A DNA stretch of 43,537 bases. It comes from a virus (taxonomy: Duplodnaviria > Caudoviricetes). Numbering within the stretch: position 1 is the stretch's first letter; every line of letters starts with the position of its first letter. Under the pieces are notes generated by a model that saw only the letters and a program-made list of their open reading frames with translations, had not been told where the DNA came from and did no database searches. Where the stretch lies: IMG/VR virus record IMGVR_UViG_3300022936_000004, positions 1 to 43,537 of that record; one strand, 5' to 3'. The position numbers and the translations under genes are program-made. This document shows, in pieces, positions 1 to 43,537 of the stretch.

Positions 1-127
1 CTTAAGCCAACTAGCCGAGGTGCGCTCTAGAATGAGGTCGTTGTTCGTGACCGGAGTAGCACCCTGCGCGCCAGTGGTCACGACTGCGCCAACATCTGCG
101 CCGATGCATAGACTTCGGAAGAAGGCA
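1..127. repeat. 127-bp terminal direct repeat (copy 1); circular-assembly overlap
   Basis: 1-127 is identical to 43411-43537; 127 is a common assembler k-mer length; a reading frame runs straight through the junction. Confidence 0.95.
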
Positions 128-1332
128 TGGCCAAGGCCAGTGACCTTAGCCCGGTTGGTATAGACGCCCGCCGCGAGCGAGGACCAGACCTGCGTGTCTA
201 CTGCTGTCGTGACGGTGCTGACGGTGAATGGTACGCGCGCCTCTCCGGAGACTTGTCCGCTATTGCTGACATCGAGCGGTTTGCCTGCCGACAACTCATA
301 GCCCACGAATGTAATTCGGAGCTGCGGGCCGGAGCTTTCCCATTCATATCGCCCGTTTCCGTTGCGATGAACAATGGATGCAAACAGCGCCTGAATTTGC
401 AGGCGATTGCTGGCGTTGCTCTCGATCAGGGCAGTGCTGCTACCCGATGTCCCGTTGAAATCGTCCCAATAAACCCGGATAACGGGATTGGGGAAGCCAT
501 TGATATCGATCCCCTGCGTAAGGCCGAGAATTCCCGCATTATAGCGCAACCCGCCAAAGCTGGTGTGCGCGGGGACAAGTGGGTCATATAGCCGGAACTC
601 TGGCGGGTAGACGCCTCCGGGAAAGACCCCGGCAGTAGGCGGGTGAATCTCTGCAAAGGAGAAGTCGTTGACCTTCCACCGGGCGACCGTATGCAACCCG
701 CTGTCCAAGATTTGGTTTACCGCATTGATATCAACATTGGTTTCCGAGACATGGAAATCGCTGACGCGTCCCCCATCACCCGGCAGCAGGCCATCATTCC
801 ATTCGAGGTCGGCGCTTTGAATGATCGAAGCGGCTGCGGTCGCGGCAACACCGGGAGTTTGGAGAATAGCCCCATTCGGAGAGAGCGCGAACTTCCTATC
901 TCCGTCAAACTCGTAGCTGATCATCACTGAGTTGACATCGTAAGCTGTGCCCGTGAAGCTACGGCGCTCGCCCACAAACTCTACAGCGGCGTTGTTCCAC
1001 TCTTCCGATAGATCGGTAAGCGGTGTGCTGGCGGTCCGCTCGCCAAGATCATAAACTAACGGAATGAACGTATCGACGCTGATCCCAACTGGAACGCCGT
1101 ATTCCTTCGTGACCGTCCGCCCTCCATAGTAGAAAGTCAGGTCGAAATATCCCGGCGTTTCTACGTTGAAATAGTACGTCCCGTAGCCATCGGTGGTCAG
1201 GGGGTTGTCCAGAACAAGATCGTCGTCATCGTACAGGATCGGAGTCGTGCCGTCCTGATTGCGCACGGCCACCAGCGCTCCGATAACCGGTGCTTGGTTC
1301 TGATCCCTGACGGTTCCGCTATATCGTGCCAT
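1..1332 (-). CDS. Tail fibre/receptor-binding protein, 5' part (493 aa in total, continues at 43410-43261); absent from the ORF track
   Basis: ATG at 1332 just after the stop of 1335-1796; hand translation MARYSGTVRDQNQAPVIGALVAVRNQDGTTPILY...NPLTTDGYGTYYF stays open to base 1 and is in frame with the 43261-43491 ORF; lies at the end of the tail module. Confidence 0.8.
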   Translation of the reverse strand, partial: MARYSGTVRDQNQAPVIGALVAVRNQDGTTPILYDDDDLVLDNPLTTDGYGTYYFNVETPGYFDLTFYYGGRTVTKEYGVPVGISVDTFIPLVYDLGERTASTPLTDLSEEWNNAAVEFVGERRSFTGTAYDVNSVMISYEFDGDRKFALSPNGAILQTPGVAATAAASIIQSADLEWNDGLLPGDGGRVSDFHVSETNVDINAVNQILDSGLHTVARWKVNDFSFAEIHPPTAGVFPGGVYPPEFRLYDPLVPAHTSFGGLRYNAGILGLTQGIDINGFPNPVIRVYWDDFNGTSGSSTALIESNASNRLQIQALFASIVHRNGNGRYEWESSGPQLRITFVGYELSAGKPLDVSNSGQVSGEARVPFTVSTVTTAVDTQVWSSLAAGVYTNRAKVTGLGHAFFRSLCIGADVGAVVTTGAQGATPVTNNDLILERTSASWLK

Positions 1333-1334
1333 GC

Positions 1335-1796
1335 TTATGGACCTTCGTAGGCATTCTGGCAGAATGCTGAGATTGTGTTGGTGATAACCACGTTGCTAAG
1401 CGCGTCCTGCACTGTCGCATAGATCAGGGTATTTGATTCCTCTGATCCGCTAAGCGGCGGCGATCTGAACGGAGTTACCAGAGAGGAAGGAGAGACGGCC
1501 TCCCAGCCACTTTCCGACAACGTATAATCCACGGTATAAGGAGGCGTGCCACCGGTAATCGAGACCGTTCCGCTTCCGCCGGTCGTTACATTGATCGCGC
1601 CGGGGCTGTAGCCATAGCCGTAGAGGTTGGCCGGAGATAGCGTTGCGCTTAAACTTCCGCCACCGCTGATCGTACGCAGAACTGCACCGCTGTCCCTAAC
1701 ATAAATACCGGACACGGCTTTGAGTGCGCTGGCGGTATCCCTCGCAGAAACCGAAGCGATTGTTCTCAAGGTTCCTGATGCGTCCCGAACCTGCAT
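1335..1796 (-). CDS. Tail-associated protein (beta-rich, Ser/Thr/Gly-rich)
   Basis: Coupled to the upstream gene; repeated VRD-x-G motifs at the N-terminus; position in the tail module. Confidence 0.6.
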   Translation of the reverse strand: MQVRDASGTLRTIASVSARDTASALKAVSGIYVRDSGAVLRTISGGGSLSATLSPANLYGYGYSPGAINVTTGGSGTVSITGGTPPYTVDYTLSESGWEAVSPSSLVTPFRSPPLSGSEESNTLIYATVQDALSNVVITNTISAFCQNAYEGP

Positions 1797-2386
1797 TAGT
1801 AGGTAAACCAGATATCGCCCGGCAAGGACGTTGGATCAGGCGCGCCCGATGCTGTGATAAAGATGCGTCCACCCGTCATCAGGGGATCATACCAATAGGG
1901 CAGTACGCCTGCACCTTGCCTAGTCGCATTTCCAGTGAGCGCGCCGCCCGCCAATGGCAGAGGGGTGGGAATGCCGGTAGCAGTTGCCAGAGCCGAACTA
2001 TTGGCGAGCGTCAGCAGCGAGCGGCCAAAAGTGGTCGTGCTGAGTAGAGCGATGGCCGTCAGATTGGCGTTGATCGGCTGAAAGCTATCGATGGGCAGAT
2101 AGACCGAGGGCGAGTAGAAAACCTGCGTGTCGTTATAGTCCCGAAACCGCATGGAATAGTCGGTCTCGTCGCAGAAAAACACCGCCGGGGTCACGCCGTT
2201 GACCGACAAGCCACCAATCGTGCGGATGGGCTGGTCAGCCGGAATGGTCAGATCACTATCCCAGAACAGATCAATGGGATTGGTCTCCGGATCGGTATCC
2301 GCAACACCCACGTAAATCTTGCCGCCATCGGCCAGCATGCCCGAGGCGTCGAGATAGATAGGGACCGGGTTGCTAACCTTCTGCAT
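1796..2386 (-). CDS. Tail protein with P22 tailspike head-binding-like N-terminal domain
   Basis: GGKIYVGVADTDPETNPI...QPIRTIGG resembles the P22-type head-binding domain; ends in a PGDIW motif; follows the ejection genes. Confidence 0.65.
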   Translation of the reverse strand: MQKVSNPVPIYLDASGMLADGGKIYVGVADTDPETNPIDLFWDSDLTIPADQPIRTIGGLSVNGVTPAVFFCDETDYSMRFRDYNDTQVFYSPSVYLPIDSFQPINANLTAIALLSTTTFGRSLLTLANSSALATATGIPTPLPLAGGALTGNATRQGAGVLPYWYDPLMTGGRIFITASGAPDPTSLPGDIWFTY

Positions 2387-4896
2387 TATTCCTTGCCCCT
2401 TTTGGGTGCGGTTTCCATGTCCAGAACCTGTTCGATCTGGTCCGCCAGATTAAGATAGTCCTGCTCCATACCCGGTGCGGTGTTGGCCAGCTTACCGAGG
2501 CGCTTCACATGCGCGTTGATCGCCTGAATGTTGGGCTTCTTGTCCAGCGCCATCAGCCAACGGGCGAACTTGGGATTGCCCAACAACTTACCAGCGCCGA
2601 GCTGGGCTCCGATTGATAGAACGCCAAGCACAGGATTGGATACAAACGTCCCTGCCGTGCCAACGCCGCCAACCGCCAGACCTGTGCGCGAGGTGTTGGA
2701 GAACTTGCCGGATGCCTTCATTCCCCCTGCGATGCGCGCGATGTCATCCACCGCAACCCGATGTTCGCCATTGAACAGGAGCGCCTTGGCTCGCGGAGAA
2801 AGATCATTCCACTGCGTCATGAAGTCAGCCGGGGAAAACGCATTCCCTTCCGTGTTCTGCCTGCCCTTCGGAGCGCGTCCGAGCATCTCAAGCACACTGG
2901 CGCGTACGCTATTCTGCGCCTCTTCAGGAAGTGAGCGGAAACCCTGCGAGAACTTAGCCACATCCCCGCCCTTGGCTCGACCCCAGTTCATGAGGGTGCG
3001 ATAGGCCCGCTCCGGATTGGTCTGATAATCAGGGCCAAGCAATTCGGAGAATACCCTCTCCACGCGGCGTTCTCTTGCTCGGGCATAGTTATTCGCCCGC
3101 TCGAATGCCCTCAAGGCTCCGGGTCCCTGCGCCGCAGCGGTAGCGCGCATATCCTCGCTCAGCGCCCCGTAGAGCCCTCTCAGGCGTCGGATATCCGTGC
3201 CGTCCTTGGCAAGCCCCGGCTGCCCGATCTTCTCTCCGATGACGGAGCGGAAGCCCTTTAGGTCATCCCACGAAAGTCCGCCGTTCTTAGCGCCATCAGC
3301 AAGAGCTTCCGCTGTGGCCTGCAACATCGGATCATCCGACCAGATACGCGACAGCGCCGGATTGCTGGAAAATCCACGATTGGCTTCAGCCAGATAGCCG
3401 TTGACGTTATTGAGCTGAGCAGGTGCATCGCCCTGGATAGGGATGCGCTGATACAACGGCGCAACCTTGGCCTGCGTCCCGCTTTCGGCCTCTCGGATTC
3501 CGCGTTGAATTACCTGACCGATGCCAGCATCATCGCTGCGGACATTGCCGATACGCTCGGCTATGCCGGTACGCGCATTGGCCAGCGATGTAACCGCCCT
3601 GTCCGCGCCTTCCGAAAGCGGAATCGCGCCAAGCGTGGCGTTGGTGACCGCCGAAGCCATCTGAGATGAATACGCGCCGGGGCGATCAGCGGCGAGAACG
3701 TCAACCGGCAAGCCGCGCTCATCCATGCGCCCGACTGCGCTATCGAAGCGCCGACGTTCAAGAACCCGCTCCGGAGTGCCCCGAGTAGGGAGCAGCCGCC
3801 CAGCCTGTCCAGCAGCAGCGCCAAGTCCATAACCAGCCGGAGCGCCAATAGCGGAACCCGTGATACCGCCAATCCCACGCTCAGCAAAACTGTCCCCAGC
3901 CGATGCCCCTTCAGCGCCGCCGTAGATAGCGCCTTCCTTGCCGCTTTGGCGAGCAATGGCCGAACGGAACGCAGCGTTCGCTTCAGCTTTCGCCAAGGTA
4001 CGTGCAGCGGGACGGCTAAGCCCCTGCGCCAGTGCGGTGGAATAAACGCGCGCAGCCGTTTCCTTTGCCGCTAGCCCCCCCACACTACCGAGCTTGGTAG
4101 GCAGCGCCAGCGACCCCACGAAATCACCCGTACCGCGCAGATAGGGGCTGTTCTCCTGATCATAGTCACGGATGCCGCGCGAGCGGATAAGCTCGTCACC
4201 GAAATCACCGCCTGCTATCGTACCGAATAGGGCGTCCAGTTCGTCATCCAGTTCGAAAGGGACTGCGCCACGAGCAAACGCATCCACACCATCAGGCAGT
4301 AAGTTGCGGCTGTTGTCCCGAAAGTCGGCGGGCGGGCGCTGCCCCAGCATCAGGTAATCTTCAGTCGAGTTCTGCGTTAGCGGAATCGAAGGATCGCCCG
4401 TCTCAGGATCAATCGGAAGCCCACCATATTCCGCTTCGTACGCCCCGAGAATCTGAGGCGGGAGGGCGTCATCGATCACGCTCCATTTGGAAGTCTTGCC
4501 ACCCGGATAGTAGATCGTGACAAAGCCTTGAGGGTCAAACTCATAGCTTTCCGGGACCAGACCGGCGACACGCGAGGCCGCACCCTCAACGGAAGGATTG
4601 GCGAGACTTCCAAGGCCCTGAAGCGTGGCCATTCCCCGCCCCTCAACAGTGTCGAGGTCGTTCGGTTGCCCGTACAGGCTTTTCCAAGGGCGTTTACCCG
4701 TAGGCTGACGCGGCTGTTCCTCTACGGGAGCCTGTCCTTGGGGGGCAAAATCAATCACGCCTTCAAGTGAGGGGTCACCCTGTGGGGTCGTTACCGTCGA
4801 GGGATCAATTAGCGTGGGATCATCGGCAAGCGCCTCCGAACCCGCTACGGACTCGTTGGCGAAATCAATCAGGTCGTCCCAAGGATCGCGCGCCAT
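2386..4896 (-). CDS. Large DNA ejection (internal virion) protein, P22 gp16 position
   Basis: 836 aa, Ala/Gly-rich and helical; third gene of the ejection trio. Confidence 0.65.
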   Translation of the reverse strand: MARDPWDDLIDFANESVAGSEALADDPTLIDPSTVTTPQGDPSLEGVIDFAPQGQAPVEEQPRQPTGKRPWKSLYGQPNDLDTVEGRGMATLQGLGSLANPSVEGAASRVAGLVPESYEFDPQGFVTIYYPGGKTSKWSVIDDALPPQILGAYEAEYGGLPIDPETGDPSIPLTQNSTEDYLMLGQRPPADFRDNSRNLLPDGVDAFARGAVPFELDDELDALFGTIAGGDFGDELIRSRGIRDYDQENSPYLRGTGDFVGSLALPTKLGSVGGLAAKETAARVYSTALAQGLSRPAARTLAKAEANAAFRSAIARQSGKEGAIYGGAEGASAGDSFAERGIGGITGSAIGAPAGYGLGAAAGQAGRLLPTRGTPERVLERRRFDSAVGRMDERGLPVDVLAADRPGAYSSQMASAVTNATLGAIPLSEGADRAVTSLANARTGIAERIGNVRSDDAGIGQVIQRGIREAESGTQAKVAPLYQRIPIQGDAPAQLNNVNGYLAEANRGFSSNPALSRIWSDDPMLQATAEALADGAKNGGLSWDDLKGFRSVIGEKIGQPGLAKDGTDIRRLRGLYGALSEDMRATAAAQGPGALRAFERANNYARARERRVERVFSELLGPDYQTNPERAYRTLMNWGRAKGGDVAKFSQGFRSLPEEAQNSVRASVLEMLGRAPKGRQNTEGNAFSPADFMTQWNDLSPRAKALLFNGEHRVAVDDIARIAGGMKASGKFSNTSRTGLAVGGVGTAGTFVSNPVLGVLSIGAQLGAGKLLGNPKFARWLMALDKKPNIQAINAHVKRLGKLANTAPGMEQDYLNLADQIEQVLDMETAPKRGKE

Positions 4897-6767
4897 TAGC
4901 GAACCTTCCCAACGCGACCGTCAGGGGTGCGTACCCATTTGCCCTTGTTCTTCATGGCTTCCTGACGTGAGCGGATCACAATGGGGTTGGCTGCGGAAGA
5001 ACCGGGAGCGCCGCCTTGTGGCGCACCACGTTGAGCAGCGGGAGACTGGCCCGCTTGGAGCATGGGCTGATAACCCTGATCCTCGGTGTACATCCCCTCG
5101 ATGTCTCGGTTGATCGCAGCATATTCTTCGCGGAACCGTTTAAGCTTTTTGCGAGCGGTATCAGCGGTATCCGTAACCAAGGGAATGAAGGGCAGAAGGC
5201 GCGGCGTTTCAGCAGCGGTCACGGCAGCGCCGGAGCGGTCGTGAATGCGCAAGCTGCCGATATCTGCGATTGCGGCGCGGACATCAACGCCCTTGGGGTC
5301 CGTTCGCTGACTCACCCATGAGGGCACCCCACCGCTAATAAGCCCCACGCCTGCGGGATAGGCGTCGAGAGCCTTAAGCGCTTTGTCGATGGCTCGGATC
5401 GAATTGCGGTTTTCGATAACCGCGTTCACAATCGGAGTTGGAACAGGCTTCAGTTTAGCATCGGCACGCTGGCCACTCACCGCTTGAGGCATACCGTTTT
5501 CGCCCCGGTAATACACCGTATTAGGGTCAAGCCCTTCGGAGGCCACCTCTTCCGGCGTCAGGCGCTGCGCCTGCACCTTGCCCGGCTTCGGCGCGCCCTG
5601 TGCGATAACCCGAGGCTGTCCGCGCTGCTCCTGCCCACGCAACGCCACCATGTTGCGGTTGACGTAAGAGCGGGTCTCGGCTGGCATGTTCTGAAGCCAG
5701 CGATCCCCGCCTTTCTTGACGGCATTGTCCACTGCACCGGGGCCAGCATTGTACGCGGCCCACGCCTTTGCAGGGTCGTTGTTGTACCGCTGCATCATCA
5801 CGCCGAGATATTCCCGGCCAAGGCGCGCGTCATCCTCCGGAGTGCCATCGGAAGGGGAAAGGCCAAAGCCGGGGTTCTTTGCCGTTCCCGGCATAACCTG
5901 CATTTTGCCACGCGCGCCCTTGGGGCTGGTTACGCGCGAGCCGTCCCGATTATATTCTCGGTTTCCACTTTCCGCCTGAAGGGTAATCGGGACCATGCGG
6001 GAGACTGCATCGCCCCCCGCGCCACCAGATGCTTGATCACCTCCTCCCGTGCTATTCGGATCGTATTCGACAATGGTCTCACCCTCGCCGACGCTAACAG
6101 GGCGAGGCGCGAACGGAGCCGATGCAACAAGGTTGCCATCAGCATCATAGCGGCGGCTACCGGGACCAAGCGTGTATGGCCCCTCGGCCTCGCCGCCAAC
6201 CACCTTGTAGTTCTGCGCGAACTTGTCGTAATCGGCAGCCGCAAGGTTCATCAGCGCCTCACCCTGAAGCGCCTTGATCGCCTGATTGCGAGTCGCGGGG
6301 TCCGGGTCCTCAAGGGCGGCAATAGTTTGGTCTAGGAGCGCTGTATCTACCCCTTGCGCTTTTTCCGCATCACGGCGCGCACGAAGCTGGCCAAGCGCAA
6401 GATCGGTGCGACCGTTCTTCAGCGAGGAATAGACCGATCCCCACTGCCGAATATCAGCCGTCTTTACCGCCGCGTCCTTGACATCCCAGCCCTTGCGTAG
6501 AGCCTCAGCCTGTTGGGGGTATTTCGAGGCAAGCGCCATCAGTCCCGCTGGCGTGGGATCAAGCAGATACTGATCCACATCCGCGCGATAGGCTTCCTGC
6601 TGCCCCTGCTTCTGACGTTCGGCGTTGAGCGCAAAGTCATTGATCTGGATCGCCTGCTCGCCCTGACGGCGCTTCAGGCCCTGCTCCTGTCCTTCATAGA
6701 CAGAGCGCCCCACCATTCCCGGCATCTGCGCCAGAAGTGCGATAAGCTGGTTCGGATCGCTTGCCAT
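4896..6767 (-). CDS. DNA ejection protein with lytic transglycosylase (SLT) domain, P22 gp20 position
   Basis: SLT motifs AESGN, SPKGARGKMQVMPGTA, AAYNAGPGAV, ETRSYV. Confidence 0.8.
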   Translation of the reverse strand: MASDPNQLIALLAQMPGMVGRSVYEGQEQGLKRRQGEQAIQINDFALNAERQKQGQQEAYRADVDQYLLDPTPAGLMALASKYPQQAEALRKGWDVKDAAVKTADIRQWGSVYSSLKNGRTDLALGQLRARRDAEKAQGVDTALLDQTIAALEDPDPATRNQAIKALQGEALMNLAAADYDKFAQNYKVVGGEAEGPYTLGPGSRRYDADGNLVASAPFAPRPVSVGEGETIVEYDPNSTGGGDQASGGAGGDAVSRMVPITLQAESGNREYNRDGSRVTSPKGARGKMQVMPGTAKNPGFGLSPSDGTPEDDARLGREYLGVMMQRYNNDPAKAWAAYNAGPGAVDNAVKKGGDRWLQNMPAETRSYVNRNMVALRGQEQRGQPRVIAQGAPKPGKVQAQRLTPEEVASEGLDPNTVYYRGENGMPQAVSGQRADAKLKPVPTPIVNAVIENRNSIRAIDKALKALDAYPAGVGLISGGVPSWVSQRTDPKGVDVRAAIADIGSLRIHDRSGAAVTAAETPRLLPFIPLVTDTADTARKKLKRFREEYAAINRDIEGMYTEDQGYQPMLQAGQSPAAQRGAPQGGAPGSSAANPIVIRSRQEAMKNKGKWVRTPDGRVGKVR

Positions 6768-7453
6768 TACCAGCCGCGCAACCCGCCAGCGACACCGTTA
6801 GCGCCACCCATGATATTCCCCGCACTACCGCCACCCGAAGCGCCACCGAAGTAATTTCCAGCCGCGTTTGTAATCCCACCCAGCGCGCTAAGCCACGCCC
6901 CATATTGACCGGCGATGCCCGATGCCTTGGCGTTTCCTTGCTGGCCGAGCAAGCCGCTGATCTGGTTGGCGCTGTTTGCCCCGAGCTGGCCAACTTGTCC
7001 CGTCGCCCCCGCTCCAAGGCTCGCGATGCCGCCAAGCTGGCCAAGCTGATTCTGGATGACCGTGGACAGAAGGCCCGAGCCGAAGTTGGCAAGGCTGTTC
7101 TGCGTGTTGCCGCCGCGAAGACCTCCCGTAGCAGCCGAGTTCTGAAGGATCGTGTCCTGCCCGGTATCGTAGAGCGAGGTGAAGCCGGGGGAACCCTTAA
7201 GCTGGGCAATCGCCGCCTGCTGCGCCTCCGCTCCGTTCAACCCGAGAAGGTCAAGCGACGAACCCAACGCAGCCCCGCCACCCTCCATGTATGGCATGAA
7301 GTCAGCGCGCGAGGTGTCATACTGCCTGCGCTGTTCGGCAATGCCCTTCTCATAGGCCGCAGTTTGCGCAGCAGCAGCTTTCTTGGCTCCCTTGCCCCCA
7401 AGGATACCGCTGATAAGCGATGCGCCTGCGGCGATACCTGCCTGAGCGGCCAT
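6767..7453 (-). CDS. DNA transfer/ejection protein, P22 gp7-like
   Basis: Gly/Ala-rich N-terminus, PYMEGG, SPGF, SAATGGLRGGN motifs typical of gp7-like proteins. Confidence 0.8.
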   Translation of the reverse strand: MAAQAGIAAGASLISGILGGKGAKKAAAAQTAAYEKGIAEQRRQYDTSRADFMPYMEGGGAALGSSLDLLGLNGAEAQQAAIAQLKGSPGFTSLYDTGQDTILQNSAATGGLRGGNTQNSLANFGSGLLSTVIQNQLGQLGGIASLGAGATGQVGQLGANSANQISGLLGQQGNAKASGIAGQYGAWLSALGGITNAAGNYFGGASGGGSAGNIMGGANGVAGGLRGW

Positions 7454-7914
7454 TAGTGGGCCTTCCGAAATACGAACATGGTTTCGCCCTCATCGGGATA
7501 ATAGATATCGCCGCCGCTCTCGACATATTCGACGGGTTCAGCACCCAGCTTGCGGTAGAACCACTTGGCCTGAGGGAGATAATCGGGGACCGGGCCGAAC
7601 GCCTGTTCTACATAGGGCTTCATCCACTCGCGCATCGCGTAGCCGGTTTCCAGCGCACGCTTTCCACGGCAAGTCGGACCGAATATCGTGGAGACCAGCC
7701 AATCCTTTTCCGCCGACTGGCCATATACCTGTACCGCATCGTCCCCGTTCGAGAGGACGATGCAGCCAACCGGGTTTTCAAAGAACGGTGTCCAATCGAC
7801 CACCTGTTTCTTCGGCGCGATATTGCTCATGATCCCCGGCTGATTGGACAGCCGGTTGATCAGGGAGGGATCACGTTCGCGGATGATTTCCATCGGGGCC
7901 TGTTGCTCTCGCAA
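7453..7914 (-). CDS. P22 gp14-like (GNAT-fold) virion assembly protein; start may be 7893
   Basis: Synteny before gp7; RGKRAL and AKWFYRKLG resemble GNAT motifs. Confidence 0.55.
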   Translation of the reverse strand: MREQQAPMEIIRERDPSLINRLSNQPGIMSNIAPKKQVVDWTPFFENPVGCIVLSNGDDAVQVYGQSAEKDWLVSTIFGPTCRGKRALETGYAMREWMKPYVEQAFGPVPDYLPQAKWFYRKLGAEPVEYVESGGDIYYPDEGETMFVFRKAH

Positions 7915-7951
7915 TGCCCCCGGTGCAGGGCTTTCAGGCTACCGATGTGGT

Positions 7952-7980
7952 ATCCTACGCCAATTGTTGGCGTAGCGCAA
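7952..7980 (-). promoter_or_regulatory. Sigma70-like promoter TTGCGC-N17-TAGGAT with an overlapping 9-bp inverted repeat
   Basis: -35 at 7980-7975, -10 at 7957-7952; IR CTACGCCAA/TTGGCGTAG at 7955-7975. Confidence 0.5.
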
Positions 7981-8466
7981 CTATGCCTGACGCCATACTA
8001 CCGAGCCAGTCGGGCCCTTGTAAATCTCTCCGATTGCCACCCCCGCGCTCGCAGCCGCCGCGTCGTCCGCGTAGGGACCGACAGCCGAGCTTGGGATTTT
8101 CCCCAGCGTTGGGAAATCGACATTGGTGTCAGCGGATAGATTGATCGTGCAGTCATAGCCTCCGTTGAGAAGCGGGACAGTCGTAAGCACGATAACCACT
8201 GTAGCGCCGGGGCCGTTGTCGATTATCTGGAGGCCAGTCCCAACGGCTAGAATGCGCTCTCTCGTCAACGTTTCGTTGGGCGATAGCGTGATGACCGTGG
8301 CATCCTGAATGGCGGTCGTTGCATCGACATTGGTAGCCGTCTGAGCGGTATTATCCGCAACCTGCTTCTGCTGCTGCTCGAAAGCATAGATCACTTTCGG
8401 GTTATCCCCGAACACCTTTCGCAGATCGTCACGGGTAAGGAAGGTTTGGAGCGCTGGCGTGGCCAT
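7981..8466 (-). CDS. Virion tail protein (gp26/needle position)
   Basis: Synteny after gp10; N-terminal coiled-coil-like segment. Confidence 0.5.
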   Translation of the reverse strand: MATPALQTFLTRDDLRKVFGDNPKVIYAFEQQQKQVADNTAQTATNVDATTAIQDATVITLSPNETLTRERILAVGTGLQIIDNGPGATVVIVLTTVPLLNGGYDCTINLSADTNVDFPTLGKIPSSAVGPYADDAAAASAGVAIGEIYKGPTGSVVWRQA

Positions 8467-9863
8467 CAGTTCTTCAGCCCTTCAATCTCAGCCTCCAATG
8501 AGGCGATGCCCTGCAATGCGGTAGAATCCCCACGGAACCGAATGCCCATGTATCGAGCGAACCGCTTATGTGGAAAGAACGCGATACGCTTGTTTCTGGC
8601 TCCGCTCAATCCGATGCGGCTCGCGCGTTCCATGCTCCACGTCTCTCCATCAACTGTGTAGGAGATGAACGCGGAAGGGACACCCGAAACACTTCTCCCC
8701 GGAAGGGCGACAAGTTCAAGGCTATGAACAATCGCGCCCTTGGCCGAGTTGAAAATCAACTGCGTATCGAAGCACCAGCCCGTTGCTTCACCGAAATGCG
8801 TGGAGATGCTCTCGCTCAACACCCCAAGCGTGCCGCCATCGACATCACCCACGATGGTCTGAGTACCGAGGATAACCGCGTGACGCAGGCGATAGGGCTT
8901 ATCCATCGCCAATCCCGACTGCGCGACGTACCAGACCGCCTGCTGCGCTGCCTGAGAGGCGTTCTGTAGGTAAACCAGCGTCTTGTCGCTCAGATGGATA
9001 TAAAGGCGCTGCTCATCCCTTGAAACGCGGGCCTCAAGCTCAATGGCTTCGGGATTTTCCTCCGCCGCCAGAAAGTCATCGATCGCGCGCGTGGAGATTT
9101 TAGCAGCCGAGCCGCCGCCCGCGAGAAATGCGCCGATTTCCTGATTCCTGCCGCCGCCCACGAACGCGAACGTTTGCGAGAACAAGCACTTCGCCCGAGG
9201 GCCAACGCAGCCGATAGGAATGGTAGCGCCTTGGTTCACCTGAAGCGGGAAACCTGTGCCGCCGACATAGTTGAAAAACTCGATGGTGTTCGATCCGCAA
9301 ACTGCCAGCTCATTGCGAATCTTAATCATGCCCGTGATCGGGTCCGGATCAGTCTCCGCAGAGCCGTATTTCAACGGGTCAACCTGCGTCGGGTCACTAA
9401 TCTGCGTGGCAACGATGTACGTGCCGTCCGTGCTGAAATACTGGCCATTGAACCATGCGATGTCGTTGCAGGCCCCAAGGTCGGGGTCCGTCACCTGAAC
9501 CAGTGAAACACCGTCCCAATAATATAGGCTAGTCCCGCTCTGGATCGCCAGCCGACCGAAGCCGTAGTCTAGGCCGACCGAGCCACCCGATCCTACATCT
9601 CCCAACTGGGTCACGACGCCAGAAGGAGAAACGGATACCAGCTTGGTCCCCATCACCCGGTAAAGCACACCGTTCCAGTTGATTGCGCCTCGATCTACAC
9701 CGGGACCACCCGCACCAAGCACCGATGCACCCATTGCCGAGCGCAGGTAACCCTTCGAAATGCCAGACTCAGTCGGGACGGCTTCCAGATTTTGGGGATA
9801 CGACAGATTGAAATCTGCCATCTCCGATGCGAGTGCGCCGTTGATCAGCGGGATTTGCGTCAC
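8466..9863 (-). CDS. Packaged DNA stabilisation / tail hub protein, P22 gp10-like
   Basis: GVDRGAINWNGVLYRVMGTKL, YGSAETDPD, DGETWS motifs; 465 aa. Confidence 0.9.
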   Translation of the reverse strand: MTQIPLINGALASEMADFNLSYPQNLEAVPTESGISKGYLRSAMGASVLGAGGPGVDRGAINWNGVLYRVMGTKLVSVSPSGVVTQLGDVGSGGSVGLDYGFGRLAIQSGTSLYYWDGVSLVQVTDPDLGACNDIAWFNGQYFSTDGTYIVATQISDPTQVDPLKYGSAETDPDPITGMIKIRNELAVCGSNTIEFFNYVGGTGFPLQVNQGATIPIGCVGPRAKCLFSQTFAFVGGGRNQEIGAFLAGGGSAAKISTRAIDDFLAAEENPEAIELEARVSRDEQRLYIHLSDKTLVYLQNASQAAQQAVWYVAQSGLAMDKPYRLRHAVILGTQTIVGDVDGGTLGVLSESISTHFGEATGWCFDTQLIFNSAKGAIVHSLELVALPGRSVSGVPSAFISYTVDGETWSMERASRIGLSGARNKRIAFFPHKRFARYMGIRFRGDSTALQGIASLEAEIEGLKN

Positions 9864-10321
9864 TGGTTCTGCTCGTCATCCGGCGTAGCAACGAGAAAGA
9901 AAGGCCCGCGCCAGTTCCACAGCCGGTTCCCGGCTCCACGAATCGTCTGGCGTCCAAGCTCACGGGTAGGCGTGGATTGGTATTTTGATTTCAGCGCCGA
10001 CATAGCCGCCGATTGAGGTCCGTTAGGTGAGAACATTTTACCGATGTTTGGCCCGACTTCCTGAGCGATACGCACCGTAAAGCCCAGCACGTCAGCCGCA
10101 GCAATCCCGCTCTCGTCATCAGCCGACCCATTGCCATAGGCCGGATAATTAAAGCCGAACGCATCGCCATACTCAGGAGCGATGTCGTTCATGCATTGCA
10201 ACCCGAGGTCGTATTCTTCGTTGGTTAGTTCAAATTCAGTGACCGATTGCCCACACATGCCGAAAGCCCGCTGGATCAGCGTTCGCTTGAGCGGTCCTCC
10301 GTATAGCGCGAGTTCGGTCAT
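9860..10321 (-). CDS. Head-to-tail adaptor, P22 gp4-like (start revised to MTELALYGG at 10321)
   Basis: LT-x-EE...DESG...GAGNR pattern; directly upstream of gp10. Confidence 0.7.
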   Translation of the reverse strand: MTELALYGGPLKRTLIQRAFGMCGQSVTEFELTNEEYDLGLQCMNDIAPEYGDAFGFNYPAYGNGSADDESGIAAADVLGFTVRIAQEVGPNIGKMFSPNGPQSAAMSALKSKYQSTPTRELGRQTIRGAGNRLWNWRGPFFLVATPDDEQNQ

Positions 10322-10818
10322 CAGCCTATTACCTCTTCGGTCTGCGTGACGATGGTGTTCGCCCCCGTCCCGCTCGTAGTCCCGACTAGGCGCACATAAT
10401 GCCCCGGAGGGCAGATATAGTCCAGTATACCGGTATTGGAGGTGGTGATGGCCACGGCGACAGCGAGAGCTACCGAAGACGTGGCCTCTACCCGGCAACG
10501 CTCGGTTGTGGGAGGATTGTTCACATCGCTAAGAAGCGTGACGAGCGCCGAAGACGCACCAGCAAGGAGCGGATTGGTCGCCTGCGTCTTCACGCTATAG
10601 GTGCATTTCACCGCCTTGGTTGCGTTGGGCTGGAAGGCTGTTCCCAGAACGCGCGAGGGGGTAGATGGTGTGAACGTTACGCCCGGAACTGACTGAGCGG
10701 GGTGTACATGGTCCTGCCTTGCAGAAGCCAATGATGTGCCGATCGCAGCCGTTCCGGGGGCGAGCGGGAGGGCATCGGCCATCAACGGCGGCGGTGTTCC
10801 CAACCCACGTTCAGGCAT
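10321..10818 (-). CDS. Probable virion structural protein
   Basis: ARQDHVHP motif seen in phage fibre-like proteins; coupled to neighbours. Confidence 0.5.
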   Translation of the reverse strand: MPERGLGTPPPLMADALPLAPGTAAIGTSLASARQDHVHPAQSVPGVTFTPSTPSRVLGTAFQPNATKAVKCTYSVKTQATNPLLAGASSALVTLLSDVNNPPTTERCRVEATSSVALAVAVAITTSNTGILDYICPPGHYVRLVGTTSGTGANTIVTQTEEVIG

Positions 10819-11072
10819 TAGTAGCTCTCCGTATAGCTTACCGTGCTGGTGCCCGTACCCGTCACGCCATAAAGCGCGTCAGAGCCTGTCCAATTGAACG
10901 GCGTACCCTTGCTTCCGGTCAGCAGAACACCCGTGCTTGGCGACACCGCAGGGCCACCAATCCACACGTCATTCTGGCTACCCTGAACTAAGCCCACATA
11001 ATTGCGTGAGCGCGCCGCAACAATCAGCGTTGGGCTAGTCGTTACCGTGACCTGCCCCGTGTCCATCGCCAT
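10818..11072 (-). CDS. Small probable virion protein
   Basis: 84 aa beta-rich ORF with RBS in the late operon. Confidence 0.55.
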   Translation of the reverse strand: MAMDTGQVTVTTSPTLIVAARSRNYVGLVQGSQNDVWIGGPAVSPSTGVLLTGSKGTPFNWTGSDALYGVTGTGTSTVSYTESY

Positions 11073-11084
11073 CGCAAATCCCCC

Positions 11085-12050
11085 TTAAACGCCGGTCCAG
11101 CCCTGCGCATTGACATACAGTGCCCCCGTTACGGAAGCGGTGAGAGTTGCGACCTCTAGCAGCGTATTCGCTGTCCCTTTAAGTGCGGGGCGGAATGTAA
11201 TGGTACGACTCCCCGCTGCGCCGGTTCCGATCTTCATGCGAAACAAAACGGTTCCACCCGCGCCATCGCGCAGCACGACTTCAGATGCCGAGCCAAACGC
11301 CTCCCAATCAAGCTGAATGGCCTCGATATAGTTTCTCACTCCAGCCCCAGCCGCCGTCTTGAGCGTAACGGCGGTAGTGGTGTTCAGGATTCCCGAAGCT
11401 GCGGCTGCATAACTCCAGAATGCAGAAGAAAGCGCGGGCTGCATTGAGACGGCGTTGGTGTCACCACGCATGGGGTTCAGGGTTGCAACGCCATCGCTTA
11501 CGTAATTCGTGACGCCGGTTGGCCGTCCGCTGCCCGACGAATCCATGAGGAGATTGGATGCTGGGGAAGTCGAGGCAGGAGCTGCAGTTACGCTACCCGT
11601 TCCGATGATCGTTTGACCCGAAAGGCCAGCCCAAGGCCGGGTCCATTGACCCGCCGTCACGGCTGTCGGGATCGTCGCGCTGGCATAGTACGCAGTGGGA
11701 AGAAGGTTGACCGCAGTGGTGGATGCCTGAACAACGCCGCCCTGCACATTCTGGGAGTTTACCCCCGTGCCTCGCATGGAGACGTAAAGGCCCTTCAGCA
11801 GTGCATTACGCGTGCCTGCTGCTGCTCCAGTTGCATCAGTATACGCTGCATCGGTGGTCGCGCCGCCTGCAACGTCTGCGCTGTTAGCAATCGTGACGGC
11901 ACCACCGCCACCTCCAGAAATCACGCTACCTGTCGCGTCAACCGGAACATAGGCGGGGATAACGGTCCCGCGCGCAACGCCATCCACTCCCGTGATGGAA
12001 ATCAGGAAGCCCGGTTCGCCGCGAGGGCCGCTATGATAGGTGATCGGCAT
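11085..12050 (-). CDS. Probable virion decoration/fibre protein
   Basis: 321 aa Ala/Thr/Gly-rich; between the head and tail-hub genes. Confidence 0.5.
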   Translation of the reverse strand: MPITYHSGPRGEPGFLISITGVDGVARGTVIPAYVPVDATGSVISGGGGGAVTIANSADVAGGATTDAAYTDATGAAAGTRNALLKGLYVSMRGTGVNSQNVQGGVVQASTTAVNLLPTAYYASATIPTAVTAGQWTRPWAGLSGQTIIGTGSVTAAPASTSPASNLLMDSSGSGRPTGVTNYVSDGVATLNPMRGDTNAVSMQPALSSAFWSYAAAASGILNTTTAVTLKTAAGAGVRNYIEAIQLDWEAFGSASEVVLRDGAGGTVLFRMKIGTGAAGSRTITFRPALKGTANTLLEVATLTASVTGALYVNAQGWTGV

Positions 12051-12292
12051 TATTCGTTCCTGTTCTTCGGTGGGCGTCCGCGCCGCCTTGGAAGCGAGCC
12101 GCCCTTTTCCCCATCACCATCATGGTCCAGCGGATGCACATCGCGAATGAGAGGATGGAGACGCCAGCCGTCCGCAAGCGCCCCCATCAACTCTTCCCGC
12201 GTATCGACGGCGCTCGTCTCGATGGGTTCACCCCATACCAACGCAGCGCCGCCGTCACGATAGATCGCCTTCGGATATTCTCCGTCGCCCAT
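12050..12292 (-). CDS. Small head-associated hypothetical protein
   Basis: YPKAIYR...DGW and a basic RRGRPPK tail, a type often found after P22-like coat genes. Confidence 0.55.
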   Translation of the reverse strand: MGDGEYPKAIYRDGGAALVWGEPIETSAVDTREELMGALADGWRLHPLIRDVHPLDHDGDGEKGGSLPRRRGRPPKNRNE

Positions 12293-12293
12293 A

Positions 12294-12734
12294 TTACAGG
12301 GCAGTCACCGCAGTCACGTCATTGGTGAAGCCCGGACCGCCATCGGTCACCTCGTAAGGCGACTTCACCTTGAGGCGCTTGCACAGGGCCTGCACATAAG
12401 GCGTGCGGTTCTGGCCGTTGCGCTCCAGAGCGAGGAGGCCCTTGATGATATTCTCATCAAGCGGGTCTTTCGACTTTTCGGCTACTCGGTCTTCGAAAGC
12501 ATCGACACCCAGAAGCAGGAAGTCGGCAATGAAGGTGGTGTTCAGGTCGGCGGGTACGCGCTTGCTCTGCGCCTGAGCCGACTTGTCCTTGTCGCCATCG
12601 GTGCCGGTATCCGCGCCCATCGTGAGCTTGGCACCTTCCTTGATGTATTCCTTCGCGCCTTCGCGGCGGGCCTCATCGGCTTCCTTGGCGGTCAGATCGG
12701 GCAGCGGGTCGGGGGTGTGAATCTTTTCGGTCAT
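12294..12734 (-). CDS. Hypothetical protein (late operon)
   Basis: 146 aa ORF with RBS, ATGA-coupled to the endonuclease gene. Confidence 0.6.
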   Translation of the reverse strand: MTEKIHTPDPLPDLTAKEADEARREGAKEYIKEGAKLTMGADTGTDGDKDKSAQAQSKRVPADLNTTFIADFLLLGVDAFEDRVAEKSKDPLDENIIKGLLALERNGQNRTPYVQALCKRLKVKSPYEVTDGGPGFTNDVTAVTAL

Positions 12735-13474
12735 TCGTTCTCTCCTTGGAGTCTCAGTTTCCGCAGCCGATGTCCTTCGCGGATAGCGGCTGAACGCTTG
12801 GCACGGATTTCAGGGTCCTGCCACGAATTAGCAACGGCAGTGGCAATGCTCGCACAGTGGGCAGCGGTTCTCGGCTCATGCTTTCGCACCTTAGCCGCTG
12901 CGCTCATTTTAGCCCTTGTTTCGGGCGACATATTGCGTGCCCGCGCCGTGATCTTGGCAATCGTCTCCTTGCTATGCGCGTTGCCAATCATGCGAGCGCG
13001 GGACTTCTCTGCCATATTAGCCCTGCGCTCAGGGGTCCACGATGCATCGACACCAGCCGCGACCTTAGCTCGGTATTCAGGATCACTCCAGCGCGCAGCG
13101 GATGCCGCAGCTATTTTAGCGCGCGTTTCTTCGCTCGCCCTACGGCCCGTCGCCTTGGCAGCGATCTTGGCCGCAACCTTGGGGTCCTTGGAGGGTGCTG
13201 TATCACCGCCTTCTGTCACATTGTAACCACCCGGCGAAATGACGCCGCGCTCTGCGATCCAGCGGCGTTCTGCCGCGTGAAGTTCGGCCACTGTGCCGCA
13301 ACGCTCCAGAACCTCGACGGTTGGCTCACCATGCTTGCGCCACGCACAATGCACCGGCAACTGGCTTCCCGCCGTTACCTGCGCCTTGTGTGCCGTGATC
13401 CGCGTAGTGAGCATCTTAACCGTCTGTCCGATGTAGCGTTTGCCGTTGGCGAAAGTCAGTTGATAAACCAGCAT
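12731..13474 (-). CDS. Free-standing GIY-YIG homing endonuclease with NUMOD3-like repeats
   Basis: LVY...KRYIGQT, GYN, and repeated (H/A/M)S-x-ET-x-AK(I/M) motifs. Confidence 0.85.
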   Translation of the reverse strand: MLVYQLTFANGKRYIGQTVKMLTTRITAHKAQVTAGSQLPVHCAWRKHGEPTVEVLERCGTVAELHAAERRWIAERGVISPGGYNVTEGGDTAPSKDPKVAAKIAAKATGRRASEETRAKIAAASAARWSDPEYRAKVAAGVDASWTPERRANMAEKSRARMIGNAHSKETIAKITARARNMSPETRAKMSAAAKVRKHEPRTAAHCASIATAVANSWQDPEIRAKRSAAIREGHRLRKLRLQGENE

Positions 13475-13499
13475 CCAAAGTCTCCTTGGTTGAGACCCT

Positions 13500-13528
13500 T
13501 AGATACCCTAGATGCTGGTTTAATTCAA
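13500..13528 (-). promoter_or_regulatory. Sigma70-like promoter TTGAAT-N17-TATCTA for the endonuclease gene
   Basis: AT-rich spacer between the coat stop and the HEG; 17-bp spacing; AAGGAG RBS downstream. Confidence 0.45.
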
Positions 13529-13533
13529 TAGTC

Positions 13534-14814
13534 CTATACCTGATTGAACAACTGCACCCCGGCCATCTCGGTATTGAGCAGCGCGGTGCCGTAATCGATA
13601 TCGAAACGGAACTTGACGCTAAGGTCGTTGATCGCACCCTGCCGGGTATAGGTGACCGGGAGGCCCAGCACCGGAGTCGTGGCGCGCATCACTTCCCAAC
13701 CGTCTTCAGCATCGACCGCGAACGTACCCGGAAGCAGTTCCACCGCACCCTTGACGAAGAACGGATTCATATTGGCGGTGACGGTGTTCAGGAACGTGAT
13801 GACCGCGCCGTTGGTCGGAGTGGCCGAAACGTTCTTGTATTCCAGCTCAGCCTTCGTGCCGCCGCCGTTCGAGATGATCGGCGGCGTAATCTTGATCGTG
13901 CCGGTGCCGCCTGCGCCAGTGACGATTGCCACAACGCGGAAGGTCTTGAGCTGGCCCGTATCCGCCTTCGAAATGTGGTGGATCGAGTTTACGCCAGCGA
14001 TAGTGAAGGCATCGCCCACCTTGACGGTCGAAGTCGTGACGCCAATCGAAATCGTCTGGTAACGGTTGTCGATATTGGTCGTGTTGCCGTCCGCATCCAC
14101 GGTCGAACCGACCGGGGTGTAGAACAGCGGCAGCGTGTTGGTGATCGTCACGCCGGTTGCCGTGGCTGCTGCGAGCGGGCGCGACTGGTCGTTTTCGAAC
14201 AGGTCGAAGTTGCCCACGGTCTTGATATACGCGCGCTCGTATGCGGTGCGGTTGAGCGGGCTGTCCGAGGTCTGCGGCTTGGCGATGTTCTCTGCCATCG
14301 TCAGGTAATCGCGCGACGAATAGAACGCCTTGCGGTCATCCATCGGAACGCCCTGCTCGGTCATGATCGCGCCAGCAGCGGCCAGATCGGCAAAGCCCGA
14401 AGCCGCGACGGTGCGCTTACTCACCAGTGAAGCGTTGTTCACGACAGTGGTAAACACCGACTGATTCACCGCCGAAGCCAGCGTCTTCTTCGCGCCGTCG
14501 AAATAGCGCTGAAGCTGGAGCGGATCGCGCATGTCCTTGGACGACATCTTGCCGTTTGCGACCTTGTGCTGGCCGATGGTTACCGGGACCGAAAGCTGCG
14601 TGATGTCGCCGAAGTTGGCCGACTGATCGAAGCCGTCATAGACAGCCGGGATGTACGGCATCGGACGCCAAATCTTGTCGCTCATGCGCTGCGACTGGAC
14701 CGGGCTACCGATGTTGAAAACTTCTGCCTCGCGGGCGATGACGATCAGGTCTTCGAAGCTCGCCAGCATGTTGTCGAATGCGACGACTTCGTTCTTGGAG
14801 AAATTGTTAGCCAA
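13534..14814 (-). CDS. Major capsid protein, P22 coat (gp5) family; TTG start
   Basis: MANNFSK, IWRPMPYI, K-x-GD-x-FTIAGV, RFDIDYG...EMAG motifs; AGGAGG RBS. Confidence 0.92.
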   Translation of the reverse strand: MANNFSKNEVVAFDNMLASFEDLIVIAREAEVFNIGSPVQSQRMSDKIWRPMPYIPAVYDGFDQSANFGDITQLSVPVTIGQHKVANGKMSSKDMRDPLQLQRYFDGAKKTLASAVNQSVFTTVVNNASLVSKRTVAASGFADLAAAGAIMTEQGVPMDDRKAFYSSRDYLTMAENIAKPQTSDSPLNRTAYERAYIKTVGNFDLFENDQSRPLAAATATGVTITNTLPLFYTPVGSTVDADGNTTNIDNRYQTISIGVTTSTVKVGDAFTIAGVNSIHHISKADTGQLKTFRVVAIVTGAGGTGTIKITPPIISNGGGTKAELEYKNVSATPTNGAVITFLNTVTANMNPFFVKGAVELLPGTFAVDAEDGWEVMRATTPVLGLPVTYTRQGAINDLSVKFRFDIDYGTALLNTEMAGVQLFNQV

Positions 14815-14900
14815 GATGGCCTCCTATGACGTGTTGAGTAACTGCGAGCTTGATGCTCAGAGCCGTTACTCTCCCGTCAACAGTCGGAGGTCACTGGTGG

Positions 14901-14941
14901 GCTTGGGCTGGACTGATACGCTATCCAGCCCAAGCGTGCAA
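14901..14941 (-). promoter_or_regulatory. Sigma70-like promoter TTGCAC-N17-TATCAG with a 12-bp perfect inverted repeat around the -10
   Basis: IR GCTTGGGCTGGA 14901-14912 / TCCAGCCCAAGC 14924-14935; -35 at 14941-14936, -10 at 14918-14913. Confidence 0.5.
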
Positions 14942-14947
14942 TAGGGC

Positions 14948-15781
14948 TTACTTGCCCCGGAGCGTTGCCTTGTATGCCACAACCTTTGAACGGTCGCCTG
15001 ACTTGGCTGCGGCCTGCTCAAGCCGCTCCAGATGGGCGTCGGTCTTGGCCGGGGTAGCCGAAGCAGTGCCCCGCTGGATCGTCTCAGCCTCAGGCGCGGG
15101 GGGCTTTCTGCGAGTGGTCACCTTAAGGTTCCTTTCGAGGTCTTTCAGCATAAACAGCGCCTTGATGAAATCAGGCTCTTTCGCGATTGCTTCCATCTTG
15201 GCCGGGTGTTTGCCGAGTGCATAGGTCAGCTTGGCCGAATCCTCAGAGTACAGAACGATAGCCGACTGCAAACCCACCGGAAGAGTCGAAATTACTGCCT
15301 CCTGCGCCTCTTGGAAGTCCTTGACCGGCAGTGCGGCGGCTTTGGCCTGATGGCTGGCAAGGGCGGTGTTGAACTCGGTCTTCTTGGTTTCCGCTGCTCG
15401 GGTGACTTCAGCTTCCTGATTGTCAGCGGCCTGCTTCTGGCGCAGCCACGCTTCCATCTTGTCAGATAGGACATCCTCGTCAAAGTCAACGTCAGGATCG
15501 TCCATCTTGGGCTTGGGGCCGAGTTCGATCTTCGGCGCGTCGGCCTTGCGACGTTCGGCCAGTTCACGATCACGCTCGCGGATTTCGTTGCGCAGCTTCT
15601 TGACTAGGTCCGGCTCGTCCTGCGCTTCCTCGCCGTCGATTTCGATAGAGAACTCATCCACGCCTTCATCGGCACCGCCCTCGTTATCGTTCGCAGTAGC
15701 CTGATCTTGGTCCTGCTCATCACCCGTAAGATCGACAATCGTTTCGTCGCCCAGCGGTTCGTTTTCGTCAGCCATGTTCAC
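14948..15781 (-). CDS. Scaffolding protein
   Basis: Acidic N-terminus, coiled coil, C-terminal GDRSKVVAYK motif; between portal and coat. Confidence 0.8.
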   Translation of the reverse strand: MNMADENEPLGDETIVDLTGDEQDQDQATANDNEGGADEGVDEFSIEIDGEEAQDEPDLVKKLRNEIRERDRELAERRKADAPKIELGPKPKMDDPDVDFDEDVLSDKMEAWLRQKQAADNQEAEVTRAAETKKTEFNTALASHQAKAAALPVKDFQEAQEAVISTLPVGLQSAIVLYSEDSAKLTYALGKHPAKMEAIAKEPDFIKALFMLKDLERNLKVTTRRKPPAPEAETIQRGTASATPAKTDAHLERLEQAAAKSGDRSKVVAYKATLRGK

Positions 15782-15818
15782 TCCTTTGCTCGCCCGTGAT
15801 TAAGCCCCGGCGGTCGGG

Positions 15819-16070
15819 CTATTCCAGAAGGCTGTTAGTCAATTGCGCTGCTCCTAGATGCAGAAGCGCTATGCTATCCATGGTGTCCGTCTTGCCCCAT
15901 CCATACACGCGGACATTGCCATTCTCTCCGATCTGAACCGCGACCACGGCACGGGTAGGGTCAAATCCCTCAGACTCCTCCGTCTCGATGCTATCTGCCG
16001 CTGTGCGCAACATCTCTGGGATTTGCGCTGCGTTGGATTCGTACAGCGTGTGGACTTCGGCTAGCTTCAC
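15819..16070 (-). CDS. Hypothetical protein
   Basis: 83 aa, GTGA overlap with the portal stop. Confidence 0.55.
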   Translation of the reverse strand: MKLAEVHTLYESNAAQIPEMLRTAADSIETEESEGFDPTRAVVAVQIGENGNVRVYGWGKTDTMDSIALLHLGAAQLTNSLLE

Positions 16071-18337
16071 GCCTCACCCCTAGGCTCGCGCTCTGCCAAT
16101 CCCTGCTGACGACGCTGGATATCGATCTCATGCGCCGTTCGTGCCCGCTTCATCGGGATTTCGTGGCGGATATTCTCGGCTTGTGCGCGCTTCAGTTCTG
16201 CGCTCGCCAGCTTCTCTTCCACTTCCACCGAATGCAGGCCAGTTGGTGTCTCCGGCTCGCTTACCGGCCCGCCCACAGCCTCAGCCTGCGCGGTCTTGAG
16301 CTGCGCATTGGCCAGCGTCTCGACAGCCTTGGCCTCGTTGACCTTGACGCTGGACTGATTGACCAGTGCCTTGCTCGCCAGTTCGTCGGCCTGTGCCGCC
16401 AATGCCTTATCCGCAGCGCTCGGTTCCTGCTGCTTCTCAGCCTCCTGCGCCAACTGCGCTTGCTCTTCGGGGGTCGGCTTGACCAGACCGATACCAATGG
16501 CCCGATTGCGGGCAAACGCCTGCATATCCTGCATGCCCTCACCGTCCTGATTCATCACCGCCGTTAGGATAGCCGCCTGAGATAGCGCCTGATCGCCTGC
16601 CTTCGTGGCAACCTCTGCGATCTGGAGCGACTCCCGGACTGCCTTCTGTCGCTTGGTAGTCGTGGACTCCTGAACATCGGCGACAACCTTGTAGCGGCCT
16701 CGCGTCAGGTCATTCCGAATGCGGAACACCTTGTTCTTGTCCATTACCGGCTCGGCAAGCGTGGACATACCGTCCTTGCCATCCATCGTCAGGGTCTCGA
16801 CCTTGCGCCCCGGCTCGTAATAAATCTCGCGAGCCATCCCGAGGTAAATCTCTGCCTCACGCTGGATGCTCTGGCGCATGTTGTCCAGATAGATGCCCGA
16901 CTTCGCATCAACCCGAGCAGCGGCGATGTCCATCGCGTCCGCAGATACGTTAGCCCGCACCTCGTCTGCGTTCTGGTCGTCGTCGGTAAGATCGGCACTG
17001 GTAATCTGGAGCAATGCCGCCGTTCCGGGCTGGACCTGTGGCGGTTCGATGTTCCCGATAGGCCCGTTTACCGCAAGCGTGCCGTCTGGATTGTACATCG
17101 GGAGGATGATGCGGAACGGCGTGCGCGCGATGTTGCCCTGCGCCCAATGCTCGGCAAGGCTGATCGTCGCGCCATCCCCATCCTGCACCGAACCGGCAAG
17201 CTGCTCGGCATAGAGGATCGGAACAGGATACGGAGCAAGTGCCTGCGTCTCGACAACCTTGGCCACCGATGCGTTGTAAATCCGCTGGCGGTCCATCTTC
17301 TTGCCAACGTGACCGCGCCAGCGCTCCATGTTATCGACCCAGTCCCGACGCCCATAGACCGGGACAATCGGGATGCTGTCGCCTGCGATATACCCGCAGT
17401 CCTTCAGCACCTTGGTGCCGTTTAGGATATACTTGTGGATGCGCTTGCGCTTGAACGTGCGGGTCGTCTTCTCCCATCCCTGCGCGACCAGATCGGCAAT
17501 GTCCGAGGGTTCAATCTCCGACTGGAAAAACCGCTGCTCTTCCTCGGTCAGGGGATTGCTCAGGATAATCAGCTTATCCTTCTTGTCCTCAACCTCGTAA
17601 TACTCAGCAGTCGCGACAACATCGGGAGTGTACCAGTCCCATGCGAACTTCCAGTTGGTCAGCGGCCATGCAACGCAGTTATCCGCGCCCCACTTCTGCT
17701 CGGCAATCGCCCTCAAGTCACGCGTGATGACGAACGCAGCTTCAGCGTCGGACTTGTCATACAGGATGCCGCCGTAGAAATAGACGCTCTGGTCTGCATC
17801 CACGATCGACATCGCCGGATTGATGCGCTGCGCATCGGAACTCGGGTCATAAGGGTCAGCATAGTCAGTCAGCAAACGATAGGCACCGAAGCCCCCTCGG
17901 ATGGCCTCCTGAAACGCATTGTCCCGGCCCTGCTGCGCCTTGAAGTGATAGCTGTCGGCACGGTGCATGCCGTCCAGCATCTCAGCCGTATCTTCGTCAG
18001 CCGTGTCGTCAGCTGGCACGAAGTCCACCGTCAGGCGGTTCTCGCGATAGTCCAGCTCGATCTTCTCAAGGCTCTTGGTGATTTTGTCCACTTCAGGGCG
18101 GGGAGCGTTCTCCCACTGGTATCCCCATGGGCCTTCCCACATCGCACCGGGGATGGTGACGAACCGTCGAGCCTCAAGCGACTGTGCGCGCAATTCCTGC
18201 TGCGGCATGGCAACGGCATCGAAGCGGGTTAGCGCGCGATCCCACACATCCTCAAGCGTGTTGCCCGTCTCTTCGAACTCGACGACTTGACCTCCGTCCG
18301 TATCAAGATCGGATTCTGCGTAAGGCGCTTTAGGCAT
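16067..18337 (-). CDS. Portal protein, P22-like
   Basis: RRFVTIPGAMWEG, GGFGAYRL, IPIVPVYG, QRIYN motifs and a long C-terminal helical barrel. Confidence 0.92.
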   Translation of the reverse strand: MPKAPYAESDLDTDGGQVVEFEETGNTLEDVWDRALTRFDAVAMPQQELRAQSLEARRFVTIPGAMWEGPWGYQWENAPRPEVDKITKSLEKIELDYRENRLTVDFVPADDTADEDTAEMLDGMHRADSYHFKAQQGRDNAFQEAIRGGFGAYRLLTDYADPYDPSSDAQRINPAMSIVDADQSVYFYGGILYDKSDAEAAFVITRDLRAIAEQKWGADNCVAWPLTNWKFAWDWYTPDVVATAEYYEVEDKKDKLIILSNPLTEEEQRFFQSEIEPSDIADLVAQGWEKTTRTFKRKRIHKYILNGTKVLKDCGYIAGDSIPIVPVYGRRDWVDNMERWRGHVGKKMDRQRIYNASVAKVVETQALAPYPVPILYAEQLAGSVQDGDGATISLAEHWAQGNIARTPFRIILPMYNPDGTLAVNGPIGNIEPPQVQPGTAALLQITSADLTDDDQNADEVRANVSADAMDIAAARVDAKSGIYLDNMRQSIQREAEIYLGMAREIYYEPGRKVETLTMDGKDGMSTLAEPVMDKNKVFRIRNDLTRGRYKVVADVQESTTTKRQKAVRESLQIAEVATKAGDQALSQAAILTAVMNQDGEGMQDMQAFARNRAIGIGLVKPTPEEQAQLAQEAEKQQEPSAADKALAAQADELASKALVNQSSVKVNEAKAVETLANAQLKTAQAEAVGGPVSEPETPTGLHSVEVEEKLASAELKRAQAENIRHEIPMKRARTAHEIDIQRRQQGLAEREPRGEA

Positions 18338-18430
18338 CGAGGATGCTCACCCACTTGCCATCTCTCATCTCAAGCGTGATGCCATAGGGCCTAGGCTCGG
18401 TGCCGGTGGAGATGAGGAAGATCATGGCTT

Positions 18431-18459
18431 AGCATATCCTAGAGATGGGAGGGGCGCAA
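18431..18459 (-). promoter_or_regulatory. Sigma70-like promoter TTGCGC-N17-TATGCT upstream of the portal region
   Basis: Exact 17-bp spacing directly after the terL stop. Confidence 0.5.
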
Positions 18460-19683
18460 CTATCTGCGGAAAGCAGAGGCGGTGCTAGGTATTACGAAGT
18501 TAGCGCGAGGAGAAACCTTGATAGCGCGGCGCGCCCCCTCACACGCATACCGCAAGCTGTCGATCAGGTGGTTATCCTTGTCCTCCAGCATCGGAAGCAC
18601 GTCACCGGTCATACTGTCGGTCTTGTAACTGTAGTGGGTAAGCTCCGCGATAGTCCGTTCGCACCGTGGATGCACCACGATATCGAATGACTTCAGGAAC
18701 TCCACGCCCTCCTCTACCGAACGAGCGCCCTTGATGGCTGGTCGCATGTTCGGCATGCCATGATTGCGCAGATAGCTGATCGTCTCAGGGCGCGAGCTGT
18801 CCGCCGTGGTCCACCACTTCTCAGCCCCCGGTATGCCCATGAACAACTGTGGGAGGTTGTTAATCTCCACGTGCAGGCCCCACGCCTCATAGTCCACGAA
18901 CAACTGACGTCCATCGATCCAGCAACGCACCATGCAGCTTGGATCAATGCTATACCCGAAGTCAGCGCCCTGCCGGTACTCAACGTTAGCCGGGCTGTCG
19001 AACGCCTCGACGCGCCAGTTCTTGAACACCCGCGCTTCGCTGTTCTGCCGATACTGGCCGAGCCATACGTGATTGTACTTGTCGATGTCCCGCCCACGGT
19101 CATACTCCATCGACTCTCGCAGCACGTCCGGGAACCACGGGTTGTCCATGTAGTTCACCTCGCGCACGATAGACCGGGGAGGCGGACCGGCCTCGCTGCG
19201 AAACATCACGTCAATGGGATCGGTCTCTAGGTCCGGGTTCCACGTCCATATCATCCGGGAGTTAGGCGCGCGGATCGTCGGGACAATCGTATCAAGGCTG
19301 GATTGACAGAACGCTTGCGCCTCTTCGCCCCAAAACGTGGTGATGCCCTCAATCGACTTGATGCCGTTAGCATTGCCCTTCACGCCTGAGAACAGGAACA
19401 GGCTATCGTTAGGTCCACGTATCTCAGTCTCGGTGCTGTCGAACGCAGACCGCAGCCCCAGACGATCAATCTCGTCATCAAGCAGGCGCTTCACAGAGTC
19501 CTTGATGCTCTTCTGCACCTCTCGGCCACACAACACCCGCTCATGCCGCTCTACGGCCTGAATGACGAGGCCAGTTGCCACCGAGCGGGATTTACCGGGG
19601 CCACGCCCTCCGTGCCATGCCAGATGCCGGAATGGCTCCCACAGATCGGCGGCGTACTCGGGGAGGTCAACCTGAGCTAGCAT
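18460..19683 (-). CDS. terL: Terminase large subunit (PBSX family)
   Basis: Walker A HGGRGPGKS, Walker B FWGEEAQ, TWNP, nuclease DFG, DSSRPETI, NHLIDSLRYA. Confidence 0.95.
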   Translation of the reverse strand: MLAQVDLPEYAADLWEPFRHLAWHGGRGPGKSRSVATGLVIQAVERHERVLCGREVQKSIKDSVKRLLDDEIDRLGLRSAFDSTETEIRGPNDSLFLFSGVKGNANGIKSIEGITTFWGEEAQAFCQSSLDTIVPTIRAPNSRMIWTWNPDLETDPIDVMFRSEAGPPPRSIVREVNYMDNPWFPDVLRESMEYDRGRDIDKYNHVWLGQYRQNSEARVFKNWRVEAFDSPANVEYRQGADFGYSIDPSCMVRCWIDGRQLFVDYEAWGLHVEINNLPQLFMGIPGAEKWWTTADSSRPETISYLRNHGMPNMRPAIKGARSVEEGVEFLKSFDIVVHPRCERTIAELTHYSYKTDSMTGDVLPMLEDKDNHLIDSLRYACEGARRAIKVSPRANFVIPSTASAFRR

Positions 19684-19849
19684 CGGGCCACACTGGCTTA
19701 AGTTCGATCTTGCTGGACGCCACAGACACTACCTCAAACCATTGCAGTTGCTCTGTGTAGCTCCGCGTTTGCTTGTCAAACTCCAAAACGGGCCTCCCCA
19801 TCCCGTCATTAGGGATTTGCACTCGGTCCCCCTTCTTAACTGGCATCAC
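19667..19849 (-). CDS. Small hypothetical protein between terS and terL
   Basis: 60 aa, overlaps both neighbours. Confidence 0.45.
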   Translation of the reverse strand: MMPVKKGDRVQIPNDGMGRPVLEFDKQTRSYTEQLQWFEVVSVASSKIELKPVWPDASSG

Positions 19850-20207
19850 CGCCGCCCGCCTTCACGAGATTGACCTGAAAGCCAGTCGGTAGCGGGTTCT
19901 CAGGGTCGGAACCAACTAACGTTTTGTCGCCGTACTTCTTGGGCATCAGCTTGGAGAGATACCACTTGCGGGCATCTAACGCGAGGCGGCCAAGGCCCGC
20001 GTCTTCTGCCGTTAGGGCCTCTTCCATGCCACGATCAGCTTCAGCATCAAGGCCAACCTCTTTCGCGCGCGCGTACTGGTTTGCGTTCTCTGCGTCCTTA
20101 TCCACCCATCGCAGGAACGTAGCCTTATCCATTCCCGTCTCTCGGCAGGACTTGGATAGGTTACCTGTATCTCTCAGGCTTTCGAGGACCTCTTCAGGCG
20201 TTGCCAC
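19836..20207 (-). CDS. terS: Terminase small subunit
   Basis: HTH N-terminus, YARAKE, DARKWYLSKLMPKKYGDK. Confidence 0.88.
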   Translation of the reverse strand: MATPEEVLESLRDTGNLSKSCRETGMDKATFLRWVDKDAENANQYARAKEVGLDAEADRGMEEALTAEDAGLGRLALDARKWYLSKLMPKKYGDKTLVGSDPENPLPTGFQVNLVKAGGGDAS

Positions 20208-20433
20208 TTGTCACCTCGCGTACGTCTTCGGGCGACATCGGGCTGTCGTCCAATGCGGTACGGGCCGCCATATTAATGATGTCGGGGCTGTCACCGCTGA
20301 ATGGAACCATGCGCTCTCGCCCATCCGTCCTAACGTAAGCCAGAACCTTACGGTCCGGGAACTCCATGCTATACGCGATAGCTGCGTACTTTCTTTCCGC
20401 CGTTACGGCCAATCCAGCAGGAAGTTTGTTCAC
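20194..20433 (-). CDS. Hypothetical protein
   Basis: 79 aa overlapping the terS start. Confidence 0.5.
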   Translation of the reverse strand: MNKLPAGLAVTAERKYAAIAYSMEFPDRKVLAYVRTDGRERMVPFSGDSPDIINMAARTALDDSPMSPEDVREVTSGNA

Positions 20434-20645
20434 GTTATCTCATTATCCCAAATGGGCGCAGAGCGGTCGATGCCAGCAGGAGCGCTTTGAACGGACTCAT
20501 GCCACTACGCTCATCTCACTCAATAGCCATGCTGCGGTTGCGAAGGAAAGACCTAGGGCTATCAGGTTTATGCGGGTGGGTGCGTTGAAGGTAGCCAGTA
20601 GAAAGGCTATCAGAGCAAAGAGGATGAGGGCCAGTTTGATGGTGA

Positions 20646-20915
20646 TCATGAGTTTCTACCCCGGCTCTGGCTATCGTGGAAGTCACGCGTGGATTCTGCC
20701 ATCCTTGGGGCAAGCAGCCACAGAGCGCCAGAGACCGTGAATAGCAATCCCGCACTAAGGGCGCTTTCCCACCAATGCGCCGTGTTGCCATGGTAGTTGC
20801 AGATGGCCGTAAACAAGGCTCCGGCTGCGAGAATCAGAACGCCACAAGAGAACGTGCGGATATGCCGCATCTCTTGCCGGATTGCCCAATCTGTCCGCCA
20901 GTTCTCCATACTCAT
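20646..20915 (-). CDS. Two-TM membrane protein
   Basis: Two hydrophobic segments; AAGGA RBS. Confidence 0.55.
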   Translation of the reverse strand: MSMENWRTDWAIRQEMRHIRTFSCGVLILAAGALFTAICNYHGNTAHWWESALSAGLLFTVSGALWLLAPRMAESTRDFHDSQSRGRNS

Positions 20916-20918
20916 TCC

Positions 20919-21203
20919 TTATACCTTTGGAGGGGAGGGTGTGCAAGGGTTGGTGCGTACGGTGTGGGCGTCCGAGCAATCCCATGCCCGAATGTCAGGC
21001 ACCTCTCCGGCCCGACCGCAGGCATAACCGACCTCAAGACCCTCTTTGAACGCCTCCTCAACAAGCAAGGATAGACGTTCGATCTCGGTGGCTGCTTCGT
21101 CGCCGTCGGGGTTGCGCGGGACGGTAACTGGGCGAGACCATCCCTGCTCTGGGACCTGAATCACCCGCTTCGACCGCAGCCGTTCCAGTAGCCCTTCATT
21201 CAT
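20919..21203 (-). CDS. Hypothetical protein (start revised to MNEGLLERL)
   Basis: LLERLR...PRNPDGDEAATEIERL motif common in phage accessory genes. Confidence 0.6.
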   Translation of the reverse strand: MNEGLLERLRSKRVIQVPEQGWSRPVTVPRNPDGDEAATEIERLSLLVEEAFKEGLEVGYACGRAGEVPDIRAWDCSDAHTVRTNPCTPSPPKV

Positions 21204-22101
21204 GGGTGGTGTCCTTGCTGGCAGGGGTGGGCGTCTGCCCGTTGGGCACCGCGCTTTCGCCTTCGGTCGAGCCACTGCGTGTCTCGCCGCTTCGCGCTTC
21301 AATCGCTGACGCTTGCTCGTGCAGCCAGTTCCATGCGCCAGTCAGAGCGCGCGCGATCTGCGGGCTATTCGGACTCGTGCCAGTGTGGCAGATCACGGTT
21401 CCGCTGCCTTCGATGTAGAGGCCGTGCATATGCTGCGGGCCGCTCTGGTCGAAATAGGCGGTGGTCAGCTTGACGCTCTCCGCGACATGGTTTGCGTGGC
21501 CGTCAGCGTCGAACGCCTCGGTCTGGCCCCACTCCGCAATGCCGACCTTCAGCACGATCTCGCGGATATCATCCGGAATGTCCGCGCTAGGGATCGTACC
21601 GGCGGAGCCGACAAGACCCGCAGGGGCTTCGCCCGAAGGGGTAGAGCCCGGGTCCGAAGGACAGCGCCCATCCTCAGGTCGATCCATCAGGACTGTACCA
21701 GAGGAGGCGCGGAGAGCTTCGGCGACCGCGTTCCAGTAGGTGCGTTCAGTGTCCGCGACAGGGTAGCGGTGAAAATCGCCGTCAGGCTGGCCGACCTTGA
21801 TCGCGGCTTCAATCGCCTCGTCCTCCACCAAGCTGGTGCTATGCTCGGGAGTTGGACGGGTGAGGTTTTCGAGGTGCGAGACTTCCCAGCCATCGACCAG
21901 ATCGCCATTGCAGACCGGAGGCCATTTCTCCGATATGGTGATGTCGTAACCGCCCATCATCTCGGGCGCGTACCGGATCGCGACGACATGCGCTTCAACG
22001 TCCCGCCAATCCGCCGCGTAGGCCATGGGCAGCAAATGTGATTTGCAGAATACGAGGTCACCAATCTGGTGAGGACACGGCAGGTGCTTCGGCTCACCCA
22101 T
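21196..22101 (-). CDS. Mosaic hypothetical protein containing two translated structured repeats
   Basis: 301 aa; elements E2 and E1 are read in frame. Confidence 0.6.
   Translation of the reverse strand: MGEPKHLPCPHQIGDLVFCKSHLLPMAYAADWRDVEAHVVAIRYAPEMMGGYDITISEKWPPVCNGDLVDGWEVSHLENLTRPTPEHSTSLVEDEAIEAAIKVGQPDGDFHRYPVADTERTYWNAVAEALRASSGTVLMDRPEDGRCPSDPGSTPSGEAPAGLVGSAGTIPSADIPDDIREIVLKVGIAEWGQTEAFDADGHANHVAESVKLTTAYFDQSGPQHMHGLYIEGSGTVICHTGTSPNSPQIARALTGAWNWLHEQASAIEARSGETRSGSTEGESAVPNGQTPTPASKDTTHE
21230..21312 (-). repeat. Structured repeat element E1
   Basis: GCGTCAGCGATTGAAGCGCGAAGCGGCGAGACACGCAGTGGCTCGACCGAAGGCGAAAGCGCGGTGCCCAACGGGCAGACGCC. Confidence 0.85.
21584..21668 (+). repeat. 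Structured repeat element E2 (inverted partner of E1)
   Basis: GCGCTAGGGATCGTACCGGCGGAGCCGACAAGACCCGCAGGGGCTTCGCCCGAAGGGGTAGAGCCCGGGTCCGAAGGACAGCGCC. Confidence 0.75.
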
Positions 22102-22441
22102 GGGATATTCCTTCGTTGATGAGGGCGGGATGCGAAACGTCGATCGCGTAAACCAGCTCGGGGTTCGGCCCGAAATGCGGGTGTGTGATCGTGCGGATCA
22201 TCTCGCCGCGATATTGCCGGGTCAGCCGGGTCACGCCCTCGACGCCACCAGCCTTCGGATAGCCTCGCGTCAGCACGACATGGCGATAGGACCGGTTGCG
22301 CAGGCGCTTGATCCAGTACGGCGTGACGAGCCGGTATTCCTCCAGCTTTTCGCCGCTCGCGATCTGGTCGAAATAGACACCCTTCACTGGGATGGTGAGG
22401 TCCTTCGTCAGCCCCGCCGCAACTTGTGGAATGGTGGTCAT
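22094..22441 (-). CDS. ASCH/PUA-like domain protein
   Basis: L-x-VKGVYFDQIASGEKLEEYRL...YWIKRL...RGYP. Confidence 0.8.
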   Translation of the reverse strand: MTTIPQVAAGLTKDLTIPVKGVYFDQIASGEKLEEYRLVTPYWIKRLRNRSYRHVVLTRGYPKAGGVEGVTRLTRQYRGEMIRTITHPHFGPNPELVYAIDVSHPALINEGISHG

Positions 22442-22641
22442 GCGGGCTGATCCTTGAACCAACAGAACGGCTCGCGAGGCCAGTGGATGTAGTGATGCGC
22501 CTCGCCCTCAGGGCCGTCGTAGCGGCTGATAACGAGGACGGTGTTGCCTGCCGTCCAAAACCACGCCTTCACGCGGTCGTAGGCGACCTGAGACGTGCTA
22601 TCGTCGCGATAAAGGGTAAGTTTGCGCTCGGTGCGGGGCAT
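22438..22641 (-). CDS. Hypothetical protein (MPRTERKLTLY...)
   Basis: Translationally coupled on both sides. Confidence 0.55.
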   Translation of the reverse strand: MPRTERKLTLYRDDSTSQVAYDRVKAWFWTAGNTVLVISRYDGPEGEAHHYIHWPREPFCWFKDQPA

Positions 22642-23012
22642 CAGAAGCCTCCCGTCTTGGAGTGCTGAACGCAAAACAGCCCGCCAAGCCCGTGGCCATC
22701 TCGGCGTTTGCAGCGAAACAGGTGCAGTACGAGCGATCCCCGTCCAGCGTACCCAGCGCAGCGCCCCGGCGACCACCGCTGTGGCTCATGGTCCTCCATG
22801 AAGCACTCGTAGTGCCGAGATTTGACGCGCTCTATCTCAGCCGCTCGCGCGCGCTCCTCAATGATCCCCTCCCTATCAGGGACGGTGGGACGGGAGAGGG
22901 CTTCAGCGGCGCGAAGCATGGCACGGCGCGCGGTGTGCGGGATGCCCGACACCAATGACGTGTCGCACAGGGTGCGCAGCTCCGCGATCAGCGCTTCATC
23001 TGGGGTGGTCAT
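22641..23012 (-). CDS. Hypothetical protein with C-terminal Cys/His motif
   Basis: RCKRRDGHGLGGLFCVQH. Confidence 0.55.
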   Translation of the reverse strand: MTTPDEALIAELRTLCDTSLVSGIPHTARRAMLRAAEALSRPTVPDREGIIEERARAAEIERVKSRHYECFMEDHEPQRWSPGRCAGYAGRGSLVLHLFRCKRRDGHGLGGLFCVQHSKTGGF

Positions 23013-23974
23013 TTGCCTGCATCCCCGTTCGTTGTGGTGCGGGTGACTATTGCGATAGCCTCTTCAGGGGGCGCATCGCGGGGTATGCCCGAGCGCTCGA
23101 CCATGTTTCTGCCGAGTTTGACCGTTGCTTCCTGAACGCGCCTATCGTCAGCATCCGGCAACGGGTAGGTATCAGATGCCCAACCAGTCGTGTCGGTGAG
23201 CATGAGGTACATTCCGTTCGTCCACAGGGGCTGCTCGGAAAGAACTTCGAAAGCGCCTTTGAGCGCGGACAGGCAATCTAGAACGGCCCGATCATAGGCC
23301 TCACCCTTTGCGCCTTCGAAGGCCGGGGTGAAGTTCGCAGCCGCCCGTGCACGCACGGCAATCAGGGGCGCGAACAGCGGATGATCCTCATCCCGAGCGT
23401 ACGGGTCCAAGGCTGGCACGAACACTCCCGCCACCCGCTCGACTTCCCCCGAAGGATCGGAGGGGGTGGCGGCATAAGGCACGATGGTCCACGCATCTTC
23501 GTCTTCGCGGTGGACCGCTTCCGCGTCCTCACGGCGAGCATAACGGGTCGCCTGTTCGCGGTCGGCGGTCCAATCGCTCATGCCGTCCGACCAAGTGCGC
23601 CACCGCTTACCGTCGCCGGAACCGACGATCCAGCCAAGGGGAGCCGCTTCCACCCCACCGGACGGATGGGGATGGGAGAGGGCGGCGCGAACCGCTGTCC
23701 AGTACGCCCGCTCCGTGTCCTGTATCGGGTTAAAGCGGAAGTCGCGGGTAGGCGGCACGGTGTTGGGCCACGCTGATACCTTGATCGCCGCGATAATCGC
23801 AGCATCGGACAGCATCACCCCTTCGCTGGATGCCGTGGATGGCGGGGCCGGGGTTTCGGCGAGACTGGCTTCGATCAGGTCTGCCGCCGTGTCGAAATCG
23901 TCCCCGAGAGGTTCGCCGTCCCGAAATCGCTCGATCAGTGCCCGCGCTTCTGACGCATTGTGGGGGGATTTCAT
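23009..23974 (-). CDS. Mosaic hypothetical protein
   Basis: 321 aa with several short domains joined by Pro/Ser linkers. Confidence 0.6.
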   Translation of the reverse strand: MKSPHNASEARALIERFRDGEPLGDDFDTAADLIEASLAETPAPPSTASSEGVMLSDAAIIAAIKVSAWPNTVPPTRDFRFNPIQDTERAYWTAVRAALSHPHPSGGVEAAPLGWIVGSGDGKRWRTWSDGMSDWTADREQATRYARREDAEAVHREDEDAWTIVPYAATPSDPSGEVERVAGVFVPALDPYARDEDHPLFAPLIAVRARAAANFTPAFEGAKGEAYDRAVLDCLSALKGAFEVLSEQPLWTNGMYLMLTDTTGWASDTYPLPDADDRRVQEATVKLGRNMVERSGIPRDAPPEEAIAIVTRTTTNGDAGK

Positions 23975-24312
23975 GCTGGGGTTTCCTGCTCGCTCGATGC
24001 GGTGGAAGGGGTGCGGATGATCTCAGCCATGCGTGCGAAGCGCAGTATTTGGGAAAGCCCGCTAGGCGATGCCCAATTCTCGCAAAATTCGATGACGGCC
24101 TGATCGGTCCATTCAGTTGCCCGCTCTTCCGCTACTGCTTGTTGACGGTGACGGGCGAGAAGCAGGATCACCCAGTCGTAATCGCCGCCCGCATTGGTTC
24201 CCGCGCGAATCCAACCCGCATAGTCAGGATCGCGGAAATACGAGTACAGGCCAGCCGCAGCATCACGATCCGTCTGGTTCACTTCTACCGTTTCGGGAAG
24301 GGTGTTGGTCAT
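23971..24312 (-). CDS. Hypothetical protein (MTNTLPETVEV...)
   Basis: ATGA-coupled to the upstream ORF. Confidence 0.55.
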   Translation of the reverse strand: MTNTLPETVEVNQTDRDAAAGLYSYFRDPDYAGWIRAGTNAGGDYDWVILLLARHRQQAVAEERATEWTDQAVIEFCENWASPSGLSQILRFARMAEIIRTPSTASSEQETPA

Positions 24313-24782
24313 GAGGGGTCTCCAGATGGAGTTTGGGCGTCTGGCTGCGCCACCGCGCTCTCGCCTACGGCTGCGCCCGTTCCGGTCGCATCGCTTCGCG
24401 CTTCGATCGCTGACGCGTGAGTTTCGAGAGCCGCCGCTAGTTCGCGAAGCTGGCAAGCATCATCGAACGGGCACTCTCCCCTGTCGGACAGGGGGCACTC
24501 GGAAACACCGGTGGTCCAGTCCATGGGACTGACGCGCGCGCATCCCGGTTCGCAATCGATCCGGTCAGCTACAGCACGCAGCACGTCCACCGATGCGCCG
24601 CGATGTTCGACCTTCAAGGTGTAAACAGCATCCCGATACTCGACCATCTGCCGAAAGCGGAGTTCGCTCGACGCCTTGTATTGGTCGCGCTCTTCGATGA
24701 TGCGCTGCCTCTCACCGCGCGCCATCCACCACCAACGGCGAACGACGTTGCGGGTGTCGCGGATTGCCCGTCCAACTTTCAT
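24309..24782 (-). CDS. Hypothetical protein ending in translated element E3
   Basis: C-terminus ASAIEARSDATGTGAAVGESAV. Confidence 0.55.
   Translation of the reverse strand: MKVGRAIRDTRNVVRRWWWMARGERQRIIEERDQYKASSELRFRQMVEYRDAVYTLKVEHRGASVDVLRAVADRIDCEPGCARVSPMDWTTGVSECPLSDRGECPFDDACQLRELAAALETHASAIEARSDATGTGAAVGESAVAQPDAQTPSGDPS
24336..24416 (-). repeat. Structured repeat element E3
   Basis: GCGTCAGCGATCGAAGCGCGAAGCGATGCGACCGGAACGGGCGCAGCCGTAGGCGAGAGCGCGGTGGCGCAGCCAGACGCC. Confidence 0.85.
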
Positions 24783-25012
24783 TTCGCCCTCCTGAGAAGA
24801 TGCGCCAGTTCAAGCGCGCTACGCACGTGACTCATGATGATCTGATCGTCGCTGGAAACCGACTGCATGACCGCCGCGCCAAGGTGGGCGATGATTTCCG
24901 CAATCACATCCGCGCTAGGGATTGAAGCCGGGACGGGCGAGACAGCTTGCTGGCTCGATGCCGAAGGCACGAAAGCCCGGTCCGGTACGGAAGCGCCATT
25001 ATCCTCGCTCAT
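24779..25012 (-). CDS. Hypothetical protein beginning with antisense element E4
   Basis: N-terminus ...VSPVPASIPSAD. Confidence 0.5.
   Translation of the reverse strand: MSEDNGASVPDRAFVPSASSQQAVSPVPASIPSADVIAEIIAHLGAAVMQSVSSDDQIIMSHVRSALELAHLLRRAK
24912..24997 (+). repeat. Structured repeat element E4 (inverted partner of E3)
   Basis: GCGCTAGGGATTGAAGCCGGGACGGGCGAGACAGCTTGCTGGCTCGATGCCGAAGGCACGAAAGCCCGGTCCGGTACGGAAGCGCC. Confidence 0.85.
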
Positions 25013-25218
25013 GATGCCCCACCCTCCTTGCGGAGATGGGAGGCTACTTGCTGGCCGAGGGGCGCTAGCTCCACATAGGTCAGACAGAGAGCGTGCAACT
25101 GGCGAGCGATCCCCGGCTTGTCTCGTGCCAGATCGTCCATCGTCCAGTTGTCGTTATCCACTAACGCCGCCCGCTGCGCCTTCGTGAGGCTTGCGACTAT
25201 CTCAGCTACATCGGTCAT
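25009..25218 (-). CDS. Small winged-helix-like hypothetical protein
   Basis: LTKAQRAAL...LAPLGQQVASHL; similar to 26765-27025. Confidence 0.55.
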   Translation of the reverse strand: MTDVAEIVASLTKAQRAALVDNDNWTMDDLARDKPGIARQLHALCLTYVELAPLGQQVASHLRKEGGAS

Positions 25219-25562
25219 GATGGAGTTCCTTGGTGGGCACGGGCCTTCAGGGCCGCTGCGCAGATCGCCAGTGGGATGCTGTTGCAGGCGTTTTCGCCGT
25301 AGAAAGGGTAGCCGTCCGCACCGTGGTTCATGTTGATCGTGACGCGCGCGACCCGATAGAGCGTCGTGATTTCGATCTCGTCGCGCATGTCGGCGTGAAC
25401 CAGCGTCATTGCTGCGTCGATGGAGGCGGTGTAATGCGGACCGAGATCACCTCGCTGCCCACGCCTCAGCACGTAAGCGCTTTGCAAGATGGCCGCATCA
25501 AGTTCGCGATCCGGACCCGTCGCAGACTCACACCGAGCCGCCAGTTCGTTCAGATCACCCAC
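25215..25562 (-). CDS. Phage ABA-sandwich-like domain protein
   Basis: GPDRELDAAI...PHYTASIDAAMTLV...PLAICAAALKA. Confidence 0.65.
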   Translation of the reverse strand: MGDLNELAARCESATGPDRELDAAILQSAYVLRRGQRGDLGPHYTASIDAAMTLVHADMRDEIEITTLYRVARVTINMNHGADGYPFYGENACNSIPLAICAAALKARAHQGTPS

Positions 25563-26064
25563 GATCAGCCTCCATCTTACCTTGAGGGGTGGTCTCGTGT
25601 TCGCCGCATCCGCGACCGATCAGTTCGCCATGCGCGCCAGCAGTGAAGTCCTGCCACGACACGAATCCTTGCGGGCAATGGAAGCCCCAATCGCGAACCT
25701 TCGGGCCAGGGAAAAACAGCGAGATGCAGGGCTTGCCGCCAACCAGTTCAAGGCGATGGCTGTCCGTCGCCCTCCGATGAATCAGCGCGCCAGCCTCACG
25801 GAGAAACGTTCCATCCGGCGTGATTTCGCGGTATGCCCCGGCAAGCAGAAGCGAGACGTTATCCCACGGATGATCGTGCAGCGCGCGGTCGTCGTCATCG
25901 CGCAGGATTTCGTGCAGATAGACGTTCTGGAACTCATTGCGCGGAACGATCCACCAACGCCGCAGATAGGCCGGATCGCCGATCACGAAGTCGGGGCCGT
26001 GGATCATCTTGGCGCGCGCCCATGCGGCCATGTCGCCAATATCGGTGTAATCGAGACGGCTCAC
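25555..26064 (-). CDS. Cupin-fold phage protein
   Basis: YLRRW...YLH...DDDRALHDHPW...GAYRE...HRLEL...WGF. Confidence 0.7.
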   Translation of the reverse strand: MSRLDYTDIGDMAAWARAKMIHGPDFVIGDPAYLRRWWIVPRNEFQNVYLHEILRDDDDRALHDHPWDNVSLLLAGAYREITPDGTFLREAGALIHRRATDSHRLELVGGKPCISLFFPGPKVRDWGFHCPQGFVSWQDFTAGAHGELIGRGCGEHETTPQGKMEADRG

Positions 26065-26768
26065 TTCCCCTCTCCCATCTTACCCTTGGTGGGGGAGAGG
26101 AGGGCGCGGGCGACGTGTCGAGCGCGCGACTGGTCCTTCCAGTTGTTGCCAGCGATCTGCTCCAGCCCCTCTCGTAGCTGGCGGATTTCAGCTATTAGGG
26201 TGGGGGCTTGGTTGCGGAGTTCCGAGATAAGGGCTGCGTTGGCGGCGCTTTCGCGGTTGAAGGCATCGTCACCCGGCACCTTCGGATCGATTGCCGAATG
26301 GTGCACGTAGTTGAGGCTTGCGATTGATCGTCCCGATGAAGCGACAACCGGCCAGCCAACAACCGTAGATGGCTTTGCGGCGGCAATCCAAGGCCCCGGC
26401 GTCGCTTCCGCCAGCAGTTTCTCTATATGGTCGATATTGGTCGCGATATCAGTAGGCTGCGGCGCATTCTCCGTAGCCGGAGAACCGGGCTTTCGTCCTT
26501 CGGACTGAGCCACCTTCGGCGTCTCATCGGTTCCCGCTTCAATCCCTTGCGAGATGACGCGGTAACGCACAATGTCGGCGTGCTGGTAGCCGTACCCAGT
26601 TTTGGCGTAGGGGGCAGGAGTATACTCCCACCAATTCCAGCTTTGGCCGAATTTACCCGCGTTGTCGGTCTCCTCATACCCATCGCGGCACTCAACCTCG
26701 ACCAGCGCCTCAGGATCGACAGGGCATTCCCCACCGTTCCATTCTATCCATTGAGGAGTGTTGGTCAT
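26061..26768 (-). CDS. Two-domain accessory protein (WIEWNGGECPV domain + Ead/Ea22-like domain) joined by element E5
   Basis: ATPGPW...ANAALI...NQAPTLIAEIRQLR at the C-terminus; the linker is E5. Confidence 0.65.
   Translation of the reverse strand: MTNTPQWIEWNGGECPVDPEALVEVECRDGYEETDNAGKFGQSWNWWEYTPAPYAKTGYGYQHADIVRYRVISQGIEAGTDETPKVAQSEGRKPGSPATENAPQPTDIATNIDHIEKLLAEATPGPWIAAAKPSTVVGWPVVASSGRSIASLNYVHHSAIDPKVPGDDAFNRESAANAALISELRNQAPTLIAEIRQLREGLEQIAGNNWKDQSRARHVARALLSPTKGKMGEGK
26461..26552 (-). repeat. Structured repeat element E5
   Basis: TCGCAAGGGATTGAAGCGGGAACCGATGAGACGCCGAAGGTGGCTCAGTCCGAAGGACGAAAGCCCGGTTCTCCGGCTACGGAGAATGCGCC. Confidence 0.85.
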
Positions 26769-27025
26769 GCCGAGCCTCCGATATATCGCTGGACCTTCAG
26801 GCCTAGCTCGGTAGGATGCTGAACACAGGCCAACATCGTGCGGCCAAAACCGAGCTGCATCTGGCCATCTGCAAGGCCTTTAGCCTCAAGTGATTTGCGG
26901 GCGCGGGTTAGGCTTGGATCGTAGTTGCCTTTTCCATCTTCACGAAGCTGGCGCAAGACGCGCTTCTCAGGGCCGCTTAGCTTTCGAGCGATCTCGATTA
27001 CTTCCCAGTCGGTTTCCTCGGTCAT
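26765..27025 (-). CDS. Small winged-helix-like hypothetical protein
   Basis: LSGPEKRVL...LEAKGL...PTELG. Confidence 0.55.
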   Translation of the reverse strand: MTEETDWEVIEIARKLSGPEKRVLRQLREDGKGNYDPSLTRARKSLEAKGLADGQMQLGFGRTMLACVQHPTELGLKVQRYIGGSA

Positions 27026-27026
27026 C

Positions 27027-27221
27027 TTACTTCTCCCCTGTGGGGTTGAGCCGGTCCAAGTGGAATTGCGTTAGCTTCACTACGGACGGGCGCGGTGTGC
27101 GATGGTTCTTGCTATCGATGGGGTATTCCCACCTCCGTACCGCAAGAGGGGTTACGCCGTGTATATCGGCGAACTCGCTTAGGCTCATGCCTAGTCTCTT
27201 GCGGGCGGTTTTGATGTTCAT
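27027..27221 (-). CDS. XRE-family HTH transcriptional regulator
   Basis: IKTARKRLGMSLSEFADIHGVTPLAVRRWE. Confidence 0.8.
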   Translation of the reverse strand: MNIKTARKRLGMSLSEFADIHGVTPLAVRRWEYPIDSKNHRTPRPSVVKLTQFHLDRLNPTGEK

Positions 27222-27514
27222 CGGGGCGGCTGCTCACTGACAAGCGGCCCCCAAAAGAAATCTTGGGGCCACTGTGTCACGGGAATGCCGAACACTTGAA
27301 CCGATAACGACTCATCGTCATTCGGGTCATAGCCTCCCATCACATTTTCGCTGACCATGACGATTTCCCAATCGCCCGACGCCCAGCTATCGCCTTCTGG
27401 CTCGATCCTAATTCCCTGATGCGCAGTGCCTTTCAGGCATTCGGAATACAGGTAGCCGCCAGAAGGCGTCTTAAGCTTTGCCCAATAATAGCCGGGGGCC
27501 TGTGGCGCACTCAT
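27218..27514 (-). CDS. Hypothetical protein
   Basis: PGYYWAKL motif; coupled. Confidence 0.6.
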   Translation of the reverse strand: MSAPQAPGYYWAKLKTPSGGYLYSECLKGTAHQGIRIEPEGDSWASGDWEIVMVSENVMGGYDPNDDESLSVQVFGIPVTQWPQDFFWGPLVSEQPPR

Positions 27515-27696
27515 GTCGCTTGCCTCTTCATGACTTCGCGGAAAATAGCGTCCTGCTGCGCCTTGTCCGTGCTGATGTAATACCGCACAGGATCGCGAAG
27601 AAACTGCGCCCGATGCTCAGCAGAAAGTTCGGGCAGTAGGTAGCCGTCGATGTTGAACAGGCTGCGGACCATGTTGGTGAAAAGATGCTGATTCAT
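27511..27696 (-). CDS. Hypothetical protein
   Basis: 61 aa, coupled. Confidence 0.55.
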   Translation of the reverse strand: MNQHLFTNMVRSLFNIDGYLLPELSAEHRAQFLRDPVRYYISTDKAQQDAIFREVMKRQAT

Positions 27697-27857
27697 GCCG
27701 CATCACTCCAGTGGGCCTTGCGGGTGCAGATGTACGAGCCGTAGGCGTTGTCCATCCGATCCACCGCGCGGCTTGCTGCGGCACTCGTCTTGTACTCCGT
27801 AACCTTGCCGGTGATGCGGTTGGTGACGGTGTAGTGCGTGATGTGGGCGGTGGTCAT
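27693..27857 (-). CDS. 54-aa hypothetical protein MTTAHITHYTVTNRITG... (not in the ORF track)
   Basis: AGGAG RBS, ATGA overlap with the next gene, first gene after the promoter. Confidence 0.6.
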   Translation of the reverse strand: MTTAHITHYTVTNRITGKVTEYKTSAAASRAVDRMDNAYGSYICTRKAHWSDAA

Positions 27858-27901
27858 TTGCTTGCTCCTGCGTGGCGAGCCGTAGCGGCTCTGTGAGTTA
27901 G

Positions 27902-27930
27902 GTTGTGCCTGAGGGATTATCCGCTGTCAA
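27902..27930 (-). promoter_or_regulatory. Promoter TTGACA-N17-CACAAC
   Basis: Perfect -35 with 17-bp spacer in an intergenic gap; the -10 resembles CATAAC of the rightward early promoter. Confidence 0.55.
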
Positions 27931-27949
27931 CAGGGTTTGTGAGTTTATT

Positions 27950-28261
27950 TCACTCTTCCTCCATTGCCTTGGTTATCCATGCGCCATAGCAATCCCGATG
28001 ATCCCACGGGAGGAAGGGATAGGGCGTCCCGTCCTTTCGCTCCTGTGCAGCGCCAAGATGGAAGCCGTGCTTGTACGCATCGGGAGCAATGACCTTTAGC
28101 GCCGCCATACCCCACGGAGCCAGCAAGCGGTTCATATCCTCGTCGCTCAGCTTGGCGTTCTCTTCCTCCGTGAATTGTGCTCTCATCCCCTCACGTAAGG
28201 TTCCTAGTCCCTCTATAGGCTCGTCTAGGATAGAGGAGGTTACTTTGTGGATTAGGGTCAT
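27950..28261 (-). CDS. Hypothetical protein
   Basis: 103 aa, coupled. Confidence 0.55.
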   Translation of the reverse strand: MTLIHKVTSSILDEPIEGLGTLREGMRAQFTEEENAKLSDEDMNRLLAPWGMAALKVIAPDAYKHGFHLGAAQERKDGTPYPFLPWDHRDCYGAWITKAMEEE

Positions 28262-28749
28262 GATACTGTCCTTTCGGCGTCTGCCTGCGGCACCGCGCTT
28301 TCGTCTGCGATCAAGCCAGCTTCGCCGTCTTGCCCCTTACGGGCTTCAATCGCTGACGCACGGGTATGTCCGAGCCTGTGCGCTGCAGGGTGGTGTCCTG
28401 CGCTCTTAATCTGGTTCCCAATGCGCAAAGTGCGCTCCGGTGCGATGAGATGGGCAAAGGCAACCGCGTCTCTCGCATGACTATCGTTTGGGTAGCTGGT
28501 CGCATAAAGCAACAAGCAGTCCACATGATTAAAGGCCCACCACCGCAGACTTTCAACCTCATCGGTCAGCCGCGCATTGGCCGCTCGCTCGCTATCCAGC
28601 GTTGTTACGGCTTCGTGGTATTCTCTACCCTTCTCGGTGAGAATTGCCATCTGGGCCTCCAGCGAGGCGCACAGCGTACGATAGGCCCGGTTCTGCGCCA
28701 GTAGACCCTCCCTCGTTTCGGGAATCGGCGCTTTTGCTGCGCTGCTCAT
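28258..28749 (-). CDS. Coiled-coil hypothetical protein ending in element E6
   Basis: LDSERAANARLTDEVE; C-terminus ASAIEARKGQDGEAGLIADESAV. Confidence 0.6.
   Translation of the reverse strand: MSSAAKAPIPETREGLLAQNRAYRTLCASLEAQMAILTEKGREYHEAVTTLDSERAANARLTDEVESLRWWAFNHVDCLLLYATSYPNDSHARDAVAFAHLIAPERTLRIGNQIKSAGHHPAAHRLGHTRASAIEARKGQDGEAGLIADESAVPQADAERTVS
28276..28359 (-). repeat. Structured repeat element E6
   Basis: GCGTCAGCGATTGAAGCCCGTAAGGGGCAAGACGGCGAAGCTGGCTTGATCGCAGACGAAAGCGCGGTGCCGCAGGCAGACGCC. Confidence 0.85.
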
Positions 28750-28799
28750 TTCACCTTCTCCGTTATATGTGATAACTCAATGTAATCTGGACATAATTC

Positions 28800-29246
28800 G
28801 GGTTCCGCCTCTAGTGGCCCCTACCTGAGGGCTAGTTCCTCAGTCAGACCGGTGGCAGTGTCACTATCATCTTTGAGCTGTCTTTAACGATGGTGGTTTC
28901 TAATCCTGAGATTAGACCTGCCATCTACTGCGATGGGTTTTAACGTCTCCCCTGACGCTAGTGGCCGACCGTCTGCCGTCGTCGCTTAGTTCGTTTATGC
29001 CAGTTTCGAGGCCGCAGTTTATCCCTAGCGCGATGCCGCATCGGGAGCCGGAACCGATCTGCCCCTATTTCCGGGCAGGCAAAGTTGCCGACAGCTTCCG
29101 TCAGTTTAAACTACCTGATTGACCAGCAGGCTGTGCGAGGGAGGCTCGGCACTGTTGAGCGCGATTATGTCGCTCGGCTGTCTAACCCTCACTTGGACCC
29201 TTGATTACGGCTCAACGTCCACTCCAAAGCCGGTTGGAGGGACGTT
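28800..29246 (+). ncRNA. ~450-nt ORF-free, hairpin-dense element (candidate ncRNA or replication origin)
   Basis: At least eight stems, with G-U/G-T pairs that favour the + strand; possible promoter GTGATA-N17-CATAAT at 28769-28797. Confidence 0.5.
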
Positions 29247-29613
29247 AAGGCTTGCGTCGCTCAAAGCGGGCGCAATAAAAATCGGCCTGCGTGCGAAGGG
29301 CCGCGTAATAAGAACTGCCGTCTTCTACATAGGCCCCGGCCATGCGTAGAGCATCGGCTTGGACTTTTTCGTAGGCCTCAATTCTTGCTGCGCGCTCAGG
29401 CGGAATATCACCGCTCAAAGGCTCATCGACAGGCCGATGGGGATAAATCATCCCCTCAGTAGCCTTTGCTTCGATAATCCAATAAGGCTTGATCGCCTCA
29501 CAACGCCGCGCCACAACGCGCTTCGACAGCCGGTCGGCATCCTCTGAAAGCCAATGGGCGCATTGATCGCAACGCTTGCAACCTTCGCCAACATTTGGTA
29601 GTTCTTGCGACAT
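29245..29613 (-). CDS. Cys-containing hypothetical protein
   Basis: CKRCDQCAHW...T-x-ADFYCARFE; GAGG RBS. Confidence 0.6.
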   Translation of the reverse strand: MSQELPNVGEGCKRCDQCAHWLSEDADRLSKRVVARRCEAIKPYWIIEAKATEGMIYPHRPVDEPLSGDIPPERAARIEAYEKVQADALRMAGAYVEDGSSYYAALRTQADFYCARFERRKP

Positions 29614-29843
29614 CGCTTGGGTGTCCTCTCACATCCGCTCAAGCGCTAGGGACGCCTAATCCCGTAACGCTTGCCCCGCTTTGAGCCTGAAAATGGTTCG
29701 GCGGGGCAACAAGGAACTAAGCATGGATCACAGCAAAACGCAAGCGCGACGTGAACCGCCCGAGGGTTTCTGGAAAACTCCGAAAGGACGCGCTCTGGCA
29801 GAGGAACGCGAGCGAAAGGCCGAACGGGATACGTGGCGGCATT

Positions 29844-30446
29844 TCAGCAACTGGCGTTAAGCGCAGCCTCTGCCTTCTCCAACCTCTCCCGCCATATTCT
29901 GATCTGAGTGAAGTTACGTATCTGAGAGGCTGATGCGATCTGCGCCTTGCAGTAGGCGACGTATTCCGCTGGATCGGTGGGAATCGCAGTTACTGTTTTT
30001 GGCGCAGGAGCGCGTTGCCCGTTTGGCACTTTCGACCGCCTCACCCATCCCCGCCAGACCGCCAGCCATTCAACATGGCGCGTCCCTTTGCCGATAAACC
30101 AATCCTTGAAGCACACAGCTTCGGTCTCGCATACTTCTCTCGACCAGCCCCGTTCGGTCTGTGCCCACAAGAGCCACTCGTCTGGCATGACGAATGCTGC
30201 CGGTAGCCGGGACGCTCTGGCATCCGTTTCCCGGCGTGTCGTGGTGAATGTCACCCCTTCCGTCTCAAATGCCTCCATGATCGCCAGAACGTGCTTTAGA
30301 TCGAGTTGAGCGTACATTGCGAAGGCAGCGGGAACAAACTTGCTCTTAGCCTCTCGCATGGCTGCGTGTTGATGATAGACGTGGCAGGGGCGGACCTTGG
30401 CGATTGACGCTAGGTGCATCCATAGGGGATCGGTGGGAGATGTCAT
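29844..30446 (-). CDS. Replication/primosome protein with DnaT-like C-terminal domain
   Basis: RASRLP...W...FKDWF..KG....W.AVWRGWVRR resembles phage DnaT-like domains. Confidence 0.6.
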   Translation of the reverse strand: MTSPTDPLWMHLASIAKVRPCHVYHQHAAMREAKSKFVPAAFAMYAQLDLKHVLAIMEAFETEGVTFTTTRRETDARASRLPAAFVMPDEWLLWAQTERGWSREVCETEAVCFKDWFIGKGTRHVEWLAVWRGWVRRSKVPNGQRAPAPKTVTAIPTDPAEYVAYCKAQIASASQIRNFTQIRIWRERLEKAEAALNASC

Positions 30447-30793
30447 CCGTGCGCCGCCTGTTGCAGCTTACCGGTAGCCTCATATCTCCGCATATCGACG
30501 GCGATCTGAGATTCGATGATAGCCCGCGCATCCTTCGCCGGGAATAACCCCGCCAGCCTGCGATACTCATCCCGGTACTCAAGTGGGCACCAGTTGATTC
30601 TTGCCCGTGAGGTGGCCGCACAGCGGGCGAGCAGGCGCTTACGGACATCCGGTTCAGCTAGTCGCGCTTTAAGGCGCTCCGTGCGCTGCTCCAGCACTCC
30701 GGGGAGGCTCAATCTGGCAAGTGATGCGTGACGCCTGCACATGCCGGTTTTGGAGCGGACAAGTGGTATAGAGCATTTTGAACAGGTCTTCAT
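30443..30793 (-). CDS. Hypothetical protein with N-terminal Zn-finger-like motif
   Basis: CSKC...MCRRH. Confidence 0.55.
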   Translation of the reverse strand: MKTCSKCSIPLVRSKTGMCRRHASLARLSLPGVLEQRTERLKARLAEPDVRKRLLARCAATSRARINWCPLEYRDEYRRLAGLFPAKDARAIIESQIAVDMRRYEATGKLQQAAHG

Positions 30794-30794
30794 C

Positions 30795-31070
30795 TCATTC
30801 CCCGCTTATCAAGGTCAGCCGCACCTCTCGCGCAAAGTCGATGTTGCGGTCATCCCGCAATCTGGTAGCGTGAAGCACGGTCGTATGATTCAACCCAAGC
30901 CATGATGCGATCTGCGGGTTGGAGAATCCATCGTGCCAGCGCAGGCGGTTCATCACCTCCTTGCGCGCCGTCCAGAGATTACCGCGACACCGCTTAACCA
31001 GCATCCTGCTTACCGGTACACCATGTGCCCGTGCAGCTTCGGCTAGGTAGCGTTCAACTCTAGGCGGCAT
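30795..31070 (-). CDS. DnaA C-terminal-like HTH protein
   Basis: AR...S.PQIA..LGLNHTTVLHA. Confidence 0.75.
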   Translation of the reverse strand: MPPRVERYLAEAARAHGVPVSRMLVKRCRGNLWTARKEVMNRLRWHDGFSNPQIASWLGLNHTTVLHATRLRDDRNIDFAREVRLTLISGE

Positions 31071-31434
31071 GTATCACTCCCCATTCGCCAAGTTGGCGCT
31101 TCACGTCATCTAATGACCTGCACACGGCAAACCCTCCCCCGGCCAGCGTAATGGCATCCTCGACAATCTCCTGAGAGTCAGTCAGCTTGGTCTTTGGCAG
31201 CTTCAATTCGATTGCCAAAAACCGTCCGTCATGGCATAGGATCAAGTCAGGAGCGCCGACAATGAGACCGGTCTTTTTGAGGCGGTTCATCTGCATGCCG
31301 CGCCGCTTCTTGTCGCCCGCCAGCACGCTACCGTTGGGCACCGCGCAGAACCACGAGCACTTGGGCAGCGACAGACGAAGATAGGCCACCACGATAGCCT
31401 GAAAATCGTCCTCCGGCCTCATTCCGGAGGCCAC
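31060..31434 (-). CDS. VRR-NUC (PD-D/ExK) nuclease
   Basis: E...Q, VPNG, GAPDL, IELK, SQ, VCRSLDD. Confidence 0.85.
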   Translation of the reverse strand: MASGMRPEDDFQAIVVAYLRLSLPKCSWFCAVPNGSVLAGDKKRRGMQMNRLKKTGLIVGAPDLILCHDGRFLAIELKLPKTKLTDSQEIVEDAITLAGGGFAVCRSLDDVKRQLGEWGVIHAA

Positions 31435-32018
31435 ATATTACAGCGATAGATTGTCATGGCCGAGAAACCACCCGAGCAATTGCATCCTCAAGATCGATCT
31501 GCCGCGCCTTTTCGGCCTTCCGCATTTCGCGATAGGCTTTGCGCTCTTCGCCCTTCATATTGCGGTACGTGACCCGCTGTTCGATGGGTATGCGATGAAC
31601 GTTGATGCTGGAGGCGCGTGCGCCGGATCGGATGGGGCTATCAAGCATTTCCTGAACAATTGGATCGATCATTTCAATCTCCTCCTTCTTGCCTTTTCGT
31701 TTGCGATAAGCTCTCGAATGATGTTGCCGGGAACGATATTCACAGTGGGCCACGTCTGAAACGGCGTCGGTGTGATGATCGACAATCTCTCATCGGACAT
31801 GGCCTTGAGCGAGTCCGTAATCATCTCGGGAGTGAACGGCTCGACGCTCCTGAGTGGCTTAGGCCCTTTCGCCATTGAACGCCTCCAGACAACGAGCAAG
31901 CTGCCTTGATCGCACCCTTGCCGCAGCTTTCCATGCCAGCTCACTACGGGCTGATCTCTCTTGACGACGCTCTAGGGTGTTTGTCATGTATTGAGAGAGG
32001 CAGAGGAGGTTGTCGGGG

Positions 32019-32468
32019 TCATCCATTGAGTTTCTCCCGAAGCGCCATGGCATCCCACCACGCGTTATGCTGGACAGCGCCTTCAAGCGTCGTTGGGTAG
32101 CAATCAACGTTGTGGACCTCGAACGTCATCTGCGGGTATTCCGCCGATGCCCATCCGCCAGTCGGCGAAGTCGTCATTGCGGCGCAGAATCGGCCAATAT
32201 CGACAGGGCTATCAGCGACAATAACGGGGTGTTCGGAAGGGCCGATAAACTCGCGGATAACCGTACCGACGTGGTTTACATCCACCCTCCAGTTGAGCGT
32301 GGCTTGATGCATGCCCATGATCGGAATAACGTTGGCGATGACCCACGGATCGCGGACCTCGGCATTCGTGCGGATGTGAATGCTGCGCCCATCTTCGCGA
32401 ACAAGAGCGATACTCAGCAGCGGCCCATCGTGACCGTCAAACTCGCAATCGATATAATAGCGGCTCAT
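32019..32468 (-). CDS. DEDDh 3'-5' exonuclease-like protein (Rv2179c-like)
   Basis: YIDCEFDG, SIALV, WVIANVIP, HNAWWDA. Confidence 0.75.
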   Translation of the reverse strand: MSRYYIDCEFDGHDGPLLSIALVREDGRSIHIRTNAEVRDPWVIANVIPIMGMHQATLNWRVDVNHVGTVIREFIGPSEHPVIVADSPVDIGRFCAAMTTSPTGGWASAEYPQMTFEVHNVDCYPTTLEGAVQHNAWWDAMALREKLNG

Positions 32469-32619
32469 TTTCCGCTCCTATGCCAGCGATACACCCGACC
32501 ATTCCAGCCGTTGTACCATTTGTCGGGATCGTGGAATTTACTCACCCTCTTGGGCTGCTTAATCTCCACAGGAACCAGAACACCCTCTTCAAAGGGTATC
32601 CCTCTAAGGGTTATGGGGT

Positions 32620-32916
32620 TCATTGTGGGGTGTTCGAGAGTGCAGCGTCGATCATGATCGCCCACGACATCTCCAACTGCCATTTGTTGAGCGGAGAGCA
32701 GGTTAACGATAGTGCCTTCTCGGACAATCCCAGCATCGCAACCGTAGGCTCACGTAGAGCCTCGATAGCTGCTCGCGCCAGAGCGTTGACAACGGTGTGG
32801 GCCTTGTTCTCGCCAGAGAAATCCAACATGTCGAACAGGCGCGGAAATTCACCCTCATCATCGCGGATCACGGCTTCGCGCATGGCCTTCGCGACTCGCT
32901 CTACAATCTCACTCAT
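32620..32916 (-). CDS. Hypothetical protein
   Basis: MSEIVERVAKAM...ARAAIEALREPT...MIDAAL, a common phage family pattern. Confidence 0.65.
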   Translation of the reverse strand: MSEIVERVAKAMREAVIRDDEGEFPRLFDMLDFSGENKAHTVVNALARAAIEALREPTVAMLGLSEKALSLTCSPLNKWQLEMSWAIMIDAALSNTPQ

Positions 32917-33001
32917 GCTCTATCCTTTCTATCTCAGGCGCGGATACGTGCGAGGGCAGTCCGGACCATGCTGCCACAGTTCGAAAGTCGAGATGGTCGA
33001 T

Positions 33002-33160
33002 TTACTCATCGTCGGCTTCCTCGTTCAGATCGTGAGCAACGCAGCCGGTGCCTCCGCATCGTGGGCAATCTTCGCCGCTATCCATCGGATCGCCATTGCG
33101 ACCGCTTGAGTGAACGCTCCCAACGCCGTTGCAGAACGGGCATTCAATGTCGATAATCAT
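33002..33160 (-). CDS. Small DnaJ-type Zn-finger protein
   Basis: CPFCNGVG...CPRCGGTG; GGAGG RBS. Confidence 0.65.
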   Translation of the reverse strand: MIIDIECPFCNGVGSVHSSGRNGDPMDSGEDCPRCGGTGCVAHDLNEEADDE

Positions 33161-33382
33161 GATGGCCTCCCTTGACGAAGGGCGCGAAGCATCGACGCCC
33201 GTTTCCAACCGTAATAGGAACGAATGGCCTCAAAGCTGCCGCCAAAAGTCGTTTCGAATTGGCGATATAGGCGACGACATTCTTGGTTGTCGCCAGTCCA
33301 AACCGCCCGCGCGTCGATACTGTGCATCATGCCACCCACTCCACGTTACGGTGAAGGTCGCGCACAACCTCTTGATTACCCA

Positions 33383-33607
33383 TTATAAGCGCTCCTGCTC
33401 TAGACGGTCCAATACCGGCGGCTCAGGAAGAAAATCGTTAGGCTTGACCTTCCCGCCCGTATGGCGTTCAATCTTGCGCAGCAGCCTCAGCGATGGGTCA
33501 TACTCCCGAAGCGATGCGCGCGTGATCGTGGACACCGATACACCGCACTTGGCGGCTAGATCGGAAGCGGTCTGACCCGGAAGGGCGAGATAATCTTTGA
33601 GCTGCAT
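33383..33607 (-). CDS. Cro-like HTH regulator (start revised to MQLKDYL)
   Basis: LAAKCGVSVSTITR...PS...IERHTGGKVKPNDF; first gene of the leftward operon. Confidence 0.8.
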   Translation of the reverse strand: MQLKDYLALPGQTASDLAAKCGVSVSTITRASLREYDPSLRLLRKIERHTGGKVKPNDFLPEPPVLDRLEQERL

Positions 33608-33613
33608 GGCTAC

Positions 33614-33703
33614 CTTATTGCACATAGCGCAACGCCTCGCAATCAGCTTATTTTCACACCACGCAAAATAGTGCTTGCACGCCACGCAAACCGAGCGCAT
33701 AAC
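33614..33703. promoter_or_regulatory. Divergent early promoters with three 15-bp operator-like repeats TT(G/T)CAC-N4-CGCAA
   Basis: Repeats at 33618-33632, 33652-33666, 33675-33689; rightward TTGCAC-N17-CATAAC at 33675-33703; leftward TTGCGA at 33642-33637. Confidence 0.7.
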
Positions 33704-33737
33704 CCTGACATCGCCGCAGTGGCGAAGGAGGAAGACG

Positions 33738-34325
33738 ATGGCGAAGCTTAGCAAGAATACCCGCGAGCGCATGGCGAAGGCGCTGGTCCGTCATCGCTAC
33801 CAGGGCCGCGCTGACGAACTGCTGGTGGAAAGCGCCGCCTTGTTCGATGCGGTCTATGAGGCGCGCTACGATGCGCCAACGCGCTCGTTGATGGGCAAGC
33901 TGGAAAAGCTGCACCCGAAAGCATTCTCTACCGCCAACCAGTTCATGATCAACGCTCGCGGGATGCGGGTCGGCATCGGCGCTTACGCAGTCGGTATCTA
34001 CGCTCTCGTGCGCTGGGAGCAGAACCTGCCAAACCGCTCCGTCTTCGACCGATACAATGAAACCGCTCCCGAGGAGCTTGTGGATCGTATCGCAGAGTTC
34101 GGCCTTTCCACGAAAGCCTTCGATGACGCGGTGAAGCAAGCCTATACCCGCGCGCTCGGCACGATCAATCAGTTCGGCACCGCCAAGCGGCTTGCCGAGG
34201 AATGGCCCGAAGCCATGCCCATCATCGGCGAACTGATCCCGACCGAGGACCGCACCCTGCCCGTCGTGCAGCTTGAAGCGATCAACGACGAGTTCGGCCT
34301 GCCGCCATCGGATATCGCAGCGTAA
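33738..34325 (+). CDS. Nmad5-family (nucleotide modification associated domain 5)-like protein
   Basis: KLSKNTRERMA...TAKRLAEEWPEA...LPVVQLEAINDEFGLP; AGGAGG RBS. Confidence 0.7.
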   Translation: MAKLSKNTRERMAKALVRHRYQGRADELLVESAALFDAVYEARYDAPTRSLMGKLEKLHPKAFSTANQFMINARGMRVGIGAYAVGIYALVRWEQNLPNRSVFDRYNETAPEELVDRIAEFGLSTKAFDDAVKQAYTRALGTINQFGTAKRLAEEWPEAMPIIGELIPTEDRTLPVVQLEAINDEFGLPPSDIAA

Positions 34326-34359
34326 GTTAGTCAACCCATAGTGGGTGAGGAGGATTGAG

Positions 34360-34647
34360 ATGGACGAGGAGTTTAAGTTCTCGCCGTTGCGCGTAGACCC
34401 AAACTGCAACTGCGATGTCCAGACCGCAGATGGTATCTACGGAATTGGCTCGACGCACCCCAGCGTTCTTTCTGGAGGCGAGACTCTGCCGGGAACCGCT
34501 CGGGCGTATGCCACGCTATTTGCCGCAGCGCCGGACATGTTCCACGCCTTGCGCGGATTGCTCGACAATCTTTCCGAGGGTGATTTTATCAGCGAAGATC
34601 GCATCGATGCGGCGCGCTCGGCCATCGCGAAGGCTCTCGGACGATGA
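34360..34647 (+). CDS. Hypothetical protein (AAP-x-L...AIAKA family)
   Basis: AAAPDMFHAL...ARSAIAKALG. Confidence 0.6.
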   Translation: MDEEFKFSPLRVDPNCNCDVQTADGIYGIGSTHPSVLSGGETLPGTARAYATLFAAAPDMFHALRGLLDNLSEGDFISEDRIDAARSAIAKALGR

Positions 34648-34829
34648 CCCGCCCCAACCTATGCCCCTGCTCATGGTGCGAAGATGACGTTGAACCCAAC
34701 GATGACGGAACCTGTCCGTTTTGCGACCGGGTTATCGATGACATGGCAGCTCAGGATGCTGAACAAGCTATGATCGAAGAGTTCGTTGGATGGGAGCGCA
34801 ATGTGATTGAAGTGGATATGACGAGATGA
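34644..34829 (+). CDS. Small Cys-rich hypothetical protein
   Basis: CSWC...CPFC; coupled. Confidence 0.5.
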   Translation: MTRPNLCPCSWCEDDVEPNDDGTCPFCDRVIDDMAAQDAEQAMIEEFVGWERNVIEVDMTR

Positions 34830-34960
34830 ACACTGAACATTGGCCGGAGAAGCTTTTGCTGATCGCGCTTATTATGTCGGGATTGTGCGTCATGGGTTGC
34901 TTGGCTTGGGTTGGTTACGCCAGCGGCAATTATGCCTGCGTTTTAGCGATGCAGCCATGA
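34826..34960 (+). CDS. 44-aa single-TM protein MNTEHWPEKLLLIAL... (not in the ORF track)
   Basis: ATGA overlaps at both ends. Confidence 0.5.
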   Translation: MNTEHWPEKLLLIALIMSGLCVMGCLAWVGYASGNYACVLAMQP

Positions 34961-35286
34961 CACTCACTGAATCAATAGAGCAAGCCTCCCTCTGGAAGGT
35001 AGAGGCTTATCCGGTAATCAAGGCTTACCTGCTCGCCGTCGAGGCGCGGGATGTGCTGGCCGGTGCGAGTACGATCACAGGGCAATACCTCGCCCACTCG
35101 TTTCTGAGGCAGGCGTACGCCCACATCGAGGAACTGCGTGAGCAGGCGATAGAGCACAATTCCGGCATCTTCCTCGACACCATGACAGACGAGCAATGGC
35201 GTGAGGCCGAAGCCTTCAGTGAGGAACTCAATCGTTCTGTTCCTACTGTTATAGATGCTATTAGGGAGGTGGAAAGTGAAGGATAA
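34957..35286 (+). CDS. Hypothetical protein (MTLTESIEQ...)
   Basis: Coupled start. Confidence 0.55.
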   Translation: MTLTESIEQASLWKVEAYPVIKAYLLAVEARDVLAGASTITGQYLAHSFLRQAYAHIEELREQAIEHNSGIFLDTMTDEQWREAEAFSEELNRSVPTVIDAIREVESEG

Positions 35287-35740
35287 TCAAGGCGTTACCC
35301 CTGAGGGGGTCGGGCTTTCGCCTGCTACGCAGGTCGAGCCAGTGCCTGTCTCGCCGGTTCCCGCTTCAATCCCTAACGCGGCCTCGCCCAGCCCGTGGAA
35401 GGCGTGTAGAAATGGCGACTGTTCGTGTGGCCAGATTTGGTCCGTTCCGGCAGACCATCCCGTTGCGACGGTCGATGGTCCAGAATGGGGTGACACGCTA
35501 TGGGTGCCGCTCCAGAACGAGGACGGCTCTCTGGATGTCCGGCGAGAATTTCACGCATACGGTTCGTTCCCTGCCGAAACGCGCAAGGCCAACATTCTAC
35601 TGATGACCGCCGCGCCTGAACTGTTACAGGCCACCTTGGCGCTCTATGCGCTGATCGCGACCGATGCGCGCTATGAAGGCAGCGAGTGCGCGGACCTTGC
35701 ACGAGAGGCCATCGCCAAGGCAACGGGAGTAACCCCATGA
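35276..35740 (+). CDS. Hypothetical protein beginning with antisense element E7
   Basis: GGAGG RBS, GTG start; SPSPW...ANILLMTAAPELL...AIAKATG. Confidence 0.6.
   Translation: MKDNQGVTPEGVGLSPATQVEPVPVSPVPASIPNAASPSPWKACRNGDCSCGQIWSVPADHPVATVDGPEWGDTLWVPLQNEDGSLDVRREFHAYGSFPAETRKANILLMTAAPELLQATLALYALIATDARYEGSECADLAREAIAKATGVTP
35291..35379 (-). repeat. Structured repeat element E7
   Basis: GCGTTAGGGATTGAAGCGGGAACCGGCGAGACAGGCACTGGCTCGACCTGCGTAGCAGGCGAAAGCCCGACCCCCTCAGGGGTAACGCC. Confidence 0.85.
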
Positions 35741-35931
35741 TCGACCATCGCCCCAGCTCATATAACCGCTCATTCTACGAGAGGCCCATCCAAGGTAATG
35801 GGAGGGATGCTTTCGACTATGGGCGGGTATCGTTCAAACGACCTCGCGATCCATGGACCAAGCCCGTGCTTATCGGGGCTGTGGTCGTGGTCCTGTATTT
35901 TGTGGCGCAGATTTTGCGCTCGGCTTTCTGA
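35737..35931 (+). CDS. Small C-terminal-TM protein
   Basis: Coupled; hydrophobic C-terminus. Confidence 0.55.
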   Translation: MIDHRPSSYNRSFYERPIQGNGRDAFDYGRVSFKRPRDPWTKPVLIGAVVVVLYFVAQILRSAF

Positions 35932-35942
35932 GGAGAATTACG

Positions 35943-36278
35943 ATGGGCATCAGCACCCACGTCTACACCGTTTATGGTGTGAAGCACCCGTACAGCTCGG
36001 AGTTTTCCGAAGCGCAGGAGATTGACGACCTCTATAAGCTAACGTCCGAAGTTGCCATCTCAGACGGCATGGGCGGGGAGTATCTCATCATTGGGAAAAT
36101 CCTTTTCGACAGCGGAGACGCGCGCTGGGAGTCGCTGTCCGGCTTTGTCGAAATCGATCCGGCCAATCTCGGGCTCGCCAAGGAGGAGGCGTCGGCCAAG
36201 TTCATTGAAATCATGCCCGAGTTTGCGCACCTGCTTAACGCGCCGTGGCGGCTTATGACGTTCGCGCATTACAGCTAA
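35943..36278 (+). CDS. Hypothetical protein (MGISTHVYTVYG...)
   Basis: GAGGAG RBS; DGMGGEY motif. Confidence 0.65.
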   Translation: MGISTHVYTVYGVKHPYSSEFSEAQEIDDLYKLTSEVAISDGMGGEYLIIGKILFDSGDARWESLSGFVEIDPANLGLAKEEASAKFIEIMPEFAHLLNAPWRLMTFAHYS

Positions 36279-36339
36279 CCCCATCAAAGCAGAGTAGCTT
36301 CCTCCCATTGACTTACTCTGCTTTGCCCGGAGGGTGGTT

Positions 36340-36421
36340 GGCGATGCCTTTCAGGCCCGCGCTATCATCGCTTCGCGACCGAGCCTAAAGTCTCGGCCCT
36401 CCGGGTTTCTATCGCTATCGC
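36340..36421 (-). repeat. Structured repeat element E8
   Basis: GCGATAGCGATAGAAACCCGGAGGGCCGAGACTTTAGGCTCGGTCGCGAAGCGATGATAGCGCGGGCCTGAAAGGCATCGCC. Confidence 0.8.
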
Positions 36422-36435
36422 AAGGAGAAATTATT

Positions 36436-36741
36436 ATGGGTAATCACGCTATTGGCCGCGCATTTGTGGCAGCGGCCACCATCGCCGCCGAGCGCCGCCG
36501 CGAAGGTGAGACCGCGATTCAGATATTAGACGAGGCCGCTGATCGCACCGAAGTGCGCGGGATGGACGCTGAGTTCGACGACGCCTTCTTGCCCGGTGAG
36601 CCCATGTTTGCGCTTGTCGTAGAGGCGTTCGGAGACGGTGCTGACTTTAGCGAACCAGACGAAGGCGAGTGCGACGAGTTCTGGGATCGCTTCTACGGCG
36701 GCCCCTACGCTAAATTCCGCGAACGCTACGACCTCGGCTAA
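36436..36741 (+). CDS. Acidic hypothetical protein; cargo of the E8/E9 cassette
   Basis: AAGGAG RBS at 36422; MGNHAIGRAF...DAEFDD. Confidence 0.7.
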   Translation: MGNHAIGRAFVAAATIAAERRREGETAIQILDEAADRTEVRGMDAEFDDAFLPGEPMFALVVEAFGDGADFSEPDEGECDEFWDRFYGGPYAKFRERYDLG

Positions 36742-36744
36742 CCC

Positions 36745-36824
36745 GCGATAGCGACACTCAGCCGTAGGCTGGAGACGGCGAAGCTGGCTCCACTCGGGAG
36801 TGGCGTGGGCCGCAAGGCATCGCC
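36745..36824 (+). repeat. Structured repeat element E9 (variant; inverted partner of E8)
   Basis: GCGATAGCGACACTCAGCCGTAGGCTGGAGACGGCGAAGCTGGCTCCACTCGGGAGTGGCGTGGGCCGCAAGGCATCGCC; shares AGACGGCGAAGCTGGCT exactly with E6. Confidence 0.8.
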
Positions 36825-36859
36825 AATACTTAATCTGGAACCAACCTAGAAGGATAGAG

Positions 36860-37069
36860 ATGATGGCCAACAAGTGGATGGCGACAATTCAATCTGCCGT
36901 GGCGGTCGCTCTAGCAGCGTGGTTTGTGCACTCCGGGCAAGCCATTTTGGCCGTGGTCACGTTAGGAATGTTCAGCTTGATACACGCGGTGTTTTTAGAC
37001 CTCTGGCGCGCCATGTCTCGGGAGCAGCGTGATCTCATCAAGGAGATTACCGAGAGCCTGCGCGCATGA
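36860..37069 (+). CDS. Two-TM membrane protein
   Basis: AAGGA RBS; hydrophobic. Confidence 0.55.
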   Translation: MMANKWMATIQSAVAVALAAWFVHSGQAILAVVTLGMFSLIHAVFLDLWRAMSREQRDLIKEITESLRA

Positions 37070-37242
37070 CCCTCACCATCAACGGTCCATTGGCTTATGA
37101 AAAGCACAAGGCAGTAGCTACCAAGGGTCTCATGACGGACACCTACTGGACAGCGTCCGATGGGATAGCAACCGGATATGGTGATACGAAAGACAAGGCT
37201 CGGCGTGAGTATCGGCGCATTACGGCATGGAGGCGGAAATGA
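37066..37242 (+). CDS. 58-aa hypothetical protein (not in the ORF track)
   Basis: ATGA overlaps at both ends; G-x-GDTK motif. Confidence 0.5.
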   Translation: MTLTINGPLAYEKHKAVATKGLMTDTYWTASDGIATGYGDTKDKARREYRRITAWRRK

Positions 37243-37724
37243 GGCACGATCTAACCATGATGCAGGTGCAGGCCGTCACGACGATGCTGCGCGATCAATT
37301 CGGCGATGACGATGAGCGCTTGCTACTCGATACGCTGGAGGGTGAAACCGACCTGTTCGAGCTGGTCCGCAAGCTACTCGACGGCATCGAAACCGACGAA
37401 GGCGATAAGGCGATCCTAGCCGAGCAGATGGATGCGCGCAAGGTTCGCCGGGATCGCTGTGATGCCCGGATCAAGGCGCGACGTGAGGCTGTGGCAGCTC
37501 TGCTGGAATGCGCGGGGCTGGATAAGCTCTCGCTGGCAGAGGCTACCCTGTCGCTGCGCAAGATGGCCCCCAAGCCGATTGTGACCGACGCCGAGGCGCT
37601 ACCGGATGAGTTCGTGACGTTCACGCGGAAACCCAATCTGGCGGCGATCAAGGAAGCCCAGACGATGCCCCCCGGCGTGGCGCTCGATAATGGTGGAACC
37701 TCGCTGACCATTCGTAGGAAATAG
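37239..37724 (+). CDS. Siphovirus Gp157-like protein
   Basis: DTLEGETD, coiled coil, D-x-LPDEF...KPN..AIKEA..PGV.L....SLTIR. Confidence 0.75.
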   Translation: MRHDLTMMQVQAVTTMLRDQFGDDDERLLLDTLEGETDLFELVRKLLDGIETDEGDKAILAEQMDARKVRRDRCDARIKARREAVAALLECAGLDKLSLAEATLSLRKMAPKPIVTDAEALPDEFVTFTRKPNLAAIKEAQTMPPGVALDNGGTSLTIRRK

Positions 37725-37727
37725 GCC

Positions 37728-38348
37728 ATGACCGAAACGATGCGGATATGGGATGCCGTCTCTAAGACGAATCCCGCTCATACAAAACAGGTCAACCAGC
37801 GCGGCGGCTTCACGGCTATCAGCGCGAACTACCAGATCATGCGCGCTACCGAGGTGTTCGGTCCTATCGGCATCGGCTGGGGCTATGACTGCGCAGAGCC
37901 GATCTTTCAGGAAACCTTGATGATCGTCCCAGTCACGTTCTGGCACGGCGACCGCTCCAACACCTTCGGGCCAATCTACGGCTGCGAGGAATGGAAGGAC
38001 AAGAATGGCCGCGTTGACAGCGATGCGCCGAAAAAGGCCATGACGGACGGAATTACCAAGGCACTGTCTCAGCTCGGGTTCAACGCCGACGTGTTCCTTG
38101 GCATGTACGACGATAACAAATACGTCGAGCGCCTGAAGCGGGAATTTGCGGAGGACAAAAAAGAGCCTTTGATCGACGACGCACAATGGGCCGACATCGC
38201 TGGCCTGATCGCCGCGACGAAGACAAGCAGCCCCGTGCTGTGTGAAAACTACAAGGTGGCATCCCTCAAGGAATTGACGGTGAGCCAGTACGAACACGCT
38301 AGGGGCATCCTGCTCAAGCGCATCACGAACGAAGAGAAGGTGGCTTAG
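37728..38348 (+). CDS. Rad52-like single-strand annealing protein
   Basis: TEVFGPIGIGW, DAPKKAMTDGITKALSQLGFNADVFLG; position before ssb. Confidence 0.65.
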   Translation: MTETMRIWDAVSKTNPAHTKQVNQRGGFTAISANYQIMRATEVFGPIGIGWGYDCAEPIFQETLMIVPVTFWHGDRSNTFGPIYGCEEWKDKNGRVDSDAPKKAMTDGITKALSQLGFNADVFLGMYDDNKYVERLKREFAEDKKEPLIDDAQWADIAGLIAATKTSSPVLCENYKVASLKELTVSQYEHARGILLKRITNEEKVA

Positions 38349-38351
38349 CCA

Positions 38352-38771
38352 ATGCAGATCATCACCATTTCCGGCAACCTTGGCCGCGATCCAGAGATGC
38401 GCTCTACGCAGGGAGGGGATACCGTTCTCTCGTTCAGCGTCGGCGTTCAGAACGGCTTCGGTCGGGACTCCGGCAGTAACTGGTATCGCTGCTCCGTGTG
38501 GGGCAAGCGTGCCGACTCGCTCAATTCGATCATGCGCAAGGGACAACGGGTTTTCGTGACCGGCGCGCTGACTATCGGCGAATACAACGGCAAGCCGCAA
38601 TATGACGTGCGGGTGTCCGAGGTGGACGTTGTGAAGGGTGTCGGCAATAGCGACACCCCTAGCGATGAACCTCGTCAGACGGGCGGCGGTGGTGGCGGTT
38701 ACACCAATGACGATCTAGACGACGATGTACCGTTTGCTCATCCCTATCCCGGTAGGAATAGGAATATCTGA
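38352..38771 (+). CDS. ssb: Single-stranded DNA-binding protein
   Basis: GNLGRDPE, W-x-R-x-x-VWGK, KG..V.V.G, acidic DDDVPF tail. Confidence 0.92.
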   Translation: MQIITISGNLGRDPEMRSTQGGDTVLSFSVGVQNGFGRDSGSNWYRCSVWGKRADSLNSIMRKGQRVFVTGALTIGEYNGKPQYDVRVSEVDVVKGVGNSDTPSDEPRQTGGGGGGYTNDDLDDDVPFAHPYPGRNRNI

Positions 38772-39127
38772 TGCTGCCAGCCCGCATTCCGAAAAAGGCC
38801 AAGCGCGCGACCCGGTGGAAGTCTCAGGCACATCGCGATTTTGTCCGCTCCCACGGCTGCTGCAAATGTGGCTCTACGGCTGCAATTGAGTTTGCGCACG
38901 TGCGGCTCGGGTCGGGTGCGGGCATGGGGCAAAAACCGGATGACTGGCGCGGTGTCAGCCTATGCCACGAATGCCACACCGGATCAGCCACCGCTCAGCA
39001 TAACGTTGGCGAGCGCTCGTTTTGGGTCGGCATTGATCTGGACGGGCTGATTGCGGCTTTCATCAAAGCCAGCCCGCGCCGCGCTCAGATTGAGCAAGCC
39101 ATGAGGGAGCGAGATAATGGATATTGA
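38771..39127 (+). CDS. DUF968-like putative HNH nuclease
   Basis: FVRSHGCCKCG, AHVR, GMGQKPDD, LCHECH. Confidence 0.7.
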   Translation: MLPARIPKKAKRATRWKSQAHRDFVRSHGCCKCGSTAAIEFAHVRLGSGAGMGQKPDDWRGVSLCHECHTGSATAQHNVGERSFWVGIDLDGLIAAFIKASPRRAQIEQAMRERDNGY

Positions 39128-39440
39128 CCGTGCCGTAGATGATGCCGAAAGGCTGTTCGTAGCCGCTGGCCGCGCCAAGGTGCAGGCCGAAGCCATGGAC
39201 CTTCGCCGTAAGCGGACCCGCGCCGTGCTGTTCGTCAAATACAAGGGCGACGGCAATCCAGCCGGGGCTAGCGAGCAAATGGCGGAAGCTGATCCGGTGT
39301 ACGAGCTGGCGTGTGCGGATTGGGAGAATGCCGCGCTAGAGGCTGAAACTCTTCGCGCGCAAGCGGAGGCCAAGCGGATGCGATTCGATGCATGGCGCAC
39401 CGCAAATGCGACTGAGCGCGCCAAGATGAACCTGCGGTAA
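39117..39440 (+). CDS. Helical hypothetical protein
   Basis: AEADPVY...FDAWRT..A.ER. Confidence 0.6.
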   Translation: MDIDRAVDDAERLFVAAGRAKVQAEAMDLRRKRTRAVLFVKYKGDGNPAGASEQMAEADPVYELACADWENAALEAETLRAQAEAKRMRFDAWRTANATERAKMNLR

Positions 39441-39452
39441 GGAGTGAGTGAT

Positions 39453-39578
39453 ATGATCGACCATAAGCCGCTCAAGGGCTTTCTCTACGCCTCTACCATG
39501 AGTGCTGTTATCGTTGGTGTGGTGGTGTTCTGGTATTTCGTGTGGACGGCTTTCCGGAGATTGTGCTGTGAGGGTTGA
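39453..39578 (+). CDS. 41-aa single-TM protein (not in the ORF track)
   Basis: AAGGAG RBS; MIDHKPLKGFLYASTMSAVIVGVVVFWYFVW. Confidence 0.5.
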   Translation: MIDHKPLKGFLYASTMSAVIVGVVVFWYFVWTAFRRLCCEG

Positions 39579-39705
39579 CGCGGTCTGTACGCTCATCGCC
39601 TTCCTGTGTGCGGGAGCGCATATCACTGAAGGTGCCCACTGGTTGCCTCGGGTATGCATACTCGGCATGTCCCTGATCGTCGGTGGCGTTATCGCGCACC
39701 GCTTG

Positions 39706-39734
39706 TGGACAGACAAGAGGGGTTAGGGTATATG
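39706..39734 (+). promoter_or_regulatory. Promoter TGGACA-N17-TATATG
   Basis: Near-consensus hexamers with 17-bp spacing, followed by an ORF-free structured stretch. Confidence 0.5.
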
Positions 39735-39737
39735 AGA

Positions 39738-39912
39738 GATAGGCTGCTGGTTGCAGCTAGGAAGGGTACAGTGGCGCAGCCGAGGCCCAACCGAAAGGAA
39801 TCCTGCGTTCGGAGTGGTGGACGAAATTGGTAAGTAGGTCGCGGGCAGATGCCTAGAAGCAGCGTCCCAAAGCCAAGCCTGACAGTCGGGAAAGACCGAC
39901 ACCCTACCCATT
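39738..39912 (+). ncRNA. Candidate ~170-nt small RNA
   Basis: Follows the promoter; stems GCTGC/GCAGC, CC-GAAA-GG, GTCGG-GAAAGA-CCGAC; no convincing ORF. Confidence 0.4.
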
Positions 39913-39948
39913 CAACCGCTTGTCAGACCTGAGTGCCGCCATCCCCGT

Positions 39949-40140
39949 TCACAGCGACTGAATCCGAGAATGCAGATCGTCGCTCTTTGCCATATGCTCG
40001 GCGTACGCGGCCTTGAGCTTCTCCTGATCGCCCTCGTTCAGCGTGCCGACCACGCTATCAAACAGGGCCTTGAACGCAGGGAGGTGCGAACCGGCGAGCT
40101 TCATCGCCATGAGAATGCCTTCGATCATGTCAGCTACCAA
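39949..40140 (-). CDS. Small hypothetical protein, last gene of the lysis operon
   Basis: 63 aa overlapping the lipoprotein gene end. Confidence 0.55.
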   Translation of the reverse strand: MVADMIEGILMAMKLAGSHLPAFKALFDSVVGTLNEGDQEKLKAAYAEHMAKSDDLHSRIQSL

Positions 40141-40483
40141 TCAGTTGCAGGAGGGCGGAAATGGCGCTCTGAGCTTCAGCGGCGGCCATAGAGTAGCTAG
40201 GGGCGTTCCCGGCGCGGTAAGCCGCTCTCACCGATACAACGGCCTCGTACGCCTTTCTATCGGCGGCTTGAATGCGGGCCTTCAGTGCGGGGCTGAACGG
40301 GCGAACATCGTTGACCGCGAGGACGGCCTGAGCAGCGGCCTGATATGCCAGTTCCACGCCGATCGCCAGTTTTTCGTCAAGCACGGTAGCATTGGCGTAG
40401 GTTGCCGGAGCGGTGAGCGCCGATAACGGCCCACAAGCGGACAGGCTCAAGATGGCGGCTAGGGGGAGAAATAGGCGCTTCAT
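40130..40483 (-). CDS. Lipoprotein, spanin-like candidate
   Basis: Signal peptide with lipobox LSAC; in the lysis cluster. Confidence 0.6.
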   Translation of the reverse strand: MKRLFLPLAAILSLSACGPLSALTAPATYANATVLDEKLAIGVELAYQAAAQAVLAVNDVRPFSPALKARIQAADRKAYEAVVSVRAAYRAGNAPSYSMAAAEAQSAISALLQLIGS

Positions 40484-40707
40484 GGGGTTTCATCCTCTTT
40501 GACCGCGACGGGATCGCCGGGTTTTCCAGTAGGCGTATCAGAAGGCTTTTCATTCGTAGACCGAGCTGGGCGCGCCAACATGCCAAGGATGCCCACAAGA
40601 CCCGTCATAATGGCTAGGTCTGAACCCGTCCCACCGATCTTCGACAGCAGAACGATAGCTGCCAGCGTAGCGATGAAGGTGACCAGATTGCGGATATCCT
40701 CGGTCAT
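40480..40707 (-). CDS. Two-TM holin-like protein (start revised to MTEDIRNL)
   Basis: Two TM helices and a charged tail; ATGA-coupled to the endolysin. Confidence 0.5.
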   Translation of the reverse strand: MTEDIRNLVTFIATLAAIVLLSKIGGTGSDLAIMTGLVGILGMLARPARSTNEKPSDTPTGKPGDPVAVKEDETP

Positions 40708-41138
40708 TTCGGCAATCCTGACATATACGGGGCCTTTCCGGTCGGCGTTCGCAGCACGGACTTGCGCGCACGGCCCTTCCGGTAGCTGCAATGAATCCAG
40801 CCCGCGTTCGGGTCGGTCGCAGAATATGCTTCCAAAATGAGCTGATCGAACGTCAGGTGATCCCTGATCCAGCGTGCAACCTCGATGTTGGGCACGCCCG
40901 GAATCTCAAAGTCAGCGGCCTCTCCCTTGCCGTGCTGGCTTGCCGGGGTGAACACGCGGTAGCCTGAGGTGATCCTTACAGGCCGTCCGAAGTATTTGCG
41001 CACCGGCTCAAGCACGTTTACGCAAAGGGCCTTCAGCGCCTCAATCTGCGTATCGTTGGGGGTGTTGTTCAGCCCTCGCGCCTTAGCAGTATCCGACTTG
41101 GTGAACTCGGCTAGGGTGAAGTGTGGGGAGAGGTTCAT
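40704..41138 (-). CDS. Endolysin, peptidase M15A (D-Ala-D-Ala carboxypeptidase fold)
   Basis: LSPHFTLAEF, ITSGYR, SQH..GEAAD, WIHCS. Confidence 0.88.
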   Translation of the reverse strand: MNLSPHFTLAEFTKSDTAKARGLNNTPNDTQIEALKALCVNVLEPVRKYFGRPVRITSGYRVFTPASQHGKGEAADFEIPGVPNIEVARWIRDHLTFDQLILEAYSATDPNAGWIHCSYRKGRARKSVLRTPTGKAPYMSGLPK

Positions 41139-41527
41139 TTCTTCGTCTCCGGTGCCCGGTCCATTGCCCTCAACATCGCGGCGAAGTCTGGCTGGAGCAG
41201 CGCACCGTCACCCGCACTGAGCTGAAGCTGGCGCATTTGCAGAACCATGCCGCTGATAAGCCCTTGTAGCCTATTCACTTCCTCGCGTAAAATGCGCTGG
41301 CCTTCGAGGCATTCATCATGGCGCTTGTCCCCGGCTATGATTTGGCGTTCTAGGCGCTCAATCTCACGTTCGCGGTGATCGCGCTCTTTCGAGACTGAAC
41401 TACTCCAAGCCTCCAGAACGGCGGGCAATCCCTTCCACCACGCCACAGCCGCCATCGCCACCAAGACCCAGATTCCCACCCCTCCCGGAGTGAGTTTCGC
41501 GATTGTCGAGACGAACCATTCTTCCAT
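41135..41527 (-). CDS. Membrane-anchored coiled-coil lysis-associated protein (holin/antiholin candidate)
   Basis: N-terminal TM followed by coiled coil; directly upstream of the endolysin. Confidence 0.5.
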   Translation of the reverse strand: MEEWFVSTIAKLTPGGVGIWVLVAMAAVAWWKGLPAVLEAWSSSVSKERDHREREIERLERQIIAGDKRHDECLEGQRILREEVNRLQGLISGMVLQMRQLQLSAGDGALLQPDFAAMLRAMDRAPETKK

Positions 41528-41530
41528 CAG

Positions 41531-41980
41531 TCACGCTTTTTCCGTGAAACGTGCTGGGAGTAGCGAACGAAGAAGATGACGCCAAAGGTCACGAACAGAA
41601 AGACCGCCATCCACCCCTCCCGCAACGCACAGCATCAGCGCGAAAGTCGCGTTAAGGCCATGGGCGTATGCTACAAACCATTGATGCCCCGTCAAATAAT
41701 CGAACGCGTGCAATCCCAAGCGCATATAGCAAATAGCTGCGATCTGCACGGGCCATTTAGCGCCATTCTCGATTGAAATCAGAACGCAGAAGAAGCCGAT
41801 TAGCCAATCCGCCATCGGGAGCCAGTCCATTGCGCCGCAGAGCCAAGCGGTATTGGCAATCCCCCAATAGGCGCACAGCAACGCTGCTACCGAGATACGC
41901 GATTTGTCATGCGAAAGCGCGGCCAACCCGAAGGCGACCGCGCTCGCTAGTCCCAACAAGGTCGGGACAATCCAGATCAC
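41531..41980 (-). CDS. Multi-pass membrane protein
   Basis: 4-5 hydrophobic segments. Confidence 0.6.
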   Translation of the reverse strand: MIWIVPTLLGLASAVAFGLAALSHDKSRISVAALLCAYWGIANTAWLCGAMDWLPMADWLIGFFCVLISIENGAKWPVQIAAICYMRLGLHAFDYLTGHQWFVAYAHGLNATFALMLCVAGGVDGGLSVRDLWRHLLRSLLPARFTEKA

Positions 41981-42111
41981 GGCTTGTTGAACTCGTCTTC
42001 TTTCGGGTCCGTGGGAACGGGTGTTGGCGATGGTGACGGCGATGGACTTGGCGGGGGCGCGGGCGGGATTTGCGCGTTGATATCGAAGGCGCGGTTTACA
42101 ATGTCGAACAT
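41977..42111 (-). CDS. 44-aa Pro-rich peptide MFDIVNRAFDINAQIPPAPPPSPSPSPSPTPVPTDPKEDEFNKP (not in the ORF track)
   Basis: Strong AAGGAGGAG RBS; GTGA overlap with the next gene. Confidence 0.65.
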   Translation of the reverse strand: MFDIVNRAFDINAQIPPAPPPSPSPSPSPTPVPTDPKEDEFNKP

Positions 42112-42127
42112 GGTTACTCCTCCTTGG

Positions 42128-43015
42128 TTAAGCGGCGATGCAGGGGACTTTGTACGCTACCCCAGCGGCATCATACAGAATCATGTACTTGTCCGGGGTG
42201 AACGTTCCAGACGCGGCATTGGTGTCAGTGGTGATCTTGCCCTGAACCTTGGTAAAATCGCTGTCATCGGCGGCTCGGACCTGAATGCCGCTACCGTCGC
42301 GCTTGATGGCCGGGAAGGCAGCGGTAAAGCCGCCGACGCCGAACATGTTGGTGCCAGCGCGATAGAGGTGCGTGTCCAGCGGAGTGGTGCCACCGGGTCC
42401 CATGGCGATAAACGGGACGTTCGTTCCGCTCAGACCGGAGTAGAAGCGCGAGGTGGTTTCGCCCGTGACGGTGCAACTCATACCCCGCTGGGTGTTGAAC
42501 AGGGGAGCGAAAAGGATGCCCTGCCCGTTGAACCGGGCAAGCGTGGTCCACGTGCTGCCATCGAACCGGCCGATATGCAGCGGGTCATCGCTAACGTTTT
42601 CTACCGAAATCGACACTACCGGATTGGCGCGTGACGGAGTCTGGCCGTAATTGTTGAAGTCGATTGTCTTGCCGAGCGCGGAGGCGGCTTCATATCCGGT
42701 GAAAATAACGCGAGGGGAGATATAGCCCTCAAACTCAAACCGGCTATTATTCGCGATCTGCGTAATCGCCCCGTTGCTTTCGAGGGAGAGACGGTTTGAG
42801 CCAAGCCCTCGGATCACCGCCGTATTGCCGACTAGGCCGTTCTCCCAATACCAGCGGAAAACTTGGGCCGGATATCCTGTGCTTGGATTGATCTGCGAGG
42901 TAAGGGCCATCTCACCCTGATTACCAGCCCGCATGATTCCGCCGAGCGATCCCGCTCCGCTGTCTACGAGAACCTGACCAGTGGGGGTCGTGGGGAATGT
43001 AACTGTATCAACCAT
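42128..43015 (-). CDS. Second tail fibre/receptor-binding protein, paralogue of the origin-spanning gene (start revised to MVDTVTF)
   Basis: Shared central and C-terminal motifs such as VQGK(I/L)TT and LYDAAG.AYKVP. Confidence 0.75.
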   Translation of the reverse strand: MVDTVTFPTTPTGQVLVDSGAGSLGGIMRAGNQGEMALTSQINPSTGYPAQVFRWYWENGLVGNTAVIRGLGSNRLSLESNGAITQIANNSRFEFEGYISPRVIFTGYEAASALGKTIDFNNYGQTPSRANPVVSISVENVSDDPLHIGRFDGSTWTTLARFNGQGILFAPLFNTQRGMSCTVTGETTSRFYSGLSGTNVPFIAMGPGGTTPLDTHLYRAGTNMFGVGGFTAAFPAIKRDGSGIQVRAADDSDFTKVQGKITTDTNAASGTFTPDKYMILYDAAGVAYKVPCIAA

Positions 43016-43111
43016 TTTTGCTTTCTCCCGAGAGTCCGCGCTGTCGTTGCAGCGCACCATTTTTGTAGAAAATGGTGGGAGTTTTGTCTCGCAAATGCGT
43101 TGTAATGCATT

Positions 43112-43249
43112 TCATTCCGTGCTTATATCGGGAATTGGCCACCCGCGTTCGGTCAATTCCGCAGCCAACTGCTCGGCTCTATCGGTCTCTCCCATCTGCA
43201 CGGCAACGGTATAATCCCGCGTCAGATAAACTTGTTCGTTCTCGCTCAT
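43112..43249 (-). CDS. 45-aa acidic protein MSENEQVYLTRDY... (not in the ORF track; possible fibre chaperone)
   Basis: GAGG RBS 11 nt after the tail gene stop. Confidence 0.5.
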   Translation of the reverse strand: MSENEQVYLTRDYTVAVQMGETDRAEQLAAELTERGWPIPDISTE

Positions 43250-43260
43250 TTTGACCCTCG

Positions 43261-43410
43261 TTACAGCAGTTCGGCAGGCACTTTGTAGGCCGTTCCCGCC
43301 GCATCATAAAGAACCAGATATCCCGTTGGGGCGGTGGCTCCCCCGGTATAGCCCGTTTCTGTCGTCAGCTTGCCTTGCACGTTGGCGAATCCTCCAGCGC
43401 CATTATTGGC
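43261..43410 (-). CDS. 3' end of the origin-spanning tail fibre gene
   Basis: In frame with the ORF starting at 1332 once the terminal repeat is collapsed. Confidence 0.8.
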   Translation of the reverse strand, partial: ANNGAGGFANVQGKLTTETGYTGGATAPTGYLVLYDAAGTAYKVPAELL

Positions 43411-43537
43411 CTTAAGCCAACTAGCCGAGGTGCGCTCTAGAATGAGGTCGTTGTTCGTGACCGGAGTAGCACCCTGCGCGCCAGTGGTCACGACTGCGCC
43501 AACATCTGCGCCGATGCATAGACTTCGGAAGAAGGCA
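43411..43537. repeat. 127-bp terminal direct repeat (copy 2)
   Basis: Identical to 1-127. Confidence 0.95.

Follow-up and report, generated by a model that had tools for sequence, protein, structure and literature searches.

A family of elements about 85 nt long, predicted from covariation and loop types to fold as single-stranded DNA, was found in tailed phages, in single-stranded-DNA phages and in more than 4,300 plasmids. I consider it moderately probable that the family is a hitherto undescribed signal for single-strand initiation, and that convergent pairs of it give rise to gene cassettes that can be exchanged. The element itself is likely a start signal for second-strand synthesis that the host recognises, and modules of double-stranded-DNA phages are likely exchanged at its ends.

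The window is the whole analysed stretch of 43,537 nucleotides of a tailed-phage record. A sequence-only reading had claimed at least nine copies in it and listed E1 to E9, and all nine are present on the strands and at the coordinates below, confined to 21.2-36.8 kb. They are genuine members of the family: a covariance model built from 97 copies in other phages and plasmids (R2), and so without the window copies, scores them at 52-91 bits. A model built from the nine window copies (R1) and run with filters off found no tenth copy in the window, the next best score being 15.1 bits (E 0.12).

21230..21312, minus: E1, putative folded-ssDNA element forming the left (lower-coordinate) arm of cassette A and lying in sense within the frame of ORF 21196-22101; 81.5 bits
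21313..21583, minus: 271-bp cargo of cassette A (about 90 codons), sharing its frame with both arms, no Pfam match
21584..21668, plus: E2, right arm of cassette A, antisense in ORF 21196-22101; 65.9 bits
24336..24416, minus: E3, left arm of cassette B, at the 3' end of ORF 24309-24782; 80.8 bits
24417..24911, minus: cargo of cassette B, 495 bp
24912..24997, plus: E4, right arm of cassette B, antisense in ORF 24779-25012; 91.3 bits
26461..26552, minus: E5, unpaired, inside ORF 26061-26768; 73.3 bits
28276..28359, minus: E6, unpaired, at the 3' end of ORF 28258-28749; 78.4 bits
35291..35379, minus: E7, no partner nearby, antisense to the rightward early genes; 76.6 bits
36340..36421, minus: E8, left arm of cassette C; 76.3 bits
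36422..36744, plus: 323-bp cargo of cassette C; its one acidic ORF encodes about 100 aa, stops at 36741 and has no Pfam match
36745..36824, plus: E9, right arm of cassette C, the most divergent copy; 52.2 bits
37227..38771, plus: Gam-like/Gp157, Sak/Rad52-like and SSB genes, candidate cassette-exchange machinery

The Sak/Rad52 label is my candidate reading of a gene that PHROG calls 'exonuclease'. The earlier claim that copies avoid the virion, lysis and core recombination genes holds, as none lies in virion, packaging, lysis or Gam/Sak/SSB genes, and the bias towards accessory regions extends to the family: only 8 of 185 phage copies lie inside ORFs of at least 400 aa, though such ORFs make up 22.6% of that DNA. 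A stretch of the cassette B cargo, 24424-24740, is 67% identical to a segment of PP496355 that has no elements at its flanks, and E5 separates two independently matching PHROG segments (aa 6-79 and aa 113-216) of its ORF.

The compensatory changes previously noted by eye are borne out. On the nine copies alone, 17 of 24 predicted pairs show one; across 93 distinct outside copies, 96.5% of cells are paired and 25 of 27 pairs have changed on both sides, a level that none of 500 shuffles reached, while slid controls paired at 37-43%. The conserved fold consists of a closing stem, a three-way junction, two G-C/A.G/Y-R modules (both proposed earlier, and both conserved), tandem G.A and GNA triloops. 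In single-copy folding with RNA parameters no copy did better than its own shuffles (z +0.6 to -1.35); thus the support for the fold is covariation, not energy. Could the conservation instead be that of an encoded peptide with an IEA...DAP-like C-terminal motif? The sense copies E1, E3, E5 and E6 do have similar translations in one frame, but compensatory changes fall at all codon positions, E2, E4 and E7 are antisense, and the plasmid and microvirus copies are intergenic, which already refutes this explanation and leaves it a negligible chance.

The Rfam search that had been proposed as a check gave no match at gathering score in the window. Other Rfam matches were at chance level and none of them assigned an element to a family; eight related loci yielded nothing at gathering score except sok. 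BLAST with element copies against GenBank phages recovered few relatives. I found no description of this fold in the literature, although older papers (1991-1999, including the 1997 CUP paper) could mention it. The tests thus support the original view of a folded nucleic-acid site recognised by shape, concentrated in plastic regions and belonging to no Rfam family. To this can be added DNA-type loops, outward-pointing inverted pairs around exchangeable cargo, a strict strand polarity, and a distribution that reaches conjugative plasmids and ssDNA phages.

Supporting a DNA fold, the 517 hairpins of 173 parsed elements (of 215 distinct) carry 284 GNA triloops, 41 GNYA, 20 cTTg and only 17 GNRA loops, and G-T pairs are rare (about 35 among 2,343 paired cells). 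GNA triloops and tandem G.A are motifs stable in DNA, and the loop types point to a fold adopted as single-stranded DNA, not as RNA or peptide. It is very improbable that the element acts as RNA, for instance in antitermination, processing or antisense control within early phage transcripts. Most window copies do lie inside transcribed, translated regions, and 73 of 117 cassettes have one reading frame free of stops through both arms, compared with 28% of control segments. The excess of GNA over GNRA loops, the scarcity of G-U pairs and the lack of an Rfam match argue against RNA, however, as does the orientation of the copies, which are always antisense to flanking genes in plasmids yet sense in microviruses.

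In MOBF plasmids the polarity is complete. All 23 copies in eight plasmids (F 2, R100 2, R46 3, R388 2, pN-Cit 4 with one weak, pNDM-ECS01 2, pPC9 3 and a Massilia plasmid 5) are found in the leading region on the transferred strand, taken as the strand opposite the leading-region genes and judged from annotated mobF/traM/stb positions. In F, one copy stands beside Frpo1 and the other beside Frpo2, in repeated units of the leading region, and the repeated promoter unit of the plasmids ends at the element's 3' CGCCC. Neighbours in bacterial contigs are anti-defence and establishment genes (DUF932, ArdA, ArdC and methylases). No copy was found in ColIb-P9, R64, pCTX-M3 or pOLA52; IncI1 plasmids deliver a Sog primase of their own (PMC7213743). 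R751, an IncP plasmid encoding a primase, has one weak copy of 28 bits. The absence from pOLA52 is not accounted for by a checked primase, and with the weak R751 copy it weighs against an initiation role. So do data on rifampicin in F: the drug abolishes the early conversion that takes place downstream of both Frpo/ssp1 loci, within which the F elements fall (bioRxiv 10.64898/2026.01.09.698686). Priming by rifampicin-resistant PriA or DnaG is disfavoured there, and Frpo alone explains the effect.

Single-stranded-DNA phages show a similar polarity. The element, present once per genome, is on the coding strand in 11 of 12 (ten independent microviruses and one inovirus provirus, scored on the Rep/capsid strand), and this is likely the packaged strand. 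Eight small IMG/VR contigs (L364, L456, L465, L467, L474, L489, L513 and L526) were left out of the count because they carry no ssDNA-phage hallmark, and several have tailed-phage or plasmid genes. In five gokushovirus-like genomes (L249, L300, L324, L386 and L448) the element lies just 5' of an origin-like hairpin containing CTTG-N-TA, which resembles the phiX174 nick site. Single-strand origins of rolling-circle replicons sit just 5' of such plus-strand-origin hairpins. In 11 of 12 genomes the element is on what is likely the strand that is single in vivo, and in five it stands beside the hairpin, near the likely plus-strand origin. In KT264808 it follows the capsid gene, in the slot where phiX174 has its pas and G4 its origin (PMC9865509), and the inovirus copy is intergenic, after a Zot-like gene. 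Microvirus relatives that lack the element fill its slot with different hairpin modules; in seven genomes this is a GAGAC-loop-GGCTC hairpin, and the origin-like motif, where matched, follows 37-49 nt 3' of it, on the plus strand only. Among 77 capsid-selected microvirus relatives of L249 only two score, both reduced (34 and 24 bits), and a strict structural descriptor finds one, so the element is not a universal microvirus origin. This scarcity and the twelfth genome, microvirus MG945282 (flagged unverified), where the element is on the non-coding strand, sit uneasily with a general start signal.

In double-stranded-DNA phages the copies come in inverted pairs. Among neighbours within 1 kb, 84 of 95 are inverted (permutation p<5e-5), 54 with 5' sides facing. 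The other 30 of these 95 close pairs that are inverted stand tail-to-tail and, like the four of nine window copies without a near partner, are not what convergent starts would favour. The cargo between paired elements, about 345 bp, differs between relatives: among 117 distinct cassettes, with within-locus self-matches dropped (L084, L090, L102, L272 and L349), eight slots keep both outer flanks and both elements around cargo of different length. Of 28 pairs of elements with a single flank in common, 24 have the 3' flank in common, identity stops no more than about 5 nt from the 5' foot in at least seven distinct cases, and the junctions at which cargo differs cluster at the feet of the closing stem. 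Only 11 of 111 cargo frames are annotated, including methylases, an RNA ligase and the CBASS inhibitor Acb3; the other 100 have no Pfam family.

Junctions at both closing-stem feet, together with the plasmid promoter unit ending at CGCCC, would also be expected of an attC-like or REP/REPIN-like substrate that an ssDNA recombinase or HUH transposase cuts at those feet. The divergent sequence, conserved structure and two repeated mismatch modules fit such a substrate, insertion into single-stranded targets would give the strand bias passively, and inverted pairs with cargo resemble REPINs, which are inverted doublets with cargo. I nevertheless regard it as quite improbable. Among 706 copies tested there is essentially no clean empty site, with one doubtful match, and the three alleles lacking a cassette have 170-260 bp of different DNA in its place, in which inspection by eye showed no target duplication; MITE/REP-type insertion was rejected on these grounds. 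No integrase, transposase or HUH gene was found among the 47 window proteins scanned, nor does one recur among 70 neighbours in bacterial contigs. In 20 bacterial genomes chosen for having a match, with scoring limited to 150 candidates in each, there are 1-6 copies per genome, not REP-like arrays, and inverted sites are not known to excise by attC-type recombination.

A different alternative keeps the single-stranded fold but makes it a protective or regulatory structure with no part in priming. It might stall polymerase and so leave the neighbouring DNA single-stranded, block an exonuclease, or serve as an aptamer or decoy for a host protein (SSB, RecA, a nuclease or a defence sensor). I think this unlikely, though it accounts for the same strand polarity, and the anti-defence and establishment neighbours and the Acb3, methylase and RNA ligase cargo suit it. 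The plasmid element lies 3' of ssDNA promoters on the template and could shield them, and the F preprint documents a hairpin roadblock, ssp2, although the mapped stall is at ssp2 and not at the element (bioRxiv 10.64898/2026.01.09.698686). A roadblock is hard to rationalise in microviruses because their circular strand must be fully converted, and protection alone does not explain 5'-facing pairs or 5'-foot junctions.

If the element is instead a start signal, the fold would form in vivo when its strand is single, and a host enzyme (RNA polymerase, the PriA pathway or primase) would prime at it. Synthesis would have to run toward the element's 5' side, so both sites of a 5'-facing pair would prime convergently through the cargo. 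Convergent priming may then over-replicate the cargo as a short linear piece, which phage single-strand annealing proteins could insert between or beside other copies, with the elements themselves, 60-80% similar, as homology arms. No RNA run was listed as containing the window, and the single DNA run compared with it, probably its source, contained no amplified or excised forms or joints; neither result is evidence. More speculatively, and with rather low confidence, one undescribed ssDNA priming signal may be common to microviruses, inoviruses and the main MOBF plasmids and, as convergent pairs in dsDNA phages, also give rise to PCR-like cassettes that need no enzyme of their own: with both ends primed by the host, the accessory or anti-defence gene between them would be over-replicated and then swapped into other slots by annealing proteins of the phage. 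Such a system, if real, would amount to a structured and functional form of the 'linker' sequences long hypothesised in modular phage evolution.

How second strands are started on incoming plasmid strands and in most environmental microviruses is little known beyond a few E. coli models. The element offers a defined 85-nt candidate, directly deletable and clonable in plasmids that include F, R100, R46 and R388, and a specific place at which the exchange of accessory modules in tailed phages can be put to the test. Its covariance model could also be used to mark slots for accessory or anti-defence genes.

How does the element compare with known systems? AttC and REP/REPIN are likewise structure-recognised ssDNA sites beside exchangeable accessory genes. 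However, the element's fold is branched and not a single hairpin; unlike attC, its consensus has no RYYYAAC/GTTRRRY and its phage arrangement is inverted, not direct; unlike REP/REPIN, it has no GTAG foot and no linked RAYT. The G4 origin, the M13 minus-strand origin and rolling-circle sso resemble it as single copies on single-stranded genomes, the sso also in the position just 5' of a plus-strand origin-like hairpin, whereas dsDNA phages carry the element many times over and in either orientation. The G4 origin and M13 intergenic hairpins gave no match (best E 3.7), and the alignment has no conserved CTG column of the G4-type primase origin. The n'-pas of the phiX174 type is, like the element, a short folded ssDNA with GNA mini-hairpins on the microvirus virion strand, and the KT264808 slot corresponds to its place. 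With filters off, phiX174 and ColE1 nonetheless gave no model match (best E 1.4, not at the pas), a GAAGCGG likeness to the pas proved not diagnostic, and the phiX-like motif of R46, at 31415, is distinct from the three element copies there.

The copies in R46, IncN2, pN-Cit and R388 lie in leading-region repeat units upstream of ard/ccg operons, namely the IncN CUP repeats (R46/pKM101) and the R388 long direct repeats. The literature treats these as promoter and ArdK-binding units (PMC5371602), and I saw no mention of the element's fold. Finally, Frpo/ssiD/ssp1 of F and ssi1-3 of ColIb-P9 serve RNA polymerase as ssDNA promoters and priming sites. The element lies outside ssiD and ssi1-3 as published: in F its start is about 90 nt 3' of ssiD and about 40 nt beyond, again 3', the point that matches the ends of ssi1-3; unlike Frpo it has no A+T-rich -35/-10 stem and occurs in phages without Frpo, and unlike ssi1-3 it is absent from ColIb-P9. 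Nevertheless, it shares with Frpo/ssiD/ssp1 the T-strand, the leading region, the same repeated units and a proposed role in the conversion of single- to double-stranded DNA.

All nine ~85-nt elements (E1-E9) that the sequence-only reading had picked out in the window were found where it placed them, and they are real members of a wider family, since all nine score 52-91 bits with R2, a covariance model that rests on 97 matches from other phages and plasmids and on none from the window. A model made from the nine themselves revealed no tenth copy in the window, the next best candidate reaching 15.1 bits. Three pairs (E1/E2, E3/E4 and E8/E9) are inverted, with their 5' sides facing the enclosed DNA. 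The window makes up the entire record, a single contig of 43,537 bp, and a public DNA run that contains it as one 43,440-base contig is probably where it came from. It also encodes P22-like head, portal and terminase proteins, a homing endonuclease, and Gam-like, exonuclease/Sak-like and SSB proteins, and I was unable to identify an integrase or transposase among the 47 proteins scanned. Among cultured phages that carry the element, Sphingopyxis phage VSN-002 (element pair at 13759/14215) comes closest with a comparable set of genes, so the host is likely alphaproteobacterial. Other features of the window are:

127-930 (+): two ORFs called at the left end, without a PHROG hit, which may be shadow frames
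12731-13474 (-): gene for a GIY-YIG-type homing endonuclease, directly downstream of the major head gene
25399-25434: 35-bp stretch with 94% identity to cargo segments in three other phages (L097, L112 and L114)

The 35-bp stretch suggests that more short shared linkers may occur in these accessory regions.

Compensatory changes had been claimed by eye, and the 93 distinct copies from outside the window bear this out: 96.5% of cells are paired and 25 of 27 pairs have changed on both sides, compared with 37-43% pairing when partners are slid out of register. None of 500 shuffles attained any of the five measures used, and the columns that covary most strongly are not among the letters that the search pattern prescribed. 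The outer part of the fold consists of a closing stem (GCGNN/NNCGC), a single A and a second stem (GSG/CSC), followed by an A.G mismatch, YN/NR and tandem G.A. The junction bears hairpin 1, then a central stem (NNAG-AC/GG-CTNN), which contains another A.G mismatch, and hairpin 2, as well as hairpin 3 where present, and the 3' end comprises GG, hairpin 4, a 3' CGCCC and then A-rich bases. An Rfam search gave no match to the element. The element family is real.

The evidence points to a DNA fold and away from RNA or a peptide. Parsing 173 of the 215 distinct elements gave 517 hairpin loops, of which 284 are GNA triloops, 41 GNYA, 20 cTTg and 17 GNRA. G-T pairs account for about 35 of 2,343 paired cells. 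In DNA, both C(GNA)G triloops and tandem G.A pairs have unusually high stability. Single copies folded as RNA do no better than their own shuffles. I consider it highly improbable that the element acts as RNA and very probable that it acts as folded ssDNA. A conserved peptide was ruled out, its probability being vanishingly small: E1, E3, E5 and E6 are translated in a sense frame, E2, E4 and E7 are antisense, and copies elsewhere are intergenic, so the peptide cannot be the conserved thing. A stop-free frame runs through both arms in 73 of 117 cassettes (inverted element pairs enclosing a cargo) versus 28% of control segments, which I attribute to selection that keeps translation unbroken through coupled early operons.

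The element is widespread on plasmids. Of 72,556 plasmid records, 4,308 have a BLAST match to the F copy and 4,617 to the Massilia copy, and most of these plasmids are conjugative. In eight plasmids (F, R100, R46, R388, pN-Cit, pNDM-ECS01, pPC9 and a Massilia plasmid) the leading region holds all 23 copies, of which three are weak (23-33 bits). Every copy is on the strand opposite the leading-region genes, identified as the transferred strand from annotated relaxase, traM or stb positions, or from ssb for R100. In three plasmids most copies precede the next gene by about 570-750 bp. The two F copies flank Frpo1 and Frpo2, and the element starts about 90 nt past the ssiD sequence as published (PMC11541004 supplement 7). 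The Frpo*2 candidate in that supplement ends, by eye, in a complete element copy that goes unremarked in the available portion of the paper. Frpo*4 and Frpo*5 of the same supplement apparently carry a different structured module at the position that the element holds beside other Frpo-like candidates. No element was found in ColIb-P9, R64, pCTX-M3 or pOLA52, and R751 has one weak copy; the primases IncI1 Sog and RP4 TraC1 pass into recipients (PMC7213743). Upstream of repA in R46, near 31390-31425 and apart from its three element copies, lies a phiX174 pas-like stretch (CTGAGGGGTTGACC then GAAGCGG).

The pattern also hit contigs of bacterial genomes, most of them Proteobacteria according to their record titles, and the model confirmed these hits with 64 matches in 80 loci. 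Genes beside them are for the most part of the leading-region kind (DUF932, DUF3560, ArdA, ArdC, KorA and methylases), and 20 such genomes have 1-6 copies each, with at most 150 candidates scored per genome. In three IMG/VR contigs listed as viral (L465, L467 and L474), DUF932 or ArdC adjoins an antisense copy, an arrangement resembling plasmid leading regions.

Phages with ssDNA genomes also carry the element. Ten independent microviruses (L323 with two near-identical relatives, L447, L459, L324, L300, L249, L386, L407, KT264808 and MH572438) and the inovirus provirus L325 have one copy each on the Rep/capsid strand; MG945282, a record flagged unverified, has one on the opposite strand. The coding strand of phiX174 is the packaged strand, and is taken as such for the other ssDNA phages here. 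In L249, L300, L324, L386 and L448 a hairpin with CTTG-N-TA, resembling the phiX174 origin CAACTTGATA, lies a short distance 3' of the element's end. L386 and L407 retain only the outer module, and they are the only two to score among 77 capsid relatives gathered without bias. Seven other relatives have a + strand GAGAC-loop-GGCTC hairpin, equivalent to the element's central module alone, with an origin-like motif, where matched, 37-49 nt further 3'. Different folded modules thus alternate in one slot, and this fits a function better than it fits selfish insertion. None of the origins known from phiX174, ColE1, G4 and M13 matches the element. The GAGAC-loop-GGCTC hairpin, in the form GAGAC-TACA-GGCTC with covarying outer arms, occupies the element's slot on the + strand of the gokushovirus-like genomes L370, L373, L381, L384, L387, L390 and L391. 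According to PMC9865509, any microvirus probably needs such a structure and none was identified in its clades; the available part of PMC7062461 does not discuss one.

Conversion to duplex is the one job that the virion strand of a microvirus has in common with the T-strand of a plasmid, and I therefore lean slightly towards the element being a single-strand initiation signal. The main result against this reading comes from F, where the early conversion seen downstream of the Frpo loci is lost under rifampicin (bioRxiv 10.64898/2026.01.09.698686). Thus, PriA or DnaG priming at the element is unsupported in E. coli; RNA polymerase may still prime there. That the element is instead a roadblock, nuclease block or decoy is unlikely.

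In dsDNA phages, contigs carry up to 19 copies, and ORFs of at least 400 aa hold 8 of 185 mapped copies while making up 22.6% of that DNA. Among 95 neighbours within 1 kb, 54 face each other with their 5' sides, 30 stand tail-to-tail and 11 share an orientation (permutation test, p<5e-5); facing pairs enclose a median of 345 bp (117 distinct cassettes). In eight slots (L045/L057, L088/L097 twice, L088/L112, L095/L101, L458/L278 and L483/L499 twice) both outer flanks and both elements are kept and the cargo differs in length, and at three slots there is an allele of 170-260 bp that lacks the element. Element pairs sharing only one flank share the 3' flank in 24 of 28 cases, not all independent. 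In at least seven distinct one-flank cases, near-identical elements lose their similarity within about 5 nt of the 5' foot; in about five, similarity begins only at the 3' foot. For 706 copies tested, one doubtful empty site was found. A Pfam family was found for 11 of 111 cargo frames: three DNA methylases, two RNA ligases, Acb3, a SLOG protein, a deaminase, SPFH, HTH and DUF2283. The cargo at L116:17279-18088 is a full-length Acb3 CBASS inhibitor within an inverted pair (Pfam E 1.7e-78). Comparison of L100 (G038) with L096 12221-12815 shows an ORF, which by eye looks like an HNH endonuclease, inserted in the first hairpin of the right-hand element and splitting it.

Synthesis proceeds toward the 5' side of its template, so that, if the element is an initiation signal, a facing pair would prime convergently through its cargo. 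I infer that convergent priming could give short recombinogenic pieces ending at elements, which phage annealing proteins might place in other slots. That the element is instead the substrate of a hypothetical ssDNA recombinase is unlikely.

The fold has no description in the literature searched, which included the available portions of PMC9849209, PMC12672017, PMC5371602, PMC5778457, PMC7690428, PMC5935869 and 10.1101/2022.12.05.519187; the 1991-1999 primary ssi and CUP papers may mention plasmid copies. The element failed every sequence-level membership test run for Frpo/ssiD, pas, G4, M13, attC and REP. It is like ssi and sso signals in position and strand.

Follow-up and report, generated by a model that had tools for sequence, protein, structure and literature searches.

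The 301-codon reading frame at positions 21196 to 22101 of the phage genome analysed here consists of two modules with a cassette gene fused behind them; it is not one protein into which a domain was dropped. The cassette is bracketed by two facing copies of a DNA element that is real, occurs widely and has apparently not been described before. Small mosaic proteins of unexplained origin abound in phage accessory regions, and copies of this element family form visible joints where protein modules were exchanged in frame. A natural DNA element combining a perfect four-way junction with extra-stable mini-hairpins, as predicted here, would also be unusual in itself.

The window (the whole stretch of DNA analysed, 43,537 nt) is a complete circular phage with a terminal direct repeat of 127 nt and genes for P22-like portal, coat and stabilisation proteins and for a terminase. 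An annotated relative, Sphingopyxis phage VSN-002, bears four copies of the element and suggests that the window belongs to a phage of Alphaproteobacteria. The source contig, possibly the same data as the window, has no indel or joint in the region of the 301-aa ORF; one DNA run, possibly the source, contains the stretch, and no RNA run containing it is listed. Megablast returned no close relative of the window phage, the downstream gene gave no relative either, and coat searches gave four distant loci only. An empty or swapped version of the E1/E2 slot is thus lacking for comparison, as is an unbiased control set of element-free phages.

Element copies and the three-module reading frame

Nine copies of the element, 66-95 nt long, are present in the window, all within 21-37 kb and none among the virion genes (Table 1). 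A covariance model scored them between 49.6 and 85.3 bits, the next best match reaching 17.9; the training set of the model comprised seven of them, all but E5 and E9. Chance is ruled out as their origin. There are three facing pairs (E1/E2, E3/E4 and E8/E9), of which E1/E2 alone is read through in both copies; neither E8/E9 (gap 323) nor E3/E4 (gap 495) is. The domains on either side of the unpaired E5 are phrog_9174 (aa 6-79) and phrog_722 (aa 113-216). Part of the E3/E4 cargo (24420-24909) has an element-free homologue in phage Mvi-Yong1342-1 (L100:13576-13895). Over 12 nt, the plus-strand sequence ATCCCTAGCGCG at 29021-29032 agrees with the 5' end of the element read in antisense; it is not matched by the covariance model and is a possible remnant.

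Table 1. Positions of the mosaic reading frame, its parts and the nine element copies in the window.
Feature	Positions	Strand	Remarks
Mosaic ORF, 301 aa	21196-22101	-	module A, module B, then cassette gene from Met140
Module A, about aa 1-85	21847-22101	-	relative: P0031, with a different C-terminus
Module B, about aa 90-135	21697-21834	-	paralogous stretch in ORF 23009-23974
Met140	21685-21687	-	six codons before antisense E2; usual cassette-gene start position
Cargo, 271 bp, 90-aa module	21313-21583	-	invariant VxCHTGTSPN, WN
E1	21231-21312	-	closing stem GCGTC...GACGC; translated sense as ASAIEAR...; 84.9 bits, in training set
E2	21584-21667 (closing stem)	sense on +	GCGCT...AGCGC; translated antisense; 71.2 bits, in training set
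E3	24337-24416	-	C-terminal tail of ORF 24309-24782; faces E4
E4	24912-24996	+	antisense near start of ORF 24779-25012
E5	26462-26552	-	unpaired; joins two domains inside ORF 26061-26768 as an in-frame linker; 67 bits, outside training set
E6	28277-28359	-	unpaired; C-terminal tail of ORF 28258-28749
E7	35292-35379	-	unpaired; antisense near start of ORF 35255-35740 (+)
E8	36341-36421	-	faces E9 around gene with own start and stop
E9	36745-36823	+	shortened copy; 49.6 bits, outside training set

Met1 of the 301-aa ORF is preceded by AAGGA, which resembles a ribosome-binding site. Residues 8-105 match protein P0031 (53%, weak past about residue 83), and residues 83-130 match the product of ORF 23009-23974 (43%, E=2e-8), a 321-aa mosaic protein without elements that has module B in common with the 301-aa ORF. 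Met140 lies within a TGATG overlap with the stop of an alternative-frame ORF (21687-21908). From this codon the order is antisense peptide, cargo, sense peptide and, 11 codons later, the stop, which leaves nine residues beyond the ASAIEAR...GQTP peptide. E2 is translated in antisense as (G)RCPSDPGSTPSGEAPAGLVGSAGTIPSA and E1 in sense as ASAIEARSGETRSGSTEGESAVPNGQTP; the distance from inner G to inner G is 271 bp, and the CGCC ends point outward. This read-through had been recognized in a preliminary description, and the sequence confirms it.

Searched segment by segment, the protein breaks up at the element ends, as that description had anticipated. All 29 homologues match essentially the cargo (about aa 175-264), the two upstream segments have separate relatives, and a collinear full-length homologue was looked for and not found among proteins of 165-527 aa. 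The cargo module occupies N-terminal, internal or C-terminal positions in otherwise different mosaic proteins. By eye, 28 of the 29 homologues are devoid of element peptides; P0002 alone has them, with the sense peptide at the same cargo boundary as in the 301-aa protein, and one locus (L001/G046) carries the module without any element. Neither the 301-aa ORF nor its cargo could be assigned to a family in PHROGs, Pfam or a PDB sequence search. Modelling of the cargo predicted three helices and a short hairpin (pLDDT 76, pTM 0.53). A metallo-beta-lactamase-like assignment was discarded, as the atlas matches at 0.91 have just 108-128 of 256 features in common.

The frame relationships extend to other phages. 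In facing pairs up to 700 bp apart, the gap is of the form 3n+1 in 36/52 cases (p=1e-7), and 25 of the 52 pairs read through both copies. A stop occurs within 25 codons past the sense element in 23 of these 25, and an ATG or GTG within 12 codons ahead of the antisense element in 21; the element peptides are thus usually N- and C-terminal tails. In none of the other 24 does the open frame extend as far upstream as in the window ORF. Canonical frames are free of stops in 204/248 copies in sense and 184/248 in antisense. Internal linkers do exist, E5 being one, and about 11 of 72 sense-only read-throughs run for at least 50 codons further. A small word-based search with the element peptide found four proteins, each of which carries the sense peptide C-terminally; three of them, by eye, begin with the antisense peptide. 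The peptides align with little conservation (mean column identity 34%) while the base pairs are kept.

Altogether, the anatomy given in the preliminary description was right and its insertion model in part right. Insertion of a domain inside a protein does not hold as a rule, given the starts and stops that hug the read-through pairs, nor do flexible linkers: peptides are usually tails, and the window protein itself ends nine residues past the sense peptide. That the elements are free of stops in the frames used applies to most copies, and the facing pairs are indeed frame-biased. The suggested database search for linker peptides did retrieve proteins, all carrying the sense peptide as a tail. 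E8 and E9 do face each other like E1 and E2, but an antisense copy upstream and a sense copy downstream are automatic for any facing pair, whichever strand is read. The idea that cassette movement builds multidomain proteins is borne out by the three-module fusion in the window; such fusions are nevertheless a minority outcome, and in most cases the cargo moves without the pair.

Predicted fold and copies in conjugative plasmids

Viral stretches were collected by two exact patterns, which yielded 98 and at least 129. An alignment of 67 copies has 93.8% of 1,720 cells paired (71.3% when shuffled), 366 two-sided changes (116 when shuffled) and 11 G-U cells, figures to be read with the fact that the loci were gathered by patterns derived from the element and that the structure was drawn from the same sequences it was scored on. 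In the predicted fold, a 5-bp closing stem, P1 (GCGNN/NNCGC, then CC), closes a three-way junction with P2 and P6, while P2, P3, P4 and P5 meet in a four-way junction that has no spare bases if G.A pairs are allowed. P2 and P4 each contain the motif G-C, A.G, Y-R, with the A.G mismatch in both. The covariation supports such a perfect four-way plus three-way junction.

GNA triloops number 537 on the sense strand of 248 copies, 11 on the antisense strand and 15 in the flanks; GNA and GNNA mini-hairpins are described as stable in DNA (PMC3201870, PMC13037366). Under DNA parameters, in none of the nine window copies does the antisense strand fold better than the sense strand. Single-sequence z-scores are modest (DNA, -0.03 to -2.6), and Rfam gave no match at gathering score at the elements of the window and of eight plasmid or genome loci. 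We infer, on good support, that the element acts as single-stranded DNA. G is scarce at positions -1 and -2 of the element (1% and 5%), which may reflect simple avoidance of pairing with the conserved 3' CC. The GG/GA bulge was considered as a guide and dropped: it does not covary with the flanks, and guide pairing to them was not seen. A variant in seven loci (L004, L047, L057, L061, L073, L076 and L098) keeps the four-way junction with a different closing region, CCCC/CCGG with a GATAAGGTCC-like tail, which suggests a subfamily.

A pattern scan of bacterial genomes, from whose counts fold-less chance matches to the exact pattern were left out, found copies beside ParB-like, DUF932, SSB and KorA genes. 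When two plasmid copies were compared to PLSDB by blastn, 1,425 and 1,461 records were obtained, of which 1,267 and 1,309 are conjugative (about 90%, a raw share). In eight annotated plasmid loci, 17/17 model matches (42-78 bits) fall on one strand, the first match of each locus being plus by construction. This strand is opposite to most leading-region genes (DUF932, SSB, ParB-like, ArdA, RadC, Acr). In five loci with visible relaxase or coupling genes, the elements read away from these genes, into the leading region. The strand transferred first would read the same way, and these copies are presumed to lie on it. Leading genes are described as encoded on the T-strand (PMC11541004).

Conjugative plasmids with relaxases of several types, IncN plasmids among them, have the element in the leading region. 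In IncN-type loci, where long leading-region repeats precede ccg/ard operons, it sits at the upstream end of these repeats or 40-110 nt past it. Four copies in one plasmid locus (L402) share 94-99% identity over 83-88 nt, and in most pairs neither flank is related. Same-strand direct repeats of the element are found in MOB-F and MOB-P leading regions (L402:4028-8849, L403:5985-10294, L404:7679-13287, L407 and L409), where the copies stand beside CUP-like repeats, often with extra GNA-loop hairpins ahead. As the element is common to phages and plasmid leading regions, a protein binding it would link phage gene shuffling to plasmid establishment.

Exchange of cargo and its possible mechanism

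Orientation was counted in 14 whole phage genomes (121 matches), picked for copy number. Neighbours within 1 kb comprise 30 facing, 20 back-to-back and 5 direct cases, a total of 55, compared to 14.9 facing and 25.1 direct expected from strand shuffling. Since back-to-back neighbours are also common, the orientation bias is partly a loss of direct repeats.

Five slots have the same two outer flanks, an element at each side and unrelated cargo (L002/L025, L014/L153, L035/L049, L051/L069 and L145/L179). In 15 comparisons, some of them concerning the same slot, the outer flank is common and the inner one unrelated, with the switch 0-5 bases from the first, inner G. The closing-stem type is kept in all 15 (13% expected). 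Elements are at least 84% identical in nine, whereas 0.6% of random pairs reach 85%, and the element interior is replaced in the other six (60-79% identity). Five other comparisons have the inner flank kept and the outer flank changed. An element-free RNase H-like gene at 32019-32468 of the window is a 69% DNA homologue of the facing-pair cargo of L153 (3517-4151), which indicates that donors and captured copies coexist.

Gain or loss of a whole unit is seen as well. L027 (2466-3297) and L375 (16055-16063) compare cleanly as the filled and the empty state of a site. An 11-bp direct repeat lies 5 and 12 nt outside the elements and duplicates the start of the resident gene. Flanking repeats of 9-11 bp, at variable distance, occur in 8/112 pairs (6 distinct) against 0.44 expected, whereas single copies do not differ from the control; besides L027/L375 they comprise five pairs, several near gene starts. 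No such repeat is present in 104 of the 112 pairs, E1/E2 among them. In several relatives an ordinary gene takes the place of the pair, and some of them retain a terminal CGCC. In general, elements mostly stay in place and the cargo changes, gain or loss of whole units being rarer; judging from the family, E1/E2 would behave likewise.

We give about an even chance to the possibility that a protein acting in trans performs a structure-directed cut and rejoining at the foot of the closing stem, a facing pair being a slot for cargo exchange. The folded single-stranded element would act as DNA, one strand at a time, with each strand opened 5' of its own folded copy; two facing copies would then be needed to take in a foreign segment. 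Less frequent use of the 3' foot would move an element or a whole pair. Within a few codons of the pair, the slot would provide a start ahead of the antisense copy and a stop past the sense copy, so that selection would keep cargo of length 3n+1; in the window, the cassette gene would have come to lie in frame behind two other modules, making a three-module protein. Most homologues of the cargo are free of element peptides, and L001 has the module free of elements, so a junction must have been formed at an inner edge. This need, together with the fact that the copies would be poor substrates for Red-type annealing, favours structure-directed cutting and joining. Replaced interiors and changed outer flanks, however, fit annealing between copies equally well. 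A bolder version, which we put forward tentatively and hold for doubtful, sees in the element a natural single-stranded mimic of a Holliday junction, common to conjugative plasmids and phages of proteobacteria and recognized by an undescribed strand-transfer enzyme. Facing pairs would then work as an integrase-free exon-trap, catching whatever open-frame fragment comes between a start and a stop already in place and generating new small genes and fusion proteins.

The main competing view, compatible with cutting and joining, is that the element is in the first place a strand-specific single-stranded signal, probably an ssi-like priming or protective site used by host proteins, the swaps being a by-product of relaxed recombination by phage annealing proteins. 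It accounts for the strand geometry and leading-region position in plasmids, for the depletion of close direct repeats in phages (5 vs 25), for mosaic elements and swaps on either side, and, since the factor would belong to the host, for the absence of a linked enzyme. The plasmid argument is tempered by the sign convention of the first match and by the conjugative share being a raw one. Identity between random copies is 64% and their exact runs have a median of 9 nt, less than the 23-27 nt quoted for Red-beta (PMC3945230); most copies diverge too far for the annealing measured with that protein. Nor does a priming signal explain how element-free modules first become bracketed, or what use tailed dsDNA phages would have for as many as 17 copies pointing both ways. 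We regard it as possible but a good deal short of probable.

Movement of pair and cargo as one unit, in the manner of a composite transposon inserting into existing genes, would produce the filled/empty site, the excess of 9-11-bp repeats and the relatives with an ordinary gene, some with CGCC, at the place of the pair. It is unlikely as the general route: 104 pairs, E1/E2 included, lack a repeat, those at variable distance could be deletion microhomologies, slots with changed cargo are five times as numerous as empty sites, and neither a transposase nor an uninterrupted host protein for the 301-aa ORF was found. Least probable, and to be taken as very unlikely, is that the repeat forms an RNA structure or persists on account of the encoded peptide. 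Copies inside ORFs are transcribed with them and mostly lack stops in the reading frames used, and E5 is a real internal linker; yet G-U pairs are almost absent, GNA triloops dominate, both senses appear in mRNA, plasmid copies are intergenic and on the template strand, Rfam has no match, and the peptide drifts while the pairing is maintained.

The search for an enzyme acting on the elements eliminated several candidates and yielded none that accompanies them. The Y1 HUH transposase (PF01797) and the GIY-YIG nuclease (PF01541) were found in 0/5 phage genomes. A tyrosine recombinase (PF00589) was discarded because the window has none, while four other genomes tested have one each. DUF968 occurs in 21/30 near-complete records and is absent from the genome with 17 copies (G040). 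The window has a recombination cluster at 37227-39127 (Gam-like protein, 206-aa protein, SSB and DUF968 nuclease). The 206-aa protein, which we take to carry a Rad52/Sak-like motif (E=0.36 in a direct comparison), was set aside since a direct search matches just 5/39; the 14-genome protein cluster resulted from single-linkage chaining. The window also encodes a nucleotide-modification-associated Nmad5 protein (33675-34325).

Comparison with known systems

No description of the element was found in the literature covered, which was mostly open-access; the element fails the defining tests run for PeSL, CUP, REP and attC. The CUP repeats of IncN plasmids are reportedly the subject of Delver and Belogurov (1997). 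They are described as direct repeats of more than 400 bp with promoters, and recombination between them is invoked for deletions and inversions (PMC5371602, PMC3490853, PMC6294495). The 85-nt element adjoins CUP-like repeats in IncN loci but lies outside the shared repeat core and is also found solitary, phage copies are 66-95 nt and form facing pairs inside reading frames, and the CUP accounts cited, as far as they go, describe no such fold.

The PeSL cassettes of T4-like phages are presented as dispersed repeats at which genes are gained, lost or replaced, each an intergenic unit of sigma70 promoter and terminator (PMC2839356). The element resembles them as a dispersed repeat of accessory regions at which genes change, but has no -10 box (TATAAT matched at 5 of 6 positions in 2/249 copies), folds into a multibranch structure of DNA type, faces a partner and is translated. 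No promoter-like sites were detected in window 20800-25300 and no terminator-like site at an element. The PriA-type primosome motif GAAGCGG is present in 64/249 copies. Frpo/ssi sites are depicted as long AT-rich hairpins that rebuild -35 and -10 boxes on the transferred strand (PMC11541004, PMC12672017). The plasmid element would likewise fold on the transferred strand ahead of leading-region genes, but its sole -35-like sequence, TTGAAG, is on an arm pointing into the junction, and TATAAT is as rare as stated. As for the Ssn nuclease (PMC11893778), with SRM repeats on either side of a GIY-YIG gene, no GIY-YIG gene occurs in the five genomes, the SRM pattern having been compared by eye. Composite transposons and MITEs have a target duplication of fixed length directly at their ends; the 9-11-bp repeats found in 8/112 pairs stand at variable distance.

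REP and REPIN sequences with their RAYTs, like IS200/IS605 ends, are folded single-stranded sites processed in trans at the stem foot; REPINs are inverted doublets, and REPs have the motif GTAG/GGAG at the 5' foot of a simple palindrome. Processing at the stem foot of a folded site is what we propose for the element, but that foot motif appears in 3/249 copies, no Y1 transposase is found in the five genomes, the fold is far more complex and the cargo is gene-sized and in frame. The cores of integron attC sites, RYYYAAC ... GTTRRRY, are found in 0/249 copies on either strand. The element is moreover inverted rather than direct (5 direct among 55 neighbours within 1 kb), the window is without an integrase, and element-bounded cargo is often without its own start and stop. 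Like attC (PMC5737381), it is predicted to fold on one DNA strand, has conserved mismatches and marks the borders of exchangeable gene cassettes. In sum, the element resembles CUP and PeSL as a shuffling boundary and REP and attC as a folded single-strand site.

Follow-up and report, generated by a model that had tools for sequence, protein, structure and literature searches.

The window, as we call the whole stretch of 43,537 nucleotides that was analysed, is a circular 43.4-kb phage genome whose ends overlap by 127 nt. Its portal, head, head-closure and DNA-ejection genes are P22-like, and the early region is lambdoid. A GIY-YIG/NUMOD3 homing endonuclease gene lies immediately after the major head gene (12731-13474, minus strand), and the accessory regions 33675-34325 and 25555-26064 carry an Nmad5 (nucleotide-modification-associated) gene and a cysteine-dioxygenase-like gene. 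No integrase, integron integrases included, was identified among the 75 and 59 window ORFs scanned, and PHROGs and Pfam revealed neither an integrase nor an HUH gene in the window. A folded element of about 80 nt is present in nine copies, E1 to E9, of which six form three head-to-head pairs. The central stem of the element has one of two registers, G type (GGG/CCC) or C type (GCG/CGC). The features of the window discussed here are the following:

21227-21312, minus strand: E1, C type, head-to-head with E2 (pair 21227-21671)
21584-21671, plus strand: E2, G type
24333-24416, minus strand: E3, C type, head-to-head with E4 (pair 24333-25000)
24912-25000, plus strand: E4, G type
26460-26555, minus strand: E5, unpaired
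28273-28359, minus strand: E6, unpaired, C type, at the 3' end of ORF 28258-28749
35289-35379, minus strand: E7, unpaired, G type, within the start of ORF 35255-35740
36286-36324: perfect 11-bp hairpin (arms 36286-36296 and 36314-36324) directly outside E8, read from the sequence
36341-36421, minus strand: E8, C type, terminal stem GCGAT...ATCGC, 5' G (36421) toward the cargo gene, tail CAA extending to 36338
36422-36427, plus strand: AAGGAG ribosome-binding site (RBS), abutting the 5' end of E8
36436-36741, plus strand: cargo gene, encoding a 101-aa acidic protein of a conserved family
36745-36823, plus strand: E9, C type, GCGAT...ATCGC, 5' G (36745) toward the cargo gene, tail CAA extending to 36826
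38771-39127, plus strand: DUF968/YbcO-like His-Me-finger nuclease gene, a weak candidate helper

A single minus-strand ORF (21196-22035) is open through both E1 and E2, and the match between the gene inside E3/E4 and an element-free relative stops no more than 4 nt short of the 5' end of E3. Positions 28995-29034 (minus strand) show a partial, weak match to the 5' start of the element, possibly a remnant. The original prediction, made from the letters alone, was that E8 and E9 bracket exactly one RBS and one ORF, and all of its coordinates hold when the sequence is re-read. Positions 36338-36350 are the exact reverse complement of 36814-36826. The inner ends are identical, E8 beginning with GCGATAGCGA at 36421 on the minus strand and E9 with GCGATAGCGA at 36745, three bases past the ORF stop, and the AAGGAG begins at 36422, flush with the E8 5' end. 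No target-site duplication of 4-12 nt was found at any outer boundary tried and no sigma-70-like promoter in 35900-36900, as anticipated. In the covariance model E8 scores 69.5 bits and E9, whose central stem is a CACTC/GAGTG variant, 49.3 bits; both belong to the training set. The cargo protein has no PHROG, Pfam or Atlas match. It has 30 homologues, itself included, of which two named close relatives are Sphingomonas and Sphingobium proteins, and from these two and the related isolates we infer a sphingomonad as the host.

In order to define the family, a degenerate 20-mer was used to recover at least 127 IMG/VR loci, and two further scans added more; the seed patterns preset part of the 5' motif. 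Conservation has a sharp onset at the 5' GCG and declines toward the 3' end. The fold, drawn from 110 aligned copies, has a three-way and a four-way junction. A terminal stem (GCGxy/x'y'CGC) is followed by the central stem, an unpaired A.G, tandem GA positions and a four-way junction that carries three hairpins, with one more hairpin ahead of the 3' end. One junction pair is C-G, G.A or A.G and is standard in 55% of copies. Paired cells in the 110 sequences reach 94.7%, compared with 75.6% in 500 shuffles and 28-44% when the alignment is slid, and there are 391 double changes versus 116 in the control; the structure was derived from the same sequences used for these counts, and the controls lean in its favour. 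An independent parse, which succeeded for 141 of 166 copies, finds the five variable pairs complementary in 126, 124, 137, 136 and 132 of them. The first two are positions 4-5 of the terminal stem, for which the shuffle means are 54 and 46; they are variable yet paired, giving seven common subtypes. As E8 and E9 folded singly are no more stable than shuffles, either as RNA or as DNA (DNA z -0.98 and -1.81), the evidence for the fold is this covariation. A search of Rfam with the window and 17 loci, at E up to 1, returned no match over any element.

The hairpin loops indicate which nucleic acid is folded. Hairpin A (n=131) has 99 GNA triloops and four GNRA loops, and hairpin D (n=130) has 72 GNA triloops and 25 GNYA loops. 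GNA triloops are a DNA signature, and they point to an element that acts as single-stranded DNA. Mini-hairpins of this kind occur 568 times on the given strand against 19 times on its complement, and the given strand is the better-folding of the two in 260 of 265 copies. A role as regulatory RNA structures or as peptide-coding repeats, with genes bracketed only incidentally, is highly improbable. Although 234 of the 265 copies are open in the sense frame from the GCG, and many encode terminal peptides, the loops are of DNA type, both orientations to transcription occur (46 sense and 39 antisense among 85 copies assigned), the plasmid copies described below are non-coding and the breakpoints are precise. 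The two types differ in orientation, 32 of the 39 antisense copies being G types and 33 of the 46 sense copies C types.

Analysis of 39 phage records shows how the copies are arranged. These records comprise the window, two isolates and 36 of 50 searched IMG/VR records, the 50 having been picked for element number and completeness. They hold 173 elements, and the reversed-sequence control gives no matches. Among 62 neighbours at most 700 bp apart, 51 are head-to-head, eight tail-to-tail and three direct, while 5000 strand permutations yield a mean of 19.3 and a maximum of 33 head-to-head neighbours. The inverted arrangement of folded sites, proposed from a single locus, is the rule across the family, and 102 of the 173 elements belong to head-to-head pairs. 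Both ends could be parsed in 41 pairs. A G type is joined to a C type in 36 of them, the gap has a length of 3n+1 in 29, and one ORF runs through both arms in 27. The typical product consists of a start codon and leader, a reverse-read element, a variable body, a forward-read element and then the stop, which overlaps the next gene; start and leader thus come from the left arm, while tail, stop and the coupling to the next gene come from the right one. The element is also present in the cultured phages Sphingopyxis phage VSN-002, which has a pair at 13843/14220, and Mvi-Yong1342-1.

The E8/E9 pair is atypical, since the gene it encloses is complete, RBS and stop included, its gap is 323 and it is C/C. 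It is one of five homotypic pairs among the 41 and the only one whose two terminal stems are of a single subtype. The 13-bp outer repeat is exact, but it is not a special terminal repeat; it is the shared 3' end of one subtype. The 11-mer AAGGCATCGCC forms the 3' end of nine of the 265 family members, and among 1114 pairs of GCGAT-subtype elements from different sources, 71 match over at least 13 nt. The inner and outer symmetries of the locus are both due to the fact that E8 and E9 are of subtype GCGAT...ATCGC.

These observations bear on the mobile unit first proposed for the locus, a promoterless cassette composed of E8, the gene and E9 that moves between phages as a whole. The exact bracketing of one RBS and ORF is what such a unit would look like, and some elements do move with their inner flank. 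Homologues of the cargo gene were found at 31 loci, of which one is the window and five are duplicates, leaving 25 distinct others, 21 of them with at least 120 nt on both sides. None of the 25 has an element within 100 nt on either side, so the expectation of the same flanks in other contexts fails, and the nearest elements lie 108 and 127 nt downstream. At one locus (L002) a 9-nt piece resembling the 5' start of the element lies directly upstream of the homologue, with about 0.34 such 9-mers expected by chance over the windows checked. An empty site was sought through the upstream neighbour gene, which led to one distant locus without elements. In contigs, in which rare circles or inversions would not show, neither an empty site nor a circle or an inversion of E8/E9 was found, and a comparison of the 2.6-kb region with isolated phages gave only one element-level match. 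With the outer ends fuzzy and the 13-mer a subtype feature, the travelling cassette is largely refuted and very improbable.

Exchange between phages was examined by comparing 34,713 cross-source pairs of the 265 elements, with a threshold of at least 25 nt shared on one side. Of the 27 rows that passed, 20 share the outer side only; 19 of these have 0-2 nt of inner homology and one has 5 nt. In all 14 rows that share at least 47 nt of outer flank (about nine independent groups) the homology ends 0-2 nt from the GCG. The other seven of the 27 rows share inner sequence, three of these being identical or same-contig duplicates; gapped BLAST shows further phage pairs that keep the inner or both flanks, and the row comparison partly dropped them. 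Three phages (L106, L056 and L109) share a left arm of 140-148 nt, which runs from the start codon to the GCG at 93-96% identity and is followed by three unrelated inserts. L106 and L056 rejoin 1 nt before the right GCG, and their inserts of 544 and 310 nt are in frame. Different cargo between equivalent elements, a pattern named as a check in the original proposal, occurs in the pairs of these other phages. A contig from another study (run X2) matches window positions 35208-35379 with four differences and diverges exactly at the 5' G of E7. The cargo of G012 is 87-89% identical to an element-free gene of G020, with the match ending 5 nt from one GCG and 1 nt from the other, and the arms stand in place of the first and last few codons of the native gene. 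Microhomology at the native junctions is patchy, being clear in G012/G020 and absent at E3; at one junction a native GAGCAA lies opposite the GCGCAA of the element.

Folded sites that bound exchangeable coding DNA, as originally suggested, are therefore a property of the family, with near-nucleotide precision; what does not stand is the bracketed gene as a travelling unit, or the outer inverted repeats as its ends, for the precise boundary is the inner 5' GCG. As shared arms hold unrelated cargo and none of the 25 homologue loci is bracketed, the comparison of sequences indicates that the arms stay and the cargo changes. Our preferred reading, to which we assign a little less than even confidence, is that an inward-facing pair acts as a constant frame whose enclosed gene can be exchanged; the element would serve as a single-stranded DNA signal read by a host replication factor, with template switching at the base of the stem.

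Single elements also border differences between phages. L090 (2381-2500) and its near-identical relatives L125 and L239 differ by a 120-nt versus a 23-nt AT-rich segment directly 5' of a single element, and L082 and L334 differ from L328 by a whole extra gene in the same position. As judged from the alignments, the differences in L090, L082 and L334 are one-ended gains at the GCG. In L061 (4309-4440) and L070 (785-916) the element directly adjoins an attachment-site sequence of tRNA-like type, after which comes an integrase gene, and in L070 an element pair brackets the integrase region.

Fine mosaicism is general in these phages, which also have many gene-junction segments of 25-64 nt in common that are free of elements. 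Such segments span a stop, an RBS, a start and a few codons and are near-identical, while the gene bodies on both sides are unrelated. Examples are L106 at 2165-2202, 258-304 and 4109-4147 (in L106, L056 and L109) and L093 compared with L160, in accessory regions that otherwise have no similarity, and at some of them three phages have the same breakpoint. Such segments may be remnants of earlier captures, or they may belong to a linker system of their own. Their existence favours an account based on passive dispersed homology, in which single-strand annealing recombines copies within the conserved 5' bases, selection keeps the junction signals, and the fold is inherited from plasmids and has no role in joining. 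An exchange within the conserved first ~17 nt of two copies would yield the same boundary, an identical outer flank is found with different element subtypes, and ERF/YqaJ, NinB and SSB genes are common in these phages. Nevertheless, we consider this account unlikely. Most cargos have no element-bearing relative in the sequences compared (six of 41 have a tblastx match below 97% identity, among the matches listed) and the element-free natives end at the GCG, so that a first-time joining to element-free DNA is needed. Compensatory change keeps the fold in phage copies, and homology leaves the heterotypic pairing of 36 of 41 pairs unexplained.

The element is not confined to phages. With 29 candidates per genome scored, the covariance model identified one to four copies in 14 of 151 alphaproteobacterial genomes. 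The 15 chromosomal copies examined are single within 1.5 kb and mostly lie beside ArdC, relaxase, toprim or defence-type genes; no HUH (Y1) transposase gene was found among the 44 ORFs beside them. Four chromosomal conjugative-element loci (L437, L438, L442 and L445) have another conserved motif, hairpin-like in appearance, about 60-120 nt 5' of the element, in the interval that separates it from ardC. Plasmid copies were found in Klebsiella IncF, Massilia, Xanthomonas, Methylocystis and Bradyrhizobium. The F plasmid has copies at 58089-58176 (73 bits) and 63477-63564 (58 bits), which correspond to 8090-8177 and 13478-13565 of locus L539, both within a 555-nt duplication of 89% identity that precedes ssb and the gene at 64032. 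PMC9849209 places Frpo2 and Frpo1 at the genes downstream of these two copies. R46 has three copies (L543, 22076-26387) and R388 two (L542, 20075-24219), near long upstream repeats; in R46 the element lies about 90-130 nt beyond repeats of ~440 nt at two of three long copies, and one copy stands alone. The pKM101 repeats are described as little studied in PMC6294495. Although 3752 of 5426 E. coli genomes give a match, many of these are over the flank only, and the figure is not an element count.

Position and strand are consistent among plasmids. In F, pRJF866, R388 and for two of the three R46 copies the element lies in the leading region, on the template strand of the leading genes, and the same holds for Massilia, Xanthomonas, Bradyrhizobium and four ardC loci. 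The F element is on the strand where Frpo is listed, about 95 nt 3' of the listed ssiD sequence. It is absent from the five known Frpo/ssi sequences compared (ssiD, ssiE and three ColIb Frpo; PMC11541004 Supplementary Table 2). By eye, three candidate Frpo* sequences in the same table run into the element at their 3' ends. There is no match in ColIb-P9 10,000-59,999 or in F 1-50,000, and none in phiX174 or ColE1, whose primosome sites were considered as members of the same family and rejected. Plasmid copies are single or direct, and nearly all are of G type. Since homology continues 5' of the element in plasmids, its 5' end is not an exchange point there, and the exchange behaviour, on these alignments, seems to be phage-specific. 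No function assigned to an element beside the plasmid Frpo/CUP-type repeats was found in the literature.

Several known systems resemble the element in part. The element itself lies in the leading regions of conjugative plasmids, just beyond the Frpo/ssiD repeats of F, the CUP repeats of R46/pKM101 and the long repeats of R388. In phages it occurs without Frpo, in inverted heterotypic pairs and often inside reading frames. The CUP of IncN plasmids are conserved regions of more than 400 bp upstream of establishment genes, of which the element may be a part. Integron attC sites are likewise strand-specific folded DNA, conserved in structure over sequence, that bounds variable genes. However, attC is a single imperfect hairpin with R and L boxes (RYYYAAC...GTTRRRY), whereas the element is multi-branched with GCG...CGC ends; attC arrays are direct, whereas element pairs are inverted, with only three of 62 close neighbours direct; and the cargo of the element is usually fused in frame to its arms, with no integrase found among the window ORFs scanned. 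The DUF1874 motif is proposed as a complex attC-like site in PMC5737381; it gave no Rfam match to the element, if the motif is in release 15.

Short folded repeats that form inverted doublets or encode in-frame peptides include REP/REPIN with RAYT, MITEs, mobile insertion cassettes and Rickettsia palindromic elements. The element is similarly short and folded, with inverted doublets and in-frame peptide coding. It has few chromosomal copies among the 29 candidates scored per genome, mostly in conjugative-element contexts, and no adjacent transposase, and it shows replacement at one end rather than simple insertion. Transposons, MITEs and mobile insertion cassettes have sharp outer terminal inverted repeats, whereas the element is sharp at the inner 5' end only. 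Transposons and MITEs also leave a target-site duplication and carry their cargo with their ends, and E8/E9 does neither (4-12 nt tried; none of 25 loci). Lambdoid boundary or linker sequences and T4-type PeSL cassettes are short shared gene-junction sequences that drive phage mosaicism. Similar element-free linkers are abundant in these phages; the element, in contrast, is branched in a conserved manner, its breakpoint is one-sided and near-exact, and E8/E9 has no promoter consensus. In its features the element falls outside attC, MITE, REP and the listed ssi sites; it works in an attC-like way and sits with Frpo/CUP-type repeats.

The occurrence of phage accessory genes at clean borders is a long-standing question and is usually ascribed to rare illegitimate recombination. 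A defined folded site that marks gene borders to 0-2 bases, and is present in cultured phages, makes this question testable. Beside the single-stranded DNA promoters of F, R46 and R388, the element may supply something still missing from the picture of plasmid establishment. The literature surveyed yielded no description of the phage element; it included PMC5737381, PMC5714182, PMC3167613, PMC9849209, PMC7690428, PMC11541004, PMC12282955, PMC7213743 and PMC6294495; the original CUP, ssi and Frpo papers and motif-catalogue supplements were outside its scope. This is a real and apparently undescribed use of a folded DNA element.

In the mechanism that we favour, the element would be a single-strand signal recognised by a host replication factor, for priming or restart. 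A host factor is suggested because the element sits on the Frpo-bearing strand of conjugative plasmids, and because no recombinase or transposase family was found among the most widespread clusters of the 39-record phage set. A priming role is by analogy only, since the element lies outside ssiD/Frpo and ssiE and has no phiX174 or ColE1 match. Red-type recombination or rolling-circle replication would expose phage DNA as single strands. Copying of the element could then stop at the foot of the terminal stem and continue on foreign DNA via a few bases of microhomology. A single event would leave a lone element at a module border, and one event per strand would enclose a captured fragment between a pair of arms. 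Of such captures, those that are in frame or comprise a whole gene would be retained by selection, and at E8/E9 a whole gene with its own RBS would occupy the frame. If this joining is real, the pair is a compact natural cloning frame. It is also possible, though on the doubtful side, that temperate phages co-opted a host-read, leading-region single-stranded DNA signal of plasmids for directional gene capture, with G and C elements on opposite strands joining any foreign DNA at their 5' bases and forming translation frames for new genes, with no recombinase encoded by the element.

Alternatively, a dedicated enzyme could cut and transfer strands at the base of the fold, as attC integrases do and HUH enzymes do at REP/IS200, with the 3' arm of the stem possibly guiding the target and DUF968 or an enzyme acting in trans as catalyst. 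The sharp 5' end, the variable but paired positions 4-5 with their seven subtypes and the native GAGCAA opposite GCGCAA are all in line with such an enzyme. So is the distribution of DUF968/YbcO, which is present in 37 of the 39 element-bearing records and ranks top of all clusters (6718 ORFs clustered). The family consists of His-Me fingers near recombination genes according to PMC5714182. In 38 control contigs, selected by terminase or cargo, mostly incomplete and not host-matched, DUF968 is found in seven and elements in one, which also has DUF968. Four isolates, Pan3, ppBeUSDA76-2, EBPR podovirus 2 and DMCA (40 of 52 kb), have DUF968 without the element, and this DUF968 clade is present in only one of the 14 element-bearing bacterial genomes. 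DUF968 as a sufficient enzyme was rejected on these two grounds. A His-Me nuclease would, moreover, cut and not join, and neither PHROGs nor Pfam points to an integrase or HUH gene in the window. Overall, a dedicated enzyme is quite unlikely, and judged by these distributions DUF968 is at most a helper, itself a weak candidate. Two phages deposited with cyanobacterial hosts, Mvi-Yong1342-1 and Pan3 (L161 and L530), carry elements or DUF968; the DUF968 in this case is 62% identical to that of the window, a similarity that suggests an alphaproteobacterial host for them.
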